Shown: piece by piece, positions 1 through 64,000 of the stretch | How the letters are laid out: every line of letters starts with the position of its first letter | Numbering within the stretch: position 1 is the stretch's first letter | NCBI GenBank assembly: GCA_965602015.1 | Contig: OZ271918.1 | Location: 256,001-320,000 of the forward strand | Reading direction: 5' to 3' | DNA from: Salinispira sp. | Lineage (GTDB): Bacteria > Spirochaetota > Spirochaetia > DSM-27196 > Salinispiraceae | DNA: 64,000 nt | Position numbers and translations under genes: made by a program | The notes under the pieces: model-generated | The model's input: only the letters and a program-made list of their open reading frames with translations | Told to the model about the DNA's origin: nothing | Databases searched by the model: none

Positions 1-432
1 AGGGCAGTAATTGATTACAAGATGATCGGCAAAAAAGTCTCGGGGGTCGGGGTAACGCCCGGACATGAGACCCCAGAGCCTATCCCCGCTGACCTCCACC
101 CGGGAGCAGTCAAAACCTTCAACTGGACGTTTTTTATGTTCGAAAGGCGGCTTGCCGACGGGCATGTTTCCCAGACTCATCCAGTCCCGCACATAGGGCA
201 CGGCTCCGAAAGGAATGCCGGTCTGGGCCATGCCCCAGGGACCGGGGTTCATGCCCATAAAAAGCGCAGCGGGGTTTGGCTGGGCATAACGCCGCAGGTA
301 TTCGTGAAACACTGCGTCGGCGTATTCCAGGGGATTGTACACTGTATGTACCGGCGGGGCGAACTCCAGTTTTCCCAGATCGGCGCTGAGATCTGAGTTG
401 ATCGCAATGAGGTCTTCAGCCAGCTGATTCAT
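1..432 (-). CDS. SMUG1-family (family 3) uracil-DNA glycosylase, truncated by window edge
   Basis: Manual minus-strand translation from ATG at 432: MNQLAEDL...VYNPLEYA...FMGMNPGPWGMAQTGIPFG...RPVEGFDCSRVEVSGDRLWG...VINYCP. GMNPGPxGMxQTGxPFG is the SMUG1 signature. Not in the ORF track because it runs off the window. Confidence 0.88.
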   Translation of the reverse strand, partial: MNQLAEDLIAINSDLSADLGKLEFAPPVHTVYNPLEYADAVFHEYLRRYAQPNPAALFMGMNPGPWGMAQTGIPFGAVPYVRDWMSLGNMPVGKPPFEHKKRPVEGFDCSRVEVSGDRLWGLMSGRYPDPRDFFADHLVINYCP

Positions 433-464
433 TCGGGAAGGATAGCCCGGCCCGGCAGGGTTGT

Positions 465-3017
465 CTACCACAGTTCACCCTGGCCGTCAGGGGGGTGAAT
501 CGCCAGACATTGGGAAACAAGGTCCCAGGAGGCGGCGCCGTTTATGCTTTGGAGAACCGGGATCAGTTGTTTCTGGACGTACCAGGAAGAGTCGGGGATG
601 AGAGATACGAGATCCTCTTCGCTCATAGCAGGCCGGGGACCTTCCGAGGTCATCAGATAGCGGATTTTTCGCAAGCGCCGGCTATCGCCTCGGGATTTTT
701 TGCGCCGCCACTCCATTTCAAGCCGGGCAGCCCGCACATGGGGCGGCAGGTTCCCCCGGTACTCTTCAGGATTTTTGCTGAGACGCTTGGAAATGAGCAG
801 TTGGCGGTTATGCTCAGGGTTTCGCAGCGCTGCCAGGATGTCTTTGAGAATGTATGCGATTTCCTCCCGGCCGGCGTCGCGCAGCAAGGCTTCGATTAAC
901 CGCGATTGGGCGTTTCTGGCGAAGGGCGTCCAGTCGCTGCGCACCGCTTCCATTCCCTTAATGACCAGCTCACCGCTTGCGGGCCCGATTTCACCGCCGG
1001 TAAACCCGAGACCTGCATAGCTTTTCGCCCGCCCCTGGGGGCCTTCGAGTCCGGCGTCCTGGAGGCCGTGCAGCACCGCGTCGGATGATACGGATTTCAG
1101 AGCCGGAATGTACAAGGGGGCGAAAAGGTATTCAAATTCGATTTCCAGGAAGGATTCGCGGTTCCAGCGCCGGCGGACCCATACGCCTATGTGACTGTTG
1201 ATGTCCTTAACCAGTTCGCGGCCCAGGGAAAATAAATCTTCAGGGCGAAAATTCGCCCTATTGATTACCTCATCAGGCGGCGTCAGGAAGAGGCTGTCGG
1301 TATCGCCGTACATTGCGGAGAACCCCCGCTCCGCGGCAAAATCCCGACTCCAGAACAGAATTTCCTTGGCAAACGAGGTGATGGCCGTGGCGATATCGCT
1401 TCCTGCGAAACGGCAGCCCGGGCTTCCGAGGACACCATAGAAGGAGTTGGCGAGGATTTTATACGCGTAGGAGGCGGTTTCGTCGCCCCGTGACTTCGCC
1501 TCTTCGCGCAGCCGGTAAAAATCTGTGATGATTCGGGGAAGGATGCCATCATCGGGGAGAAATGGGGCGCCGTTGGGAGATGTGAGCAATCCCGCTTGGG
1601 CTTTCCCTGTTGTCCCCTGTTCTTTCGCCCGGACATGGCCAAGGGGATCGATGCCGAAACTCCTGATGATCGAAGGATACAGACCTTTAAAATCCAGGAG
1701 AAGCACATAGGGAAAACGGCCGCTTCTGGGGAAAATAATGGTTCCGCCGGGGCTCTCGTTCATGGGCAGAGCGTCCACGCCGTGATCAGGGGCGGCTATT
1801 CTCTCCCGGTGAAGCCGGCTGGTATACAGTTGCTCAAACGCATGAACGCTTGCCCACGATCGGCTAATGCTGGTGCCGCAGAGGGCGGCCCGCCGCAAAG
1901 TCAGTTCCAGCAAACCGCTGTCAGCCAACAGCTCTAGCACCAGCCGGGAGTCTTCGAGGCAGTATTTGAGGAACCTCAAAGGTTCTTCATTCCACAGCCG
2001 GTCCAGCTCATCCATTTTTCCCGACGGGGAAAACTGTTCCGCCTTTCCCCTTCCTAAAACCGCCGAGGCCACGGATTCCAGGCTGTAGGATTCAAAGTGC
2101 CGGGGATACATACGGTGAAGACGCATGGCGTCAATGACCACCCGTCCGGGGACCTCGCAGTGATCCGGCATATCGCCGCTGCCGGGGAGGAATGCCGCCG
2201 ACTCTCTGGAGCGGCCGAAATCACCTCGAACCCCGAGCTCCGCCATTCTTCGTAGGATCATCATCATGTCGAAGCCGATGACGTTCCATCCGGTAATGAT
2301 GTCCGGGTCGATAGCCACTATTTTATCTCTCAGATCGCATAAAAGACGGGTTTCGTCGGGATGTTGTCTCAGTTCAGCTGTTCCCGCGGCAGCGGGATTG
2401 ATTCCCTTGTCTATGGAGATAATGACGGATTGGTAATGCGAAGCCTGCCCCGGGGAAATCCTGCCGTCGGGAGCCGGGCAATGAACCAGTGAAACCGCAC
2501 GAATTTCACCCGTGCGGCTGGTTTCAATGTCCAGCGCAAGCACTCTCAGGGGTATGGGCGAACCGCCTCCATCGGCACGGATGCGGGGATTTCGAATCCG
2601 CAGATCAACCCGGTCGCCGTCTTCCTCATTGCCTTCGAATACAACCCGCAATGAAATGCCCCCGTCGATCATAAACTGATTGGCCGGACTGATGTCGCCC
2701 TCATAGCAGGCAAGTCCTGCTCCCCGCAGAAGCCGGTGGGCCGCGCTCATCTCCCGATGGACGGTGAAATCCAATCGAAGCAGGGGTCCTCCGTTCATCC
2801 GGGACCAGCCCCCGCTCTCCGAGAAGGGGATTTTTGCATGCTCAAGAAGCCTGCGCGCCTCGGCGATATCTTCGGTCCGGATAAAAAAGCGGGGAAAGAA
2901 ATCGCTGCAAACCAGGCCAAAGCTGCGCCCGTCCTCACAACGGCCCTGAAGAATGATCTGTTCTCCGTTTTTGCCGCTTTTGCTTCGGATATACATAAGC
3001 GCGCCGCTAATTGCCAT
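465..3017 (-). CDS. polB: Family B DNA polymerase (DNA polymerase II)
   Basis: ExoI LDIET; polymerase motifs LDFKGLYPSII, YKILANSFYG, YGDTDSLF, KGMEAVRSDW. Start ATG 3017 (alternative 3044). Confidence 0.93.
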   Translation of the reverse strand: MAISGALMYIRSKSGKNGEQIILQGRCEDGRSFGLVCSDFFPRFFIRTEDIAEARRLLEHAKIPFSESGGWSRMNGGPLLRLDFTVHREMSAAHRLLRGAGLACYEGDISPANQFMIDGGISLRVVFEGNEEDGDRVDLRIRNPRIRADGGGSPIPLRVLALDIETSRTGEIRAVSLVHCPAPDGRISPGQASHYQSVIISIDKGINPAAAGTAELRQHPDETRLLCDLRDKIVAIDPDIITGWNVIGFDMMMILRRMAELGVRGDFGRSRESAAFLPGSGDMPDHCEVPGRVVIDAMRLHRMYPRHFESYSLESVASAVLGRGKAEQFSPSGKMDELDRLWNEEPLRFLKYCLEDSRLVLELLADSGLLELTLRRAALCGTSISRSWASVHAFEQLYTSRLHRERIAAPDHGVDALPMNESPGGTIIFPRSGRFPYVLLLDFKGLYPSIIRSFGIDPLGHVRAKEQGTTGKAQAGLLTSPNGAPFLPDDGILPRIITDFYRLREEAKSRGDETASYAYKILANSFYGVLGSPGCRFAGSDIATAITSFAKEILFWSRDFAAERGFSAMYGDTDSLFLTPPDEVINRANFRPEDLFSLGRELVKDINSHIGVWVRRRWNRESFLEIEFEYLFAPLYIPALKSVSSDAVLHGLQDAGLEGPQGRAKSYAGLGFTGGEIGPASGELVIKGMEAVRSDWTPFARNAQSRLIEALLRDAGREEIAYILKDILAALRNPEHNRQLLISKRLSKNPEEYRGNLPPHVRAARLEMEWRRKKSRGDSRRLRKIRYLMTSEGPRPAMSEEDLVSLIPDSSWYVQKQLIPVLQSINGAASWDLVSQCLAIHPPDGQGELW

Positions 3018-3128
3018 GGACCTCAGTGTATCCGCTTTTGGCAAGTGAAAAAAGCGAGTCGCCCTGCTTTACCGTCCCCGGGCGCCGGTAGTCGGGAAGC
3101 TTGCAACTATTCCCACCCTCATTTATAA

Positions 3129-4436
3129 ATGAGGAGCATGAGTGGTTTTTCGAATCAGAGCGAGTATTTCGACCATCTTAGGAGCCACGGTCCGCTTCCA
3201 GCGGGATTCCGGGGAGGCAGCTGTTCCCTCACATTTATGCCCGACGAACGCCCCAGCGGCGAGCCCTACCGAATGGATATGTCGGCAATAGTCCTGGATG
3301 AGCCCACCGACGCCTTCGCCGGGGCCTTTACGAAAAATGCCGTTCCCGGAGCGCCGATTCTTATTGCCCGGCAGAGAATCGAGGGAGCTGCCATGCAGGG
3401 AGTCCTCGTAAATAACCGGATTTCAAATGTGGCGGCAAGCGGCGGGCAGGCCACCGCACAGCGGCTCACAACCCGGGCCGGGGAATTGCTCGGCATTTCC
3501 GGCGATCTGTTGTTCCCCAGTTCCACGGGCATCATCGGTTGGAAGCTTCCGGAGGATGAAATGATGGCGGCCATGCCGCGCCTTCGCGACTCGACGGCCC
3601 TGGATCCCTCACGGCCCGAACTTCCCCTTGAGCTTGCCAGGGCCATCATGACAACTGACAGTTTCCCGAAGATCCGCTCCCGCCGTCTGGGCCAAGGGAA
3701 AATCATGGCTATTGCAAAGGGCGCGGGCATGATCGAACCCAACCTGGCCACCATGCTGGTTTTTATAATGACAGACCTGGATGTATCCAGGACCGATCTG
3801 AGAAGCATCCTCTCACAAACCCTGGAAGACAGCTTCAACGCCATCTCGGTGGACAGCGATCAGAGTACCAGCGACATGGTGCTGGCTTTTTCTTCCCAGA
3901 AATATCCGGTAGAATTATCCGATTTTTCCCTGGAGTTCGCCCGCATGTGCAGGGACCTCAGTGAGGATATCGTCCGCAATGGCGAGGGTACCGGCCATGT
4001 AATCCGCATCACCGTGTCCGGCGAGGAAGAACCCGCTTACCTCAAGGCCCTGGGCAAGGCTGTAGGGAACAGCCCGCTTGTCAAAACAGCGGTTTACGGT
4101 AACGACCCCAATGTGGGCCGAATCCTTTCGGCCCTCGGAGATTGCGCCGGGAATCTCGGAAAGTCGATACATGCTCAGGAGCTGGAAATCAGGATAGGGG
4201 ATCAAACGGTGTTCCGCGACGGCGTGTTTTCCCTTAGCCGTCAAAAAGAAGAGCTGCTGGCGAGCTATCTCGCCCAGCAATCACAAAACCCCCGGATTCA
4301 AGGGTATCCGCAGAACGAACGCTCGGTTGAAATCAGCATCGATCTGAATCGGGGGAAAAAAGCGCACAAGGTAGCGGTTTTCGCGTCGGATCTCGGTCAT
4401 GAATATGTCCGGGAAAACGCCGACTACCGGACATAG
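3129..4436 (+). CDS. argJ: Ornithine acetyltransferase / N-acetylglutamate synthase
   Basis: STGIIG, IMTTD, AKGAGMIEPNLATML (autocleavage Thr), SVDSDQSTSD, SPLVKTAVYGNDPNVGRI, C-terminal YVRENADYRT. Confidence 0.95.
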   Translation: MRSMSGFSNQSEYFDHLRSHGPLPAGFRGGSCSLTFMPDERPSGEPYRMDMSAIVLDEPTDAFAGAFTKNAVPGAPILIARQRIEGAAMQGVLVNNRISNVAASGGQATAQRLTTRAGELLGISGDLLFPSSTGIIGWKLPEDEMMAAMPRLRDSTALDPSRPELPLELARAIMTTDSFPKIRSRRLGQGKIMAIAKGAGMIEPNLATMLVFIMTDLDVSRTDLRSILSQTLEDSFNAISVDSDQSTSDMVLAFSSQKYPVELSDFSLEFARMCRDLSEDIVRNGEGTGHVIRITVSGEEEPAYLKALGKAVGNSPLVKTAVYGNDPNVGRILSALGDCAGNLGKSIHAQELEIRIGDQTVFRDGVFSLSRQKEELLASYLAQQSQNPRIQGYPQNERSVEISIDLNRGKKAHKVAVFASDLGHEYVRENADYRT

Positions 4437-4452
4437 TACAGGAGAGCCTCAG

Positions 4453-5448
4453 ATGGAGAATAAAGGCAGGGAGCGGAACGAACAGGATGTTCAGATCATG
4501 CGTTCCCGCGATCTTATACGCAAGGCGATGGAAGAGATCGGCAATGTGGTGGTCGGTCAGACCAGCATGATCGAGGGAATGTTCATGGGTATCCTTGCGG
4601 GGGGCCATGTCCTCCTCGAAGGGGTGCCGGGTCTGGCCAAGACCCTCGCAATTAAGACCATGGCGGAGGTAATCGACGCCAGCTTCAAACGCATCCAGTT
4701 TACACCGGATCTCCTGCCTGCCGACCTGGTGGGGACAATGATATACCGGCAGCAGACCGGGGAATTCGTTCCCCGGAAGGGACCGGTCTTTTCAAATATC
4801 ATTCTTGCGGATGAAATAAACCGGGCGCCCGCAAAGGTGCAATCCGCCATGCTCGAAGCGATGGAAGAAAATCAGGTCACAATCGGCGACAACACCTATC
4901 CGCTTCCCGAGCCCTTTTTTGTGCTGGCTACCCAGAATCCCATTGAACAGGAGGGAACCTATCCCCTGCCTGAAGCCCAGCTGGACCGCTTCATTTTGAA
5001 GCTGACCGTTGATTATCCGAGCGCCGAAGAAGAGCTTCAGATCCTTCGTCGCATGGGCAAGCGCGAGCAGATTCACCTCAGCCGGCAAATTCTCAAGTCC
5101 GATATAAAACGCCTGCGTGAAGCCGCTTCCAGCATAACCGTGGATGAACGCATAGAGAGCTATATCGTCGATATTGTCGCCTCCAGCCGGCAGAATGACC
5201 GGGGGCTGAACAGTTTTGCCCGCTTCATCGAGTTCGGGGCGTCACCCCGGGCAAGCATCTATCTGTACCGTTGTTCCAAGGTGAAGGCCCTTTTGGAGGG
5301 AAGAAGTTTTGTGGTACCGGAAGATGTAAAATATGTGGCCCCTATGGTGCTTCGCCACCGGATCAACCTGAGCTATGAGGCAGAAAGCGAGGACATGACA
5401 ACGGAAGATGTTATTTCCTATCTCCTCTCGGCGGTGCCGGTTCCATGA
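4453..5448 (+). CDS. MoxR-family AAA+ ATPase
   Basis: LLEGVPGLAKT, RIQFTPDLLPAD, LADEINRAPAKVQSA, ATQNPIEQEGTYPLPEAQLDRF, GASPRA. Confidence 0.95.
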   Translation: MENKGRERNEQDVQIMRSRDLIRKAMEEIGNVVVGQTSMIEGMFMGILAGGHVLLEGVPGLAKTLAIKTMAEVIDASFKRIQFTPDLLPADLVGTMIYRQQTGEFVPRKGPVFSNIILADEINRAPAKVQSAMLEAMEENQVTIGDNTYPLPEPFFVLATQNPIEQEGTYPLPEAQLDRFILKLTVDYPSAEEELQILRRMGKREQIHLSRQILKSDIKRLREAASSITVDERIESYIVDIVASSRQNDRGLNSFARFIEFGASPRASIYLYRCSKVKALLEGRSFVVPEDVKYVAPMVLRHRINLSYEAESEDMTTEDVISYLLSAVPVP

Positions 5449-6320
5449 ACGCCGCCAGGCTCTTCGCACGGGTAAAAAACCTCGAACTGATCTCATCAAA
5501 GCTTGTGGAGAGCCTGCTCACGGGAAACTACCGTTCGGTGTTCAAGGGACCGGGCATTGAGTTTTCCGAAGTGCGGGAATATGTAGAGGGGGACGATCCC
5601 CGGCTAATAGACTGGAACGTCACCGGACGAATGAACTCGGTGTTTACCAAAACCTTCCGGGAGGAACGGGAGATCGTGCTCTTCCTGATTGTCGATCTTT
5701 CGGCATCGGTATTCTCCGCCGCCGGAAGCCACAAACTCCGGGAAACCGCGGATCTCATTTTTACGATTTTTACCTTCGCAGCCGCTAACAACAATGACCA
5801 GGTCGGCGCGGTATTTTTCACCGAAGATATCGAGCATTGGGTAAGCCCCATGAAGGGCAGGAAGCACGCCCTGCGTCTTATTCAGGATATGATCCGCTTC
5901 CAGCCCGGCGGAAAGGGCTCGAATTTGGGACTGGCCATCAAAACCACCGGCGAAGCCCTGAAGCGCCGGGGGATCTGCGTCATCCTCTCGGATTTTAAAA
6001 GCAGCGGGTACTGGCGTGACTTGAGCATCCTCGCCAAGCGCCATGATGTGCTGGCGATTCGCCTCACCAGCCCGGAGGAAGTTGATTTCCCGGCCACGGG
6101 CCTCATAAAAATGCAGGACGCCGAAACCGGCAAGACCCTGCTCGGCCTCGGTTCGAACCGGAGATTTCGAAAAAAGTATCAGGAGTACTGGGCCCTGCAG
6201 CGAAAACAGTGGTTCAGGGAATGCCGCAAACGGGGAGTAAGTCCTATCGAGATTCGCAGCAATGAGGACCCGGTATTAAAACTCTTTCAGTTTTTTCAGC
6301 GCAGGAAACGCCGCCGATGA
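5445..6320 (+). CDS. DUF58 / vWA-like protein of MoxR operon
   Basis: GxGIEFSEVREYxxGDDxRxIDWNVT motif; overlaps the MoxR stop. Confidence 0.9.
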   Translation: MNAARLFARVKNLELISSKLVESLLTGNYRSVFKGPGIEFSEVREYVEGDDPRLIDWNVTGRMNSVFTKTFREEREIVLFLIVDLSASVFSAAGSHKLRETADLIFTIFTFAAANNNDQVGAVFFTEDIEHWVSPMKGRKHALRLIQDMIRFQPGGKGSNLGLAIKTTGEALKRRGICVILSDFKSSGYWRDLSILAKRHDVLAIRLTSPEEVDFPATGLIKMQDAETGKTLLGLGSNRRFRKKYQEYWALQRKQWFRECRKRGVSPIEIRSNEDPVLKLFQFFQRRKRRR

Positions 6321-7261
6321 GAGGTTTTTCACCTGTTGCCGCTGTGATTCTTTTGGCGGTTTTCCTGGGGCTGGCGTCGGTACCCCATGCGGCCGCTCAA
6401 GATTACAGCATATCGCGCACGGTCTTTCTCCCCTCGGTCTATTATGTGGGGGACCGGGTCGAACTCCGCCTGTCGCTGAGGAGCAGTCTCCTCAACGAAA
6501 TCCAGCTGCCCCAGGAATTGCCCCAGCCGTCCTGGGGGGTAATACACGATATACGGATAATTGACCGGGGCGACGAGAAAGATATCCGAATACTCTTCAC
6601 CAGTTATTATCCCGGAACCCGGACCCTTCCCTCGATAAACCTGGGGCCGATTCTTCTCACAGACATTTCGATATTCGTTTCTTCCATTCTGGATTCCAGT
6701 GAACAGGATTTGGTTTCCGGCAGAGATCAGCTTATTCTTCCGGGCACCCAGTTGATTATTATTCTATGGATTCTCCTCGTTTTTAGTATCCCGCTGCTTT
6801 GGCTGATGATTTTTAAATGGGGGCGAAGCTATTTTCTGCTGCTCATTCGCCGGTATCAGGCGGGGTTGCCGTATCGCCGCCTCCTACGGAATTTGCGGGA
6901 GCTGACGGAAAACGCGGGAACCATGGACGGCCGGAATTTTTACATTGCTTTGCTCGACCTGGTTAGGGAATACCTCAGCGGCCGCATACGGGTTGACGCC
7001 CGTTCGGCAACCACAAAGGAACTCGAGTCGGCTTTAAAGAAGGAAGTGGAAAATCCCGCAGACAGAAATTTTATCGTTCGGCTGTTCCACCACGGCGACC
7101 TGGTGAAATTCGCCTCACAACCGTCGACCCTCAAATCCCGGATGGATCACCTGACACAGCTTCAGGAGGTGCTCCAGCACATCGAGTCGAATCGCGGTGC
7201 TGAGGAACAGGGCCGGTCGGCGGGCTCCAGTCAGCCATCCAGAAGCAGGAGGGGAGCATGA
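6317..7261 (+). CDS. Bat-operon membrane protein (signal peptide, one TM segment)
   Basis: Position between DUF58 and BatA; C-terminal REYLS...SATTKEL...DLVKFA typical of this operon member. Confidence 0.7.
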   Translation: MRGFSPVAAVILLAVFLGLASVPHAAAQDYSISRTVFLPSVYYVGDRVELRLSLRSSLLNEIQLPQELPQPSWGVIHDIRIIDRGDEKDIRILFTSYYPGTRTLPSINLGPILLTDISIFVSSILDSSEQDLVSGRDQLILPGTQLIIILWILLVFSIPLLWLMIFKWGRSYFLLLIRRYQAGLPYRRLLRNLRELTENAGTMDGRNFYIALLDLVREYLSGRIRVDARSATTKELESALKKEVENPADRNFIVRLFHHGDLVKFASQPSTLKSRMDHLTQLQEVLQHIESNRGAEEQGRSAGSSQPSRSRRGA

Positions 7262-8271
7262 GCGGTGCCCAGTGGACCCTGGATAATCCAGAATTTCTCC
7301 TCCTCCTGCCGCTATTGCTTCCCTTGGTGTTTATTCGCCATATATGGCGCCGCAGGGGCGGCAAGCTCACCTTTGCGTTCACTAATTGGCAGGGCAAGGG
7401 GTTCAGCAATCCGTTGACCTTGCCGGCCCTTGTGTATCTCGGTTCGGTCCTGCTCTCCTGGGCAGGCATCATTTTGATGATTATCGCCCTTTCCGGGCCA
7501 TCCAGGGTCAGCCGGGAGCGGGTGTTCACCTCCCGGGGTATCGATATCATGTTCGTCATTGACATATCTCCCTCAATGGCAGCCCGGGATTTTGTTGATG
7601 ACTCGCGATTGGAAAGCGCCCAGGAGACCATACTCAGGTTTATCGACCGGCGGCGCAATGATCCAATAGGTTTGACGATTTTCGGCACCCAGGCCGCCCT
7701 GAGAGTACCGCCGACCCTGGACTACGACTTTCTTAAAAACGCAGTAAACAATCTTCAGGTTCTGGAATTGGGAGAAGGAACGGCACTGGGAATGGGAATA
7801 GCCCTCGGAGCCCTTCATCTGCGCAACTCCACAGCCCGGGAGAAGGTGATGGTGCTGCTCACCGACGGTGAGAGCAACGCCGGGGAGATTCTGCCGGAAG
7901 CCTCGGCTCGTATCGCCGCCGAGGCGGGAATACGGGTGTACGTCATCGGGATAGGCAGCGACCGCGAAGTGCTGCTGGAGTTTACCGATCCCCGCAATGG
8001 CAAGCCGTACCGGGCAACCTACCGGGGATCGCTGAATGAGGGTCTGCTTCGCAGCATAGCCGGCAGCACTGGCGGTGAATACTTCACAGTTACGAATCCC
8101 GGTAGTCTCAATGGCGTTCTGCTCGCCATAGACAGTCTCGAGCGGGTCGAGACCAGGTTGAAGGTGGAGGTGCGCAAAGAGCCGGTTCACCGACGGCTTA
8201 TTCTGTTGGCCTTTATTCTGATATTTGCCGATTTTCTCATCAGGAAAATGCTGCTTCGGGAGCTGCTATGA
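7258..8271 (+). CDS. batA: BatA-like vWA membrane protein
   Basis: N-terminal TM, MIDAS DISPSM, PPTLDY, GTALGMGI, LLTDGESN, VYVIGIG. Confidence 0.85.
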   Translation: MSGAQWTLDNPEFLLLLPLLLPLVFIRHIWRRRGGKLTFAFTNWQGKGFSNPLTLPALVYLGSVLLSWAGIILMIIALSGPSRVSRERVFTSRGIDIMFVIDISPSMAARDFVDDSRLESAQETILRFIDRRRNDPIGLTIFGTQAALRVPPTLDYDFLKNAVNNLQVLELGEGTALGMGIALGALHLRNSTAREKVMVLLTDGESNAGEILPEASARIAAEAGIRVYVIGIGSDREVLLEFTDPRNGKPYRATYRGSLNEGLLRSIAGSTGGEYFTVTNPGSLNGVLLAIDSLERVETRLKVEVRKEPVHRRLILLAFILIFADFLIRKMLLRELL

Positions 8272-9251
8272 CGATTGTATACCCTTCAATGTTATTGCTC
8301 CTGTTGGGGATTCCGCTTTTGATGCTCTTCCAGGTCAGGGAGTACCGGCTTAATCGAACGGACCTCATCAGAATCGGCGGGTACTGGGAATATGAGGAAG
8401 TCAGGACGGTCTTTTTTATCAAATGGTTTCTGTCCGCACTTCTACTGATACTCACCTATGTTTTTTTGGTTCTCAGCGCAGCGGGTTTGAGTTGGGGAGA
8501 AGAACCGGTGGAGGAAGACCGGCTCGGAATTGATATAGTCTTCGCAGTGGATGTTTCCTATTCGATGCTGGCGGAAGATATCGAACCCAGCAGGATCGGC
8601 CGGGCCCGGGAGGTGATTCGGGGCCTGAGCGAAAATTTCACCGGTGCCCGCTTCGCCCTGGTGGCATTTAAGGGGCAGGCGACCGTCCTCCTGCCGGCCA
8701 CTGAGGACGCGTATGCCCTGGAGAACTCCCTGAATTTCCTCAATACCGAGGTTATTTCTACTCCGGGGACCAATCTGGAAGACGCGCTGAGAAGCGCGCT
8801 CGGGGCGCTGCCAAGCGGATCTAACCGCAACCGGGTCATAATTCTGTTCAGCGATGGGGAACAGCTTGGCGGGGACGTAACCGAACCGGCGCTTCAGGCG
8901 GGACGCCAGGGCATACCGGTGTATACCTACGGTTTGGGAAGCGGCGAAGGCGCGACCATTCCTCTGGGAGACGGTAATGTGCTGCGGGACAGTCAGGGCG
9001 CGCCGGTGGTCAGCAGACTGGACAGCCGCGCGCTTGAAGAAATCGCCCGCCTGAGTCGAGGGCAGTATTTCGAGGCGGCGATGGGTTTCGGAAGCCTGGA
9101 CGGGGCCATCAGGGATCTCATTGAAAACCGGGTCCGCGACGGCTTCCGCCTTATAAGCATATCGCGTTACCGGCTTTTTCTGGCCCTGGCCCTTATAAGC
9201 TATACCGCCTACCTCATCGTGCGATCCTTAAAATTCAGGGGGTTGTTTTGA
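8268..9251 (+). CDS. batB: BatB-like vWA membrane protein
   Basis: DVSYSMLAEDIEPSR, GTNL, LFSDGE, GxGSGEGATIP, VVSRLD. Confidence 0.85.
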   Translation: MTIVYPSMLLLLLGIPLLMLFQVREYRLNRTDLIRIGGYWEYEEVRTVFFIKWFLSALLLILTYVFLVLSAAGLSWGEEPVEEDRLGIDIVFAVDVSYSMLAEDIEPSRIGRAREVIRGLSENFTGARFALVAFKGQATVLLPATEDAYALENSLNFLNTEVISTPGTNLEDALRSALGALPSGSNRNRVIILFSDGEQLGGDVTEPALQAGRQGIPVYTYGLGSGEGATIPLGDGNVLRDSQGAPVVSRLDSRALEEIARLSRGQYFEAAMGFGSLDGAIRDLIENRVRDGFRLISISRYRLFLALALISYTAYLIVRSLKFRGLF

Positions 9252-9874
9252 GCAATTATTTTTCCCGCAGCCGACGCATTCAGATACTGACCGGGCTGCT
9301 TTTCGCCGTAATCCCGCTGCTCATCGCTACGGGCTGCGGTATCGGCGGACCCCATCTGCCGGTTCTCAGCGGCAATTACGCCTTCGGGCGAGGAGACTAT
9401 CAGGAATCAACCGTTCGCTATCTGGAAGCCCTGGAACAGGAGGAGTACACACCCTGGGTGCGCTACAACCTCGCCAATGTATACCATTCTCTCGGAGAGT
9501 TCGATGCAGCCTTTGAGCTGTGGGATCAGGCCCTTGAGACCGATGACGTCTCCCTTCTGTCGGCGGTTTTTTTTAACCGGGGCATTTTGCTTTACGAGCA
9601 GGGCAAGTATGAAGAGGCCTTTGAAAGCTTTAAAACCTCGCTCAGCTATGAACCTAACGATGTAGGCGCAAAACTCAATCTCGAGCTGACTCTTTTGAAG
9701 CTGCAGGGCAACCGGACCGGCGGGGGACAACTGAGAAGTGTGGAAAATGATTCAGGAGAAGAAGAGCTCTCGGCGGACAGTATTCGCATGTTCGAGTACA
9801 TCCGGCGCAGAGAAGAGCAGACATGGATGCAGGGAAGCCGGCCGCCGGACTCCCCGGCGCCCAATGATTGGTAG
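9248..9874 (+). CDS. BatC-like TPR (lipo)protein
   Basis: TPR repeats (YNLANVY, FNRGILLY, AKLNLEL), C-terminal NDW; operon position. Confidence 0.75.
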   Translation: MSNYFSRSRRIQILTGLLFAVIPLLIATGCGIGGPHLPVLSGNYAFGRGDYQESTVRYLEALEQEEYTPWVRYNLANVYHSLGEFDAAFELWDQALETDDVSLLSAVFFNRGILLYEQGKYEEAFESFKTSLSYEPNDVGAKLNLELTLLKLQGNRTGGGQLRSVENDSGEEELSADSIRMFEYIRRREEQTWMQGSRPPDSPAPNDW

Positions 9875-9884
9875 GAGGCAGCGT

Positions 9885-11900
9885 ATGACCGGTTTTTTTC
9901 GACGGGCGATAGGGATTTTCTGCCTCCTTTTTCCCTTCACCGTAACGGCGCAAAGCGCCGATAACATCCGCCTCTTCCTCCAAAACGAGCCCGTAGTCGA
10001 AGGCGAACTGTTCGCTATTTTCGTCGAAATGCCCCGGGAATACATAAGCGGGCTACGGGTTACCCAGCCTCCGAACAGCGATCGCATGCGTTTCTGGGGC
10101 GGAGAGTTTATATACAGCAGCAGTGAGTACGAGATCCCCGAGGATTATTTCCTGATTCGCTACCGCTATATGCCCGACGTGGCCGGGTTCACTTTGTTTC
10201 CCGGGCTCACCCTGACCTGGCCAGAAGCCCGCATCGAAAGCGGTCCCCTCCTGGTTCCGGTCCGTACCGATGGAGATATCATCCCTCCGGAACTGGAGTG
10301 GAATATTCCTGAGGGCCCGGTTTACGAAGGACAGACAGTCTACATTTCCCTGGATATGCACCGGGCGAAGGAAATATTGTTTCCCGATACCCTGAGCATC
10401 GAGACCCCCAGGGATGCCATTCTCGAGGAGGTCACCGGGCTGGGAGCCCTGATCGAGTATGAGTTCGCCGGGGAGATGTTTAACCGAATTCCCCTGGCTA
10501 CCTTCCTGTACACACCTCTCCGCAGCGGAAACCTGTCCATTCCGTCGGCCAGGGTCATCTTTGGCGGGTATGAGCGGGTCGTATCCCGGGAGTCCCTGCC
10601 GGTTCGGGCCCTCAGCGAACCTCAGCGGCTTCAGAACGGGGCGGTAGGCGATTTTACCCTGAGTACTTCAGAAACCCCGAGGAACATGCGAATGGGCGAA
10701 GAGCTGGTATTCGTGCTCAGCATAGCAGGGCGGGGCAGTCTCGGCGTGCTCCAGCTTCCCGACATTGAAGTTCTCAACGGGACCATAGAAGGTCGGGATC
10801 AAAGTGAAAACTACAGCCCGACGGAAGAAGGCTATGCCGGCAGCCAGAGCCGAAGTTACCGGATTCGGCCGGATGAGGTGGGAACCATGCAAATCCGGGT
10901 ACCGGAGTTTACATGGTTCGATCCTTCGGCCGGTGAGATCCGCAGTCAAAGTCCGCGGAACTTCTCTATCCGCATCGATCAGCGGGAAGGCGATGGCGAG
11001 AGGGCGCCAAGGTTCTCCGAGCTCAAGTATGATGCGCCGACGGGCATCGCAGCGATATTTCCCCTGTATCTTTCAAACTCGTTTACCGGAATGGTATTTA
11101 TCGTTCTCATTCCTCTCAGCATGCTTCTCTATGTTCTGCTCAAGCGGAAGAGCGGATTTGCGGTGCGCATGGGGATGACGGTGTTTATTCTTATATCGCT
11201 GGGACTCTTAACACTGATTGGTCTCAACCTCTACGATTTCGACCGCCTTGAAAGCCAACGGCAGGATTTTGTAGAGCGGGCTGTTGAATCAGCCCAGGTT
11301 CATCACCTTACCCGCGGGAGGCTGCTTGCTGAGATGCGGCCCTGGGACAACCGCCTGTTGTTTCATCTTGCGCAAATCGAATATCTGGCGGGAAATACTT
11401 CGCGAAGCCTGGTGCTTGTCAGACGGGCTGTGGGCAATTCTCCCATGGCTGCGTCCCTGAGGAATGCTCTTGAGCTGCTCGAGGGGGAAATGGAGCTTAC
11501 CCGTCAATTTGGTATTCCCCGAATTCTTCACGATGACTGGGCCTTCCTGCTGCTGTGGGCCTGCCTGATTACTTCGGGATTCGCCCTATTGCGCCGTGAT
11601 TTCCGGCCACGGTGGAACGCCTCAATGGTGATCGCCATGGTGGTAATGACGGTCACCGTGATAAGCGCCGTAACCATGGGCGTAATGTTTCGTCAGAACA
11701 TAAGCGATCAGACTCCGGTAATCCGTGAAGGAGGGGTCATGGTGAAAAAGATTCCCGACGCCGACGCGGAGAACTGGATCTTCCTGCCCGAGGGTACCAC
11801 CGTGCAAACCAAGGTCGAGAACAGCGGCTATGTCCAGATAGAAACCGCCTACGGCATCGTTGCGTGGATACCCGTCGATGGAGTGTATATCAGTGACTGA
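9885..11900 (+). CDS. BatD-like protein with C-terminal TPR/SH3-like (BatE-like) region
   Basis: AGGAGG RBS before ATG 9885; GAVGDF, FTWFDP BatD motifs; C-terminal LPEGTTV...GIVAWIP SH3-like. Confidence 0.75.
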   Translation: MTGFFRRAIGIFCLLFPFTVTAQSADNIRLFLQNEPVVEGELFAIFVEMPREYISGLRVTQPPNSDRMRFWGGEFIYSSSEYEIPEDYFLIRYRYMPDVAGFTLFPGLTLTWPEARIESGPLLVPVRTDGDIIPPELEWNIPEGPVYEGQTVYISLDMHRAKEILFPDTLSIETPRDAILEEVTGLGALIEYEFAGEMFNRIPLATFLYTPLRSGNLSIPSARVIFGGYERVVSRESLPVRALSEPQRLQNGAVGDFTLSTSETPRNMRMGEELVFVLSIAGRGSLGVLQLPDIEVLNGTIEGRDQSENYSPTEEGYAGSQSRSYRIRPDEVGTMQIRVPEFTWFDPSAGEIRSQSPRNFSIRIDQREGDGERAPRFSELKYDAPTGIAAIFPLYLSNSFTGMVFIVLIPLSMLLYVLLKRKSGFAVRMGMTVFILISLGLLTLIGLNLYDFDRLESQRQDFVERAVESAQVHHLTRGRLLAEMRPWDNRLLFHLAQIEYLAGNTSRSLVLVRRAVGNSPMAASLRNALELLEGEMELTRQFGIPRILHDDWAFLLLWACLITSGFALLRRDFRPRWNASMVIAMVVMTVTVISAVTMGVMFRQNISDQTPVIREGGVMVKKIPDADAENWIFLPEGTTVQTKVENSGYVQIETAYGIVAWIPVDGVYISD

Positions 11901-12330
11901 CTTCGGTAAAATTCTGGAGGAGTGGGACGGCATGAGAACCCGGCATGATTTTGCATCAATGCTGGACAGCTACCCCCCGGAGAGCGGCGATCACCCTGAA
12001 TCATCCGCCGATAATACCGGCAGTTCGCGGTCTTCAGATGAGCTTCACCGGGGTCATCCGAGAAACTGGCCCGTAGACCGCCGAATAGATCTTCACGGCA
12101 TGACCGTGCAGCAGGCTTCCGTAAGCCTTGAGAATGCCCTCAACGAGGCGGTGCGGACCAATCAGCGCAAACTGTTGATTATTCACGGTAAGGGTCTTCA
12201 CAGCCGCGGTGAGCCGGTTCTCAAAAAGCGCGTAATGGAAATCCTCGATGCCCACCCCCGTGCTGGAATGCGCGGGCAGGCGCCGCGAAGTGAGGGCGGG
12301 AGCGGTGCTCTGTGGGTAGCGATTAAATGA
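11893..12330 (+). CDS. Stand-alone Smr/MutS2 domain protein
   Basis: IDLHGMT, IIHGKGLHS, GGSGALWV. Confidence 0.9.
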   Translation: MTDFGKILEEWDGMRTRHDFASMLDSYPPESGDHPESSADNTGSSRSSDELHRGHPRNWPVDRRIDLHGMTVQQASVSLENALNEAVRTNQRKLLIIHGKGLHSRGEPVLKKRVMEILDAHPRAGMRGQAPRSEGGSGALWVAIK

Positions 12331-12376
12331 TGGTAAGTAAGATGATTGCTGCGCGATCTATGAGCCGACCGGGATC

Positions 12377-12595
12377 TTATCGTTCCCGGTAGATAATTCT
12401 TCCTCTTGTGAGGTCATAGGGTGAGAGGGCAACTTTGACCCGGTCCCCGGGAACAATACGGATATAGTGTTTCCGCATTTTTCCAGACAGATGGGTGAGG
12501 ATAACATGTCCGTTTTTTAATTCCACCCTGAACATGGTGTTCGGTAATGCTTCTTTGACTATACCTTCTACTTCAATAGCTTCTTCTTTCGCCAC
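12377..12595 (-). CDS. infA: Translation initiation factor IF-1
   Basis: [11 protein letters not shown]...LPNTMFRV...[15 protein letters not shown]...[13 protein letters not shown]. Confidence 0.98.
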
Positions 12596-12655
12596 AAAAT
12601 CTCCATATGGGAATGTATATAGGGTTCTCTGTTAGAGGACTCCAGAAATCGCCTA

Positions 12656-12684
12656 ATAATAAAAAAATCAATTTTTTTTGTCAA
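12656..12684 (-). promoter_or_regulatory. Sigma70-type promoter for infA
   Basis: Minus strand TTGACA-17 bp-TATTAT; a weaker divergent TTGACT-17-CATTTT (12689-12717) faces the dksA-like gene. Confidence 0.7.
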
Positions 12685-12759
12685 CTTGTTGACTTTTATA
12701 TCTGATTAGGGCATTTTACCGACAATTTTCCGCGGATGCTCCGGAATTAGGAGTTCGTA

Positions 12760-13116
12760 ATGGACAGAGATTTCGTCGAACGGATGAAAGAAAAACTGCT
12801 TCAGATGAAGGCTGAAATTATTCAGAACCTCATCCACGAAGACGAGGATTTTCTTGAACTGGCTTCGTCAAACGACAAAAAAGACCTGGTGGATGCCGCC
12901 AGCAGCGATATTGATAAAAAACTTCTGAGCACGTTGTCGGCTCAGGAGGTGAAGCGCCTCAACCTCATCGAGGCTGCGCTCTCCCGAATTGAAAACGGCA
13001 AGTACGGGTACTGTCTGAAAACCGGCAAACCCATTCCAGCCGAGCGCCTCGAAGCCATCCCCTACGCCCTGTATACCATTGAGTATCAGAATGAGATAGA
13101 GCGGAGGAACAGATAG
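12760..13116 (+). CDS. dksA: DksA/TraR-family transcription factor
   Basis: Coiled-coil tip DLVDAA (DxxDxA); IEAALSRIENGKYGYC...IPAERLEAIP. Confidence 0.85.
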   Translation: MDRDFVERMKEKLLQMKAEIIQNLIHEDEDFLELASSNDKKDLVDAASSDIDKKLLSTLSAQEVKRLNLIEAALSRIENGKYGYCLKTGKPIPAERLEAIPYALYTIEYQNEIERRNR

Positions 13117-13222
13117 CCGCCCGCTAAACTCCTCTTATTTCTTCAGCTGCATGTGCCGAAAATATTAATGGAAAGACATAAAAAGTCTGTTCCGATATTT
13201 TCCCGTGAAGCCGGAGGAGTTT

Positions 13223-13669
13223 ATGAGCGCCGCCGTCCAGGCACTTCCCAGCGCGGGCAGTTTTCAAAGGCTGCCTTCAACCGCAATCCCCCTGAATCAA
13301 ATGCTGAGGCCTCAGTATGTAGGCGGCAAGGTGGGGGTGTCGGTCAGGGATTTTTCGGTTTACACCCACTTCAAGCACATTACCGCCATGCCTTCGGCCG
13401 ACGGAGCCGGATACTCGGCATCCCGGCTGCGAATGCTCGACACGCTTATAGACAGACTCGTCAAACTCAAAGAAAATTCCATTGATGAGGACCAAAGTAC
13501 AAATCTCGGCGGCATGGACTCCCAGGCCATCGATGCTCTCATCGACGAATATGCCCGCCGTTACCAGCAGCTGGAAGCTCAAAGTTCACAGGGACTTAGC
13601 CGTGACCAAGGCGCCGATTTTGGCATCAGCGAAGGCAACAACGCCATGTTTCTGAACATTTTCGCATGA
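13223..13669 (+). CDS. Hypothetical protein
   Basis: ORF with GGAGGAG RBS; no recognisable domain. Confidence 0.6.
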   Translation: MSAAVQALPSAGSFQRLPSTAIPLNQMLRPQYVGGKVGVSVRDFSVYTHFKHITAMPSADGAGYSASRLRMLDTLIDRLVKLKENSIDEDQSTNLGGMDSQAIDALIDEYARRYQQLEAQSSQGLSRDQGADFGISEGNNAMFLNIFA

Positions 13670-13723
13670 ACCGAGATTCAGTGAAGTGCGGGATTGATTC
13701 CTGCCGGTTTTGTTTTCCGGTGG

Positions 13724-14407
13724 CTATATCATTCCGTGATCGGTTTTGAAGCTGTCTTCCCTGGTTTCCCTTTCAATGGTGGAAAGCGGACCGTGTCCCG
13801 GGTAAATGACGGTTTGCGGAGCGAGGCTGAACACTTTTTTTTCCAATAATTTCAGCATCTTATCCCCGTCGCCGCCTTGAATGTCGGTGCGCCCGAGTCC
13901 GTCGAAAAACAGCGAATCACCGGTAAACAGGGCATTGGTAGTCTCGGAAAAAAAGCACACGCTCCCGGGAGTGTGGCCGGGAATGTGAATTACCTGCAAG
14001 TCGCTTTCCGGAAGGGTGTCGCCTTCCTTGAAGTAGAAATCCGGCTTCGGCCTGGGTCCGAACATGTCCTGGAAAACCTCGTCGGCTTCCTTGTTTTCCG
14101 GCGGGAGAAACGAGCGGTTCACATCCGCTGCGTCCTCTTTGAGGTACTCCGCGTCTTTGCGGTGTATTCCAACGGTAATCTCGCAGCCCTTTTCTCTGTA
14201 ATGCTCGATTATTGCGGCAGCGCCGGCGGTGTGGTCGATATGACCATGGGTAAAAACAATGGTATGAGGGGTCATGTTGACCCGCTCCATACTCTGCCAG
14301 ATAGTTTTTGCATCCACGCCGGGGTCGATGAGGATGCAGGATTTTCTTCCCGTTGCGAAGATATATGTATTAGTATGAAGAGGGCCCGTTATAATTCGTT
14401 CTACCAT
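13724..14407 (-). CDS. MBL-fold metallo-hydrolase (glyoxalase II-like)
   Basis: THGHIDH, PGHTPGS, FTGDSLF, YPGHG. Confidence 0.9.
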   Translation of the reverse strand: MVERIITGPLHTNTYIFATGRKSCILIDPGVDAKTIWQSMERVNMTPHTIVFTHGHIDHTAGAAAIIEHYREKGCEITVGIHRKDAEYLKEDAADVNRSFLPPENKEADEVFQDMFGPRPKPDFYFKEGDTLPESDLQVIHIPGHTPGSVCFFSETTNALFTGDSLFFDGLGRTDIQGGDGDKMLKLLEKKVFSLAPQTVIYPGHGPLSTIERETREDSFKTDHGMI

Positions 14408-14451
14408 TATCGATTAGGATAATCACAAAGCAGAATTGAGGCAAGTTGATA

Positions 14452-15600
14452 ATGTTTCCCCTGGTCCCGGCCATTGCCGCCGCGGTTCTTTTTTACATAA
14501 TACTCCCCACACTCGGAGCCTTTATTGCCCGGCGCCGCTGGCGTTCGTTTCGGCAACGGATAGTCGATTCTTCCTACCTTCCCCTGTATCCTCAAAGGAT
14601 AGGTCGCAAAACTCCCGGGGACACCCCACAGCCGGCGTCCGGGGAACCGGAAGCTTCATACCGGTTTTTCGGGATTCTCGAAGCTGTCGAGGACAGCGAC
14701 ATAATCTGGCTGAGCGACGGAACTCACCGGATACGGGTTGACCTCTCCTCATCGGAGATCTATATCCTTCCGGGCCATAAACTCACCGATCCCAACCCCT
14801 CGGCGGACCACAGCCCCCGCATTACCCGGTGGAAAAACCTGGGGAGCCTTCCGGAGGGAACGGAATTTTTCGTCACCGGAGAAATGAAACGGGACACCCT
14901 GGTGCCGATGTTCGTTAAATCCGAAAAACAGGAGCTTCTGGTGGTCATCCATGATATGCCCCGGGAGCAGTTTCTCGCCCGGGCCATACAGACCGGCCGT
15001 CAGCGCAATGAATTCTGGAATGAACTCACTCCGTTTTCCTTTCTCTCAGGGCTAATGGCCGAGCTGATCCTTATACTGTCCCTGCTGCAGGCTAATCCTG
15101 GAAGCCTGCTGCTGCTGGCTCTTGTTCCCCTGGCGCTGATCCCGGTAATGATCCTCGCACCGCCGGGGATATTTTTATATTTCCTGTACCGGAGTGCCTG
15201 GAAAAAAGCCCGGAAGTATCGGGAGGAGCGGGACCTTCTGCGTCTGCCGCTGCGTTACCGCCGAGGAGAGGCGGCGCAGGGAGATCTTCCCGACGGCGGC
15301 AGCTACACACTCAGGCTTGAGGAGGGGCTGCCGGAAGATCTGAGAAATGACGGGGAAATGCGGATCAGACATGCCATGGCGGTTGATCCGACGGAAAGTT
15401 TAGTCTGGTATTTTTCAAGTCCTGACAGCAGCGACCCATTCGCGGAGCGGATATACATCAAGGGCGATCCCTCGGAGCTGGCGCGGGAAAGTCAGAAACG
15501 GGCGGTGCAACTGGAGTATATGAGCGTTCTGTACTTTTCCGCCGGCCTGTTGATCAACGGGTTGCTGCTTTTTGCGTTGCTGCTGATGTGGTGGTTCTGA
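14452..15600 (+). CDS. Hypothetical membrane protein
   Basis: Long ORF with N-terminal, central and C-terminal hydrophobic segments. Confidence 0.7.
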   Translation: MFPLVPAIAAAVLFYIILPTLGAFIARRRWRSFRQRIVDSSYLPLYPQRIGRKTPGDTPQPASGEPEASYRFFGILEAVEDSDIIWLSDGTHRIRVDLSSSEIYILPGHKLTDPNPSADHSPRITRWKNLGSLPEGTEFFVTGEMKRDTLVPMFVKSEKQELLVVIHDMPREQFLARAIQTGRQRNEFWNELTPFSFLSGLMAELILILSLLQANPGSLLLLALVPLALIPVMILAPPGIFLYFLYRSAWKKARKYREERDLLRLPLRYRRGEAAQGDLPDGGSYTLRLEEGLPEDLRNDGEMRIRHAMAVDPTESLVWYFSSPDSSDPFAERIYIKGDPSELARESQKRAVQLEYMSVLYFSAGLLINGLLLFALLLMWWF

Positions 15601-15614
15601 TGTGGTGGTTCTGA
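15583..15614. repeat. 14-bp tandem duplication CTGATGTGGTGGTT x2 spanning a stop codon
   Basis: Read directly: 15583-15596 and 15597-15610. Confidence 0.85.
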
Positions 15615-15641
15615 GTGCGATTGGTATCATTTTGACATGGT

Positions 15642-15672
15642 AAAAAAAATCCCGCCACCGGGGCGGGATTTT
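15642..15672 (-). terminator. Rho-independent terminator between convergent genes
   Basis: AAAATCCCGCC-ACCGG-GGCGGGATTTT hairpin; A8 tract gives a U-run on the minus strand. Confidence 0.8.
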
Positions 15673-15687
15673 ACGTGTACAGCAGTA

Positions 15688-16197
15688 TCAGTTCTTTTTC
15701 TTTGCGTAGTTTACGTTCAAACTCCGGCCCCGATAGTCAGTGCCGTTCAATGTTTCGATTACCTCATTGGCCTTATCGATATTGATATCCGCAAATGAGT
15801 AATTATCCAATATTTTAATGTTTCCGATGTCTTCCCGGGCAAGGCCGGTGTTATCTAAAATGAGCCCGACAAGATCCCTGGGGTAAACCCGGCGGGTACG
15901 GCCAATGCCGATAAACACAGAGGTCATGTTATCATTTGATTTGTCGCCGGACCGGTCGTTGGATCTGTTATTTGATGGCTGAGGTTTTCGGCGACGGGTC
16001 GGACGGCCGCCTTCCTTGAAATATTTCAGCATGTAAGCGGCAGCATAGCCGCGCTTAAAAACCGAAACGTACTTTTTGAATAGTCTGCGGTACTCATCAA
16101 GTTCGGCGGGATCCTCGTTCTCATGAATACCGCTGAGTATAGAATCGAGCTGATCCTGGACTTGCTCTTCGTCGATTTGATAATTGTCTTTCGCCAT
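15688..16197 (-). CDS. Stand-alone DbpA RNA-binding-domain protein
   Basis: VFIGIGRTRRVYPRDLVG...IGNIKILDNYSFADI...LNGTDYRGRSLNV; AGGAG RBS before ATG 16197. Confidence 0.85.
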   Translation of the reverse strand: MAKDNYQIDEEQVQDQLDSILSGIHENEDPAELDEYRRLFKKYVSVFKRGYAAAYMLKYFKEGGRPTRRRKPQPSNNRSNDRSGDKSNDNMTSVFIGIGRTRRVYPRDLVGLILDNTGLAREDIGNIKILDNYSFADINIDKANEVIETLNGTDYRGRSLNVNYAKKKN

Positions 16198-16622
16198 TGT
16201 GCGCTCCTGTGATTGGTTGTGCCATGAAATTCGGGATTGCATCCCTTTTCGGCGGCGGGCAAAGCCTTGGTATACCGCGACTATATAAAGCGGATAAACT
16301 CCGCGGTTTCCGGCGTTCTCTTGCGAGTTTTCGGATTGCTAAGGGTATACCTTTTTATTGGGCTTTCATCGGTGAAAAATCCGAAAAGAATCTGCGCTGA
16401 GACTCCTGCGAAACGACGCTCGCCGCTGTTCCCCGCTAATAAGCAGGGGATCTCTGTTTTTTACCGCAACGCGGTTATTAACTGAAAAATGGCCAAGCGG
16501 GAAAAAACCGGATATTGCCGGTATGAACACTTCCCTTTTTAATGTGAAAACGGAAAAACCTGGGTAGCTGTATCTTTTTGCCGAGTTCCTCCTTTTCCTA
16601 TGGGAAATTTAAAGTATTTTAA

Positions 16623-16651
16623 AGAATATCCGCGCCAATTTTCTTTGTCAA
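16623..16651 (-). promoter_or_regulatory. Sigma70-type promoter facing the DbpA-domain gene
   Basis: Minus strand TTGACA-17 bp-TATTCT. Confidence 0.6.
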
Positions 16652-16693
16652 GAATGAGGCTTTTTCACCGATACCGTAGTGGGGAGTAACAGA

Positions 16694-17935
16694 ATGATCA
16701 AGACCCGCAGTTCACATAATGCCGCCGGGGGCTTTTTCCGAATGAGCCTTCTGGCCGGCCTGCTCATTTTCGCATTTCACCGGGAAGCGCTTACGCAGAC
16801 CCTTCAATTCAGATTTCGCGAAGGCGACCGCTACAGGATCCTGTCAGAAATACAGCAGGACGTATACGTGAACGAGCAGTATCAATACTCTGCCGAGCTG
16901 CTCAACCGCATACAGGTGGAAGTTACCGAGGCTCGGGACGGCCGCGGATTTCAACAGGTTTTTTATCAGCACTCGGTGGAAGGCCGAACCGGCGGAGTCG
17001 ACGCATATCAGCTCGACAGGGAATACAGCGCTGAGTTCTGGCGGGATTCCCAGGGCCGCTACGAAATTGATCCCGGGTATTTTGTGCCCACGGTGCGGGA
17101 CGTGCCGATATTCCCCGACCGGGAACTGTCGCCCGGTGAAAGCTGGTCGGATTACGGGTACGAAGTTCATGATTTACGGGACGGATTCGGTATCCAAGAC
17201 GTGTTCCGTTTCCCGATGCCGGTTACCTATCGCTATGTCGGTCCGGTAATGCGCGAGGGAATTGAATTGCAGCATATCGTAATCGAATATAATGTGTATC
17301 ATCGCAAGGATGTTCCCGCCGGTTTTTTTCAGTACCCCTACCTCATTACCGGCATGTCTCGCCAGAACTACTACTTCGACTCTCTGCTTGGACGACCCCA
17401 TTCCTATGACGAGGTATATGACATAATGCTTCATGTCAGCGATGGAACAACCGTGCGCTACACCGGCAGTGCGAGGGCGGTGGTTATTGAAAGCCAGGAC
17501 CTTGACCGAAATGCCCTGCTCGGCGAGCTCGAAGATGCCCTGGATGAGCTGGGTGTGGAAGACAGTGTTGTCACCCAGGATGAACGGGGAGTCACCATAT
17601 CCCTTGAAAACATCCAGTTCCAAGCCGACTCTGCCCGGCTGCTGCCGGGAGAGCTGGACAAGATAGAAAAAATCGCCGGAATCCTGCTTCAGTATCCCGA
17701 CCGGGACATCCTCGTAAGCGGTCATACGGCGCTTGCGGGCACCGCTGCCGGGCGTCAGAGACTCAGCGAGGACAGGGCCCGGGCGGTGGTGGATTATCTG
17801 CTTTCCCTCGGTGTCAGGGAGAGGGCAAACATCATGTATCAGGGATTCGGCGCCGAACTGCCAGTAGCCCCCAATACCAGTCCCGAGGGTATGAGGCGGA
17901 ACCGCCGGGTAGAGATCACTATTCTCGAGAATTAG
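16694..17935 (+). CDS. OmpA/MotB-like peptidoglycan-binding domain protein
   Basis: C-terminal IQFQADSA...GHTA...LSEDRARAV...NRRVEI. Confidence 0.88.
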   Translation: MIKTRSSHNAAGGFFRMSLLAGLLIFAFHREALTQTLQFRFREGDRYRILSEIQQDVYVNEQYQYSAELLNRIQVEVTEARDGRGFQQVFYQHSVEGRTGGVDAYQLDREYSAEFWRDSQGRYEIDPGYFVPTVRDVPIFPDRELSPGESWSDYGYEVHDLRDGFGIQDVFRFPMPVTYRYVGPVMREGIELQHIVIEYNVYHRKDVPAGFFQYPYLITGMSRQNYYFDSLLGRPHSYDEVYDIMLHVSDGTTVRYTGSARAVVIESQDLDRNALLGELEDALDELGVEDSVVTQDERGVTISLENIQFQADSARLLPGELDKIEKIAGILLQYPDRDILVSGHTALAGTAAGRQRLSEDRARAVVDYLLSLGVRERANIMYQGFGAELPVAPNTSPEGMRRNRRVEITILEN

Positions 17936-18065
17936 ACAGCAACAAGCTTCCAGGCACTCGGATTGTAATAATTCTGTTAAAATACCCGGACACTTGGGGC
18001 AAAATACCAGCTTAAAACTTGACAAATCAGATTGAGAAGGTTAACTATAACTACAGGAGGACCAC

Positions 18066-18989
18066 ATGGCTGTTTACTCGAGTATTACCGAACTCATCGG
18101 CAATACCCCCATGCTCCGGCTGAATGGCTCTAATGACGGCGGCGCAGAAGTTCTTGTAAAACTGGAAAGCTTTAACCCGCTGTCCAGCGTCAAGGACCGA
18201 ATCGGTCTGGCGATGATCCGGGCCGCGGAGGCCGATGGCAAATTGCAGCCGGGCGCGCCGATTGTCGAGGCGACGAGCGGAAACACGGGAATCGCTCTGG
18301 CTTTCGTGGGAGCAGCTACCGGACATCGGGTCATCCTCACAATGCCGGACACCATGAGCATCGAGCGACGGCGTCTGTTAAAAGCCTTCGGGGCAGAGCT
18401 GGTGCTCACGGCGGGTTCCGAGGGAATGTCCGGGGCGGTGAATAAGGCCCAGGAAATCCTCAAAGAGAATCCCGGTTCGTTTATGACCAGGCAGTTCGAG
18501 AATCCCGCGAATCCCGATGTGCATCGGGAAACAACCGCTGAAGAAATCTGGAAGGATTGCGAAGGAAGGATAGATGCATTTGTTGCCGGGGTTGGCACAG
18601 GAGGTACCGTCACCGGAGCCGGAGGCCGTCTGAAGGAACTCAATCCCGACCTGCATCTTGTCGCAGTTGAGCCGGCGGAGAGCCCCGTGCTTTCTGGCGG
18701 GAATCCGGGGCCCCACCGCATACAGGGAATCGGCGCGGGATTCGTGCCCGCGGTAATGAAAAAAGACCTCATCGACGAGGTGATACGGGTCAGCTCGGAG
18801 CAGGCCGGCGCCCAGAGCCGGCGGCTCGCCTCCGGCGAAGGATTGATGGCGGGGATATCGGCAGGGGCGAACGTCTTTGCCGCACTCGAGCTGTCGCGCC
18901 GTCCGGAATTTTCCGGCAAACGCATCGTAACGGTCATCTGCGACAGCGGTGAACGCTATCTGAGTACCTGGTTATACGACGAACATTAG
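18066..18989 (+). CDS. cysK: Cysteine synthase A
   Basis: KLESFNPLSSVKDR (PLP Lys), EATSGNTG, GVGTGGT, IQGIGAG, DSGERYLS. Confidence 0.95.
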   Translation: MAVYSSITELIGNTPMLRLNGSNDGGAEVLVKLESFNPLSSVKDRIGLAMIRAAEADGKLQPGAPIVEATSGNTGIALAFVGAATGHRVILTMPDTMSIERRRLLKAFGAELVLTAGSEGMSGAVNKAQEILKENPGSFMTRQFENPANPDVHRETTAEEIWKDCEGRIDAFVAGVGTGGTVTGAGGRLKELNPDLHLVAVEPAESPVLSGGNPGPHRIQGIGAGFVPAVMKKDLIDEVIRVSSEQAGAQSRRLASGEGLMAGISAGANVFAALELSRRPEFSGKRIVTVICDSGERYLSTWLYDEH

Positions 18990-19024
18990 CAGCTCCGGGG
19001 CAGCCCCGGCAAAAGGAGAACAGC

Positions 19025-20323
19025 ATGAGTTATCAGTTTGAAACCCGGGCCCTTCACGAAGGGCAGGAAATATCCGAAGCAGCCCCCTCGAGGGGTGTCC
19101 CGCTCCACCGAACTGCGGCATACATGTTCAGGGACAGCGAACACGCGGCGAATCTCTTCGGCCTCAAGGAGCTCGGATACATTTACACCCGTCTGATGAA
19201 TCCGACCACTGATGTTCTGGAAAAACGGGTTGCCAGCCTGGAGGGGGGGGCAGCGGCTCTTGCGGTTGCTTCCGGGACCTCTGCGATATTCTATTCCATA
19301 ATAAATATCGCCGTCGCCGGAGATGAAATCGTTTCCTCCCGCAATCTGTACGGTGGCACATTTACCATGTTTAACGACATCCTGCCCCAGTACGGTATCA
19401 CCGTTCGCTTCGTCGATCCGATGAATGTCGACGAGGTGCGCTCGGCGATAAACGGCAAAACGAGGGCGCTGTTTATCGAAACCATCGATAACCCCACCCT
19501 AAAGGTTCCGGATTTCCCGGCCCTTTCAGATGCTGCCCACCAGGCACGGATTCCGTTAATCGTCGACAATACCTTCGGAACACCCTACTTGTTCCGGCCC
19601 ATCGAACATGGCGCTGACATCGTCGTTCAGAGCCTAACCAAATGGATGGGCGGGCACGGTACGGGAATCGGCGGTATCGTGGTGGATTCGGGTAAATTTG
19701 ACTGGACCGATCCTAAATTCGTTACCATGAACGAACCCGACTCATCCTACCACGGCCTTCGCTATGCCCATGATCTTGGCGACCTTAATCCGGTGGGCTA
19801 CATCATGCGAATGCGTCTGGTTCCCTTGAGGAACCTCGGCGCGGCGTTGAGTCCCGACAACGCATGGATGTTTCTCCAGGGGTTGGAAACTCTGCCGCTG
19901 CGGATGGAGCGGCACAGCGAAAATGCTCAAAAGATCGCCGAATATCTTGCACAGCGGCCGGAAGTTGAATGGGTTTCATATCCCGGGCTGCCTGCCGCGA
20001 AAAATGCCGCCGGAGAAGGCAGCAGTAAAAACGCCGAAAAGTATTTTACCAGAGGCGCAGGCGGGATGATCGTGTTCGGAATTCGCGGCGGACGCAGCTC
20101 CGGTGAAAAGTTTATTAACGCCTTGCAGCTGTTCAGCCTTCTGGCGAACGTTGGCGATGCCAAGAGCCTGGCGATTCACCCGGCAAGCACCACCCACAGC
20201 CAGATGTCGCCGGAGCAGCACAAAAGCTCGGGAATCGGTGAAGAGCTCATCCGGCTCTCAGTCGGAATAGAGCACATCGACGATCTAATAGAAGACCTCT
20301 CCCGGGCATTCTCCTCTCTGTGA
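19025..20323 (+). CDS. metY: O-acetylhomoserine/O-acetylserine sulfhydrylase
   Basis: YIYTRLMNPT, LYGGT, SLTKWMGGHG, LANVGDAKSLAIHPASTTH, IRLSVGIE. Confidence 0.9.
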   Translation: MSYQFETRALHEGQEISEAAPSRGVPLHRTAAYMFRDSEHAANLFGLKELGYIYTRLMNPTTDVLEKRVASLEGGAAALAVASGTSAIFYSIINIAVAGDEIVSSRNLYGGTFTMFNDILPQYGITVRFVDPMNVDEVRSAINGKTRALFIETIDNPTLKVPDFPALSDAAHQARIPLIVDNTFGTPYLFRPIEHGADIVVQSLTKWMGGHGTGIGGIVVDSGKFDWTDPKFVTMNEPDSSYHGLRYAHDLGDLNPVGYIMRMRLVPLRNLGAALSPDNAWMFLQGLETLPLRMERHSENAQKIAEYLAQRPEVEWVSYPGLPAAKNAAGEGSSKNAEKYFTRGAGGMIVFGIRGGRSSGEKFINALQLFSLLANVGDAKSLAIHPASTTHSQMSPEQHKSSGIGEELIRLSVGIEHIDDLIEDLSRAFSSL

Positions 20324-20331
20324 ATCAAAGA

Positions 20332-20367
20332 CCAGGGTTCCGGGCGTGGAAATGCCCGGGACCCTGG
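20332..20367. terminator. Strong hairpin with GNRA loop after metY (terminator or stabiliser)
   Basis: CCAGGGTTCCGGGCGT-GGAA-ATGCCCGGGACCCTGG, 16-bp stem with G:U pairs; no clear U-tract. Confidence 0.5.
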
Positions 20368-20381
20368 CTTACACTGGTACT

Positions 20382-21908
20382 GTGGATAGCCGCAGTGAAC
20401 TACAGCTCGAAGCCCTCATCAGGGCGCTGCCTCAGATTGTAGTATATCTCGATAATTCCGGAACGGTTATACGCCACAACGCGAATCTCTGCGAGATTCT
20501 TACACCCGGCGTTGAAGACATAAGCGGCGAGGCAGTCATCGACTACCTGCACCCCTGGAGCGAAAGCGATGCCCGGGAGCTCGCCCGTTTATTGGCGTTT
20601 CCGCTCCGGGAAGACGAGGATGTCCGGGTCGAGTATGCGGTTTCCCTCAAGACCAGCTGGTCTAGCCGGGGAATTTTCCGAGCAGAACTGCGCCGGTCGC
20701 CCGCATGGGATGACGGCCAGACTCCTTCGTACCTGCTTATCCTGGAAGACGTGACGAGCCTCAGGCAAATGGAGGAAGAGTACCGGAGGGTCCAGAGAAT
20801 ACAGGGACTGCTTCCTCTGATCAGGGGCTTCGGCGCGGATTATAAAGAACGGCTGACGGTGATGTACGGGAATGTGGATTTCGCCCTGGAGCTTATCAAG
20901 GACGATTCCCGCCCCGAAAGCGAGCGGCTGAGGGAAATCAGAGACAGCCTGAGTTCAATTATCAAAAATCTCGAACGAAGCAATGGCAGATTGGATAATA
21001 TTCTCTGGATGACCGACGGCGGCCGACGCAACATCGGCGAGTTTTCCCTCTCCGATGCGGTGAGGGAGGTTGGCGAACAGTCGATACTCGGAAGTAATAA
21101 AAGCCTCGACATCATAATGGGGAACCCCCTGCCTCCATTCCACGGAGATTATGAAAAAATCCTGCAGATGCTCCAGAACATTATGATAAATGCGGTACAG
21201 GCGGGAAACGAAGCCTACCAGGTGTCGGTGAGCGTCGAGTCAGTAACTCGGGCCGACGGAGAATACGCCATGATCAGCATCGCCGACCACGGGGACGGTA
21301 TGAGCCTGGATCTGATGGCCAGGGCTGAACAGCCATTCTTTACAACGAAGGACCAAGCCGATGGCCTGGGCCTGTTTATCGCAAAAAATATCGCCCTGGA
21401 ACACGGCGGCTCTATCGAAATCCAGAGCACTTCCGGAAAAGGAACAACGGTACATATGTATCTACCATTTCATCGGCATCAGCAGAAGTCTAGAGTCCAA
21501 CGACAAATACCCGATGGACTAAAAATCCTCATACTTGACGATAACCCTGATATCCAGGACATCTGGGAACGGCTTTTGTACCAGCTCGGCATACAGGGGA
21601 GTTTTGTCACCAGTCCCTCCCACGCCTACGACAGTTTTGAGCGTGCATCTCAGTCGGATTATCCCTTTCACATGGTTATTCTCGAGGACAGTCAACATCA
21701 CATTCCCGGGGTCTTTCAGCTTCTCAGAAGGATGAAAAAGCTCGCGCCGGATTTGATCGCAATTTATACTTCCAGCCACAGCCCAAGCTTTACTGTCGAT
21801 GAGCTTGTAGCAAAAGGATTCTCAGCGTATCTGCGCAAACCATTCAGGCTAATTGATTTCCAAAATGCTTTGATAAAGGCTTTGTACAAGGGCGGGGGGG
21901 GCGACTGA
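20382..21908 (+). CDS. PAS-HisKA-HATPase-receiver hybrid protein with degenerate phosphorylation sites
   Basis: N/G1/F/G2 boxes (NIMINAVQA, DHGDGM, FFTTK, GLGL); receiver ILILDD...KPF. Start GTG 20382 or 20346. Confidence 0.8.
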   Translation: MDSRSELQLEALIRALPQIVVYLDNSGTVIRHNANLCEILTPGVEDISGEAVIDYLHPWSESDARELARLLAFPLREDEDVRVEYAVSLKTSWSSRGIFRAELRRSPAWDDGQTPSYLLILEDVTSLRQMEEEYRRVQRIQGLLPLIRGFGADYKERLTVMYGNVDFALELIKDDSRPESERLREIRDSLSSIIKNLERSNGRLDNILWMTDGGRRNIGEFSLSDAVREVGEQSILGSNKSLDIIMGNPLPPFHGDYEKILQMLQNIMINAVQAGNEAYQVSVSVESVTRADGEYAMISIADHGDGMSLDLMARAEQPFFTTKDQADGLGLFIAKNIALEHGGSIEIQSTSGKGTTVHMYLPFHRHQQKSRVQRQIPDGLKILILDDNPDIQDIWERLLYQLGIQGSFVTSPSHAYDSFERASQSDYPFHMVILEDSQHHIPGVFQLLRRMKKLAPDLIAIYTSSHSPSFTVDELVAKGFSAYLRKPFRLIDFQNALIKALYKGGGGD

Positions 21909-21913
21909 TATCT

Positions 21914-22057
21914 GTGCCCCCAAAACAGCTGATTTTATGACCGTAAAACAAGGTGTGAGAATGATGTACACGATTTTTGGCGATGAGCGAAATGAACGGC
22001 AGCTAATTCCTGTCCCGAAAAATGATTAGTCGGTTTAAATCAGCTGTTTTCGGGGCA
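21914..22057. mobile_element. Short TIR-bounded non-autonomous element, copy A; right TIR interrupted by IS110
   Basis: Left GTGCCCCCAAAACAGCTGAT (21914-21933); right ATCAGCTGTTTTCGGGGCA (22039-22057), continued by CTA at 23363-23365. Reconstructed length 145 bp. Confidence 0.85.
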
Positions 22058-22232
22058 TATCTGAAAGCGGTGCCTCCCCGCAAGAGTTTTCATTGTTCTA
22101 TTACAAAAATTCTGCAAATCGGTTTTGTCCGAGTCATATCTCCGCCATCCACGTGGCATGAAAATGTCCTTCCAGGGGTGTCGCAATCACTTTGCACAGC
22201 CTCGTATTCGCGCTGTAGCCCCAAAAACGCGC
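22058..22232 (-). ncRNA. Putative bridge/seek RNA of the IS1111-type element
   Basis: Non-coding region downstream of the transposase with segments matching target (UUUUUGGGGC; AAGUG) and donor junction (UUUCAUGCCA; AGAUAUGA) around short hairpins. Boundaries approximate. Confidence 0.75.
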
Positions 22233-23285
22233 TTACCCCTGTCTGGACAAACCCGCTAATGCAGGATCTTTGTAATGCTGTTCTTTCTGCAATATCCAAA
22301 ATATTGCTTCTGCTAAGTGCCGTGCCACGGCGATTATTGCAACCTTATGATTACGTTTAGTACGAACTCTCTTGTAGAGTTTTACCGTATGTCGGTTCGC
22401 CCAATTTCTTTGATTAAGACAGGTTACATTAGCTGCTTCAGTAAGTGCCCACTTCAAGTATCGATTACATGCTTTCGATGTTCGACCATAATGAGTTTTA
22501 CCTCCGCTCGAGTGAACGCGCGGCGTTGTACCACAGTATGATGCAAAATGTTCAGCGGTCTTAAAGCGATGTATGTCTCCAATTTCATGCACAATGACTG
22601 CGCTGAGAATAAATCCGATCCCGGGAATGTATTTCACCAACTTCATTTCAGCATTTTCATCAAACGCTTCATGCATTCGTTGTTCGCAGTCGGTGATAGA
22701 TTGCTTAATAAACGCGAGATTATCGAGCTTGAGTTTCATCATGGTGCGGGTATGCTCGGGGAGTTTTGGCATTACCTTCTTCATGGCTTCTGTACCTGCT
22801 TTTCCGAACAGATCGCTCACATCATTGAATCGAAACCCATATTTCTCGAACCCGGCATGAATTTGGTTCTTTTCACGTATCAACTCCTGAACGAACTGCA
22901 TCCGGGTTCGATAGAGTTCTCGTTTATCACGCAATTCTCCTGGTGGAATCCACACAGTAGGCAGTGTGCCTGCTTTTTGAAGTTTATTGAGACCTTCAGC
23001 ATCGAGTTTGTCAGTTTTGTTAAACATGGCCATCATCAATTTTGACTTACCGGCATGTACCAGCAAGGGGTTCATGCCGGCCTCCTCAATCTCATCCACA
23101 ATCCAGTACCAACTTCCGATTGTTTCAAGTGCGACTTCCTGTCCCGGCTCAAATTGTTGGAGAAAATCACGAATACACCCGTGAGAATGTTCTATGCGCT
23201 GTGAGGATTTCCTTCCTTTTTCGTCCTCAATTGCAGCCACGGTATACCGTTTATGGCTGTCGAGGGATATAATAATACTACTCAT
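22233..23285 (-). CDS. IS110-family DEDD transposase/recombinase
   Basis: SLDSHK (D), ALETIG (E), KTDKLDA (DD), IPGIG, FASYCGTTPRVHSSGG (catalytic Ser region), AIIAVARHL; GGAGGA RBS. Confidence 0.95.
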   Translation of the reverse strand: MSSIIISLDSHKRYTVAAIEDEKGRKSSQRIEHSHGCIRDFLQQFEPGQEVALETIGSWYWIVDEIEEAGMNPLLVHAGKSKLMMAMFNKTDKLDAEGLNKLQKAGTLPTVWIPPGELRDKRELYRTRMQFVQELIREKNQIHAGFEKYGFRFNDVSDLFGKAGTEAMKKVMPKLPEHTRTMMKLKLDNLAFIKQSITDCEQRMHEAFDENAEMKLVKYIPGIGFILSAVIVHEIGDIHRFKTAEHFASYCGTTPRVHSSGGKTHYGRTSKACNRYLKWALTEAANVTCLNQRNWANRHTVKLYKRVRTKRNHKVAIIAVARHLAEAIFWILQKEQHYKDPALAGLSRQG

Positions 23286-23367
23286 TTGGTTGTCCTCCTC
23301 CGGTATTTAATATAGACCCTGACTGGCAGGATCTCGGGGGAGGCACCGCTTTCATACCATCACTATG

Positions 23368-23877
23368 TTATTTATCCTCAAGATATTTGCGAACGTCGCT
23401 TTCCGTAGCGTTTAAGGGCCCGGAAGTGAGCATGGGAGGCGATTTGATGGATTCGGCGCTCATCATTGCGGCTATCCGCTGAAGCGCGGATATTAAGTGC
23501 ATTTTTTCCCACTCTTGGAGGGCTTCGAACTCCTCGGTAAAGTCTTCCTGCAGAAGATTCGGTGCGGCGTTGAGTATGGCAAGGGCATCTTCTGAAAGCA
23601 CAATGCTCACCTTACGCTTGTCCTCGCTACTGCGCACCCTCTGTACCATCTGCTGTTTTTCCAGGCGGTCGAGAATGCTGGTTACCGTCGCCTGGCTGAG
23701 GCTGATTTTTTTTGAAACTTCGCCGATGGTTTTGCTACTGTCCTTGTGTAGCTCTTTTAGCACCAGAAGTTGCGGTCCCGTGAGTCCGTACCGCTTCGCC
23801 AGGTCTCGGGAATGCAGGTCTATTGCGCGGATTATTTGCCTGAGGGTAGTCAATATGAGTTCGCTGTAATTTTCCAC
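23368..23877 (-). CDS. MarR-family regulator, EctR/CosR-like
   Basis: LRQIIRAIDLHSR...GLTGPQLLVL...SLSQATVTSILDRLE...DKRK; divergent from an osmolyte transporter. Confidence 0.85.
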   Translation of the reverse strand: MENYSELILTTLRQIIRAIDLHSRDLAKRYGLTGPQLLVLKELHKDSSKTIGEVSKKISLSQATVTSILDRLEKQQMVQRVRSSEDKRKVSIVLSEDALAILNAAPNLLQEDFTEEFEALQEWEKMHLISALQRIAAMMSAESIKSPPMLTSGPLNATESDVRKYLEDK

Positions 23878-24119
23878 CTATCGCCTCTTACCAGACTATA
23901 ATCATACAGCGCGTCAGCTGTCTACCGTTTGGATTATGTGAGCCCGCGGCGTTACAATGTTTTGCGGCCGTTGATCATACTTACAGATTTTTAGAGCCAT
24001 AATCGTAAGGCCGCTAAATTATTATTTTTCGAAATTCGGAAAAATATCGGGATATTTCCCGTATTAAGCCATGATTACTCCTGGTTTCTCGCTACCTACC
24101 TTGAATTTCCTTGTAAAAA

Positions 24120-24137
24120 TATTTAGATTACTAATAA
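24120..24137. promoter_or_regulatory. Candidate EctR-type operator
   Basis: TATTTAGA-TT-ACTAATAA pseudo-palindrome upstream of proX, resembling the EctR1 site TATTTAGT-GT-ACTATATA as recalled. Confidence 0.5.
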
Positions 24138-24164
24138 TTGATTACAAAAATCTTAGGAGAATTT

Positions 24165-25115
24165 ATGAAAAAGTCAGTGTTTACTGTACTGAGCTCTGTC
24201 GTGCTTCTGACAGTATTTCTATTATCATCGTGCCAGCCTGCTGATGATACCGAAACCCTCGTCTTTGGTGATCTTTCCTGGAATAGTGTCCAGGTTCATA
24301 ATAGGATCGCCTCTTTTATTATTGAGAACGGTATCGGCGGTTATGAAATAGAGTACGTGGCAGCGGACACTCTGGTGACCATCAACGGAATCATTCAGGG
24401 AGATATCGACGTAGATATGGAATCCTGGCACTCGAACTTCCCCGAAGTATATGCAGAAGGTGTGGAATCTGGCTCACTGGTGGATCTGGGCAAAAACATG
24501 CCCGATGCTCCCCAGGGCTGGTGGGTTCCCCGCTATCTGATCGAGGGTGATGACGCTCTTGCGCCGACCCTCCGTTCAGTCGCGGACCTGCCCCGCTATG
24601 CCGAACTGTTCACCGACCCGGAGGATCCCTCCAAGGGCATCGTATATATGGGTACCGCCGGCTGGTCGGCCACAACCATTTCCGAAGATATTTTTGCGGA
24701 GTACGAGCTCGACGATTATTTTAATCAGGGCGTTCCCGGCTCGGGAGCCGCATTGGCCGCCACCATGGTAGGGGCATATGAGCAGGGCGAACCCTGGGTC
24801 GGATATTACTGGGCGCCCACCGCTGTTCTCGGCCGGCTTGATATGGTGCGACTTGAAGGTTCTGAATTCGATCCTGCCGATGTAAATATCATCGTTAACG
24901 ATTCGGTTCTCGAGCGGGCTCCCGACGTCGTGGAATTCCTGCGGGAATACAGCACCAGTGTTGACGACAACAACGAGTTCCTCGCCGTTATGGAAGAAAA
25001 CGAATGGGATGCCGAGCAGACCGCCATCTGGTTCCTTGAGAACAAGGAAGATGTGTGGACCGCTTGGGTTTCCGACGAGGTCGCCGACCGGGTCCGCAGC
25101 GCACTTAACTCATAA
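24165..25115 (+). CDS. proX: Glycine betaine/proline ABC transporter substrate-binding lipoprotein
   Basis: Lipobox LSSC; LSWNS, DVDMESW, QGWWVP, VGYYWAP aromatic-cage motifs. Confidence 0.88.
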   Translation: MKKSVFTVLSSVVLLTVFLLSSCQPADDTETLVFGDLSWNSVQVHNRIASFIIENGIGGYEIEYVAADTLVTINGIIQGDIDVDMESWHSNFPEVYAEGVESGSLVDLGKNMPDAPQGWWVPRYLIEGDDALAPTLRSVADLPRYAELFTDPEDPSKGIVYMGTAGWSATTISEDIFAEYELDDYFNQGVPGSGAALAATMVGAYEQGEPWVGYYWAPTAVLGRLDMVRLEGSEFDPADVNIIVNDSVLERAPDVVEFLREYSTSVDDNNEFLAVMEENEWDAEQTAIWFLENKEDVWTAWVSDEVADRVRSALNS

Positions 25116-25125
25116 GGCGCGGACA

Positions 25126-26376
25126 ATGAGCGACGTTAAAACAGATACAGGGGCGCCTAGCGCCCCTTCTTCATTTATTGAGATACGGGATTTGTGGAAG
25201 GTATTCGGGCGGGATCCAAAAAGAATCCTCAGCGATAAATACCGCGACAAGGACAAGGACTTTATCCAGGAGAAAACCGGCTGCGTGGTCGGGATGAGGG
25301 AAGTTAACCTCGAGATAAAGAAAGGCGAGTTTTACATCATTATGGGATTGTCGGGCTCCGGCAAGTCCACCCTTATTCGCAATATCATCCGCCTGGTAAA
25401 TCCCACCTCCGGGAAAATCCTCATCGACGGTGATGATGTAACCGCAATGAATGAGGCCGAACTCCTCGATTTCCGACGTCACCGTTTTGGCATGGTTTTC
25501 CAGCACTACGGTCTAATGCCCCATTTGACGGTTCTTGACAACGCTGCGTACGGCCTGAAGGTCCGGGGTCTGCCCAAGGGCGAACAGCTGGCTAAGGCCA
25601 TGACATCATTGGAAACCGTCGGCCTCAAGGGGTGGGAGGATTATTATCCCGGCAGTCTCTCGGGAGGCATGCAGCAGCGGGTGGGAATTGCCCGGGCTCT
25701 CGCCAACGACCCCGACATCCTTTTAATGGACGAACCGTTCAGCGGCCTTGATCCCCTGATTCGACGGCAGATGCAGGATGAACTGGTTGAGCTACAGGAT
25801 CGACTGAAAAAAACGATTGTGTTTGTCACCCATGACCTTCACGAAGCCCTCAAGCTCGGAGACCGGATCGCCATCATGCGCAACGGCGAAACCGTGCAGA
25901 TTGGTACGCCTGAGGAAATCGTGACAAAGCCCGCAGACGACTACGTGCGGGATTTCGTCCAGGATGCCTCACCGGCCAAGGTGATTACCGCAGGCAGCAT
26001 TATGGACAGCCCAAAGGTTCTGCTCTACGCCTGGGAGGGCCATGCGACGGCCCTCACCATTCTTCAGCAGGAAAACCGGCCAGGCGCCTTCGTGGTCAAC
26101 AAGGAAGGGAAGTTGCTGGGCGCAGCCAACCGCGAACGCCTGCAAAAGTACCTCGATGACCCTGACAGCGACAAAAGCGCCAAGCTCGCTTCCCCGGTGG
26201 TGAGGGAAATACCGACGGTCAGCGAAGACACGGTTTTGGAAGACCTATTCAGTATGGTCTCGAAACATCCCTACCCCGTGCCGGTTGTGAATGAAAAGGG
26301 CAAGCTGTTGGGCATCGTAAAAACCGATGATATTTTCGAAACCATCAGTCCTATGGGAGGTGAAGATAATGTTTGA
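25126..26376 (+). CDS. proV: Glycine betaine ABC transporter ATPase with CBS domains
   Basis: MGLSGSGKST, LSGGMQQRVG, LLMDEPFSGLDPLIRRQMQDEL; C-terminal CBS pair. Confidence 0.92.
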   Translation: MSDVKTDTGAPSAPSSFIEIRDLWKVFGRDPKRILSDKYRDKDKDFIQEKTGCVVGMREVNLEIKKGEFYIIMGLSGSGKSTLIRNIIRLVNPTSGKILIDGDDVTAMNEAELLDFRRHRFGMVFQHYGLMPHLTVLDNAAYGLKVRGLPKGEQLAKAMTSLETVGLKGWEDYYPGSLSGGMQQRVGIARALANDPDILLMDEPFSGLDPLIRRQMQDELVELQDRLKKTIVFVTHDLHEALKLGDRIAIMRNGETVQIGTPEEIVTKPADDYVRDFVQDASPAKVITAGSIMDSPKVLLYAWEGHATALTILQQENRPGAFVVNKEGKLLGAANRERLQKYLDDPDSDKSAKLASPVVREIPTVSEDTVLEDLFSMVSKHPYPVPVVNEKGKLLGIVKTDDIFETISPMGGEDNV

Positions 26377-27247
26377 GTTTCCGGAAGTAATCCGCCTTCC
26401 CCTACGCGACGGAATCGATGCAATCATGAGCTGGCTTCTACAGAATCTTGATGGCTTCTTCGATGCCATCGGCTGGGTCATCCTGCAGGTCATGAATCTC
26501 TTTGAGGCGATCTTTACAACGATTCCCTGGTTCATCCTGATAATTGCGGTGTTTTTCGCAGCATGGAAGATGATGAAGACCCTTCGTACCGCCATCGTCC
26601 TGTCGTTGATGCTTCTATTAATCGGTACTTTCGGGTATTGGGAAATGGCCATGCAGACCCTCGCGCTGGTTTCCGCAGCGGTTCTCTTTTCGCTGCTCAT
26701 TGGGGTACCCACGGGCATCGCCATGGCCCAGAGCGACCGCGCAGAATCTGTCATTAAACCCATGTTGGACGGTATGCAGACCATGCCGAGTTTCGTCTAT
26801 CTAATCCCGGCACTGATGTTTTTCGGCCTTGGGAAGGTTCCTGCCATCATCGCTACCATAATCTATGCAGTGCCGCCGGTTATTCGGCTCACCAATGTCG
26901 GTATCCGAACCGTGGACCGAGAAGTGGTTGAAGCCGCCAAGGCCTTTGGAGCGGAGAAAAAGCAGGTCCTGTGGGATGTGCAACTGCCACTCGCCCGACC
27001 GTCAATCATGGTCGGCATCAATCAAACGACCATGATGGCTCTCGCCATGGTGGTAATCGGCTCTATGATCGGCGCACGCGGACTCGGTATGGAAGTTCTT
27101 TTATCCATCAACCGCATTGAAGTCGGACGGGGCTTCGAAGCAGGTCTGAGCATTGTGTTTCTGGCCATCGTCATCGACCGACTCACCTTTGCAATATCCA
27201 AAACCGGCAATAAAACCGGCAACAAAAACAGCGGCAGAGAGAGTTAA
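26369..27247 (+). CDS. proW: Glycine betaine ABC transporter permease
   Basis: LDGMQTMPSFVYLIP, EAAKAFGA, GINQTTMMALAMVVIGSMIGA. Confidence 0.92.
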   Translation: MFEFPEVIRLPLRDGIDAIMSWLLQNLDGFFDAIGWVILQVMNLFEAIFTTIPWFILIIAVFFAAWKMMKTLRTAIVLSLMLLLIGTFGYWEMAMQTLALVSAAVLFSLLIGVPTGIAMAQSDRAESVIKPMLDGMQTMPSFVYLIPALMFFGLGKVPAIIATIIYAVPPVIRLTNVGIRTVDREVVEAAKAFGAEKKQVLWDVQLPLARPSIMVGINQTTMMALAMVVIGSMIGARGLGMEVLLSINRIEVGRGFEAGLSIVFLAIVIDRLTFAISKTGNKTGNKNSGRES

Positions 27248-27271
27248 TCCGGCGTTGCTGTTACCACCTAC

Positions 27272-27305
27272 AACCGCCCTCCGGTTCCGGAGCGGCGGTT
27301 TTTTT
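27272..27305 (+). terminator. Rho-independent terminator
   Basis: AACCGCC-CTCCGG-TT-CCGGAG-C-GGCGGTT followed by a T-run. Confidence 0.8.
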
Positions 27306-27479
27306 AGTATACGGCGATCCGACGCTTGCGCGATCCCTCGAGTTTTTCTATGCTTTTCCCAGCTTGTAATACCATGGAACCGCTAAATGTCGCCAATTGC
27401 CCCATCCACGCCCCGGGATCGGATATTGATAGAGTATTTACGCGGTACAACGTCGTTGGTACGAAGATCAGAGAGCAAA

Positions 27480-27519
27480 ATCAGCTGTTTTGGGGGCACG
27501 CCAGTTTTGGGGCACGCCA
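27480..27519. repeat. Solo TIR of the repeat family plus a tandem partial duplicate
   Basis: ATCAGCTGTTTTGGGGGCAC (27480-27499, perfect); GTTTTGGGG(G)CACGCCA at 27487-27503 and 27504-27519. Confidence 0.85.
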
Positions 27520-27539
27520 CGAGTACACAGGAGTCTGCA

Positions 27540-28613
27540 TTGGGAAAGGAAGTCAGGGCGGTAGATGCGCGATATTTGGAAAAGATCCAGAGAAAACTGC
27601 AGAGGAGAATGCAATCAGGCAGCTTCAAGGTTCATCTCACTGCCTTTTTAGGTGTTAACGGCCTGCTCTTCCTCACCTGGCTGCTCACTCCGGGTATTCA
27701 TCCCTGGTTTCTCTATCCTGCCGGAGCCTGGGGTATTGGCCTGGCCCACCATTTTACCTCCCGCCTCAATCTAAAGAGAAGTTGGGAGGTCTTTTCGAAG
27801 CTGCCAAATCTCTCGAAGCCGACGGTGAAAAAAGTCAGGGCTATTCTGGCTAACCGCGGTGCCTTCAGGCAGCACGCCACCGCCGTGCTCGCCACTTCCG
27901 GTTTTCTGGGGATGATCAATGCCATTACCACTCCCTTTGGTTTTCAATGGTGGTTAATTCCCGGCGCAGCCATGGGAATGGGGCTGCTGATTCATCACAG
28001 CGCTGCCAGCCACCGGCGAAGAATAATGGAAATGGAACTTAAAGAACTCGAACAGGGAGCGGGAATCCCCGAGCTGATGACGCTGCCGGGGAGCGGGCAG
28101 GATACAGATGAAGCCCGGCGTCTGGTAGATGCCATCAGCGCTCAAATACGTTCCCGACCAGAGAGCTTTCCCGTCGACAGTGAGATGATTCTTTCCGATC
28201 TTCAGCGTTACCTCAAAGGCTACGATGATCTGGGTATTCGCAGAGATGAGCTGAGGAGCCTGTTAACAAGTCACTCAATAGACGCTCTCAGGCAGGAGCG
28301 CCGCGAGCTTCAGGCCAGCCTCGAAGAACAACCGCCTTCCGAAATCGCCGCGGAATACCGCCGGGGTATAGAAGCCCTGGAAAAACAGCTATCGACCCTG
28401 GAGGACCTTGCCGGGAAGCTGGAGGTGATCGAGTTGCAGCGCAGGACGCTCATCAATTCCTTGAGGCAAATACATCTCGACATTACCCGCTATCAGAGTA
28501 AAACCATCGACAAGCATCTTCCGGATATCCAGAAAGTGCACCGGGGACTTGATGACATATCGCGCTACCTGGAGGATTTTGAGAACAGTTACCGGGAAAT
28601 ATCAAAGTCCTGA
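27540..28613 (+). CDS. Membrane protein with two 2TM-like repeats and C-terminal coiled coil
   Basis: Two FxxHxxxxL...PWF/WW...GxGLxxH units; AGGAG RBS before TTG 27540 (the ORF-track start 27387 runs through the repeat). Confidence 0.65.
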   Translation: MGKEVRAVDARYLEKIQRKLQRRMQSGSFKVHLTAFLGVNGLLFLTWLLTPGIHPWFLYPAGAWGIGLAHHFTSRLNLKRSWEVFSKLPNLSKPTVKKVRAILANRGAFRQHATAVLATSGFLGMINAITTPFGFQWWLIPGAAMGMGLLIHHSAASHRRRIMEMELKELEQGAGIPELMTLPGSGQDTDEARRLVDAISAQIRSRPESFPVDSEMILSDLQRYLKGYDDLGIRRDELRSLLTSHSIDALRQERRELQASLEEQPPSEIAAEYRRGIEALEKQLSTLEDLAGKLEVIELQRRTLINSLRQIHLDITRYQSKTIDKHLPDIQKVHRGLDDISRYLEDFENSYREISKS

Positions 28614-28647
28614 TTCGCGCTGTGGATTTTTAGAGTCTTGGTGCTGG

Positions 28648-29754
28648 CTAAGGTATAAGGACGATTTTTCCTACATGCTCCCGCTGAAGCAGTAGCTTCT
28701 GCGCACTGACAATCTGCTCCAAGGGTAATGTGGCGCATACCCTGGGACGGATCTCCTCCGATTCGATATACCCGACAAGATTGGGAAAGACTTCCGGATC
28801 CCATGCGGTGGTGCCGATAATGCGAAGGTCCTTAAGGTAGATGTCCCGCAGATCGCTTTGCACTAGCGGTCCGGCTATTGCACCCGAACTGACCATTCGC
28901 CCGCCCCGTCGCAGCAGCATAGTGTTTTTTTCAAATTCCGGGCCCCCGACGTTGTCGACGATCAGGTCGGCGGTCTCGCTTCCAAGGATTTCGAGGAGGT
29001 CTTCATTCCTGCTGATTACCCGGTGGGCTCCGAGGGACCGGACTGATTCAATTTTACCAGGACTGGTGACTGCCACCACCCTGGCGTTGCGGCGCAGTGC
29101 CAGGCTAATGGCCGCAGAACCAACACCGCCGGAAGCACCTTTGATGATAACCGTTTCTCCTGCCCGGGGTCCCGCCCGGTGAAGCATGTTTTCCGCGGTC
29201 CCCCAGGCACAAGGCATGGCGCCTAATTCTTCATTGCTGAATGAAGAATCCACCGGAAAAACTTCGCTTGTCGGAGCCAGCACATATTCGGCAAAGGCGC
29301 CGTCAAAATCCGAACCCATCCATACGGTAACCTGAGAATCAAACCCGCGGCTGCGCATGCAGGATCTGACAAGAACTCGGTCGCCAACGCGAGGCTGTCG
29401 GCGGCCTGGGCTGGTCGGGGTTGGGCTCCGGCTGTGCTCATCCGATGCTTTAAAGCCCGAATAGATATCTACCACTTCTCCGCAGCAATCTGTCCCCTGG
29501 ATGAAGGGAAAGGGCGTAGGGGCGGACCAGCCGCCGTCCGCCGGGGCTCCTTTCTGCCTACTCTTCCCGTTTTCATCGGTTCCCGAGGAAACCTGGGAAG
29601 AGTACCAGCCGAGGCGGGTATTGATTTCCGTATTGTTGACCCCCGCAGCCAGCACGCGAATCAGCGTCGTACCGGGAAGGAGACGGGGAACCGGCACATC
29701 CCGGTACTCCAGCTTGTCAAATCCGCCGCCTTCCCGGGTTACCACTGCCTTCAT
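28648..29754 (-). CDS. MDR-family alcohol dehydrogenase / quinone oxidoreductase
   Basis: MKAVV...AAGVNNTE...PFIQGTDCCG...DGAFAEY...GASGGVGSAA...GKIVL. Confidence 0.88.
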   Translation of the reverse strand: MKAVVTREGGGFDKLEYRDVPVPRLLPGTTLIRVLAAGVNNTEINTRLGWYSSQVSSGTDENGKSRQKGAPADGGWSAPTPFPFIQGTDCCGEVVDIYSGFKASDEHSRSPTPTSPGRRQPRVGDRVLVRSCMRSRGFDSQVTVWMGSDFDGAFAEYVLAPTSEVFPVDSSFSNEELGAMPCAWGTAENMLHRAGPRAGETVIIKGASGGVGSAAISLALRRNARVVAVTSPGKIESVRSLGAHRVISRNEDLLEILGSETADLIVDNVGGPEFEKNTMLLRRGGRMVSSGAIAGPLVQSDLRDIYLKDLRIIGTTAWDPEVFPNLVGYIESEEIRPRVCATLPLEQIVSAQKLLLQREHVGKIVLIP

Positions 29755-29815
29755 TATCTCACCCTGACCTGCCTCAAACCGTCGGGGATCCGGGGGCAGG
29801 GCGAGGGGAAAGTCT

Positions 29816-30847
29816 TCAGTCCACATAGTACATTTCCTGCGATCCGGCCCCTTTGACATCGGTTTTTCCCCGGGGGCTGCAGGAAATCTCGTCCCGGACC
29901 AGTTTCCATGTAGACTCCGAGAGATTTATCTTCATGGGGCTCGATCCGGCTTCCATTCGGCTGGCGATATTCATGGCGTCGCCGAAAATATCGTATAGAT
30001 ACTTTTTCACTCCGACGATGCCGCCGATCACGTCTCCGCTGTTAATGCCGATGCGTATTTGCCAGTTGCAGTTCGCCGGGCTTTTGCGTGTGGAAAGATA
30101 GTCGATCATGTCTCTGCCGGCCTGTACAAGCCTGATGGCATGGTCGGGCGTCGGAGGGTGCATGCCGCAAACCGCAAGGTAGGCGTCGCCGATTGTCTTG
30201 ATTCGCTCGCAACCCCTTCGCTCCATAATCTCGTCGAAGGCCGTGTACATATCATTCAATTCGTCTATGAGGGTGCGGGGATCCAGCCCGTTGGTAACCG
30301 GCGTAAAGTCCACGAAGTCGGAGAACAGAATGCTCACATTTTCGAAGAGCTGGGGTTCTGCCTTGCCTGATTCCCTCAACTGGCGGGCGACTTCCGACGG
30401 CAGCACGTTGAGTAGCAGGCGCTCCGCCGCCGCCCGCTGAGCGTCCACTTCCGCCAGGGCGTTTCGAAGCCGCACATGGGTGCTGACCCGGGCGATCACC
30501 TCTTCTTCCCTGAAGGGCTTGGAAACGTAATCCACGGCCCCCGCCTTAAAGCCCCGGACCTTGTCATCGGTATCGCTGAGGGCGGAGATAAAAATCACAG
30601 GGATCTCCTGTGTGGATTCCCTTTCTTTAAGTTTGCCGATGGTCTCGAATCCGTCCATCTCGGGCATTTTAATATCGAGGAGGATAAGGTCGGGCTGGGC
30701 TTTCTCGGCTATTTCCAGGGCCCGGCGGCCATTTTTCGCCTGAAGGGGATAAAATCCGTTCTCCGTCAATGTTTCCGAAAGCACTTTTAGGTTTTCTTCA
30801 ATATCATCAACCACCAGAATGCGCGTCTTTTTGTCATCCATAGTCAA
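29816..30847 (-). CDS. Response regulator-adenylate cyclase (class III)
   Basis: REC (ILVVDD, LILLD, KPF) plus cyclase FSDFVDFT, KTIGDAY, YDIFGDAMNIASRME; Lys/Asp pair suggests ATP specificity. Confidence 0.92.
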   Translation of the reverse strand: MTMDDKKTRILVVDDIEENLKVLSETLTENGFYPLQAKNGRRALEIAEKAQPDLILLDIKMPEMDGFETIGKLKERESTQEIPVIFISALSDTDDKVRGFKAGAVDYVSKPFREEEVIARVSTHVRLRNALAEVDAQRAAAERLLLNVLPSEVARQLRESGKAEPQLFENVSILFSDFVDFTPVTNGLDPRTLIDELNDMYTAFDEIMERRGCERIKTIGDAYLAVCGMHPPTPDHAIRLVQAGRDMIDYLSTRKSPANCNWQIRIGINSGDVIGGIVGVKKYLYDIFGDAMNIASRMEAGSSPMKINLSESTWKLVRDEISCSPRGKTDVKGAGSQEMYYVD

Positions 30848-33597
30848 GCTCCCCCGATGTGATCGAGAATTTTTACAAGCCCGTCTTCATTAAAACCTCC
30901 AGCGAGCTGCCCAATTCGGTTCAAAAGATCTTCAGCGCCTGGGGCGTCCTGTTCATCAACCCACTGACGGATGCGGGTAAAATCATTAATCACCAGGGCA
31001 TCGGAAAAAATCTGTATCTGCTCATCGGGGATCAGCGCAGCCATTTGCCGGATATCTTCAGCTTTGAGCATACGGTCGGTTTTCCCCATATTCTCGGCAA
31101 GCTCTTCCCTGGCAAAGCTGAATCGGATGTCGCTGTGCTCTTCTATCAGGTTGAATAGCTGCTTCTGTTGGAACGGCTTTGCGAGAAAACCGTCAAAGCC
31201 GGATTCGCGGATCCGCTGCTCATCGTGCTTGAATGCGCTGGCGGTCAAGGCAAAGGTGACGATGTCCGCGGTCCGGGCATCGTCTTTTAAGACCCGGACA
31301 GCCTCATAACCGTCCATTACCGGCATTTTTATGTCCATAAAAATCACTTCCGGTTGATGTTCCACAGCCCGCTGGACCGCCTGCTCACCGTTCTCCGCTT
31401 CCATCACCGTAAAGCCGACTTTCTCGAGCATCTCTTTGAGAATAAGGCGATTGTCAGTTTTGTCATCGACAACCATGGTTTTCGGGTGCCTTCCGCCGGC
31501 CACGGACTCGACTTTTCCGCTATCCACCGGAGCTTTCGGGACCCCGCTGCTTGTTTTGAGCGGCAGACTGAAACTGAACGTGCTCCCGTTGCCAGGGGCT
31601 GATTCCAGGCTCAGGGTGCCTCCCATCATCTCGATGAAGCGGCTGGAAATGGCAAGGCCCAAACCTGTTCCGCCTTCGTGGTCGCTGTCCGAGGCCTGGG
31701 TAAATGGCTTGAGTATCTGCTTCTGGTCCTCCGGGGAGATGCCCTTTCCGCTGTCCTTGACGGAAAACCGTATACCTCCGGAATCTACTCCAACCGCGAC
31801 GGCGATGCCGCCGTCTGAGGTAAACTTCACCGCATTACCCAGTAGGTTGATCATGATTTGCCGCAGTTTACCCAAATCTCCGCTGACGTTTTGCGGCAAA
31901 TCGCCTATATATTCCACATAGAAGGACAGGTTCTTCTGTCGGCATTTTATGGAAAACATATCTTCCATATCCGTGACGAAGTCCCGAAGGTTGAACACCG
32001 TCTCGTTAATTTCGAATTTGCCCGCCTCGATCTTTGAAATATCGAGGATATCGTTTATCAGCGCCAAAAGATGCTCGCCGCTGTTTGAAATAGTTTTAAT
32101 TTTGCCCAGCTGATTATCCGTAAGATTTCGGTCGTCAGCCATGAGTTGGGTGTAGCCGAGAATGGCGTTTAGCGGGGTGCGCAGTTCATGGCTCATGTTC
32201 GCAAGGAACTCGCTTTTCATCCGGTTTGCGGTTTCCGCCGCATTGCGTGCTTCTGTGAGGCCCTGCTCGTATTCCAGTTGTTTCCTGATATCCCTGATAA
32301 CCACTGTGAAGAACTCCCGGTCTGCCCCGTTGCTCTTGCTGTAATTCGCTTCGACGGGGATAATCTCACCGGTGATGCTTCGGATATGCATTCTCTTGAG
32401 CCCGGCGTCTGCGTGTTCAAGAAAATCAAAAAACGGCTGGCATCCGCAATCTCCGGAACCGGGAACGAAATCTGTCGGGGTGAGATACTCGGTGAGATCG
32501 CGGCCGAGCATATGCCCCTCCTCCCAGCCGAAGAGCTTTTCGGCTGCAGGGTTGAACAGGGAGATTCTGGCGTCATCGTCAAAGGCGATGATGGCATCGG
32601 CAGCATTGTGAATAATCGTATCAAGACGCTGCCTGCTGCTGGCAAGTTCGGTCTGCTGGCGGGCAATGAGGGTATTGATTTCCCGGTACACTGTGTTGAA
32701 CTCGTTGTTGTTGATGATGTCGATCTTGCTGATCCGTCCGGCATCCCTCCGGTTGAGGTCCTTTAGGTGCTCCTGAATCGTCATAAGAGGATCTCTTATC
32801 TGCCTCTTTAACATGGCGATAATTTGCCCAGCCATGGCGAAGAAAATGAGGGATCTGATGATAAAGACCTGCATGGTACCCCGGAGGGCCTCCATCTGCG
32901 CCGTCATGTTTAAAAACTCTCTGGTATCCAGGAAATTCAGCCCCATGGGAGGCAGATTCTGCTCGCCGAGAAGCAGGAAATTCGATGCGATCTCCATCAC
33001 CTGGATAATAAGAAAGAAGAGCATGGCGAGAATGGCGCTTACCAGAGTCATAAAAAACGTGCGGTAGCGCTGTGGAATCTCCGGGGCGGCGAGGATGACC
33101 TCCCGTTTTACTGGGAACAGGACGCTGTCGAGATTCAAGGTGATCAGGGTCGAGGTGAACAAGCCGGCTGAGAGGGCTTCGATGAGCAGGTACCACGATC
33201 CCGGCCCGGTGAAACGGATCTCCGGATCCAGTATCAATGTCGCAAGGGTTCCAAGAAAAAACCCGCCCACGGAAAGCAGGGCGATAAAACGCGGCATCAT
33301 GTTAATCACAGCCACGGCCCTCTCGGCCTCCAGCCGGGTATGCCTGTGGCCCGAGCCGGTTGTGCGAAGGAAGTGAAATACCGGAGCAAGGAAAAGACTA
33401 CTTATTACAGTGGTTGCCAGGAGGATGGCCCAGGCGGAGAGGGCTTCCTCACCTAAGAGCAGATAATCCACGGCGTTTTGCCATGCTTCGCTTAGGCTGC
33501 TTCCCACGAAACCGACGAAAAAAATCACCGTCAGTGGAGAAAGGATTATTGTAAGCAGGTAACGAGCCAGTACTGGTTTGAATTCTGCGTGTTTCAT
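30844..33597 (-). CDS. Membrane hybrid sensor histidine kinase (PAS-HisKA-HATPase-REC)
   Basis: [39 protein letters not shown]. Confidence 0.93.
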
Positions 33598-33800
33598 CAA
33601 GCCTCCGGAAACCCCCTGCGGCACAAAACCAACCTGCGATTCAATTTCAACAAGCTTTGGGGTACTGTATAAGTGTAACACCCGAGGATGGCGGCCGCCA
33701 AAGAAAAAGCCCGGCGGGCCGGCCTTTTGAAGACCGGAGCGCTGGTGTATACTGCCAGTCTCGAGCCCGTCGTCGGGCTGATGGCAGAGGAGGACAGCTC

Positions 33801-34400
33801 ATGGTTACGGTTATCGGGATTTCCGGCGGGTCGGGATCGGGAAAGACCACCATCGTCAAAAAAATATCCGAGGTTCATCCCGATCTGGTCTGTCTACCCC
33901 AGGATAATTACTACCGCTCTGCGGAGTACATAAATAATGAAAACATAACCGCATTTAATTTTGATCATCCAGCGGCTTTCGACACCGATCTCATTGTCGA
34001 ACATCTCGCTGCCCTGCGGCGTGGCAAGACCATAGAAATGCCCATTTACGATTTTGTCAATCACCGTCGACGCAAGGAAACCGTTACCGTCGAGCCCCGC
34101 AAGGTGGTGATTTTTGAGGGCATAATGGTGTACTTCGACAAACGGGTACGGGATCTCATAGATTTGAAAATATTCGTCGACACGCCGGATGATATCCGGT
34201 TTATACGCCGAATGCGCCGGGATATTCATGACCGGGGCCGCACTATGGATTCGGTAATTACCCAGTATCTCGAAGTTGTGAGGCCCGGGCACTATGAGTT
34301 CATTGAACCGACCAAGGCCTTCGCCGATCTCATCGTTCCCGAGGGGGGAATGAATGAAATGGCCCTGGAGGTCCTCAGCGCTTTTCTGAAGCAGATATAG
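33801..34400 (+). CDS. udk: Uridine kinase
   Basis: [45 protein letters not shown]. Confidence 0.95.
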
Positions 34401-34403
34401 GCG

Positions 34404-35144
34404 ATGAACGTCTGTATGTTCCACCCCGGGGAATGGGGGCGGCCGCTGACTCCTGATGACCGGCGCAGGAAGCATATTGTTGAGTTTCTGGGCCTTGGAC
34501 CGGGGGACAGTTTGCGTTGCGGGTTGATGGGCACCGGCGTCGGGACCGCCCGGATAATCGGAAATCCCCGGTCCCCGGGCAATCTCGAGCTGGACTTTCC
34601 CTCGATCGATACCCTCATTAGGAAAACCGGCCGGGACATCACCATCATAATAGGCCACCCCCGGCCGCCGGTTTTTCAGCGGCTGCTCAAGGACCTATGC
34701 TCCATGGGTATCGCCAAAATCTTCTGGGTAAAAAGCGAACTCACAGAAAAGAGCTACCTGGCAAGCAAGGTCTGGAATGATACCGCCATAGAGCGACAAA
34801 TAATCCTCGGCCTGGAACAGGGTGGCATGAGCCGCCCTCCCCGCATAGGCAAATACTACAGCCTCCACCGCTGTCTCCAGGATATCTGTGGTGAAGATCA
34901 CGGACCGGGAATCGTACTTCATGCCCAGACCGGGGCTCCCGGATTGCCCGACGCTCTTGAACCCTCCGGGAGCGGACCCGTGGTCTTGGCCGTTGGGCCG
35001 GAGAGGGGCTGGACCGCCGCGGAAGTCGAAGAAATGGCCGCTTGCGGCTTTACTGTAGCCGGACTCGGCCCGGCCATATTGCGCAGTGAAAACGCGGCGG
35101 TGCTCGCCGTCGGACTTGCGAATATGAGGGTTCCAACCCCCTGA
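34404..35144 (+). CDS. rsmE: 16S rRNA m3U1498 methyltransferase (SPOUT)
   Basis: VGPERGW, LGPAILRSENA. Confidence 0.85.
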   Translation: MNVCMFHPGEWGRPLTPDDRRRKHIVEFLGLGPGDSLRCGLMGTGVGTARIIGNPRSPGNLELDFPSIDTLIRKTGRDITIIIGHPRPPVFQRLLKDLCSMGIAKIFWVKSELTEKSYLASKVWNDTAIERQIILGLEQGGMSRPPRIGKYYSLHRCLQDICGEDHGPGIVLHAQTGAPGLPDALEPSGSGPVVLAVGPERGWTAAEVEEMAACGFTVAGLGPAILRSENAAVLAVGLANMRVPTP

Positions 35145-35155
35145 TCGGAGGAGAC

Positions 35156-36685
35156 ATGTCAAAGGTCAATGTGGAAAAGCGGATTAAGCGTCACGTGCGC
35201 CCGGCGGATCACCGCATAGCGGCGATCTGTCATCCGGATATCGACGATCTTGCGCTTGAGGAGCTCACGGGTCACGGATTTGCTGCGGAAAGGGAATCGC
35301 CCGGCGTTTTGATATTTACCGGAAAAATTACGGATGTCTACCGGGCACATCTACTGTGCCGAATCCCCGTATCATTCCGCGTGCGCCTGCTTTCCTTTCG
35401 CTGCGGAAGCCGGGAAGATCTGTTCCGCCATCTACGGTCATTCAGCTGGGAGTATTGGCTTCGTTCCGATCGGGCATTTTCGGTAAAACTCACCAGCCGC
35501 GAAAGCCGCATCCACCACGACGGACGGGCCGGGCAAAGCGTCTGGAAGGCAATCACCGGCAGAATGGCGGATTTTTTCCCCGGGGATTCGGGACAACGCG
35601 GCGCGGGCGGGGCAGGTAGCAGTGGAAGCACCGAGGGATCAGCCGATGCAATGGCATATAAAAATGCGGAGGCAAAGCCAGAGGCAAAGACAGAGGCAAA
35701 GACAGAGGCAAAGACCGAAGCAAAGACTGTAACAAAGACCGAAGCAACGGACGAAGCTTCCGATGAGGGATTGGAGCACGCAGCTCAAAAAAGACCGAAA
35801 ACAGTTTCTCTCGCCCCCCAAAAAATCTATGTGCAAATCCACGGAACCCGGGCGACAGTCTCGCTGGACGCCACCGGGGAGCTGCTGTACCGCCGGGGAT
35901 GGGGAGCGAAACAGGGACGGGCCCCTTTACGGGAAAATCTTGCGGCGGCCATGTTCGCCGCCGCCCCGTTTGAAATTTCCGGATCTCTTGTTGATGCGTT
36001 CTCTGGCAGCGGCACCCTGCTGTTCGAGTCGATACTCAGCACGGCAAAACTGGCTCCTGCTCCGGTCAGGGATTTTGCCTTATGCGCCTGGCCGGTTTTC
36101 TCTTCTCCGGCCTGGGAACACATGCGCGGGGAACTGATGGGCGAAAATTGCCGGCGTATAGAAGCGCTTGGGTGTACTGAATACCACGGGATTGAAATTG
36201 ATCCCGAGATCTTTGGCTTGCTCCGAGCCAATGCTTCGGCATTCCTCAAATCCCGTTGCTGTGGTGATCACACAAGCTTTCAATCCGGTGATGATCTGCA
36301 GATGAGAATCAGCGATTCGGGATTGATATTGGGTCTCCACAACTGCGATTTTTTTGCCTGGGTTTATCAGATAATCAGTCGGACACGTGGCGGTCAGGCA
36401 GCGGACAGTATCGGCGGCGAATCTCCAGGCATCATCCTGGCCAATCCTCCGTACAACTGGCGCATAGAAAAAGGCCCCGGTCTGTATTCCCGTCTGTGGA
36501 ATTTGCTTATCAATTTGATACCGGAATGGAGGGCAATAATAATCATTCCCCTCGATGAAGCCGGCCGGCCCGCACTGGAAGGAGGGGACCGCATTCCTCC
36601 TGAGCTTCTTGGACGGTCGCTTCGACGTGACTTCCCTCACGGCGGGCGCCGAGTCTCGGTTCTCTATGTTTCGCCCGCGAGATAA
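35156..36685 (+). CDS. THUMP-domain SAM-dependent RNA methyltransferase (RlmL-like)
   Basis: SLDATGELLYRRG, APLRENLAAAM, DAFSGSGTLLFE, ANPPY. Confidence 0.82.
   Translation: MSKVNVEKRIKRHVRPADHRIAAICHPDIDDLALEELTGHGFAAERESPGVLIFTGKITDVYRAHLLCRIPVSFRVRLLSFRCGSREDLFRHLRSFSWEYWLRSDRAFSVKLTSRESRIHHDGRAGQSVWKAITGRMADFFPGDSGQRGAGGAGSSGSTEGSADAMAYKNAEAKPEAKTEAKTEAKTEAKTVTKTEATDEASDEGLEHAAQKRPKTVSLAPQKIYVQIHGTRATVSLDATGELLYRRGWGAKQGRAPLRENLAAAMFAAAPFEISGSLVDAFSGSGTLLFESILSTAKLAPAPVRDFALCAWPVFSSPAWEHMRGELMGENCRRIEALGCTEYHGIEIDPEIFGLLRANASAFLKSRCCGDHTSFQSGDDLQMRISDSGLILGLHNCDFFAWVYQIISRTRGGQAADSIGGESPGIILANPPYNWRIEKGPGLYSRLWNLLINLIPEWRAIIIIPLDEAGRPALEGGDRIPPELLGRSLRRDFPHGGRRVSVLYVSPAR
35669..35752 (+). 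repeat. In-frame 12-bp tandem repeat (about 7 units, EAKT)
   Basis: GAGGCAAAGCCA, GAGGCAAAGACA x2, GAGGCAAAGACC, then degenerate units. Confidence 0.85.
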
Positions 36686-36791
36686 TTCTTTATTTTTTCT
36701 CTAACCATTAGTACAATCGAAGCATTCCCGGTCCGGACGAAGCCGCTGCACGTTCCTGTCTAGCCGCCGGGAAAAATCACATACAAATTGG

Positions 36792-37781
36792 ATGGATATT
36801 ATGAATCGAGTACGTGTCGCAGTAACCGGCGCCGCCGGTCAAATTGGATATGCCCTGCTGTTCAGGATCGCATCGGGACAGATGTTCGGTCCCGAAACAG
36901 AAGTAGATCTCAACCTTCTCGAACTCGAACAGGCCCTTCCCGCCCTTCGAGGGGTGGTTATGGAACTCGAGGATTGCGCATTCCCGCTGCTGCGCTCGGT
37001 AACTCCCAGCAGCGATATGAATGTGGCATTTAAAGATGCCGATTGGGCCCTTCTGGTGGGATCGGTGCCCCGTAAAGCGGGAATGGAACGGGCCGATCTG
37101 CTAAAAATTAACGGCGGTATCTTCGTCGGACAGGGAAAGGCCATAGCGGCACATGCGAAACCGGGCTGCAAAACCCTTGTTGTGGGAAATCCCTGCAACA
37201 CCAACTCCTTCGTGGCAAAATCCGTCGCCGAGGGTATGGATCCCGGGAACTTTTTTGCCATGACCATGCTCGACCAAAACCGTGCGGTTACCCAGTTGGC
37301 CCAGAAAGCCGGAGTTCCCGTCTCTGAGGTCAGCAATCTTGCGATTTGGGGTAATCATTCACCGACAATGTACCCCGATTTCTCCAACGCCCGCATTTCA
37401 GGCAAGCCGGTCGGCGAAGTTATCGACGATAGTGCATGGCTCGAAGGAGAGTTCCTCACGACAGTGCAAAAACGGGGTGCAGCAATCATCCAGGCCCGGG
37501 GAGCTTCCTCCGCCGCCTCCGCCGCAAATGCCGTGGTGGATACGGTGCGAAACCTGGTCAACCCGACTCCCGAGGGAGAGTTTTTCTCCCTGGCAGTCTC
37601 ATCCGATGGCAGTTACGGCGTCCCCGAAGGAATTATGTTCAGTTTTCCGGTGCGAAGTGATGGCGCCGACTGGAGCATAGTACAGGGCCTGAATCACGGC
37701 GATTTCGGCAAGGAGAAACTGCGGGTCACCACAGAGGAGCTTCTTTCCGAGCGCGAAGCGGTTTCCGAACTGCTTTCCTAA
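36792..37781 (+). CDS. mdh: Malate dehydrogenase
   Basis: [58 protein letters not shown]. Confidence 0.97.
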
Positions 37782-37830
37782 GGCCTGAAGAGGTGCCGGG
37801 TACTTCCTCGCCAAACGCAGGCAGTGTCTC

Positions 37831-38664
37831 GTGAGCGCGAGAAAGGGCATTCGCTACCCATCGGGCCTCAAGGCCGGTCAGGTGCTTCTCGGTTTTCCCT
37901 GGGCGAGTCTGCGCCTGCTTGCTTTGACCGTATGGTTATCCGTCGGACTATTTTTTATGGCGTTTCTGAGGGCGTTCGGCCTCATTGGCGGAGAGCGGGG
38001 TGTGGGCCTCCGCCGCCGGGTCGCCAGGATAATTGCCCGGGGAACTCTGGTAATAATGGGCGTCAAACTGCGACGCCGGGGCAGGGCTCCTGAAGCGCCA
38101 TTCTTTTTGGTGGCAAATCACCTAAGCTGGCTCGATTCCATTGTTTTCATGGCCGAGTCGGCTGCAGTATTCGTGGCCATGGACGAAATCCGGCGGATGC
38201 CCTTTCTGGGGATTCTTGTCGACAGTTTCGGAGTCGTGTTTATCCGGAGGCGCAGCTTACGGGATATCGGCGCGGTGTCTCGGAAGATCCTGTCCGCCAT
38301 GGATCGGGGAGACGGGGTGATGGTTTTCCCCGAAGGAGATACCAGCGTCGGGCATGAGTTGCTGCCCTTCAGTTCTGCCCTGCTGCAGCAGGCTGTTGAG
38401 CAAAAACAGCCGGTACATGCGGCGGCCTTGGCATTTTTCTCGTCTCCCGGCTGGCCTGACGCTTCAGTGATGGTTGCCTGGGCGGATTGGACGCCGATAT
38501 TTGTGCATATCGCCCGAATGCTTCTGATGCCCCGGGTAAGCGCCTGTATTTCCTACCCGACGCCGGCTCTTAGGGGTACCAGCCGGGGAGAGCTTGCCCG
38601 GGACCTGCGACAGCAGATAGCAAACGAGCTAAAAATTATACAGCCGAAGTTCGCTGACAATTAA
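37831..38664 (+). CDS. PlsC-type lysophospholipid acyltransferase
   Basis: NHLSWLD (HX4D), FIRR, FPEG. Confidence 0.88.
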   Translation: MSARKGIRYPSGLKAGQVLLGFPWASLRLLALTVWLSVGLFFMAFLRAFGLIGGERGVGLRRRVARIIARGTLVIMGVKLRRRGRAPEAPFFLVANHLSWLDSIVFMAESAAVFVAMDEIRRMPFLGILVDSFGVVFIRRRSLRDIGAVSRKILSAMDRGDGVMVFPEGDTSVGHELLPFSSALLQQAVEQKQPVHAAALAFFSSPGWPDASVMVAWADWTPIFVHIARMLLMPRVSACISYPTPALRGTSRGELARDLRQQIANELKIIQPKFADN

Positions 38665-38702
38665 AAATGATCGGGCCGTAGCAGTGCCCCTCTGTGAACC
38701 GA

Positions 38703-40070
38703 TTAATCTTGGGCCACGTGGGGCTTGCGACGGAATTCGAGGGCTGCAGCGATTTCTTCCCGCTTTTCCCTGGTGATGGGATATGCCGTTGCCAGCAGAA
38801 TGGCGAAAAACAGCAATACCGCCGGAAAGGGGCCCATAAAAAAGCGGATGGTCTGCAGGGCTGACTGGGGCTGAACTATTGTCGAGCCAACCGGAGGAGT
38901 TATATAGCCCCTAAGGCTTAGGGCCTGTCCGATTATCCACAAAGCAATTCCCGTACCTGCCTTTTGAAAAAATGATGCGAACGCATAAAACGCGCCTTCC
39001 ATACGACGCCCGCTTTTTTGTTCTTCATGATCGATCAGATCGGGAATCATCGACCAGGGCACGACGTACGATGTTGCAATTCCCCAGCCGGAGCTGAGGG
39101 CGAGAGCAAAAATCAGAACGATCTGGCCTTCCCGCAGCAGACTGATGCCCATCAGCGTGAAAATCATTGCTCCTGAACCGAGCATGAAGCTCTGTTTTTT
39201 ATCGGCTTTCTTGGCGATCCAGACCACCAGGGGTATTGCAGCCATTGCGGCAACCTGGGTGACGACAATGACGTAGTCGGTCATATCGGGAAGATCCATA
39301 TTGTATCGAACGAAATAAATGAGCATAGATGCCAGGATGCTGCTCGCGGTCCAGGAAAGCAGGTAAAAGCCTATCATCATCCAGAACGGCTTTGACCGCA
39401 GCAGGGAAGCCAGGGACTCTTTCCGGATTTCCTGCGCTGGCCTATTATCCCGATACGGACCGGTGACGCCGATGACCACCAAAGGCGGAATGACCGTCAA
39501 TGCACCGAGAACCACACCCGCAAAGCGGAACAGCGCTGCCCGATCGGTGATATACCAGCCGATTACCGTAAGCGCGATAACCGCACCCAGATTTCCCAGT
39601 ATCTGGAAGAACATGCGGATACCGTGGAGACCCGACTGCTCATCGAAGTCGCCTGTCAACCTCGGAGTGATGCTGTTAAAGGCGATGTGCACGGTGGTGA
39701 ACGCCGTATCAAAGAGAATAATGGCAAAAGTATAGTACAATGCCTTGCCGAAATCCGGGAGATCCGGCACGAGCCACAGCAGCATAAAGCTCAGGCCTAG
39801 GGGCAAGGCTCCCCATGCCAGCAGAATCCGCCGTTTGCCAAATCGGCTTTCAACCCGGTCTGCCAGAATGCCGATGAGGGGATCATTAACCGCATCCCAA
39901 AGCTTACCGGCGAGAATGGCCCATCCCGCAAGAGCAGGGGACAACCTGGCCACATCGGTAAGAAAGTTCAGCTGAAAAAACAACACAATTGAAAGGGGAA
40001 TGGAGATGCTCAGGTCTCCTAGACTGAACAGGACTTTGGTGCGCAGGCTCGGCGCCGGTAGTATCGTCAT
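38703..40070 (-). CDS. GPH-family MFS transporter (MelB-like)
   Basis: WDAVNDPLIG...RFGKRR, SMIPDLID...RMEGAFY; about 12 hydrophobic segments. Confidence 0.88.
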   Translation of the reverse strand: MTILPAPSLRTKVLFSLGDLSISIPLSIVLFFQLNFLTDVARLSPALAGWAILAGKLWDAVNDPLIGILADRVESRFGKRRILLAWGALPLGLSFMLLWLVPDLPDFGKALYYTFAIILFDTAFTTVHIAFNSITPRLTGDFDEQSGLHGIRMFFQILGNLGAVIALTVIGWYITDRAALFRFAGVVLGALTVIPPLVVIGVTGPYRDNRPAQEIRKESLASLLRSKPFWMMIGFYLLSWTASSILASMLIYFVRYNMDLPDMTDYVIVVTQVAAMAAIPLVVWIAKKADKKQSFMLGSGAMIFTLMGISLLREGQIVLIFALALSSGWGIATSYVVPWSMIPDLIDHEEQKSGRRMEGAFYAFASFFQKAGTGIALWIIGQALSLRGYITPPVGSTIVQPQSALQTIRFFMGPFPAVLLFFAILLATAYPITREKREEIAAALEFRRKPHVAQD

Positions 40071-40119
40071 GTATCGTATTCTGACCTGATTTACGCCCTC
40101 TTGCAATGACGCGATGGTA

Positions 40120-40264
40120 GTGCCCCCAAAACAGCTGATTTGTGCGGTGTAACTCTTTGTGTGAAAATAAAAAAGTGGAGTTTTATCAAGGGCTTCAATG
40201 GATGACAGATAAATTACATCATGAAAAGGGATTACGCTGTTTAAATCAGCTGTTTTGGGGGCAC
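40120..40264. mobile_element. Short TIR-bounded non-autonomous element, copy B (145 bp)
   Basis: Perfect TIRs GTGCCCCCAAAACAGCTGATTT / AAATCAGCTGTTTTGGGGGCAC; flanks GTA / TAC. Confidence 0.9.
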
Positions 40265-40302
40265 TACAAACTGCTTTACAGCCGGCGCCCTCAGGCCATA
40301 GG

Positions 40303-41442
40303 ATGAAGCCTATGCAGGTAACAGTCGATCCGGTGACCTCCCGCCGGGATATGATGGATTTTGTGTATTTACCCAGAAAGCTCTACCGAGGAACCCCATG
40401 GGTTCCCCCGATCTGGTTAGACGAGAGACGGGGATACAAAAAGAAGACCAATCCTATCCTTGCTAACTCCGAATTTACCCTCTTACTTGCCCGGCGCAGC
40501 GGAAGGGTTGTGGGTCGCGTCCTGGTATACCTGGATCATAGCTGGAACGAGCACTTTGACGTCATGGATGGGCTGTTCGGCGCTCTCGATGCAGAAAGTG
40601 ATCCAGATGTGTACCGTGCGCTTCTCGAGGAAGCGGCACGTTGGTTACGTGCGAGGGGAGCTGAGCGGATGTTGGGACCCATCCATCCTGTTGCGGAGTT
40701 TTGGGGATTTCTGGTCGAAGGTTTTGAGGCGCCGCCGGTTTTTCTCACCCCCTGGAATCCCCCGTCAGCCGACGCATGTATCAAAGCGGCGGGTTTTGAA
40801 AAAGCCATGGATCTCCTGGCTTACGAAGCCGACTGCTCAAATGGGTATGTATTGAATAAGCGGTATGAGGACTTTTACCGGCGCTTTCGCTCGAGAAACA
40901 CCCGGTTTATCATCCGTCGGATTGATCAAAAGCGCTTCATGGAGGATGCCGAGCATATTTGGCGGATAACCGACCACAGTCTCGCGAATAACTGGGGATA
41001 CGTGCCGGTTCCCCGTGATGTGTTTCTCGATATGGTCAAGCGTTTGAAAGTAATCGTCGATCCGGAAGCAGTGCTTTTTGTTGAAAAAGACGGCGAACCC
41101 ATCGGCTATGCCCTGGGTTTTCCCGACGTCAATGAGCCTATCTCACAAATCAGGGGTAGGCTTTTGCCCTTCGGGTGGTTGTGGCTCCTTCTGCGGCGTC
41201 GGTCCCTCAAAACATATCGGCTGTTTGGGTTGGGCGTACTGCCGGAATATCATGGCATGGGGCTGGATGCGCTGATGTATGTTCATCTCGCACGGAGCCT
41301 TTCTCCCAAGGGAATCCGCCTGGAGGCCAACTGGATTCTTGAAAACAATCTTCCCATGAACAATGCGCTAAAGCGACTCGGATTGCGGCAGAGCAAACGA
41401 TACCGCCTTTACGAGCGGCCGCTTAGCCGCCGTATCAGGTAG
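40303..41442 (+). CDS. GNAT-fold acyltransferase (YghO / bacterial ceramide synthase-like family)
   Basis: WVPP...NP...VGRV...GFLVEGFEAPP...PWNP...NWGYVP...PDVN...GVLPEY...WILENN. Confidence 0.7.
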   Translation: MKPMQVTVDPVTSRRDMMDFVYLPRKLYRGTPWVPPIWLDERRGYKKKTNPILANSEFTLLLARRSGRVVGRVLVYLDHSWNEHFDVMDGLFGALDAESDPDVYRALLEEAARWLRARGAERMLGPIHPVAEFWGFLVEGFEAPPVFLTPWNPPSADACIKAAGFEKAMDLLAYEADCSNGYVLNKRYEDFYRRFRSRNTRFIIRRIDQKRFMEDAEHIWRITDHSLANNWGYVPVPRDVFLDMVKRLKVIVDPEAVLFVEKDGEPIGYALGFPDVNEPISQIRGRLLPFGWLWLLLRRRSLKTYRLFGLGVLPEYHGMGLDALMYVHLARSLSPKGIRLEANWILENNLPMNNALKRLGLRQSKRYRLYERPLSRRIR

Positions 41443-43796
41443 AGCCGGGAGCTAAAATCCCCCATAATCCGAACGCGTTCATTGAATCCGGTGCCGGTGA
41501 ACTGATTATACGGTCTGAAACCCGCATACATCAGCTCATCTCCTCCTGCCTTGACCTTCTGCATTTCGCCGGGAAACAGATAGTTGTCGGAGATGACCTT
41601 GTGTGCCAATCCGCGGATTCCCGAGGACTGCACTTCAAAGGGAACGTAGTCATTGATGAGCTCACCGAAACGGGCAATGTTCATGTAGTGGGGAAGCGTT
41701 TCAATTTCGTAGCTGGCATCAGGATCGAGATCGCGCAGCCGAATGGTTTCATAGACTGCAGCGGGATGCTGAATCTGCTGGAAGTACAGGAGCATACCCT
41801 GCTGGCCATCGGGATCCATCACCTGCCATATCGCCAGATTCGATTCGAAGGGCGAAGCCAGTCTGAGCCAGGAGCCAAACTGGAACAGCGTGCGATGGGC
41901 TTTGTACAATGCGACCTGCTTCGCAATTACCTTCTTCTCAAAAGGCGATAGCTTGGTGAGATTGAGCTCATAGCCCAACGCCCCGATTGCGGCAACATGG
42001 AATCTGGTTTCCAGGTCGTTACTCCTCAATACCTGATGTGAAGGATCCGAGCCCACATGGGATCCGGCGCAGTGCTGGGGGTAAAGCCAACTACTGCCGT
42101 GCTGAATTCGGACTCTGCTGCCGGGGTCGGTATTATCGCTTGTCCATGTCTGGGGCATAAAATAGAGCATGCCGCAGTCGAATCGGCTTCCTCCGCTGGC
42201 GCAGCTCTCGAAGAGGATTTCCGGCCAGGCCCTGGTGAGCCGCCCCAAAAGCTCGTACAAGCCCAGAATATAGCGGTGGGCCAGTTCTCCCTGGGATGCT
42301 GCCTCCAGGGCAGCTGAGAAATGATCCGAGACGGCGCGGTTCATATCCCACTTAACGTAGGCCGGACGACAGGTTTGGAAGAGCTCGTTCAACGTTTGCT
42401 CGAGGTGATCTATCACCTCGGAGTTTGTGAGATCTAGAATGAGCTGATTGCGCCCCAGGCTGGCTTTCCTACCAGGTACAGTGATGGCCCATTCCGGATG
42501 CGATCTGTATAAATCGCTGTCCGGCGAAACCATCTCGGGTTCCACCCAGATACCGAACTCCAGACCGAGCTTGCGCACCTTCGCCGAAAGAGATTCCAGT
42601 CCTCCCGGGAGCTTGTCCGTATCGGCCCTCCAGTCGCCAAGGGAACTGGTATCGTCATTTCGCCCAACAAACCACCCGTCGTCCAGCACAAACAGTTCCA
42701 TACCCAGGTCGGCACCAGCCTTCGCGAGTTTCATCAGTTTTGCTTCATTGAAGTCGAAGTACATGGCCTCCCAGCTGTTAAAGAGGATGGGCCGGGGCTT
42801 TCCCCTCCATGCGGGATGAATCAGGTAATCGCCGATATACCGGTGGAAATTAGCGCTCATACCGGAAAATCCCCGGTGACTAAAACTCATTATCGCTTCA
42901 GGGCTTGCAAAGATTTCTCCCGGATTGAGATTCCAGGAAAAGTCATCTTCAGCGATTCCCAGCTGAACACGGACCAGCTGGTGCGAGTTTTTCTCAACAA
43001 GGATCTGATGATTACCGCTATAAACCAGGGAAAACCCCCAGCAGTCCCCGCTTTCTTCGTTGCACCCCGGTCGGGATAGGGCGACAAACGGATTGTGTTC
43101 GGCACCGGAGCTCATTCGTCTTGAACCAAAATGAAGCTGACCAAAGGGCACTTCCCCCCATTGCAGCTGTTTTTCAGCTATCCACTTTCCCGGAAGACTG
43201 TACCACCGGTAATCATCCGGCGGAAGATCCAGGCTTGTTGACATAATACGCTCAAGACTGATGCCCTCGGTTTCGGCAACAACCCGTACCTGACGGGTAA
43301 TAATATCGCAGGATTCAAGTACCCGGTAGATAAGCTCGATTGCAGGATTGCCGGACCGATCTCTTAACCTGATAATCAAGGTGGCATCGCCGGTTCCGGC
43401 CGATGGAAGCGGGTTCACCCTGGGACGGGTTCCCGGAAGGGGGGCGATTGGAGGCAGGATGTCATCAATTATTTCATGGGAATCATAAATGAAATCGCCG
43501 ACCCGGTCGCCGTTTTTCCGGCGTATCTCAATTGCCGGACTGCGGTAATCACCTTTGCCGCCGCCGGGAAACTCAAGCATGCTTGTCTCAAGGTTAACTC
43601 CTGGATAGTCGGAAGAGTAGGCAGTCTCCGCACCGGGCATAAACTCGAAGTGTCTTATCATATCCCCATAGTTGCCGGGGGGAGAAATACGCCGTCCGTA
43701 ATAGAGCTGAGTCGGGTGCCCGCTTGAAAGCAGGCCGAGGATATAGCTGCTGTTGTTAGTTTGTAAATGAAAAAAATTATTTGAAGCACTGATCAT
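41409..43796 (-). CDS. GH36 alpha-galactosidase
   Basis: NSWEAMYF, FVLDDGWF, FGIWVEPEMV, YVKWDMNR, ESCASGG, WTSDNTD. Confidence 0.95.
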   Translation of the reverse strand: MISASNNFFHLQTNNSSYILGLLSSGHPTQLYYGRRISPPGNYGDMIRHFEFMPGAETAYSSDYPGVNLETSMLEFPGGGKGDYRSPAIEIRRKNGDRVGDFIYDSHEIIDDILPPIAPLPGTRPRVNPLPSAGTGDATLIIRLRDRSGNPAIELIYRVLESCDIITRQVRVVAETEGISLERIMSTSLDLPPDDYRWYSLPGKWIAEKQLQWGEVPFGQLHFGSRRMSSGAEHNPFVALSRPGCNEESGDCWGFSLVYSGNHQILVEKNSHQLVRVQLGIAEDDFSWNLNPGEIFASPEAIMSFSHRGFSGMSANFHRYIGDYLIHPAWRGKPRPILFNSWEAMYFDFNEAKLMKLAKAGADLGMELFVLDDGWFVGRNDDTSSLGDWRADTDKLPGGLESLSAKVRKLGLEFGIWVEPEMVSPDSDLYRSHPEWAITVPGRKASLGRNQLILDLTNSEVIDHLEQTLNELFQTCRPAYVKWDMNRAVSDHFSAALEAASQGELAHRYILGLYELLGRLTRAWPEILFESCASGGSRFDCGMLYFMPQTWTSDNTDPGSRVRIQHGSSWLYPQHCAGSHVGSDPSHQVLRSNDLETRFHVAAIGALGYELNLTKLSPFEKKVIAKQVALYKAHRTLFQFGSWLRLASPFESNLAIWQVMDPDGQQGMLLYFQQIQHPAAVYETIRLRDLDPDASYEIETLPHYMNIARFGELINDYVPFEVQSSGIRGLAHKVISDNYLFPGEMQKVKAGGDELMYAGFRPYNQFTGTGFNERVRIMGDFSSRLYLIRRLSGRS

Positions 43797-45412
43797 GAGT
43801 TTTCGCCACCGGACGTATCCGCTGCCTGTTCCTTTTCATGAGATGTGATTATCCCCGGGATTTGAATATAAATCGAAGTTCCATCGGTGCCGCTTTCGAT
43901 GCTCACTGTGCCGCCCAGCCGCTGAATGATATTAAACACGATGTTGAGTCCCAATCCCGTTCCGCCCCGGCCACGCTTGGTTGTCACGAATGGCTCAAAC
44001 GCTGTTTTGCGAATACCCTCGTCCATGCCGACGCCGTTATCAGAAAAAATGATGTTCAAATCCGACTTGTGAACTTCCAGCGCAATATGGATACGTGGTT
44101 CCCGTTCCAGAGAGGCAGGGAATGCGTGATTGAGGGAATTTTGGACCAAATTTGAGAAAATCTGCCAGAAAGCCCCGGGATGAGAATGCACCTCGATTTG
44201 TTCAGGACCTTCGACCGCTATCTCTTTGACGTGGCGTTTGACCTGATTGTATAAGCTGCTGAGAATCTCAGACAAATAGCTGCAAAAATCAAAATCCCGT
44301 TTTTCATCGACGAGCTGATCTGCGCTGACTTCCTTGAAACTTTGTACCAGCATCTGAGCCCGATTCAAATTCCCTTCAAGGATATCCAGGCTTTCCCGGG
44401 ATTTCTTGAGGATTTGCTCCATCTCAGTTTTTGTGAGGGTGCCTGCGCGGAACTTCTGCTCCATTTGCTGAAGTTCAAAACCAAGAAAACTCGCCGAAGT
44501 TATCCCCACCCCCAATGGAGTGTTTATTTCATGAGCCACGCCGGCCACAACCGAACCGAGACTTGCCAACTTTTCCGATTCGATGAGCTGATGCTGAGTG
44601 TGCTGAAGCATCTCGATATTGTACTCCAAAGCTTTTGTGCGTTCCACAACCCGGTTTTCCAGTTCCCTGGCGAAGTTACTGATTCTATCCGCCATGGTGT
44701 TGAAGCTGTCGCCGAGCATTGCAATTTCATCCCTGCCGTCATAGGTAAATCGCCGATGAAAATCACCAGAACCGAACTCTCCGACCGTCTCCACAAGTCG
44801 CGTGATTGGCGTTGTCAGTCCCCTGCTGAACAGTCGGATTAGCAAAATTGAAACGGCAATAATGAATAAACCCGAAGAGCCAAATCCTATAAGCAACAGA
44901 GTCACTGGTCGGTACAGGTCCGGAATATCTATCTGAATACCCACAAGCATGTTCCAGGGATGAAAATACCGGAAAATATGCAGAATCCTGGAATCACGCA
45001 CAACATATAGGTCTTGAGCGATAGGCAAATGACTTAAATCCCGGTTATCAAGAATGCTAAGAAACGCATCCGGAGCTGCCGGCGCGATGAGAAAGCCGTT
45101 TCGTTCCCGAGTGTACAAAACGAAGCTTGCGTCTCGCAAATCAATATTCTGAATTGCTTCGACAATTCTTGCCTGCCGGGTTTGCCGAAAAAAAACATCA
45201 TTCTGAATTCCTGCGGATTCCAGCAAACTATAGCCGTCGCTGAGCAGGAGATATGCCTGGTCAAGTTGTAGTTCGAGCACGGACTGCCGGGAGGAGATTA
45301 TGATTCTGGGGACCGTTAGGGAGATCAGGGCTGTCATAAATAGCACCGGTGCGATTATTAGCGGAAGAAAGCTGAGTTGGAGTTTGGTAGCATAAGGATA
45401 TTTGTTCAGCAT
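43793..45412 (-). CDS. HAMP sensor histidine kinase
   Basis: Two TM segments, HAMP, VAGVAHEINTPLG, NSLNHAF, GGTGLGL. Confidence 0.92.
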   Translation of the reverse strand: MLNKYPYATKLQLSFLPLIIAPVLFMTALISLTVPRIIISSRQSVLELQLDQAYLLLSDGYSLLESAGIQNDVFFRQTRQARIVEAIQNIDLRDASFVLYTRERNGFLIAPAAPDAFLSILDNRDLSHLPIAQDLYVVRDSRILHIFRYFHPWNMLVGIQIDIPDLYRPVTLLLIGFGSSGLFIIAVSILLIRLFSRGLTTPITRLVETVGEFGSGDFHRRFTYDGRDEIAMLGDSFNTMADRISNFARELENRVVERTKALEYNIEMLQHTQHQLIESEKLASLGSVVAGVAHEINTPLGVGITSASFLGFELQQMEQKFRAGTLTKTEMEQILKKSRESLDILEGNLNRAQMLVQSFKEVSADQLVDEKRDFDFCSYLSEILSSLYNQVKRHVKEIAVEGPEQIEVHSHPGAFWQIFSNLVQNSLNHAFPASLEREPRIHIALEVHKSDLNIIFSDNGVGMDEGIRKTAFEPFVTTKRGRGGTGLGLNIVFNIIQRLGGTVSIESGTDGTSIYIQIPGIITSHEKEQAADTSGGENS

Positions 45413-45452
45413 GCTCAAACCTCTGCAGAAAACCTATGGTGGGCGAAATATA

Positions 45453-45598
45453 GTGCCCCCAAAACAGCTGATTTAAACTCCCTAATTATTGCTCTTGCAA
45501 AAATGTACAAGCGAACCAACATATGAACGTTCGGCTCATTACATTATTTCTTTACATGATAGTATTTGCACCATCCCCATCAGCTGTTTTGGGGGCAC
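45453..45598. mobile_element. Short TIR-bounded non-autonomous element, copy C (146 bp, opposite orientation to A and B)
   Basis: Perfect 20-bp TIRs flanked by TA on both sides; the TTTAAAC-bearing end is on the left. Confidence 0.9.
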
Positions 45599-45635
45599 TA
45601 AGTAAAGTCTAAGCTATTGAAATAAGTTTTGACCA

Positions 45636-46331
45636 CTACTGCTCAGCTTTGTCCTTCTTCGCCCGGATCTTCCGGTAGAGCACCGGCACCAGGCTGATTA
45701 TCCCGAGAAATATTAACGCGAGTTGAATTTCAATGGTCAGCGGTGACTCGCCTTCTTGGAGGGTGGTGCCGGCGAACCCGAGATAGGTGTAAACAAAACT
45801 GCCGGGGATAATCCCCACAACAGTAGTCCAAAGGAAGGTACTGACTTTCACGGTAGTGAAGCCCGGAAGCAGGTTCACCAGAAAAAACGGGAATATCGGA
45901 ATAAACCGGAGCGTGAGCAGATATGAGCTGCCGTTTTGCTCTATTTCACGATTAAAACGGCTGAGTTTCTCACCGTATTTCTCCTGAACCTGACTTCCGA
46001 GGAAGTATCGGGCTGCAAGAAAGATTGCAAGGGCGCCGGTGCTCGCGCCAATGTTTACCAGGAGAGTTCCCAGGATCGGACCGAAAAGAAAACCGCCGCT
46101 GAGGGTCAGGAGTGTCGCACCGGGAATGCTCAATGCGACGGTGACAAAGTACAACAGCACAAATGCTATTGCAGATAACAGCAGTCGCTGGCTAACCTGC
46201 TCGAGCAGCTGATCCCTGGCCTCGTAGATCCTGCCGGGATCTATCGCATCGAGATATCCCTGTGATCTCGCCCAAAAGAATCCGCCAACAACAACTGCCA
46301 GTACTACCGCGAGTATGATTATTTTTTTCAT
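45636..46331 (-). CDS. TVP38/TMEM64 (DedA/VTT) membrane protein
   Basis: IPGATLLTLSGGFLFG, LRFIPIFPFFLVN, GIIPGSFVY. Confidence 0.9.
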   Translation of the reverse strand: MKKIIILAVVLAVVVGGFFWARSQGYLDAIDPGRIYEARDQLLEQVSQRLLLSAIAFVLLYFVTVALSIPGATLLTLSGGFLFGPILGTLLVNIGASTGALAIFLAARYFLGSQVQEKYGEKLSRFNREIEQNGSSYLLTLRFIPIFPFFLVNLLPGFTTVKVSTFLWTTVVGIIPGSFVYTYLGFAGTTLQEGESPLTIEIQLALIFLGIISLVPVLYRKIRAKKDKAEQ

Positions 46332-47125
46332 TAGAATTCTCCTGTGAATAAACCGCGTTTGCGGTAATAGCGTTTGAGCGCACCCTCGAGGATGCCATAC
46401 AGCGTTACGGGGATGGTGATAAAAATAAGGATTAATGCTGCGCTAATGGTCCAATCCGATGCCCGTATGAGGGGAACCAGATATCCGGAGTATGACGGTA
46501 CCAGTCCGCCTCCGATTAAGAATACCAGGAAGTACTCGGTGAAGGCTACTAAAAACACAACCATGCCGCCTGAGAGAAGAGCCGGAAGAAGCTGTGGTAT
46601 ATGCACGCTGACAATCCGCTTGAGGCTTCCCGCTCCCAGCATGGCGGCGCAGTTTTCCAAATCTTCCGTGTATGAAAGAAATCCTGAATATAAAGCGCGA
46701 AACATGTAGGGAAAGGAGCTGAGGCTGAGCACCAGTACAACCCCAAAAAAACTGTCGCTGATCCCCGCTCGAAGAAATAGTGGATAGAGGCCTAATGCGA
46801 ATACCACAGCCGGCACCAGGAGCGGGGCGAGAATCATGAGCTCGATGATATCCTTTCCCCGCAGATCTCTTCGGGCCAGCACGTGAGCCGCAGGCATGCT
46901 GATAAGTGTGCAGAGGAAAACCGTTGCCCCACTGTAGGAAACCGATGAAATCAAACTCCTGACGAGGGGCCGGCGATTGTCCGCCATGAATTCAAGAGCC
47001 CTGAAGCTCAACTGACGGGGAAGCAGTTCGGGAAAAGCCCACAGTCCGCTGATACTCCTGATAATTAGGTAAATAGGAGGAATAAGTGAGAGAATGATAA
47101 AAATCACCCTCCATCCGGTTTTCAT
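46331..47125 (-). CDS. ABC transporter permease (YnjC-like, C-terminal half)
   Basis: WAFPELLP, EAA-like LENCAAMLGA, EYFLVFLIGGG; start ATG 47125. Confidence 0.82.
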   Translation of the reverse strand: MKTGWRVIFIILSLIPPIYLIIRSISGLWAFPELLPRQLSFRALEFMADNRRPLVRSLISSVSYSGATVFLCTLISMPAAHVLARRDLRGKDIIELMILAPLLVPAVVFALGLYPLFLRAGISDSFFGVVLVLSLSSFPYMFRALYSGFLSYTEDLENCAAMLGAGSLKRIVSVHIPQLLPALLSGGMVVFLVAFTEYFLVFLIGGGLVPSYSGYLVPLIRASDWTISAALILIFITIPVTLYGILEGALKRYYRKRGLFTGEF

Positions 47126-47979
47126 CGGTGGCCTCCTGAGCTCCCGCGCATAATGTCCCCGAGGCCTCGGCGCAGGACGGCGAAGATTACCAGAATTATC
47201 AGAGAAACCACCCATACAAGAAGCAAAAGCAGAAGGGCCTGAGGGCGTTGGGAAAGGCTTCCTTCGAAGAACAGACGGTATGCCCGGATTGATGCCATCG
47301 GTCTTGATGTTGAGCCGAGCAGGAAAGGTATATCGAATGAACCGAAGGAATACAGAAAAATTATCAGTCCAGAAACTGCGAGGTTTGAGCTGATGGCAGG
47401 CAGAATTACCGTGGTAAAGCGTCTGAGCGAACCTGCGCCAAGGATTTTTGCCGTGGTTAGCAAACGGCGGTCCAGTTTGCGCAGCGATGCAAGGACCATC
47501 AGCGTGACGAAGGCACTTTCTTTGTAAATATAGGCGAGGATAATGCCGGTACCTCTTTGATCGAATACCAGTACCGGAAAACTGTCGAGGGTTTGTGTGA
47601 TTCCGACATGGAATAGAAAGCTGGAGATCAATCCGCTTTGGGAAAAAAAAGCGATTACAAAAAATGCCGCGACAATATGCGGAATGATCAACGGGAAGGT
47701 ATACAAATACACCGGGAAGGTCCGAGGCTGCTGCCAGAGCCAGAGAGCAAGGCCGCCGCCCAACAGCAATGATATGGCCGTCGAGACTGCGGCGATTTCC
47801 AGGGAGTACCACAGGGAGGCAAAAGCCTCGGAACCAGCTTCCGAGAGTACTTCTGTTCCTGAGGAAAGGAGACTAATGCCCGCGTAAGCCGCACCGGCAA
47901 ACAACACCAAAACCGATGCCGTTAGTGCCGGTATTAGCGCAAGCAGGGAGGCCTCCTGTGACTTAGTTCCCCAGGACAT
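47122..47979 (-). CDS. ABC transporter permease
   Basis: PLIIPHIVAAF, AKILGAG, SFGSFDIPFLLG. Confidence 0.85.
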   Translation of the reverse strand: MSWGTKSQEASLLALIPALTASVLVLFAGAAYAGISLLSSGTEVLSEAGSEAFASLWYSLEIAAVSTAISLLLGGGLALWLWQQPRTFPVYLYTFPLIIPHIVAAFFVIAFFSQSGLISSFLFHVGITQTLDSFPVLVFDQRGTGIILAYIYKESAFVTLMVLASLRKLDRRLLTTAKILGAGSLRRFTTVILPAISSNLAVSGLIIFLYSFGSFDIPFLLGSTSRPMASIRAYRLFFEGSLSQRPQALLLLLLVWVVSLIILVIFAVLRRGLGDIMRGSSGGHR

Positions 47980-49201
47980 GCTCCTCCCAGCCCTGTTCTA
48001 GCGCTTCAAGATACTCGGAGGAAATCTCCGGTACCGCATTGGCGCTTAGCACATCAAGAGCCAGGGTCGCATCACCCAAATCAAGGGCGGCGAAGCGCTC
48101 GGCGTCTTCCCTGGGAAGCCGCCCGATATCCAATACGGTAAAATCGCCCCAGTTTGCCGGATCGTTTTTGGATAGCTGCAGCTCGGGACCGATGATTTCA
48201 TTAATGGCTACCAGGGCCCCGGCCTTGTTTGGAGAGTTGAACGGGATTGCGAGGTAGTGGGTATTTGATAAACTGGCATTTTGAAAAACGAAGGTTCTCA
48301 CGCTTTCGGGATAGCGGCCTTGAGTGATTTTGCTTGCTGCGCCGGTCTGGGTGAAGGTCATGTTAAAACTCACCTCGCCCCGTTCGAAAAGACCGTCAAG
48401 CTGTGCCAAATCCGCCGGATATGTTTGACCTTCCCGCCAAAGATAGGGTTCCAGTTCATTGAGATATTCCCAGAGCCTGGGAGCATTTGCCTCAAAAAGA
48501 GCGGGATCAAAATCTCCGGCATACTGTTCATGGCCACCGGTAAGCTCATAAAAAGCCTGCCTGATAAAGGCTGAACCGGTAAAATCCGGCGGCTGAGGAT
48601 ACGTCATCCGGCCCGGGTTTTCCCTGACCCACTCGAGTAACTCAGCATAGCTGCTCGGGGGATCAGCGATCACCGCCGAATCATATTCCATAACGAACTG
48701 CGCTCTACCGTAAGGGGCTTCCCAGCCGTCCACCGGGAACCCTGCATCGCTCACCGCGGTTGCCGGATCGACGAATGCGTTGAAGTTCGGGAGCCTATCG
48801 GTGAAGGGTCCGAATAAGATCTCTCCCTCCCTGGCGTTTTTAAAATTTTCACCGTTGATCCATAAAATATCCATCACGCCTTGATTACGTCCTGCCTCTC
48901 TCTCAGTCAAAAGGCGGTTCACAAAAACAGATGCGTCCATCGGGACCCGGGTGAGGGTGATATCGTGCTCGTCCTTCAAATGTTGGGCCATTTCGGTGTC
49001 CACCCAATCATTAATAAGCGGTGAACCACCCCACATGTAAAATCGAACCTCAGTGCCTCGGGCTTGCTCGATGATGGACGAGAAATCAGATTCGAGTAGG
49101 TTGGATTCATCACCTGAGCCGTTGTTCCCGCAGGCGGAAAACAGAATAAGCACAGTAAATAGTAGCAGAACGGCTGATGCCGCAGGCCCGGGTTTGTTCA
49201 T
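47963..49201 (-). CDS. ABC transporter substrate-binding lipoprotein (YnjB-like)
   Basis: Lipobox FSAC; FYMWGG, DILWINGENF, TYPQPPDFTG, NTHYLAIPFN. Confidence 0.85.
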   Translation of the reverse strand: MNKPGPAASAVLLLFTVLILFSACGNNGSGDESNLLESDFSSIIEQARGTEVRFYMWGGSPLINDWVDTEMAQHLKDEHDITLTRVPMDASVFVNRLLTEREAGRNQGVMDILWINGENFKNAREGEILFGPFTDRLPNFNAFVDPATAVSDAGFPVDGWEAPYGRAQFVMEYDSAVIADPPSSYAELLEWVRENPGRMTYPQPPDFTGSAFIRQAFYELTGGHEQYAGDFDPALFEANAPRLWEYLNELEPYLWREGQTYPADLAQLDGLFERGEVSFNMTFTQTGAASKITQGRYPESVRTFVFQNASLSNTHYLAIPFNSPNKAGALVAINEIIGPELQLSKNDPANWGDFTVLDIGRLPREDAERFAALDLGDATLALDVLSANAVPEISSEYLEALEQGWEEHVLGN

Positions 49202-49204
49202 TGT

Positions 49205-50293
49205 TTACTCCTTTCCGCCCGATGCGGAAGTCTTCTTTTGATTGTCGTTAAGGGTGTCGCCCGGAGCATCCGAGGCCCCCTCTTGATCGACATATACGTG
49301 ATCATAAATTTTCACCTGGACTCGTTGACCAGGTTGTAAATTGCAGTTGAGCCTAAATACCTCAAGCGGCAGACCATTGAGGTCAATATTCATTCGTATG
49401 AGGCTTCCCTGAAAACGACGGGAAGTTATGAAGGCGGGGCCGTTTTCGCTGGGAAGCAGATCGATGGCTTCTGCTCTGACGAGAATATCCAATTCTACAG
49501 GAGTCTTTCCGTCGAAGCTGCAGTATTTTATGTAGTTTCGGGGAATAATATTCACCGGTCCGAGAAAGTTTCCAACCCTGTGATCCGCAGGGAAGCGGTA
49601 GAGGGTTTCAACATCAGCCTGCTGCCCAATCTCGCCGTCAAGAAGCACGGCAATTCGGTCGCTCATTGCAAAGGCTTCAGGAAGATCGTGGGTTACCGCC
49701 AAGGTAGTGACGCCATATTCTTCCTGTATGTTCCGAATAAACAAAGCGGTTTCCATTTTGAGATTTTGATCAAGATTTGCAAATGGCTCATCCAGAAGAA
49801 GAAGGGATGGCTTGAGGATCATTGCCCGTGCGAGGGCTACCCGTTGGCGTTGCCCGGCGGACAGCTGTCGCGGGTACTTTTTCTGAAGACCTTCCAGGCC
49901 GAAATGGGTGATGTGGTCAGCCACCTCTTTACTTATGGCATGAGCTCGTGCTTTTCTGCTTCGATTCTCCGCAAAGGACGGAAAACGTCGCGCAAAATTG
50001 CTCCTGTTGTGAAGGCCGTAGGCGATGTTCTGGTTTACCGTGAGCTGGGGAAACAGAAGAAAATCCTGAAAGACCATGATCACCGGAGACCAGGTTTCCT
50101 TTTCAGGCAGCCAGGTTATTTCTCCGCCGTCCGATGAGTCCAGTCCGGCGATGATTCGCAACAAGGTTGTTTTTCCCGCACCAGATGGTCCTACAACGCT
50201 GAGAAACTCACCCTGGCGAATATCCATGGAAAGATTACGAAGAACAGGCCATTCCCCAAAGGCCTTTTTGAGATCTTTAATCCTGACTTCCAT
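49205..50293 (-). CDS. ABC transporter ATP-binding protein
   Basis: GPSGAGKT, LSAGQRQR, LLLDEPF. Confidence 0.92.
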   Translation of the reverse strand: MEVRIKDLKKAFGEWPVLRNLSMDIRQGEFLSVVGPSGAGKTTLLRIIAGLDSSDGGEITWLPEKETWSPVIMVFQDFLLFPQLTVNQNIAYGLHNRSNFARRFPSFAENRSRKARAHAISKEVADHITHFGLEGLQKKYPRQLSAGQRQRVALARAMILKPSLLLLDEPFANLDQNLKMETALFIRNIQEEYGVTTLAVTHDLPEAFAMSDRIAVLLDGEIGQQADVETLYRFPADHRVGNFLGPVNIIPRNYIKYCSFDGKTPVELDILVRAEAIDLLPSENGPAFITSRRFQGSLIRMNIDLNGLPLEVFRLNCNLQPGQRVQVKIYDHVYVDQEGASDAPGDTLNDNQKKTSASGGKE

Positions 50294-50342
50294 GAACACC
50301 CTTTAAGCTTGCTAATTTCCCGGCTAATATTATATTGCTGAT

Positions 50343-51185
50343 ATGGACAGTCAAGCAATAATCCGGTTGGCAGTTTTCGCTGCGGTATTCACTATACTCT
50401 CGATTCTCGAATTATTGTTTCCTGACCGCAATCCAGTCCACGCCCGTAAACAGCGTTGGCCGGGAAATATCCTCGTAATCCTCTGCGGAAATCTCTTGGT
50501 ACGCGTGTTAGGTCCATTATTGCCGTATACAGTGGCGGTCGCTATGCAACAGCACGGATGGGGACTTTCGGCATTTGCTCCGGGATGGCTCAGCATCATT
50601 ATCACGGTGATAGTGCTCGATGGATGGATATATCTTCAGCATGTGCTGTTTCATCAGGTGAAGCTTTTACGGCCCCTGCACCGCATGCATCACAGCGATA
50701 CCCATATTGATTTTACCACCGGCTTTCGCATGCACCCAGGTGAGATAGTTATCAGTGCGCTATACAAAACAGCTTTGATAGCCGCGCTCGGTTTGAGCGC
50801 TACCGGGGTTTTGGTTTTTGAGCTCATCCTCAATGCCTCATCTATGTACACCCATGCGAATATCCGCTTAGGCCCAAAGCTCGACCGAACTCTCCGGATG
50901 CTCTTGATCACACCGGACGTTCACAGGATACATCACTCGCAAAAAATTGACGAACGAAACAGCAATTACGGCTTTTTCCTGAGTATTTGGGATCGGATAT
51001 TCGCAACCTATTCACGTGTTGAAGAACATGATCCCAGGGGCATTAACGTTGGTCTGCCTGGGTATGATGATGTTAGGGTTAATCGAATCGATTGGCTCCT
51101 GTTGGAACCGGTGGTTCCAGCACCGCGAAAAATTGGGAAACCCCTGCAAAGCCGCCAAACAATGTCCGGAGACAGGAATGTTTGA
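50343..51185 (+). CDS. Sterol desaturase / fatty-acid hydroxylase family protein
   Basis: His boxes HVLFH, HRMHHSD, HRIHHS; NSNYG...WDRIF. Confidence 0.9.
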   Translation: MDSQAIIRLAVFAAVFTILSILELLFPDRNPVHARKQRWPGNILVILCGNLLVRVLGPLLPYTVAVAMQQHGWGLSAFAPGWLSIIITVIVLDGWIYLQHVLFHQVKLLRPLHRMHHSDTHIDFTTGFRMHPGEIVISALYKTALIAALGLSATGVLVFELILNASSMYTHANIRLGPKLDRTLRMLLITPDVHRIHHSQKIDERNSNYGFFLSIWDRIFATYSRVEEHDPRGINVGLPGYDDVRVNRIDWLLLEPVVPAPRKIGKPLQSRQTMSGDRNV

Positions 51186-51912
51186 TATTGAACTGCGTAA
51201 CATCAAGGACAGGCTGCTCAACCCAGTCGCCAACGCAGTTTCGAAGTTCGCCAGTCCGACCGCAGTGTCCATCACCGGATTCGCATTCGGTGTAGCATCC
51301 CTCTATGCTCTCGGGTCAGGAATGCCAGTCTTAGCCCTGATCCTTTGGTATGCTAACCGGATATTGGACGGGCTGGACGGGGCGGTAGCGAGGGTTTCGG
51401 GACGCACCACCGATGCGGGAGGATTTCTCGATATTACCCTCGATTTTGTCCTGTACGCCGCATTTCCCATCGTTTTGGCCATCGTCGGTATGCGGGCAAG
51501 AGCCGAACTGCCGGTAAACGGACTGCTCGCATTTACATCCCAGTTACCGTGGTTGGATTCAGCGGCTCCCGGTATAAGAGAACTGATTCCTGCAGCTCTT
51601 CTTCTTGCATCATTCTATGTAAACGCCGCCGTGTGGATGACCGCCTCAGCGCTCTTTGAAAAAAGACGGCAGAATCAGACGATTGAAAATACCGGAAGAA
51701 TCACCAGCATGAAAATGCCGAGATCGCTGGTTGAAGGATTTGAAACTATCGTGTTCTTCAGCCTGATGATCGTCCTGCCCCGATTTTTTGCAGAACTTGC
51801 GCTAACTATGACCATACTGGTTATCGTTGGCTTTGTGGTTCGCGGATTGCACACGTACAGAACCTTAAAAATCTCCCAAGTAAATACAGAATCACCAAGG
51901 AGTAAGACATGA
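51178..51912 (+). CDS. CDP-alcohol phosphatidyltransferase (YnjF-like)
   Basis: DGLDGAVAR...GGFLDITLD; LVEGFET. Confidence 0.88.
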   Translation: MFDIELRNIKDRLLNPVANAVSKFASPTAVSITGFAFGVASLYALGSGMPVLALILWYANRILDGLDGAVARVSGRTTDAGGFLDITLDFVLYAAFPIVLAIVGMRARAELPVNGLLAFTSQLPWLDSAAPGIRELIPAALLLASFYVNAAVWMTASALFEKRRQNQTIENTGRITSMKMPRSLVEGFETIVFFSLMIVLPRFFAELALTMTILVIVGFVVRGLHTYRTLKISQVNTESPRSKT

Positions 51913-52745
51913 ATAACCGCCTGTTTCAAACATTAACGATTGCTTTTTTTCTGGCAGTTGTGCTATCTGCCAGCCTCTGGGCCGGCGGCGAAGCCGAACT
52001 GTGGGACCGCTGGATTCTTTCAGATGAGTCCAGCGAAGAAGTGCTTGATCACGGCCCTTGGGGAGATTTCCTCAGCAAGTATCGCTATGTCGGTGAAAAT
52101 GGGGTGGCGCTCATTCGATATGATGAAGTAAGCGCAGATGATCTCAGAAGCCTCGATACCTATGTAGATTATTTACAAGCTGTGGAGGTTGATACCCTCA
52201 ATTCCCGTGAACAATACGCATTTTGGGTGAATCTCTACAACGCGGCGACTATACAGTTGATACTCAGGGAATACCCCGTAACAAGCATCCGCCGAATCTC
52301 CGGGGCCCGAATTACCAGTCCTGGTCCATGGGATCTAAAGCTGCTGCAGGTTGCCGGGGAAGAACTCAGCCTCGACGATATCGAACACCGGATCCTGCGT
52401 CCCCGCTGGAAGGATCCACGAGTGCATTTCGTCGTAAACTGCGCAAGCATCGGATGTCCTGATGTCCCTCCCGTCCCCCTGACCGCTGAAAATCAAGACC
52501 GTTTGATGGAAGAAGGTGCTCGGATATACCTCAACCATCCGCGAGGTATCAAGGCTGACGGCAGGCGGCTTGTCATTAGCTCGATCTTCGATTGGTTTTC
52601 TGTAGATTTTGGTGAGAACGAGGCTGATATTCTGGATTTCATCGATGAATACCGCGATGTCGATCAGCTATTATCCGGTATTGGGAGAAGTCGGGAGAAT
52701 GTTGCTATCCGTTATGATTACGACTGGTCATTGAATTATGAATGA
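51909..52745 (+). CDS. DUF547 exported protein
   Basis: AFWVNLYNA, SLDDIEHRILR, DPRVHFVVNCASIGCP, SSIFDWF, YDWSLN. Confidence 0.9.
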   Translation: MNNRLFQTLTIAFFLAVVLSASLWAGGEAELWDRWILSDESSEEVLDHGPWGDFLSKYRYVGENGVALIRYDEVSADDLRSLDTYVDYLQAVEVDTLNSREQYAFWVNLYNAATIQLILREYPVTSIRRISGARITSPGPWDLKLLQVAGEELSLDDIEHRILRPRWKDPRVHFVVNCASIGCPDVPPVPLTAENQDRLMEEGARIYLNHPRGIKADGRRLVISSIFDWFSVDFGENEADILDFIDEYRDVDQLLSGIGRSRENVAIRYDYDWSLNYE

Positions 52746-52746
52746 A

Positions 52747-53996
52747 GTGTCCCCAAAACAGCTGATCGAATCAACATAACTCTTTTGCCAGTAGTCTTCT
52801 ATGACACGATTACCAGTTCATAGGAGATTAGCATGGCATTAATCCCTCGTTTCTGTCCGTACTCGGACTGTTCTCAGCATCATCGCGACAGAGAATCAAG
52901 CCGGTGCTGGTTTGTCCGAAACGGCCACTATCACTGCCGCCGCCTCGGTTCTTCCCAGCGCTATCGCTGCAAGCATTGCCGTCGATACTTCTGCGAAAGC
53001 GCGTTCCACCTCGATTATCGCGCACATCATCGCCTCGATTACCGGCGCATCTTCTCTTCAATCAACTCGGCCTCCGGCATTCGCGATATTGCCCGGGAGT
53101 TTTATGTCACCGACAAGGTCATTCTCAATCGGCTGAGCCGATTGTCCCGTCAGGCAATCGCTGCCATGGCCCAGTTATCGAATGATCATACAATCGATGA
53201 GGATATTGCCGTTGATGGGTTTGAAAGCTTTGTGTACAGCCAATACTGGCCAAACAATTTCACTCTCGCGGTAGGTTCCGACAGCCAGGTTGTCTATGCG
53301 TGCGACTATGCACAGATGCGGCGCAAAGGGCGGATGACCCCCGCACAAAAGCGCCGGCGCGATGAGCTCAATCGCCGGTATCCTATTGCAGGGGGACAAA
53401 TTGCGCGATCTTTCCGGGATGTGATAAACACCATTCTTCCCCGGTGGAAGGCTTATTCATCTAAGAAGCCATGCTATCTCTTGAGCGATGAAAAACTCGA
53501 ATACCGCCGTGAGCTCTGCGCTCACCGGGACTGGGCGGCGTTGGAAAATGCAGGGCGGGTTATCCATCACCGAACCTCATCGAGGGTGGTCAGGACCACT
53601 GAAAACCCGCTGTTTCCTGTGAATTACCTGGATCGGGAGATACGAAAGGATCAATCCTGTCATGTCCGCCAGAGTGTCCAATGGTCAAAATCGGTGAACA
53701 ACAGCATGGAGCGGATGATGATCTACATCGCCTATCATAACCTGCTCAAGCCGTATCGGATAAACGGACGTAACGATATCAGCCATGGTGAGGTTGCCGG
53801 GTTTGACCGAAGGCGGGTACTCACGTTGGCAAAAAGGATGTTTACACAGCGGGCCTTCGTTCATCATCTGGTGTTGGACATCAGCCAATGGAAGACCTGG
53901 CACCGGATCTGGAAGACACCGGTGAGTGCGCTGAAGATCGATCTACCCGATTATGCGGTGGCCTGAGGAGCGGGAAATCAGCTGTTTTGGGGGCAC
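52747..53996 (+). mobile_element. 1250-bp transposase-encoding member of the TIR family (IS1-like)
   Basis: GTGTCCCCAAAACAGCTGAT (52747-52766) / ATCAGCTGTTTTGGGGGCAC (53977-53996) enclose a single ORF; no flanking direct repeat. Confidence 0.88.
52833..53966 (+). CDS. IS1-like single-ORF transposase (Zn ribbon, HTH, RNase H fold)
   Basis: CPYSDC...NG...QRYRCKHC (InsA-like Zn ribbon), GIRDIAREF HTH, AVDGFE and LSDEK acidic motifs, VNYLDREIR...WSKS...YHN; AGGAG RBS. Confidence 0.75.
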   Translation: MALIPRFCPYSDCSQHHRDRESSRCWFVRNGHYHCRRLGSSQRYRCKHCRRYFCESAFHLDYRAHHRLDYRRIFSSINSASGIRDIAREFYVTDKVILNRLSRLSRQAIAAMAQLSNDHTIDEDIAVDGFESFVYSQYWPNNFTLAVGSDSQVVYACDYAQMRRKGRMTPAQKRRRDELNRRYPIAGGQIARSFRDVINTILPRWKAYSSKKPCYLLSDEKLEYRRELCAHRDWAALENAGRVIHHRTSSRVVRTTENPLFPVNYLDREIRKDQSCHVRQSVQWSKSVNNSMERMMIYIAYHNLLKPYRINGRNDISHGEVAGFDRRRVLTLAKRMFTQRAFVHHLVLDISQWKTWHRIWKTPVSALKIDLPDYAVA

Positions 53997-54035
53997 TTCA
54001 TTGATATTCCCCGTGGAGCAATCTATTCTTAGGCT

Positions 54036-57000
54036 ATGAATCACAAATCCATCCAAAACCTGGCTGATTTTCTAAAGAATATGGTGATTCTCAGTCCATC
54101 CGCCCCCGGTGACCAGGATGCCGAAGGCTCAAAATCCGATAATGGAAACACTGTGGTGGATGACATTCAGCAGAGCAGCAATTTCCCATCTGCAGATGCA
54201 TCATCTGACCGCGTCAAGGTTGATGCCCTGGAAACGCATATCAAGACTGAACCTGGACCGCCCTGTCTTGGCGTCACCGGGAACAATCTCTCGCTTTTAG
54301 CAGAAGAAATCCGCACATCATTAGCTGAACTGCTTCCAAGTGCCGGGTTTTTGGCTTTCGATTTTCCCGCTGATGGTTTGTGGAATAGCTCGTACTTTCC
54401 GTTTCTTGATTTGCTTCAAGAGCTTTACAAGAGTCGGGATGATGTGGAGCGTATGGTGCAGCGGTATTGCTATCAACCTCAACAGGAGGTTTTTTGCTCG
54501 GTGTTGCGAGGGACTGCAATTTCCAGAACGGATCCGCTTTTTGACGTTGAGCTTGCGTTCGAACGGCAGAAATTTCAGCAGGGAATCGCTGATCTGATCC
54601 GGGCAGCCATCGGAAACACTTTGACCTTGGTGTATTTGGCTGGGGTTGAGCACATGCACCGCTCTGCGGTCGGTGTTTTTCGCCAGTTTCTTGAGGAACC
54701 GGGGAATATTAGGTTTATTTGCGGTTTTTATGATGAGCCCGATGTTCGCATCGGCACAGCGTCGGCATTTTCCTCGATCTTCGAGTCAAACATGATACCT
54801 CAAATTTCAAGGAGGTTTTCCAAGTCTCAACCGCCGCGGTCCGCTGTTGATGCTCCGTCTCTTGCGGACAAGATCGACTTACTGGAAAAGAGTTGTGCAC
54901 TTTTTGACAGCGAACTGGCTGTTCTTCAGGCTGAAGATTTGCAAATGCCCGGCTACAGCGATGATCTTCAGCTTAGGCTAGGAGCGATCGAGCAGGGCAG
55001 GCTTCAAATGATTTTGGGTAGGGTGCATCGTTTTTCCGGACAGTACCGGGCCGCCCATGATCACTATCTCCGGGCGTTCTCTATTTTCCGAAACTCCGGA
55101 GATGCTTCAGCGGAGGCGATGTGCGCTGAAAATCTCAGCCAGTGTGCATTGCTCCTTTATGATCGGCGGGATGCTGAATATTTTTGCCAATGCTTTCATG
55201 ATTATGCGATGCAGGTCCATGATTGGGACTTGATTGCCAGGGCAGAATTGCTTCGCTTTCAGCTGCAGCAGTTTCAAAATGAGTACTTCAAGGGCTACAT
55301 CGGGTTTTTACGCAAGAGACTGACAATTCTGGAACCGGCATTTGCCAAGCTCGGTATGCGCAATGCTTTGGCATACGTGCTGAGTAATGAAACGATGATC
55401 AGCTCCATGCTCAAGGCAAATGAGGGTGTGAAAGAAACCATCGATTTTTTACTCCGCGCGTTGGATATTGCTGCGGAGATCGGCAATTCTTATCGGCTTT
55501 CTCTCATTAATCACTATCTGGGCATAGGGTATCAGGCATTGGCTGAACGGGATACTGCCTCCCGTTACTATCGACAATCTATTGAACTGGCGAGAAGCCT
55601 GTCAGATGAAAAGCTCGCAAATCGCTTGAGCAATGGAGTGGGATACTTCTTTTTTTCGGCAGGTGATTTTTCTGTCGCCGCGGATTTTTACGATGAGGCG
55701 CTGCGTGGTCTGGTACGTGAACGGGATTTTGCAGAGGTTTGCAGCTCGTTGTTCAATTTCGGTAGTATCAATTTTTTTCGGCACCTGTACTCCGTTGCGA
55801 TGCCGTTTTACGAAACAATGCTGAGAATAATGGATGCATTGGAAATTGGTGATCTCCAGTATCACAGCCGGGAAATCATCTACTCGCTTATCGGAATATG
55901 TGCGATAAAAACCGGCGACATCAATAAGGGGTACCGCTTTCACCGGATGGTGCTCGCTGAATGCGAGTCGCCCTCTACATACTCGACCTTTGAGTATTAT
56001 CACTTTTTTCAGGCGGTAATGGCCCGATATGAGGGTCGGATAGCTGAATGCGAGCGGGAGCTTGAAAAGGTCATCGACATTGAGCAAAGCAAAGCGGTTG
56101 ATGAGGCCTACCTTGTTATCCGTGCGTATTTCGAGCTTGCGGACCTGTATAAATTCCAGGGGCGTACAGAAGATTGTGCGCGGACAATCTCCCTCATTAG
56201 GGAGCTGATACCTGAAGGCAGTTTTCCTGATGTTCTCATCAGCCTCGAGGCGATGGAGGCTGATTCAGGGGAAAAGGTTTTCACCCCCATCGTGCCTGGT
56301 GATATCCCCCTGGATTTTATTGTCGAACTGGCTGAACAGGAAGCTGGTTTGCGCAGACTCAATTCCCAGATGGAGCAAATGCGGCTTCTCAACGAATTTC
56401 AGGATATCCTCCGGAATTACAGCGGGTTAGGTCGATACCCGAATTCGGAAATCCGGTTCTTGGCGGCTGCCGGTGACTTTTTAATAAGATCGTCGGCTGA
56501 TGATCGCGCTGATTCTTTTCCAGGGGAATTTTGTCACGCCCTCCTCGAACAAGACTCCTCTCTGGCGGGGAAATTTGAGGGGGCCTATTATCTGTGCCGC
56601 TCCTGGAAACATCACCAGGCAGGGCAAATAATGGAAGCCCGCAGGGATCTTACTGCATCGTTTGATGCTGCAAGAAATTATCGAAACTTTGATCTGCTCT
56701 CCCAGTTCATGCGTGAAGGCGAAGCGTTTGACCTCGGCGGATCTTCCTCGGTGATAAATGAGATGGTACTACTCTGGCGCATTGCTCAGTGCCGGCCGGA
56801 CTTCCGTAGTGAATCTGGTCTGATGGATATTCCACCGCATTCCGGCTCCGGCAATGAAGGTCAGCATGATTATGATCAGTATGGTTTGCTCGAGCACATG
56901 CTGAGCTATCACGCTCTGATCGCCGCTGCTGTTAGACTCATCGCCGAAGGGAACTCCTTCGATTTCGCTGTCTTAGCGGAGTTTGATAACGGTCGTCGAT

Positions 57001-58241
57001 GTTTTTCCGAATCTCTGGTCCCCCGTTCAAGGCGTAGTGAAGCCTATGACGCCATGGTCTTACGATTTCTTGAGGATGTATTTGCTTCCTGGTCCCGAGG
57101 AGAGCACAGGGATAAGAGCCTGTCTGCCGAAGCGGCTACCCAACTGGGGCTAGAGCATTCAAGGATCTTTACATCCGGCAAATCCGAAGAGATATCACTC
57201 CTGCTTATTGTCGGGGGCTATCATGATGACAAAGTCTACAACCGTGAGGTTTCGCATATGATAGGCATCATGTTGGATCAACTGCTGACCGCCCTGAGCA
57301 AGGTTCGGGGCGAGATGCTTATTCTCCGACAGAACAGGGATCTCGAGGCTGCGGTGAAGGAACGAACGAATGAGCTCTCACAAAGTCTCGCTCACATTGA
57401 GCGGCAAAAAGCTCAGATCCAGAGCTATGCCGCCCGGCTTGAAGAAACTGTTGAGGAGCGGGGACGGGAACTGGTTAATTCCGAACGCAGGGCGACCCTT
57501 GCTCAGCTGGTGGCGAATTTGTCGCATGAAATCAGCAGTCCTCTCGGCAACGTTATATTGCTAAACAGCGCTTCAAAGACTGAACTATCGGACATTCTGA
57601 GCGCTGCGGAGGACGGCACGCTGAGTCTGAATGGGCTGCAGGACTTTCTTAAACGCAGCGTCGATTCCTCATCTATTATCGCCGACAACGTGAACCGGGT
57701 GCTTGACCTGGTGTCGAGCTATCGGAAGGTGGCTCATGATCAGGCAAAACCGGAAATAGAAGTTGTAGAGCTTCGGGAATATCTGCAATCAGTTTTTATC
57801 CTGTTCAAACCCCGGCTCACCCGCGCCGGCGTTGAATTAACGCTCGAATGCCCGGACAATCTCACCATCCGCAGCTATCCCGGAATTCTGTCCCAAATAA
57901 TGAGCAATCTGTTGATCAATGCCCTCACCCATGCCTTCACGGATGATCAGCGGCAGAAGCACATTCAACTTTCTGTTTCCTCACGAACCGACGTTCTGGA
58001 ACTGAGATTTACCGACAACGGTATGGGGATGGACTCCCAGATCCGCAGCAGGATTTTTGAAGCCTACTTCACCACCAACAAAACCGGGGGAGGAACGGGT
58101 TTGGGATTGCATATCATTCAAAGCCTCGTGGAAAAAAACCTCAAGGGCAGCATCAGCTGTTCGAGCGCCCCTGGTGACGGAACAGAGTTTTTTATCAGCC
58201 TTCCTCTTTCCCTTGATGATCCGAACGGCCCTTCTTCCTAA
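54036..58241 (+). CDS. Large soluble TPR-containing sensor histidine kinase
   Basis: TPR-like helices in the centre; C-terminal LSHEISSPLG, NALTHAF, DNGMGM, GGTGLGL. Confidence 0.85.
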   Translation: MNHKSIQNLADFLKNMVILSPSAPGDQDAEGSKSDNGNTVVDDIQQSSNFPSADASSDRVKVDALETHIKTEPGPPCLGVTGNNLSLLAEEIRTSLAELLPSAGFLAFDFPADGLWNSSYFPFLDLLQELYKSRDDVERMVQRYCYQPQQEVFCSVLRGTAISRTDPLFDVELAFERQKFQQGIADLIRAAIGNTLTLVYLAGVEHMHRSAVGVFRQFLEEPGNIRFICGFYDEPDVRIGTASAFSSIFESNMIPQISRRFSKSQPPRSAVDAPSLADKIDLLEKSCALFDSELAVLQAEDLQMPGYSDDLQLRLGAIEQGRLQMILGRVHRFSGQYRAAHDHYLRAFSIFRNSGDASAEAMCAENLSQCALLLYDRRDAEYFCQCFHDYAMQVHDWDLIARAELLRFQLQQFQNEYFKGYIGFLRKRLTILEPAFAKLGMRNALAYVLSNETMISSMLKANEGVKETIDFLLRALDIAAEIGNSYRLSLINHYLGIGYQALAERDTASRYYRQSIELARSLSDEKLANRLSNGVGYFFFSAGDFSVAADFYDEALRGLVRERDFAEVCSSLFNFGSINFFRHLYSVAMPFYETMLRIMDALEIGDLQYHSREIIYSLIGICAIKTGDINKGYRFHRMVLAECESPSTYSTFEYYHFFQAVMARYEGRIAECERELEKVIDIEQSKAVDEAYLVIRAYFELADLYKFQGRTEDCARTISLIRELIPEGSFPDVLISLEAMEADSGEKVFTPIVPGDIPLDFIVELAEQEAGLRRLNSQMEQMRLLNEFQDILRNYSGLGRYPNSEIRFLAAAGDFLIRSSADDRADSFPGEFCHALLEQDSSLAGKFEGAYYLCRSWKHHQAGQIMEARRDLTASFDAARNYRNFDLLSQFMREGEAFDLGGSSSVINEMVLLWRIAQCRPDFRSESGLMDIPPHSGSGNEGQHDYDQYGLLEHMLSYHALIAAAVRLIAEGNSFDFAVLAEFDNGRRCFSESLVPRSRRSEAYDAMVLRFLEDVFASWSRGEHRDKSLSAEAATQLGLEHSRIFTSGKSEEISLLLIVGGYHDDKVYNREVSHMIGIMLDQLLTALSKVRGEMLILRQNRDLEAAVKERTNELSQSLAHIERQKAQIQSYAARLEETVEERGRELVNSERRATLAQLVANLSHEISSPLGNVILLNSASKTELSDILSAAEDGTLSLNGLQDFLKRSVDSSSIIADNVNRVLDLVSSYRKVAHDQAKPEIEVVELREYLQSVFILFKPRLTRAGVELTLECPDNLTIRSYPGILSQIMSNLLINALTHAFTDDQRQKHIQLSVSSRTDVLELRFTDNGMGMDSQIRSRIFEAYFTTNKTGGGTGLGLHIIQSLVEKNLKGSISCSSAPGDGTEFFISLPLSLDDPNGPSS

Positions 58242-59007
58242 TGCCTGGAGGAATGGGAAAAAGGAGCGGGGTGCTTCGCCTATATTCACGGAACTCGGAT
58301 ATCTGACCCCATTTTTTTTCCCAGCTTTTTTCGAGCAACGGTATACCGCTGACTTTTATGAGGAGAAAACTGATAAAAACCGGTCCGATGTACAGCAGGT
58401 ACTCAAATCCGTGAAAAAGCGTCAGGCCGGGAATACTGAGGGCCCACCACAGAAGTATTTCCCCGAAATAGTTGGGATGACGGGACCAGCTCCACAGGCC
58501 TGCCGACATCCATCGATCAGCATTCTGCTCCCGGGATTTAAAACGGTATTTTTGAATATCGGCAATGGTTTCAACCACTAGTCCAACTAAGAACAGGCCC
58601 CAGGAAAGCACGGTGAGCCAGATCGGAGGGGTACCGGCGCTTCGGATTATTCCAATGATGGGAAGCATGACTATCCATACGGTGATTGATTGTAATAGCC
58701 AGAATGCGCCAAACCGCACAAAACTGTCGCGTCTGTCATCGAAGCGATGATCCACCTTTATTTTCAAAATACGGAAGAATAGGTAACTGCCCAGGCGCAG
58801 GGCCCACAGGATAACCAGAGACCCGTGTATGATTCCGAACATCCCGCTTTCGCCGTACCGGAGGATTGCCGCAATGCTCAGGGCGATAAAACTGAGGCTG
58901 TACGTCAGGTCGGTAAACAGGTCGCTTTTGAGTTTGATCGCCGCTGAAAAAAACAGGGTGTTTATCCCCAGTGATAATAGAAGGAAAAGCAGGAGATCGA
59001 TAATCAT
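58195..59007 (-). CDS. DUF1295 (steroid 5-alpha reductase-like) membrane protein
   Basis: WALRLG, ETIADIQK, GLWSWSRHPNYFGE, SGIPLLE. Confidence 0.9.
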   Translation of the reverse strand: MIIDLLLFLLLSLGINTLFFSAAIKLKSDLFTDLTYSLSFIALSIAAILRYGESGMFGIIHGSLVILWALRLGSYLFFRILKIKVDHRFDDRRDSFVRFGAFWLLQSITVWIVMLPIIGIIRSAGTPPIWLTVLSWGLFLVGLVVETIADIQKYRFKSREQNADRWMSAGLWSWSRHPNYFGEILLWWALSIPGLTLFHGFEYLLYIGPVFISFLLIKVSGIPLLEKSWEKKWGQISEFREYRRSTPLLFPIPPGIRKKGRSDHQGKEEG

Positions 59008-60422
59008 GTCTGCTCCTCAAACCACACCTTCGAGGAATTTGCGAAGGACTTTTTGCCCGCGAGGAAAAAATACCAGATTAATGTTCCCAGGGCGTACGCA
59101 AGGGCGACTCCCAGGGCCGCGACAAACCAGGTCATATCCCCGGTCTGATAAGCCCTGGCTGAAAAGTTGATCGATAGGATAAAGGGTATTGCCAGAACGA
59201 AGGTCATTCCCGAGGCATAGGTATAATCCGAGGCCACCGGGGTTTCAAATTCAGGGTCGAGAACCCGAAGCAGTGCCAGACCGGTTGACAGGGTTCCCGT
59301 AGAAACGCCGAATACCAGGAGGGAACGCAGGAATTTATGATCGGTGAACACCCGGCTTCCCATCCAGGGGATTATGGTGATGGTCATAGCTCCGGCTGCC
59401 AGTGCGGTAATTATTATGGGAATCCAGTACTGGGCGACCACCACCAGACTGATTGCGGCTATCGAGCTGGTGACCATCAGGTCCACCGACAGTCCGGAAA
59501 CCCGGTTGAGGGTCCGGTTGTCCAAAATGTGATCCGCGCCGAAGACGCTGAAGAGTTTGCGGACCAGCATCCCCATCAAAGCGGCAAATATAAAACTGAT
59601 CCCCCAGAGGTTTGTCGCCAGCTCGCTACCCATCGGACCTAAGAGCCCAAGAAGCACTCCCAGGCCGCTGAGAAACAGGAATGTGAGCATATACGCGAAC
59701 AGTACTGCGACGGCGTTGAAGGTCAGCGGATCGATGGCCTCAGTCTGGGTCGTCTGATAAGAACCGACGGGAAGCTCTGACCCTTTGGGGTACACGCCGG
59801 TTCGAACGCCTTCAGTTCTTATGCTGTCGATGTACGCCGAGCTGATCCATTTGTGCTTCACTCCGTAGTTGATAAGGAAAATCCCCCCGAAGCTCGCGAC
59901 AATGAAGCCGATGGCGGCGAAGGTAAGACCCACTGTCCCCGCATCATCAATACCGAATATCTTCCAGCCCTCCCCGATTGCGAACGCCTGCCCGGGGCCT
60001 TGCGCGTAGCCAAGGGGGAGAAGAAGCCCGAAACTATGAAACAGGTCGGGCATAAAGCTGTGGATAAACAGCCAGGTCAGGCCCAGGCCGATGAGCGCCT
60101 GAATGCCGAACTGAGACAGAATCGCCATCGAAGTTCCGGAAATGTTTCTGCCCCGACCCTTCTGCTTGTACGGCGCCCGCAGGGTTAGGGCGATAAATGA
60201 CAGGCTCAAAAGATGATATGCCAGCTCTCCCAGAGCATCGGTGTTCATATTGAGGCTGGGAAACACGTAATTATACAGGGGCAGCAAAATGAAGCCGGCA
60301 ATAATGGAGTTGGGGATCAGAAACCGCTGGAAAAACCTGACCCTGGTCCTGATAAAGGTGGCCAGAAGCAGACCTGCAGCGATGATTCCTCCGTTGAGAA
60401 AAAAGTTCCAGTTGAAATTCAT
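59004..60422 (-). CDS. gltS: Sodium/glutamate symporter (ESS family)
   Basis: FLIPNSIIAG, GYAQGPGQ, GLTFAAIG, GVSTGT...GLALLRVLDP. Confidence 0.75.
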   Translation of the reverse strand: MNFNWNFFLNGGIIAAGLLLATFIRTRVRFFQRFLIPNSIIAGFILLPLYNYVFPSLNMNTDALGELAYHLLSLSFIALTLRAPYKQKGRGRNISGTSMAILSQFGIQALIGLGLTWLFIHSFMPDLFHSFGLLLPLGYAQGPGQAFAIGEGWKIFGIDDAGTVGLTFAAIGFIVASFGGIFLINYGVKHKWISSAYIDSIRTEGVRTGVYPKGSELPVGSYQTTQTEAIDPLTFNAVAVLFAYMLTFLFLSGLGVLLGLLGPMGSELATNLWGISFIFAALMGMLVRKLFSVFGADHILDNRTLNRVSGLSVDLMVTSSIAAISLVVVAQYWIPIIITALAAGAMTITIIPWMGSRVFTDHKFLRSLLVFGVSTGTLSTGLALLRVLDPEFETPVASDYTYASGMTFVLAIPFILSINFSARAYQTGDMTWFVAALGVALAYALGTLIWYFFLAGKKSFANSSKVWFEEQT

Positions 60423-60508
60423 GGACCCTCCTGATGGGCGTCAGGCTTATAATCATACGACGGCCTTTGCCACTGGACAAGCAGAGATTTCGTGCTAAGA
60501 TTTTCCCC

Positions 60509-61333
60509 ATGGAGCTAGCGGGCTTTTTACCAGAGTTTTTCGACGAGATCGACTCCACCAATTCTTATGTTTCCCGGCATTTTGACGAGCTGCCTCACCA
60601 CAGCCTGATTTATGCGGGCATCCAGACCCTCGGCCGTGGTCGACTTTCACGGGAGTGGGATTCTTCCGCCCGGGGAAATCTTTACATGAGCCTGCTGATT
60701 AAGGATCCTCAGGTCCTCAAGGCCGCGGCAGTTGCCAATTTCACTCAGCTCATGGCCCTTTCGGCTGTCAGGGCCCTAAGGAATTTAGGGGTCAGGGCGG
60801 GCATCAAATGGCCGAATGACATTTTTGCCGCAAGCAAAATTTCAGGTGATCACCGGTCTGTAGGTCGGAATGTGAGCCAGCCGGAGGCTGCAATAACGGG
60901 TAAGCTGGGAGGAATTCTCAGTGAAGGACGGTTTTCCGGGGACCGGGTCCGCGGGGTAATCATCGGGCTGGGGCTGAACCTCGCTGGCGCGCCGGTGCTT
61001 CCGGCTGATAGTCCCTACCGGGCGGTGAGCGTGGCCGATCTACTGCCACCTGGGCAAAATCATCCTATTGACGTGGAGCAGTTTCTGCCCCGTATTCTTG
61101 GAGAATATAGCGCCCTGTATCCGGATTTTTGCCGGGAGGGTTTCGCATCGTTTGCCGGGGAATATCAGGAGGCGCTACTGTTTACCGATAAACCGTTGCG
61201 CATAGAAGCCGATGGATTCAAAGACGAGTATCGCTTCGCCGGTTTGGGTGAGGGCGGCGGCTTGCTCCTGAAATCAATGAAGGGAGAAACGGTGGAATTA
61301 CATGCGGGAGATATACGATGGGAAATTTTCTGA
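60509..61333 (+). CDS. birA: Biotin-protein ligase (no HTH)
   Basis: DSTN, QTLGRGR, NLYMS, KWPND, KLGGIL, GLGLN. Confidence 0.9.
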   Translation: MELAGFLPEFFDEIDSTNSYVSRHFDELPHHSLIYAGIQTLGRGRLSREWDSSARGNLYMSLLIKDPQVLKAAAVANFTQLMALSAVRALRNLGVRAGIKWPNDIFAASKISGDHRSVGRNVSQPEAAITGKLGGILSEGRFSGDRVRGVIIGLGLNLAGAPVLPADSPYRAVSVADLLPPGQNHPIDVEQFLPRILGEYSALYPDFCREGFASFAGEYQEALLFTDKPLRIEADGFKDEYRFAGLGEGGGLLLKSMKGETVELHAGDIRWEIF

Positions 61334-61566
61334 CGGGCATCAATTTTATGCTTGTGGGCATGGGAGGGGTGTTCTCCTTTCTGCTGATTCTGGTGATAAG
61401 CATGAACGCCATGCACAGGCTGGTTGCCCTGTGGGAGCGCTCGGAATCCAATAAGACCCAAGCGCTCGGCGAAGATGTAACCGACGAGGAAGGTGCACGC
61501 AGCGCCGCAATCGTCGCAGCCCTTCATTATCATAAAACGCGTACTTCAAAGAGGAAAATACAATGA
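61318..61566 (+). CDS. oadG: Na+-translocating decarboxylase gamma subunit
   Basis: GMGGVFSFLLILV TM segment, AAIVAAL; operon position. Confidence 0.85.
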   Translation: MGNFLTGINFMLVGMGGVFSFLLILVISMNAMHRLVALWERSESNKTQALGEDVTDEEGARSAAIVAALHYHKTRTSKRKIQ

Positions 61567-63464
61567 AAAATATCGATGTGATGATTACCGCATTTCGCGA
61601 CGGTTTCCAGTCGGTGTACGGCGCCCGGGTATTCACCGATGATTTTATACCGGCGATTGAAGCCGCCCGGGATGCGGGAATAACCCATTTCGAGGCCGGA
61701 GGAGGCGCCCGATTCCAGGCCCTATACTTCTACTGCAACGAAGACGCCTTTGACATGATGGATCGGTTTCGATCCGCCGCAGGTCCCGAGGCGAATCTGC
61801 AGACCCTGTCGAGAGGAGTCAATGTGGTGGGCCTTGATTCCCAGCCGAGCGACATCATTGATTTGCACGCAAAAATGTTCAAAAAGCACGGCATGACGAC
61901 AATCAGGAATTTTGATGCCCTGAATGACGTTAATAATCTCATTCCCTCCGGGCGGGCAATCAAGGCTGCCGGGTTAAAACATGAGGTGTCGGTCACCCTC
62001 ATGTCTCTGCCGCCGGGAACCCCCGGTGAGGATATCGCTCATACGCCGGAGTTTTATTCAGCGACCCTTCGCCGTATCCTTGATTCGGGGGTGGAATTCG
62101 ATTCGGTCTGCTACAAGGATGCTTCGGGCACCTCGACGCCGAAAACCGTGTACGAGTCAATTAAGCAGGCGAAGGCCATGCTCCCCCCGGAAATACCGGT
62201 GCGTTTTCACAGCCACGATACCGTGGGTACCTGTATCGCCCAATACACCGCGGCACTGGAGGCCGGTGCAAATGGTATCGACTTGTCCATGGCTCCGGTA
62301 TCCGGCGGCACCTGCCAAAGCGACGTGATTTCCATGTGGCATGCACTGCGGGGAACCGAGTTCGACTTGGGCATCGATATTGATAAAATGCGGGAAGCCG
62401 AGGAAGTCCTAAAGGATTGCATGAAGGATTATTTTCTGCCCCCCGAATCAAAAGCCGTCGAGCCGCTGATCCCTTTTTCACCGATGCCCGGCGGAGCCCT
62501 CACCGCCAATACCCAGATGCTCAGGGATAACGGGATTATGGACCGGTATCCGGAAATAATCGCCAAGATGAGAGAGGTGGTTAAACTCGGCGGATTCGGC
62601 ACCAGCGTAACTCCCGTGTCTCAGTTTTATTTCCAGCAGGCGTTTAATAACGCCATGTTCGGAGACTGGGCCAAAATCGCCAAGGGCTACGGCAAAATGG
62701 TTCTGGGCTACTTCGGGAAAACCCCGGTTCCCGCCGACCCGGAAATCGTTAAGATTGCATCTGAGCAGTTGGGTCTGGAGCCCACGGATCGCCGGGTCGT
62801 GGAGATCAACGACGCCGATCCTGGAAAAGGTATTGCCGCCGCCGTTCGTGCGCTGGAGGCCCAGGGGCTTCCCGTCACCAATGAGAATATTTTTATAGCG
62901 GCGACCTGCAAAGAAAAAGGACTTCAGTTTCTAAAAGGAGAAGCAACCGTGGGGGTGCGAAAGCATAGCGACGGTAAAGTGCAGGAAACATCATCGCCTG
63001 CAGCCCAAACCGCTTCGCCCCCTGTCAAAACCGAGCAGCAAAGCGCCGGGGCAGCATACCGGGTCAATGTGGACGGCCGCGAGTACCGCGTACAGGTTAG
63101 GGAAGACGGTACGGCAGACCTCGCCGGCCCTCCCTACGCGGCGCAGGTACCCGCTACTTCAGCTCACAGCACCGCGGTTCCCGCACATAACGGCCCTGTC
63201 AACGATGCTCCGCCTAGCGGCAGTCCGACCGTCGCTTCCCCGGCAGTCGCAGCGAGCATAGACGCGCCGCTTCCCGGCAAAATTATCAGAGTAATGAAGG
63301 TCGCAGGCGACCGGGTGCACCGGGGTGAGACCGTGCTTGTCATTGAGGCGATGAAGATGGAAACCGAGCTCAAGAGTCCGGTGGACGGCACGGTGGCGGA
63401 AGTTCTGGTGGACTCCGGGAAGCAGGTAAATACCGGTGAGTGCCTGGTTACCTTTTTAGGATAA
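61563..63464 (+). CDS. oadA: Na+-translocating decarboxylase alpha subunit (carboxyltransferase plus biotin carrier)
   Basis: FRDGFQS, GGARF, HSH, MPGG, VTPVSQ, EAMKME biotin site. Confidence 0.88.
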
Positions 63465-63472
63465 GTGCTGCT

Positions 63473-64000
63473 ATGAATATTGCGCAATCCCTCGGAGAGC
63501 TGTGGCGATCAACCGGGGCCTTCGGCTTTACCCAATCCTCAATGATGTTATTCGGATGGCTCCCCGGGGAGGCGGTGATGATAGTCATCGCCCTGGTTCT
63601 CCTGTATTTGGGTATCGTCCGGGGCTTCGAACCCTTGCTGCTCATTCCCATCGGCTTCGGCGGATTGCTGGCAAACATTCCCCTGGCGGACATAGCCGGT
63701 CCCGACGGCTTTCTGGGTATCATTTCCGCTTTCGGAGTGGACAATGGTCTGTTCCCCCTTCTGATTTTTATGGGGGTAGGCGCCATGACGGACTTCGGAC
63801 CGCTTCTGGCCCATCCGAAAACTGCGCTGCTGGGAGCAGCCGCCCAATTTGGCATATTTTTTACCTTTCTCGCGGCTCTCGGGCTCTCGGACATAATTCC
63901 CGGCGTCGAGTTTTCCATTCGCGAAGCGTCGGCCATCAGCATAATCGGAGGGGCCGACGGACCTACGGCTATCTACGTGGCCAACAAGCTGGCGGACAAT
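63473..64000 (+). CDS. oadB: Na+-translocating decarboxylase beta subunit, truncated by window edge
   Basis: Manual translation: [19 protein letters not shown]...[20 protein letters not shown]...[11 protein letters not shown]...[12 protein letters not shown]. Confidence 0.92.

Follow-up and report, generated by a model that had tools for sequence, protein, structure and literature searches.

The window, by which we mean the whole 64-kb stretch of DNA analysed, contains an IS110-family element inserted in a terminal inverted repeat (TIR) of another mobile element, which raises the question of how the first element selects the second as its target. Comparative sequence evidence makes it very probable that the IS sits at the motif GGGG-CA-CT in the TIRs of an IS1-like DDE transposon family, likely by way of pairing between a predicted RNA and that motif. 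The initial annotation had proposed just such an RNA-guided element with the TIR family as its landing pad, and mapping of the insertion sites and covariation among homologues both favor this proposal.

The element lies on the minus strand at 22058-23362, spans 1305 bp if one copy of the 2-bp core is counted, and has an IS1111 layout. Its excision restores ATCAGCTGTTTTCGGGG-CA-CTA, as had been claimed, with CA at both junctions (22056-22057 on the plus strand, repeated at 23361-23362; TG on the element strand), and all 10 genomic copies have this core. Among the 114 of 160 homologue loci for which both ends were found, the core was TG in 113 and CG in one. The minus-strand gene at 22233-23285 encodes a 350-residue DEDD recombinase with domains PF01548 and PF02371, to which the NCBIfam IS110 model NF033542 gave a score of 223 bits (cut-off 140) and which matched the IS621 recombinase with an E-value of 1e-10. 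Residues D9, E54, D92, and D95 and the S-G pair at 260-261 are invariant or nearly so across 46 aligned recombinases. Membership of the IS110 family in the broad sense is indicated by this union of a DEDD RuvC-like domain with a PF02371 domain carrying the catalytic S-G motif, and by a fixed target, a single orientation, and a common 2-bp core without new duplication at 9/9 independent sites.

Features of the IS1111 group are likewise present. The downstream (right) end at 22062-22079 and the upstream (left) end at 23337-23354 carry 18-bp subterminal inverted repeats that are 100% complementary; in most homologues the repeats are 9-17 bp. Such repeats are usually 11-13 bp and, according to PMC11208160, 7-17 bp, so that the present pair is one above that range. 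The 7-bp left and 3-bp right extensions of the group are seen if the next base pair is counted: 12 bp separate the perfect repeats at the IS junction, and the next pair, mismatched here, is matched in, for example, homologues L068 and L124. The non-coding region downstream of the gene, at 175 bp, is longer than that upstream (77 bp). The serine motif reads GTTP----SG, compared to GL-P----S/TG in the IS1111 clade logo, and in a tree confined to the element's own unnamed clade (64 rows) the recombinase forms a long branch with no supported sister. Because of this divergent motif and the makeup of the tree, our claim is limited to an IS1111 layout and does not extend to strict IS1111 membership.

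The genome has nine full-length copies of the 1305-bp element (98.9-100% identical, with identical ends) and one split by a 1310-bp insert. One copy is part of a tandem duplication comprising the element and 255 bp of flank, so that the 10 copies represent nine independent sites, every one with a different outer flank. The duplication fits the one-sided 'half-match' events described in two preprints (bioRxiv 10.64898/2026.08.14.744561; 10.64898/2026.08.31.748434). Mapping of all copies placed 8/9 independent insertions at GGGG-CA-CT within host-family terminal repeats and the ninth at the same motif elsewhere. The main TIR family accounts for seven (three autonomous ends, three minis, and one unpaired TIR). 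The eighth, at genome position 1709278, belongs to another TIR family, related to the first (14 copies, ~110-bp minis) but with a different inner sequence, whose repeats also flank a 34%-identical transposase gene interrupted by other sequence. The ninth, at genome position 331373, is outside any repeat found.

All nine sites fit TT.GGGGCACT, of which the genome freed of the IS has 82 instances, 72 of them in family-1 TIRs. The narrower motif TTTT[CG]GGGGCACT occurs 72 times, 71 of these in TIRs, and the sole non-TIR copy, that at 331373, is occupied by the IS. Because the 331373 and sister-TIR sites both fit TT.GGGGCACT, the inner TIR part ATCAGCTG is apparently not needed for targeting; TT-N-GGGG-CA-CT alone appears to be required. 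Since two host subfamilies have this end in common, the genome offers about 80 landing sites, mostly repeat-borne, and the share of hits in family 1 (7/9) is about what motif frequency (72/82) predicts.

The host is itself a mobile element family. The TIR 22-mer has nine matches within the window versus none in 100 shuffles. Counting up to two mismatches over 18 bases, the main TIR occurs 126 times in the genome: 12 pairs flank elements of 1248-1250 bp and 29 flank minis of 135-147 bp, a further four pairs lie back to back, and 36 TIRs are single. The IS-bearing mini is at 21914-22057, with TIRs at 21914-21933 and 22039-22057, and measures 145 bp counting its last base, which is displaced to 23363. 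The interior of this mini recurs once elsewhere in the genome; the orthologous gap in a genome of the same genus (G405) has neither mini nor IS and is too diverged to fix the host ends. Also in the window are unoccupied minis at 40120-40264 (145 bp) and 45453-45598 (146 bp), an unpaired TIR match at 27480-27499 (plus strand), and, at 52747-53996 on the plus strand, a 1250-bp autonomous transposon with the same TIR and a 377-aa ORF (52833-53966).

The autonomous transposon is present in 12 copies whose proteins are 97-100% identical. Like the IS1 family, the host has N-terminal zinc-binding cysteines, a helical region, a DDE/RNase H fold, short TIRs, and miniature derivatives; unlike IS1, it has a single 377-aa ORF and no visible flanking direct repeat, and its transposase scored only 35.5 bits against the IS1 profile NF033558, below the cut-off of 100. 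No Pfam family scored above cut-off. A structural model built from 110 aligned sequences had a pLDDT of 92 (32 for the single-sequence model) and matched integrases and the ISCth4 transposase with Z-scores of 11.4-11.6 (rmsd 3.5 over 154 residues, 8.6 over 242); a profile search of PDB sequences with the protein returned zinc-finger noise only. On the modeled fold, the host is a DDE transposon, IS1-like yet failing the IS1 profile. This fold, together with a 12-copy gene bounded by the TIRs, justifies speaking of another element's TIR.

IS1 elements make 8-9 bp target duplications; the flanks of the 12 autonomous host copies, read by eye, have no direct repeats. The base after the TIR is T in 21/21 free autonomous ends and 52/55 free mini ends; the second is A in 4/21 and 28/55, respectively, and T in 15/21 of the autonomous ends. 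The family pattern had been described as TIR plus TA, of which the T is nearly constant but the A is not, and these base counts and the lack of direct repeats at the 12 autonomous copies rule out a TA target duplication for the host. If the host ends at the C after the core, then the IS is inserted one base from the host tip. A REP/REPIN identity for the repeats was also rejected: REP/REPIN repeats are linked to a single-copy HUH (RAYT) transposase, unlike the present repeats, which bound a 12-copy gene with a DDE fold.

The named homologues of the host transposase are from spirochaetes. The main TIR is present in one of two same-genus genomes, G405, with 63 matches; TIRs there vary at further positions, and host relatives begin with AGTG or ACTG. 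A member of the IS clade (50-60% identical) was not found in five genomes having the host family (G405 being 83% complete), and at 1e-30 only G000 and G060 matched among 401 genomes of the phylum. The host transposase matched none of the 160 homologue loci. Two spirochaete relatives of the IS, L060 and L077, were considered as further elements targeting this host family and were rejected; the host transposase was not found in their genomes with the query used, and their motif counts were at control level.

The candidate guide is a predicted bridge or seek RNA encoded on the minus strand at 22110-22250 (ends not mapped), with a scaffold that is conserved and covarying in 46 sequences. Its fold has a z-score of -2.72 (0 of 200 shuffles), and it matched no family in Rfam. 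In the target loop, the first guide, UUUUUGGGGC (22218-22227, minus strand), reads nine TIR bases and the first core base and is placed between a GCGCG anchor and a U-G-closed hairpin, as in homologues. This guide was assigned by hand via these anchors, the parser having failed to split this copy, which has an 8-nt insertion and is out of alignment register; the one-core-base form occurs in 9/47 parsed homologues. The hairpin inside the loop (22195-22217, minus strand) is longer than in homologues. The second guide, CAAAGUG (22188-22194, minus strand), reads the core, the last TIR base, and the outer flank. Next to it, a predicted handshake dinucleotide, AU (22186-22187, minus strand), matches the two donor bases beside the core, as do its counterparts in 31/41 homologues; a handshake role would follow by analogy with IS621 (PMC11208158).

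Guide order is that of the IS1111 group (PMC11187229), the first guide complementing the element-sense strand and the second being equal to it. The segments first proposed, namely UUUUUGGGGC at 22227-22218, an ACAGC/GCUGU hairpin, AAGUG at 22192-22188, and AGAUAUGA at 22141-22134, are all in place. Both matches to the target and the one to the junction occurred jointly in 0/5000 dinucleotide shuffles of the 152-nt non-coding region (singly in 33, 2, and 12). A single-sequence free-energy fold recovered the target loop and did not open the donor loop.

Homologues were sought with an alignment query, which succeeded where a single-protein scan of GTDB contigs had found no relative. It found 385 and 551 relatives, from which 80 + 80 loci were kept (160 in all, 46-58% identity). 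The 100 homologues with enough flank were aligned and reduced to 65 representatives below 80% identity, having 56 distinct 8-mers around the core. Covariation of guide with target was strong in these 65. For the second target guide, columns 22193-22190 have the same bases as target positions -4 through -1 in 83-94% of homologues (26-34% expected); for the first, the upstream columns complement target +1 to +5 in 62-89% (26-48% expected). The donor guides covary with the donor ends at 72-100% versus 32-51% expected. Shared descent of the homologues means that permutation z-scores are overstated; on the other hand, the diversity of the targets (56 flanking 8-mers) makes inheritance alone an unlikely cause of the guide/target match. 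The scaffold was 95.7% paired over 46 sequences compared to 80.5% in shuffles (0 of 500), with two-sided changes at 16/21 pairs, a figure biased toward a good fit because the structure was drawn by eye from those same sequences.

The donor loop required a correction. A donor-left guide, UUUCAUGCCA, had been proposed on the strength of a 9/10 match; the match is real but is three nucleotides out of register with the core, because UGCCA (22158-22154) is the 5' arm of the donor-loop hairpin. That hairpin (U-GCCA ... UGGC-G; 22143-22158, minus strand) is a helix in the 46-sequence alignment, with 99.6% of cells paired and two-sided changes at 4/5 pairs. Covariation links 22164 to donor +4 (78% vs 32% expected) and 22163 to donor +3 (72% vs 38% expected), which places the first donor guide, ACAUUUUCA, at 22167-22159 (minus strand). 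It has five identities, two wobbles, and two mismatches to the donor end; the mismatches, at positions 2 and 6, recur at the same positions in 37 and 23 of 40 homologues. The second donor guide, GAGAUAUG (22135-22142, minus strand), matches at 7/8 positions, and 22138 equals donor position -2 in 65/65 homologues (51% expected). As read from the alignment, the two predicted loops, donor and target, are laid out alike.

By extension from work on IS621 and ISEc11-type elements, the IS would leave as a circle whose junction forms a promoter, and the recombinase and RNA would be co-transcribed. The target loop would pair with about nine TIR bases on one strand; on the opposite strand, its partners would be the core, the final base of the TIR, and the outer flank. 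The donor loop would pair with the circle junction. Strands would then be exchanged at the CA core without new target duplication.

In a variant of this mechanism, the target loop alone may matter, as a short seekRNA, with the protein reading the ends at the long subterminal repeats and the donor loop of this copy being dispensable. Consistent with this, the first donor guide is a weak match (five identities over nine positions), and the donor-loop handshake base is A, the family default, where the target has C; a donor-loop handshake base that follows the target is seen in 9/20 informative homologues and not in this copy. Moreover, the RNAs that predominate in ISEc11, ISKpn4, and ISPa11 match the target and are 82-96 nt long (PMC11187229). 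Against it, the donor-guide columns covary with donor ends in the 65 homologues, the second donor guide matches 7/8, and this copy has kept its donor-loop hairpin by means of an A-U pair where most homologues have G-C. We therefore consider a dispensable donor loop unlikely. It would alter the mechanism and not the target.

Returning to guidance by both loops, the match between guide and target is specific. The guides of this IS scored 8.89 of 11 on their own nine sites, like homologue guides on their own targets (8.85), whereas the guides of the 47 homologues parsed as guide-hairpin-guide (of 65; 14 failed the anchors and four were unsplit) scored a mean of 3.37 on the same nine sites and 7.2 at best. 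This comparison bears on the view that the TIR is picked by something beyond pairing, such as DNA structure or bound host transposase, the RNA match being secondary or coincidental. For this view, ISPpu10 requires a target stem-loop besides pairing (bioRxiv 10.64898/2026.03.19.712850), and simple pairing scores leave many non-TIR sites unoccupied: with equal weights, the real sites ranged from 9.5 to 12.5, and a score of 9.5 or more was reached by 1338 sites in the genome, 114 of them TIRs. Simple pairing therefore does not explain specificity, and core-proximal bases must weigh more. Selection by something other than pairing is nevertheless very improbable given the specificity relative to the 47 other guides, the insertions outside any repeat and in a sister TIR with a different inner sequence, and the agreement of family-1 hits with motif frequency. 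Also very improbable is that an ordinary chromosomal site such as 331373 was the original target of the guide, which would then strike TIRs only through resemblance, for although the sole non-TIR instance of the longer motif is occupied (1/1) versus 7/71 TIR copies, 71/72 instances are TIRs, the TIR family is also in G405, and the second guide predicts the flank C-TTT, in keeping with the T and then T at free autonomous ends (21/21 and 15/21).

That IS1111-type elements target transposon TIRs (IS4321/IS5075) and MITEs (Coxiella QMITE2) is already published, and the present IS is a new example of a known habit, not a new mechanism. IS4321 and IS5075 reportedly insert in the TIRs of Tn21-family transposons, an observation said to be that of Partridge and Hall in 2003. 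Like ours, these elements are described as IS1111-type, with subterminal repeats and a fixed base of insertion in another transposon's TIR; that TIR is of the Tn21 family, whereas the present one (~20 bp) belongs to an uncatalogued, IS1-like DDE element and to the minis of that element. Among plasmid records, the best match listed to the recombinase was 31% identical. In Coxiella burnetii, 20/21 IS1111 copies are in the MITE-type repeat family QMITE2 (PMC5896051); the target there is internal to the MITE, a GTAG REP hairpin, unlike the outermost TIR bases hit here, which are common to an intact autonomous transposon and for which the guide is readable.

According to PMC11187229, ISEc11, ISKpn4, ISPst6, and ISPa11 resemble our IS in several ways: their non-coding region lies downstream of the gene, their two short matches to the target begin with that to the top strand, their subterminal repeats carry extensions of 7 + 3 bp, and their recombinase is 330-350 aa long. 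Their targets (a linear site, attC, REP) differ from the present TIR, and their serine motif is GL-P----SG as opposed to GTTP----SG. ISEc11-type RNAs have been sequenced and reprogrammed, whereas ours is predicted, with a covarying donor loop visible. In supplementary file 6 of that paper, the clade's WYW motif is present in just two elements, ISGsu4 and ISMahy12, whose other motifs look similar by eye, and the clade's TTPRV motif is in none. IS621 (PMC11208160; PMC11208158) likewise has two internal loops with two guides each, a 2-bp core, handshake bases, and a DEDD-plus-serine recombinase; its RNA is upstream of the gene, its core is CT, and it lacks long subterminal repeats, in contrast to the downstream RNA and TG/CA core here. 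In the open literature we found no paper on this IS clade or this host family, although supplementary data may list such targets.

The present analysis contributes a correction to the donor guide, recognition of a second host subfamily, an occupied site outside any repeat by which the motif read is narrowed, and the host fold. The predicted RNA of the clade is compact (~125 nt), with two tightly conserved loops, and alignments reveal its four guides and its handshake bases. With a TG core and natural targets numbering in the dozens, the clade offers a ready scaffold on which to test how IS1111-layout elements use a donor loop. The host adds a class to the mobile-element ends hit by RNA-guided elements: IS1-like DDE transposons without visible duplication, accompanied by minis of constant length.

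A broader reading, which we think improbable, is an arms race between an RNA-guided IS and an uncatalogued, duplication-free DDE family. The guide would read the motif of two subfamilies plus the host-preferred flank, and insertion one base from the tip would park the host or rewrite its last base, thereby controlling the spread of host and minis. The two common TIR variants of this genome (-5 C/G and terminal C/G), both of which are under the guide, would be escape alleles. If insertion does block or alter host transposition and the variants are such alleles, this would be a programmable, RNA-guided transposon conflict. All seven family-1 hits are in the terminal-C class (93/126 TIRs), and none of the 30 terminal-G ends in the genome carries the IS; this avoidance was not significant (p = 0.12; Fisher 0.19), the -5 G variant accounts for 4/7 family-1 hits even though the guide mismatches G there, and TIRs in G405 vary elsewhere, so the terminal-G escape reading was rejected.

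Two observations concern the predicted circle. Its junction would give TTGCGG-18 bp-TATGAT, in which the -35 box is poor or degenerate, unlike the TTGAC near the element end in 101/115 loci. For the contigs of one sample, neither a circle joint nor an empty-site joint is listed; we give no evidential weight to this or to the read depth of that sample. In DNA reads (four runs from one sample, possibly the assembly source), depth over the IS was 319.5 versus 31.6, or about ten-fold.

The host of the IS110-family element is a transposon whose IS1-like DDE transposase belongs to an uncatalogued family; it is represented by the copy at window positions 52747-53996 and by 11 more, all with TIRs of ~20 bp. 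Homologues of this transposase numbered 130 at E 1e-20, and the TIRs of relatives in other genomes differ, mostly having A[GC]TG at the start. The flanks of the autonomous element are AA|TT-like, and no target duplication was visible at any of the 12 copies.

Minis of this main family, exemplified by window 21914-22057, 40120-40264, and 45453-45598, are near-constant in length (144-147 bp in 28 of the 29 on the source-genome contig, G000:C1). Their interiors fall into 18 clusters, of which five have 5, 4, 3, 2, and 2 members and 13 are singles, and none of the 29 interiors gave a BLAST match to that of the autonomous element. Minis also occur in a same-genus genome, G405, at loci L212-L216. 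A second host subfamily, with TIR TTCAACAAGCTT..GGG[CT]A, comprises G000:C1:2757300-2760735 and 12 more TIR copies; its minis are ~110 bp, and its long copy is split by a stretch of about 2 kb that contains other, seemingly IS21-like, ORFs.

TIRs and IS copies are unevenly distributed along G000:C1, the first 0.7 Mb being dense; with the whole contig mapped, the interval 1.43-1.91 Mb held no main-family TIRs. Four back-to-back TIR pairs (201918-201961, 400646-400689, 2356763-2356811, and 2681482-2681525) are spaced by only 4-9 bp, forming palindromes of 44-49 bp. The TIR ends in T rather than C at G000:C1:369907, at G000:C1:2299104, and at the left end of locus L211. T is the base that IS insertion would leave there; these TIRs could be point mutations, or could mark hosts that left an IS-occupied site.

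The mini and IS of the window lie between the ends of two convergent genes, a PAS/histidine-kinase/receiver gene (20346-21908) and a MarR gene (23368-23877); IS transcription would run toward the 3' end of the kinase gene. Elsewhere, the IS is duplicated in tandem together with 255 bp of flanking sequence (G000:C1:3399668-3402532); the new junction has only the CA core in common with the target, and the last 10 bases of the junction match the predicted bridge/seek RNA stretch 22163-22154 at 8 of 10 positions. Another IS copy has had 319 bp replaced by a 1310-bp insert with inverted ends (G000:C1:1707043-1708352), presumably IS3-like.

Among 65 representative IS homologue loci (<80% identity), 21, or about a third, share an xxA-TG-AC repeat target. 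The homologue at L064 has a CG core, a naturally occurring change that its guides match: the second target guide and second donor guide likewise end in CG. The targets of four clade members (L043, L048, L051, and L166) resemble tRNA genes by eye.

Follow-up and report, generated by a model that had tools for sequence, protein, structure and literature searches.

RAYTs, the enzymes of the REPIN/RAYT systems, are described as single-copy, non-jumping HUH proteins (10.1101/2021.07.10.451892), and the BIME-1 of Escherichia coli is described as two inverted REPs around an IHF site (PMC3333891). For the 155-bp Correia/NEMIS element of Neisseria and for QMITE1 of Coxiella, an IHF site has been reported to be bound in vitro and suggested to aid transposition (PMC2229807, PMC5896051), and IHF is reported to fold an end of Tn10 inside the transpososome (PMC3159471). 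The end pattern given for the IS1 family is GGnnnTG (PMC6807381). In Coxiella, IS1111 has been found to target QMITE2 (PMC5896051).

The locus studied here resembles REPIN/RAYT and BIME-1 in its conserved inverted ends, variable spacer, extragenic placement and, possibly, long persistence. It differs from REPIN/RAYT in that the enzyme has a DDE fold and not a HUH fold, exists in 12 jumping copies and is associated with 9-bp duplications, and in that the ends are not short hairpins. It also resembles Correia/NEMIS and QMITE1, being about 155 bp long, bounded by terminal inverted repeats (TIRs) and intergenic.

Elements in the window

The window is the whole 64,000-nt stretch of Salinispira sp. 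DNA that was analysed. It holds nine copies of a 20-mer (mean chance expectation 0.01 matches), at the locations given in the original prediction. The limit of one substitution per copy claimed there holds for seven exact copies and for the one at 52747 (1 mismatch) but fails for 22039-22058, which has 2 mismatches, one of them a base belonging to the inserted IS1111-type element that splits this end. The inverted pairs, the solo end at 27480 and the transposase open reading frame bounded by 20-mers lie at the positions first described, and our own gene calls place all five window elements between genes, many of them near stop codons. The 20-mer edges had been taken for the element ends; the true ends lie 4 bp further out. 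The features are as follows.

21910..22057, + strand: MITE A, 153 bp when whole, terminal 4 nt at 21910-21913, cores at 21914-21933 (left) and 22039-22057 (right); split by the IS1111-type element
21944..21968, + strand: left box of MITE A, likely Hbb site (7/10 positions)
22004..22028, - strand: right box of MITE A, likely Hbb site (9/10 positions)
22058..23360, - strand: element of the IS110 family, IS1111 type, sitting in the TIR at its TG core; ORF 22233-23285; inverted repeats, sub-terminal, at about 22062-22079 and 23337-23354; non-coding region with candidate guide segments at 22058-22232
23361..23367, + strand: displaced outer tip of the right end of MITE A (duplicated core and terminal bases)
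27480..27503, - strand: solo end, a perfect core plus 4 terminal nt, without partner or MITE-like interior
40116..40268, + strand: MITE B, 153 bp, cores at 40120-40139 and 40245-40264; target duplication not recognisable
40150..40174, + strand: left box of MITE B, likely Hbb site (8/10)
40210..40234, - strand: right box of MITE B, likely Hbb site (8/10)
45449..45602, + strand: MITE C, 154 bp, cores at 45453-45472 and 45579-45598
45483..45507, + strand: left box of MITE C, likely Hbb site (8/10)
45544..45568, - strand: right box of MITE C, likely Hbb site (8/10)
52743..54000, + strand: autonomous IS1-like element, 1258 bp, cores at 52747-52766 and 53977-53996; one of 12 copies
52777..52801, + strand: box in the left end of the IS (8/10), positioned as in the MITE arms
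52833..53966, + strand: transposase, single ORF, 377 aa

The terminal bases of the IS1-like element at 52743 run into the stop codon of a DUF547 gene upstream, and its right end scores 3/10 at the box position. MITE C has a sibling at genome position 210877 that is 96% identical, shares its terminal bases and is flanked by a target duplication matching at 8/9.

Genome-wide, the IS1-like transposase has 12 intact copies, alongside which we count 37 unpaired ends, 30 short elements and 4 very small palindromes. All 30 short elements fall within 135-147 bp (29 at 143-147 bp) and have the core of the IS. Three elements of 44 bp are palindromes, either perfect or nearly so. The stretch is covered by four contig sets from a single sample, at roughly tenfold depth across the IS; this sample is probably the source of the assembly and not independent of it.

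Ends, target duplications and mobility

Setting the ends 4 bp outside the 20-mer on both sides (offset 4/4) reveals 9-bp target duplications. Six of the 45 source-genome elements match at 8/9 (0.05 expected), and 35 of the 45 have no 9-bp duplication matching at 7/9 or better. Perfect 9-bp duplications flank 4 of 25 elements in a second species (G001) and 6 of 47 loci across the family, these being the 47 of 67 loci that could be anchored. Offset grids rule out both the absence of duplication and a TA duplication at the 20-mer edge, and the terminal 4 nt are not target bases, as siblings inherit them. Shuffling of duplications among elements by rearrangement was also rejected: non-partner matches (1 perfect and 3 near among 127 ends) are no commoner than at neighbouring offsets.

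The same family is present in G001, where seven MITE sites correspond to empty sites in the source genome. Insertion sites are mostly species-specific; none of the 25 G001 MITEs shares its exact base with the source genome, and 1 of 35 unpaired G001 ends does. The short elements are MITEs of the IS1-like element: they are non-coding, have the TIRs of an autonomous IS, carry 9-bp target duplications just beyond their true ends and have empty orthologous sites. TIRs common to MITEs and IS occur also in G290 and G292, and were not shown at 11 other IS loci checked. MITEs and IS have their ends in common, and their duplications agree in size and offset, which suggests that the cognate transposase moves the MITEs in trans.

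The original prediction had named a described IS/MITE pair with many near-identical recent copies as a case that would speak against it. An IS/MITE pair is present, but its copies are not near-identical and the family is absent from the literature searched. The prediction was right that numerous short elements combine conserved ends with divergent middles, and that the short copies are not simple internal deletions of the IS, since the interiors of 55 (30 from the source genome and 25 from G001) give one 11-bp BLAST match to the IS interior at E<0.05. The idea of one enzyme is refuted by the 12 intact copies, each within its own TIRs. Copy number had been suggested as a check on domestication, and it rules out a single-copy domesticated enzyme. 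The duplications, the mostly species-specific sites and the multi-copy transposase likewise contradict a one-enzyme REPIN/RAYT-like partnership.

An IS1-like transposase

The transposase has a Cys/His-rich N-terminus, a helix-turn-helix (HTH) and an RNase H-fold core, the zinc-ribbon, HTH and DDE-fold architecture of the IS1 family. The NCBIfam IS1 model NF033558 matches residues 40-154 (E=9e-9) at 35.5 bits, which does not pass its cut-off of 100; the N-terminal half aligns with IS1595 proteins (89% probability), and the fold matches integrase cores of the RNase H/DDE type (Z 11.5-11.6, rmsd 3.2-3.5 over about 153 residues). The model match and the fold support the IS1-like DDE-fold assignment made at the outset. 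Pfam has no match for the 377 residues, PF03400, PF12762 and PF13610 match nowhere in the source genome, and no sequence relative was found in the PDB or in metagenome scans, where the 5 stretches obtained were outside the family; there was no plasmid match. The family is large (572 representatives at E<=1e-30) and has no Pfam model, and the intact copies have a pN/pS of 0.10. A comparison set labelled IS6-like consisted of IS3/IS481-like proteins.

D128 and D219 are invariant (87/87), and the third catalytic position would be either N264 (86/87) or D267 (85/87). In a weak alignment with one IS1 protein (E=0.43), Asn264 appears to stand where IS1 has its catalytic Glu, and Asp267 lies a turn further along. 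IS1 target duplications are 8-9 bp. The element is thus like IS1 in its RNase H fold, in the TG at TIR positions 6-7 and in its 9-bp duplications, and unlike it in its 377-aa single ORF, in the terminal GG, which is not kept (TG is kept and positions 1-3 are free over 47 loci), and in the apparent Asn/Asp at the place of the catalytic Glu. This would be an undescribed IS1-like group that breaks two IS1 rules, the terminal GG and the third catalytic Glu. The literature searched holds no description of the IS/MITE family; an entry in ISfinder/TnCentral or in a subscription paper may exist.

An IS1111-type passenger at the TIRs

The element that splits MITE A has 10 copies in the genome, seven of them in TIRs of the IS1-like family or its MITEs. 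Its IS110 transposase scores 223 bits with NF033542 (cut-off 140), and its sub-terminal inverted repeats, downstream non-coding region and fixed 2-bp core fit the IS1111 type. IS4321 and IS5075 insert into Tn21 repeats. As with IS1111 and QMITE2 in Coxiella, an IS1111-type element inserts at a fixed point in another element's end; the target here, unlike in that case, is the TIR of the IS1-like elements and their MITEs.

Paired symmetric boxes and stepped lengths

MITE arms are only ~33% alike overall, yet a symmetric box, YAA-N4-TT-N7-AA-N4-TTR, occupies positions 31-55 in 52 of 64 arms from 32 lineages (score at least 7/10 at position 31, against 2% after shuffling), a count that is not independent, as the 10-position pattern was written after viewing the alignment. 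Independent checks come from the position of the box in elements of other genomes and from a matrix scan of the rpsT-hbb promoter. The TAACTCTTT motif reported for copy B is real but not confined to it, being a segment of this 25-bp box, which most MITE arms, like the left end of the IS, have at one and the same position. Among 55 of 67 IS loci of the family, most left ends show no box at a fixed place.

In 32 elements with other TIRs from 11 other genomes, the box score peaks at position 31 (5.5 over elements and 5.0 over 11 lineages, compared with 2.7-2.8 when shuffled). These 32 remain after six of 38 pattern matches were dropped for arms less than 16/20 alike. Miniatures of similar build are thus present in further spirochaetes. 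Lengths of 135, 143-148, 154-155, 166-169 and 189 bp agree with steps of 10.5 bp (R=0.68 and p=0.0003 over 14 lineages, p=0.02 over 6 classes), with the reservations that the lineages are related and that the six-class test counts a borderline G275 element with arms 15/20 alike. No true pairs were found at 100-129 bp, and in the 166-169 bp class one or both arms of G271 and G295 score 1-5 only. Searches for short pairs with the TIRs of five other family members gave nothing in G002, in G014, in five genomes scanned with a G039 end or in five scanned with a G040 end. A looser pattern search later found other families, including in G002, G027 and G032; a single element with two identical arms persists in G002, where no IS end that matches it was found. 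Over 99 genomes the MITE swarms are patchy.

The kinks that IHF introduces are 9 bp apart. The box has TT and AA steps at this spacing, the steps at which IHF kinks have been located (10.1101/2025.09.08.674847), and its right half is the AA-N4-TTR of the IHF consensus (PMC5896051). The full WATCAANNNNTTR consensus, derived from E. coli, is not matched (WATC positions 0.52, 0.2, 0.2 and 0.19). The genome has one HU/IHF-family gene of ~100 aa, hbb, and the best natural single-domain PDB match of its product is Hbb (2NP2, E=3.5e-24). In 5 of 11 genomes, of which three lie outside the training set, a matrix derived from the MITEs gives scores of 14.9-18.0 upstream of rpsT-hbb, compared with 1% of 1458 control regions; the other six regions have no strong site in the interval scored. 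This promoter site overlaps a TTGACA hexamer. Borrelia Hbb is reported to bind upstream of hbb, with a near-palindromic candidate site at p66 (PMC2811001), and one paper calls Hbb non-specific and AT-preferring (10.1101/2025.09.08.674847). The dnaA-dnaN gap, which Borrelia Hbb binds, has no matrix site scoring 11 or more, and over the first 1.2 Mb the box pattern shows no enrichment relative to three altered-spacing controls (91, against 88, 61 and 81). The boxes are likely Hbb binding sites.

In the literature consulted, Correia/NEMIS and QMITE1 have one IHF site within conserved sequence. Here, two symmetric boxes are nearly the only conserved interior signal in 32+ lineages that are ~33% alike, and they recur with unrelated TIRs and go with stepped lengths. 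As in Tn10/IS10, where a bending protein of the host folds a transposon end, an end of the IS is involved, and here the IS has its box at one end only; the transposase family is another one, and the miniatures have the box at both ends.

Possible persistence of the cores

Ten elements with eroded duplications (14/90 mismatches) have 0/360 core mismatches, where ~28 would be expected, and other genomes repeat this conservation (duplications 10/72, cores 1/192). Among unpaired cores, 33 of 37 are perfect, and in tandem gene pairs the unpaired ends show a 16:2 bias in orientation. Within one element, both ends tend to have the same alleles (28/33, p=9e-5, siblings not being independent). Less firmly, it would seem that copies, once inserted, retain intact cores for a long time, whether by conversion between ends, by host selection or by both. 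The intact cores and the one end at the same base in G001 favour a REPIN-like persistence, and the mostly species-specific sites and the patchy swarms speak the other way; the single enzyme first proposed falls. The observations of the original prediction are confirmed; its interpretation is only partly supported.

How the MITE form might be set

The reading we prefer, with a probability of roughly 65%, is that these ~150-bp MITEs of a 12-copy IS1-like element are folded by the host's Hbb at two boxes. The near-fixed length and the two symmetric boxes would exist because Hbb folding joins the ends. The transposase would bind the 20-bp core and cut 4 bp outside it, ignoring the last three bases, and would act on the MITEs in trans. 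An element of ~150 bp may be too stiff for unaided synapsis, and Hbb bends could bring the two ends together, such that only miniatures with two bend sites in helical phase are copied. If copying needs two phased bend sites, length and box would stay fixed while the rest drifts. Tentatively, and with distinctly less confidence, this extends to a Spirochaetales-wide MITE class defined by geometry (two ends, two Hbb U-turn sites and a helix-quantised length, moved by a transposase with Asn/Asp for Glu that ignores the terminal three bases), a DDE counterpart of REP-IHF-REP (BIME-1) part-way to domestication, with cores kept by the host.

It is rather unlikely that these are ordinary MITEs formed from two IS left ends, in which the length follows from a box that Hbb does not read and that serves instead as a loose second site for the transposase, as the target of some other dimeric regulator or as a relic of a promoter. 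The IS left end does have the box at the same position, so that common descent could be enough to seed it; the best site outside the MITEs coincides in part with a -35 hexamer, and the dyad suits any dimeric protein. But the box is unchanged when the TIR changes between transposase lineages, where a transposase site should change, and a host promoter carries it too, in genomes that yielded no MITE swarm. As for promoter relics, the base after TT is G in only 13/64 arms, an inward -10 is not conserved, and a scan of MITE B shows no promoter-like site inside. Less likely again is domestication on the REPIN/RAYT or BIME-1 model, in which the host keeps Hbb-bent structuring or regulatory sites and the transposase mainly serves these. 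The eroded duplications around intact cores in source and other genomes, the perfect unpaired cores, their orientation bias, the end at the same G001 base, the single G002 element with identical arms and the arrangement of BIME-1 all favour it. Against these stand the twelve mobile copies, each with TIRs, the scarcity of sites held in common with G001 and the patchiness of the swarms; moreover, conversion between the ends of an element could explain part of the conservation, and the 16:2 orientation could reflect which deletions are tolerated.

Very improbable is a form set by RNA, with interiors or paired ends acting as hairpins (terminators, RNase III sites or small RNAs). Window elements are intergenic and many are close to stop codons, paired ends could form a 20-bp stem, and three 44-bp palindromes exist. 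However, the boxes show no covariation (p=0.87), arm likeness is no greater within an element than between elements (0.337 vs 0.332), interior folding z-scores average -0.7 and -0.3, Rfam has no match, and unpaired ends lack a consistent terminator hairpin. Folding, covariation, arm likeness, Rfam and the unpaired ends leave a whole-element hairpin, a box hairpin and terminators unsupported.

Implications

Randomised interiors combined with two boxes and a stepped length are evidence, of a comparative kind, that the form of a MITE is set by a bending protein of the host. In the literature consulted, IHF sites in MITEs are known only singly and in conserved sequence, and in this respect the arrangement is new. 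The box offers a candidate binding motif for Hbb, the spirochaete HU/IHF protein, whose specificity two papers describe inconsistently, and the conservation of cores in resident copies bears on the transition from MITE to REPIN-like resident. If the more tentative reading of a class defined by geometry is true, the 100-plus arms would amount to a selection experiment run by nature, from which the binding code of Hbb can be read.

The core repeat and its genome-wide census

The original prediction placed the 20-mer core of the elements' terminal inverted repeats (TIRs) nine times in the window, and all 9 were found where predicted (0.01 expected). The genome (G000; one contig, 3.87 Mb) has 127 core sites at ≤3 mismatches. 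Its 45 inverted pairs comprise 11 long (1248–1250 bp), 30 short (29 at 143–147 bp, one at 135 bp), and four tiny elements (44–49 bp). The remaining 37 of 127 sites are unpaired; one of them bounds a twelfth long copy on the right, the left core of that copy being short of one base. The tiny elements are:

G000:C1 201918–201961, 44-bp palindrome
G000:C1 400646–400689, 44-bp palindrome
G000:C1 2681482–2681525, 44-bp palindrome
G000:C1 2356763–2356811, 49-bp form, similar to the IS right end

Each palindrome is two cores joined at TTTAAA, and 9-bp duplications matching at 7–8/9 surround two of the three; the tiny elements probably arose by collapse in place. A stretch of 0.84 Mb (G000:C1, about 1.43–2.27 Mb), starting where the GC skew switches, opposite dnaA (3.33 Mb), holds just 2 of the 127 sites, both from one IS. 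Just beyond the solo end in the window (27500–27520), the outer half of the core is repeated in slightly shortened form, a partial tandem duplication. Element tips overlap the ends of neighboring gene calls by 1–5 nt at about a dozen sites; at 52743–52745 the IS tip supplies the TGA stop of a DUF547 gene.

The transposase and the autonomous element

A single enzyme serving many short elements had been proposed, as for RAYTs and REPINs. RAYTs are described as single-copy, non-jumping HUH enzymes (10.1101/2021.07.10.451892), and because the IS here is multi-copy (12 transposase copies in G000) this part of the proposal fails. We put the probability that the system is an IS plus MITEs, and not a RAYT plus REPINs, at roughly 0.95. 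The 377-codon frame is intact in 12/12 copies, at 95%–97% identity to the window copy, with pN/pS of 0.10 (mean pS 0.11) and heavy recombination (1,220 of 2,628 site pairs incompatible).

The protein has no Pfam match, and its match to the IS1 model is below threshold (E = 9e-9; 35.5 bits versus a cut-off of 100). Its structure model (pLDDT 92) matches the RNase H cores of integrases and transposases (Z about 11.5), and over its N-terminal half the protein can be aligned to IS1595 proteins (89% probability). D128 and D219 are invariant across 87 homologues; the IS1 catalytic Glu aligns to N264 in a weak alignment with one IS1 protein (E = 0.43), N264 being present in 86/87 homologues and D267, one turn later, in 85/87. 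The transposase works like IS1 yet falls outside the curated definitions of IS1 membership. It belongs to a large group: 572 representatives fall within E ≤ 1e-30, and 22 of the 41 genomes searched have matches; relatives are almost all labelled Spirochaetota, the closest Salinispira. A second, distant member (34%; G000:C1 2757339–2760654) is split by about 2.2 kb in which there is a DnaA/IstB-like ATPase match that occurs four times. Another genome, G014, has ten copies of a further member (L080–L089; 94.5%–98% alike) that vary strongly at several positions in the outer part of their TIRs; none of the ten has a perfect duplication.

Element ends and target duplications

An offset grid over the 45 G000 elements places a 9-bp target duplication 4 bp outside the 20-mer: six elements match at 8/9 (0.05 expected), four at 7/9 (0.6 expected), and none at 9/9, with a perfect 8-bp repeat at one further element. 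In G001, of the same genus (transposase 61% identical; 96 core sites), duplications are perfect at 4/25 short elements and match at 7–8/9 at another four; seven short-element sites correspond to empty sites in G000. Among 47 anchorable family loci, six duplications are perfect at the same 4-bp offset and none match at 7–8/9. Terminal positions 1–3 are unconstrained across these loci, and since sibling MITEs inherit the terminal bases, they are part of the element. TG at TIR positions 6–7 is kept and GG is absent, fitting the rest of the GGnnnTG end pattern reported for IS1 and IS6; long IS6-type elements are likewise described as having no GG (PMC6807381). Most G000 elements have no recognized target duplication, for which adjacent deletion, a cause reported in IS6 elements (PMC6807381), may by analogy be responsible. 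In G289 and G295 (L297, L306, L312–L324), target 9-mers often resemble CAA-N3-TTG, which suggests that these lineages prefer palindromic targets.

Resident cores remain conserved

An exact match to the two-allele consensus is seen in 117/127 cores, including 33/37 unpaired ones. Ten G000 elements whose duplications have decayed (14/90 positions) show 0/360 core mismatches, where about 28 would be expected; eight elements in other genomes have 10/72 duplication mismatches versus 1/192 in cores, a comparison that retains some bias from the choice of these elements by pattern. The imperfect duplications could possibly be errors made at insertion and not decay, but the six around autonomous family copies at the 47 anchorable loci are all perfect. 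Alleles are common to both ends in 28/33 elements, an indication of conversion. Between tandem genes, unpaired ends share one orientation in 16/18 cases. The position of one G001 end is, to the base, that of a G000 MITE end, and this G001 end carries a G001-type allele. Of the REPIN analogy, the in-place conservation of cores survives; the single RAYT-like enzyme does not, given 12 jumping IS copies. Architecturally, E. coli BIME-1, described as a pair of inverted REPs flanking an IHF site (PMC3333891), offers a parallel.

A symmetric box in divergent interiors

The 55 short elements from G000 and G001 fall into 32 clusters with a mean interior identity of 37.5%; the best cross-species pair reaches 45%, and the two arms of one MITE are no more similar than arms from different MITEs. 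Both arms nonetheless carry a dyad, YAA-N4-TT-N7-AA-N4-TTR (the box), at positions 31–55 counted inward (center 43), scoring at least 7/10 in 52/64 arms versus 2% when shuffled. At this position the left end of the IS has a score of 8 in 12/12 copies, and the window copy's right end has a score of 3. Box centers within a MITE are 59–62 bp apart. Because pairing within the box does not covary (395 observed versus 410 permuted), it reads as a double-stranded protein site and not a hairpin.

As an independent test, loose paired-end patterns were run over 99 genomes of the order and gave 38 matches outside G000 and G001, 32 of them with arms at least 16/20 alike; these 32 come from 11 genomes and have differing TIRs. 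In these elements the score for the box is highest at position 31 (5.5, or 5.0 over the 11 lineages, versus 2.7–2.8 shuffled), and target duplications lie at the same offset. Lengths are 144–148, 154–155, 166–169, and 189 bp, to which the two Salinispira-labelled genomes add 135 and 168; the scan of the 99 genomes found no true pairs at 100–129 bp. The 14 lineage lengths show 10.5-bp periodicity (R = 0.68, p = 0.0003; p = 0.02 for six length classes). In G290 and in G292 the same TIR occurs on a family IS, the G290 left ends scoring 8–9. L303 (G002:C1 2185568–2185714), a lone element of 147 bp, has a variant core, identical arms, and both boxes (5 and 7 of 10); the complete G002 genome has no other site within 2 mismatches of its core.

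Hbb as a candidate reader of the box

IHF and Hbb kink DNA at sites 9 bp apart. The HU/IHF family in G000 comprises one ~100-aa protein, whose best natural single-domain PDB match is Borrelia Hbb, and one domain placed C-terminally in a protein of roughly 270 aa (G000:C1 53556–53834). A homodimer would be expected to have a symmetric site. In its right half the box is identical to AA-N4-TTR, the end of the IHF consensus WATCAANNNNTTR (as given in PMC5896051), and the WATC half is unmatched. IHF is described as kinking one TT and one AA step and bending DNA by nearly 180 degrees; Hbb is described as making two similar, symmetric kinks, and the same paper calls it non-specific (10.1101/2025.09.08.674847).

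In another independent test, a matrix trained solely on MITE arms was applied to the 250 nt upstream of rpsT-hbb and scored 14.9–18.0 in 5/11 genomes (G000, G001, G002, G005, G014; shuffle p ≤ 0.007), a score of 15 being reached by 1% of 1,458 control regions. The other six have no strong site within 250 nt, one having 15.0 just outside. Upstream of rpsT-hbb the conserved box overlaps a TTGACA hexamer (G000:C1 1902088–1902120; L284, L285, L287, L293) and is a candidate Hbb autoregulation site. Borrelia Hbb is reported to bind both upstream of hbb and between dnaA and dnaN (PMC2811001); in G000 the matrix finds no site in the dnaA-dnaN gap, and one at 13.0 in the gap upstream of dnaA, a level reached by 2.9% of control regions. 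The box pattern is not enriched genome-wide, is absent from most family IS left ends, and scores weakly in one arm of several longer or GC-rich elements. On balance, we consider it fairly likely from these sequence patterns that the boxes are Hbb bend sites.

An IS1111-type passenger

MITE A carries a passenger:

Window 22058–23360, IS110-family element (223 bits versus a cut-off of 140)

Its repeats are sub-terminal, and a non-coding region lies downstream. Its ten copies, about 99% identical, are all inserted at the TG core in AGTG, 7/10 inside TIRs of the IS1-like/MITE family. The non-coding region starts with a segment matching the target bottom strand over 8 nt and, past a hairpin, also has a short match to the top strand, a layout such as a guide RNA would have. 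IS1111 targeting of a MITE is already reported in Coxiella (PMC5896051). Two copies about 255 bp apart share an identical 30-nt left flank (G000:C1 3399670–3402534), which suggests local duplication; another (1706985–1709280) is broken by about 1 kb.

A proposed mechanism

The transposase would bind the 20-bp core and cut outside it, at a distance of 4 bp. At a length of 153 bp, an element would hardly be able to join its own ends; miniatures formed from two left ends, with one bend site each, may be those copied in trans, and selection would then be limited to cores, boxes, and helical phase. The bent fold could be a closed loop or an S, the 59–62 bp spacing being compatible with both. In the Tn10 transpososome one end is described as folded by IHF (PMC3159471), and the IHF site of the Correia element has been suggested to aid transposition (PMC2229807). 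The accessible papers searched have no description of this IS1-like/MITE family; "spirochet", "Treponema", and "Leptospira" do not occur in the part of PMC10969869 covered. What is new is the two-box, phased, sequence-free architecture, together with free terminal bases and conserved resident cores.
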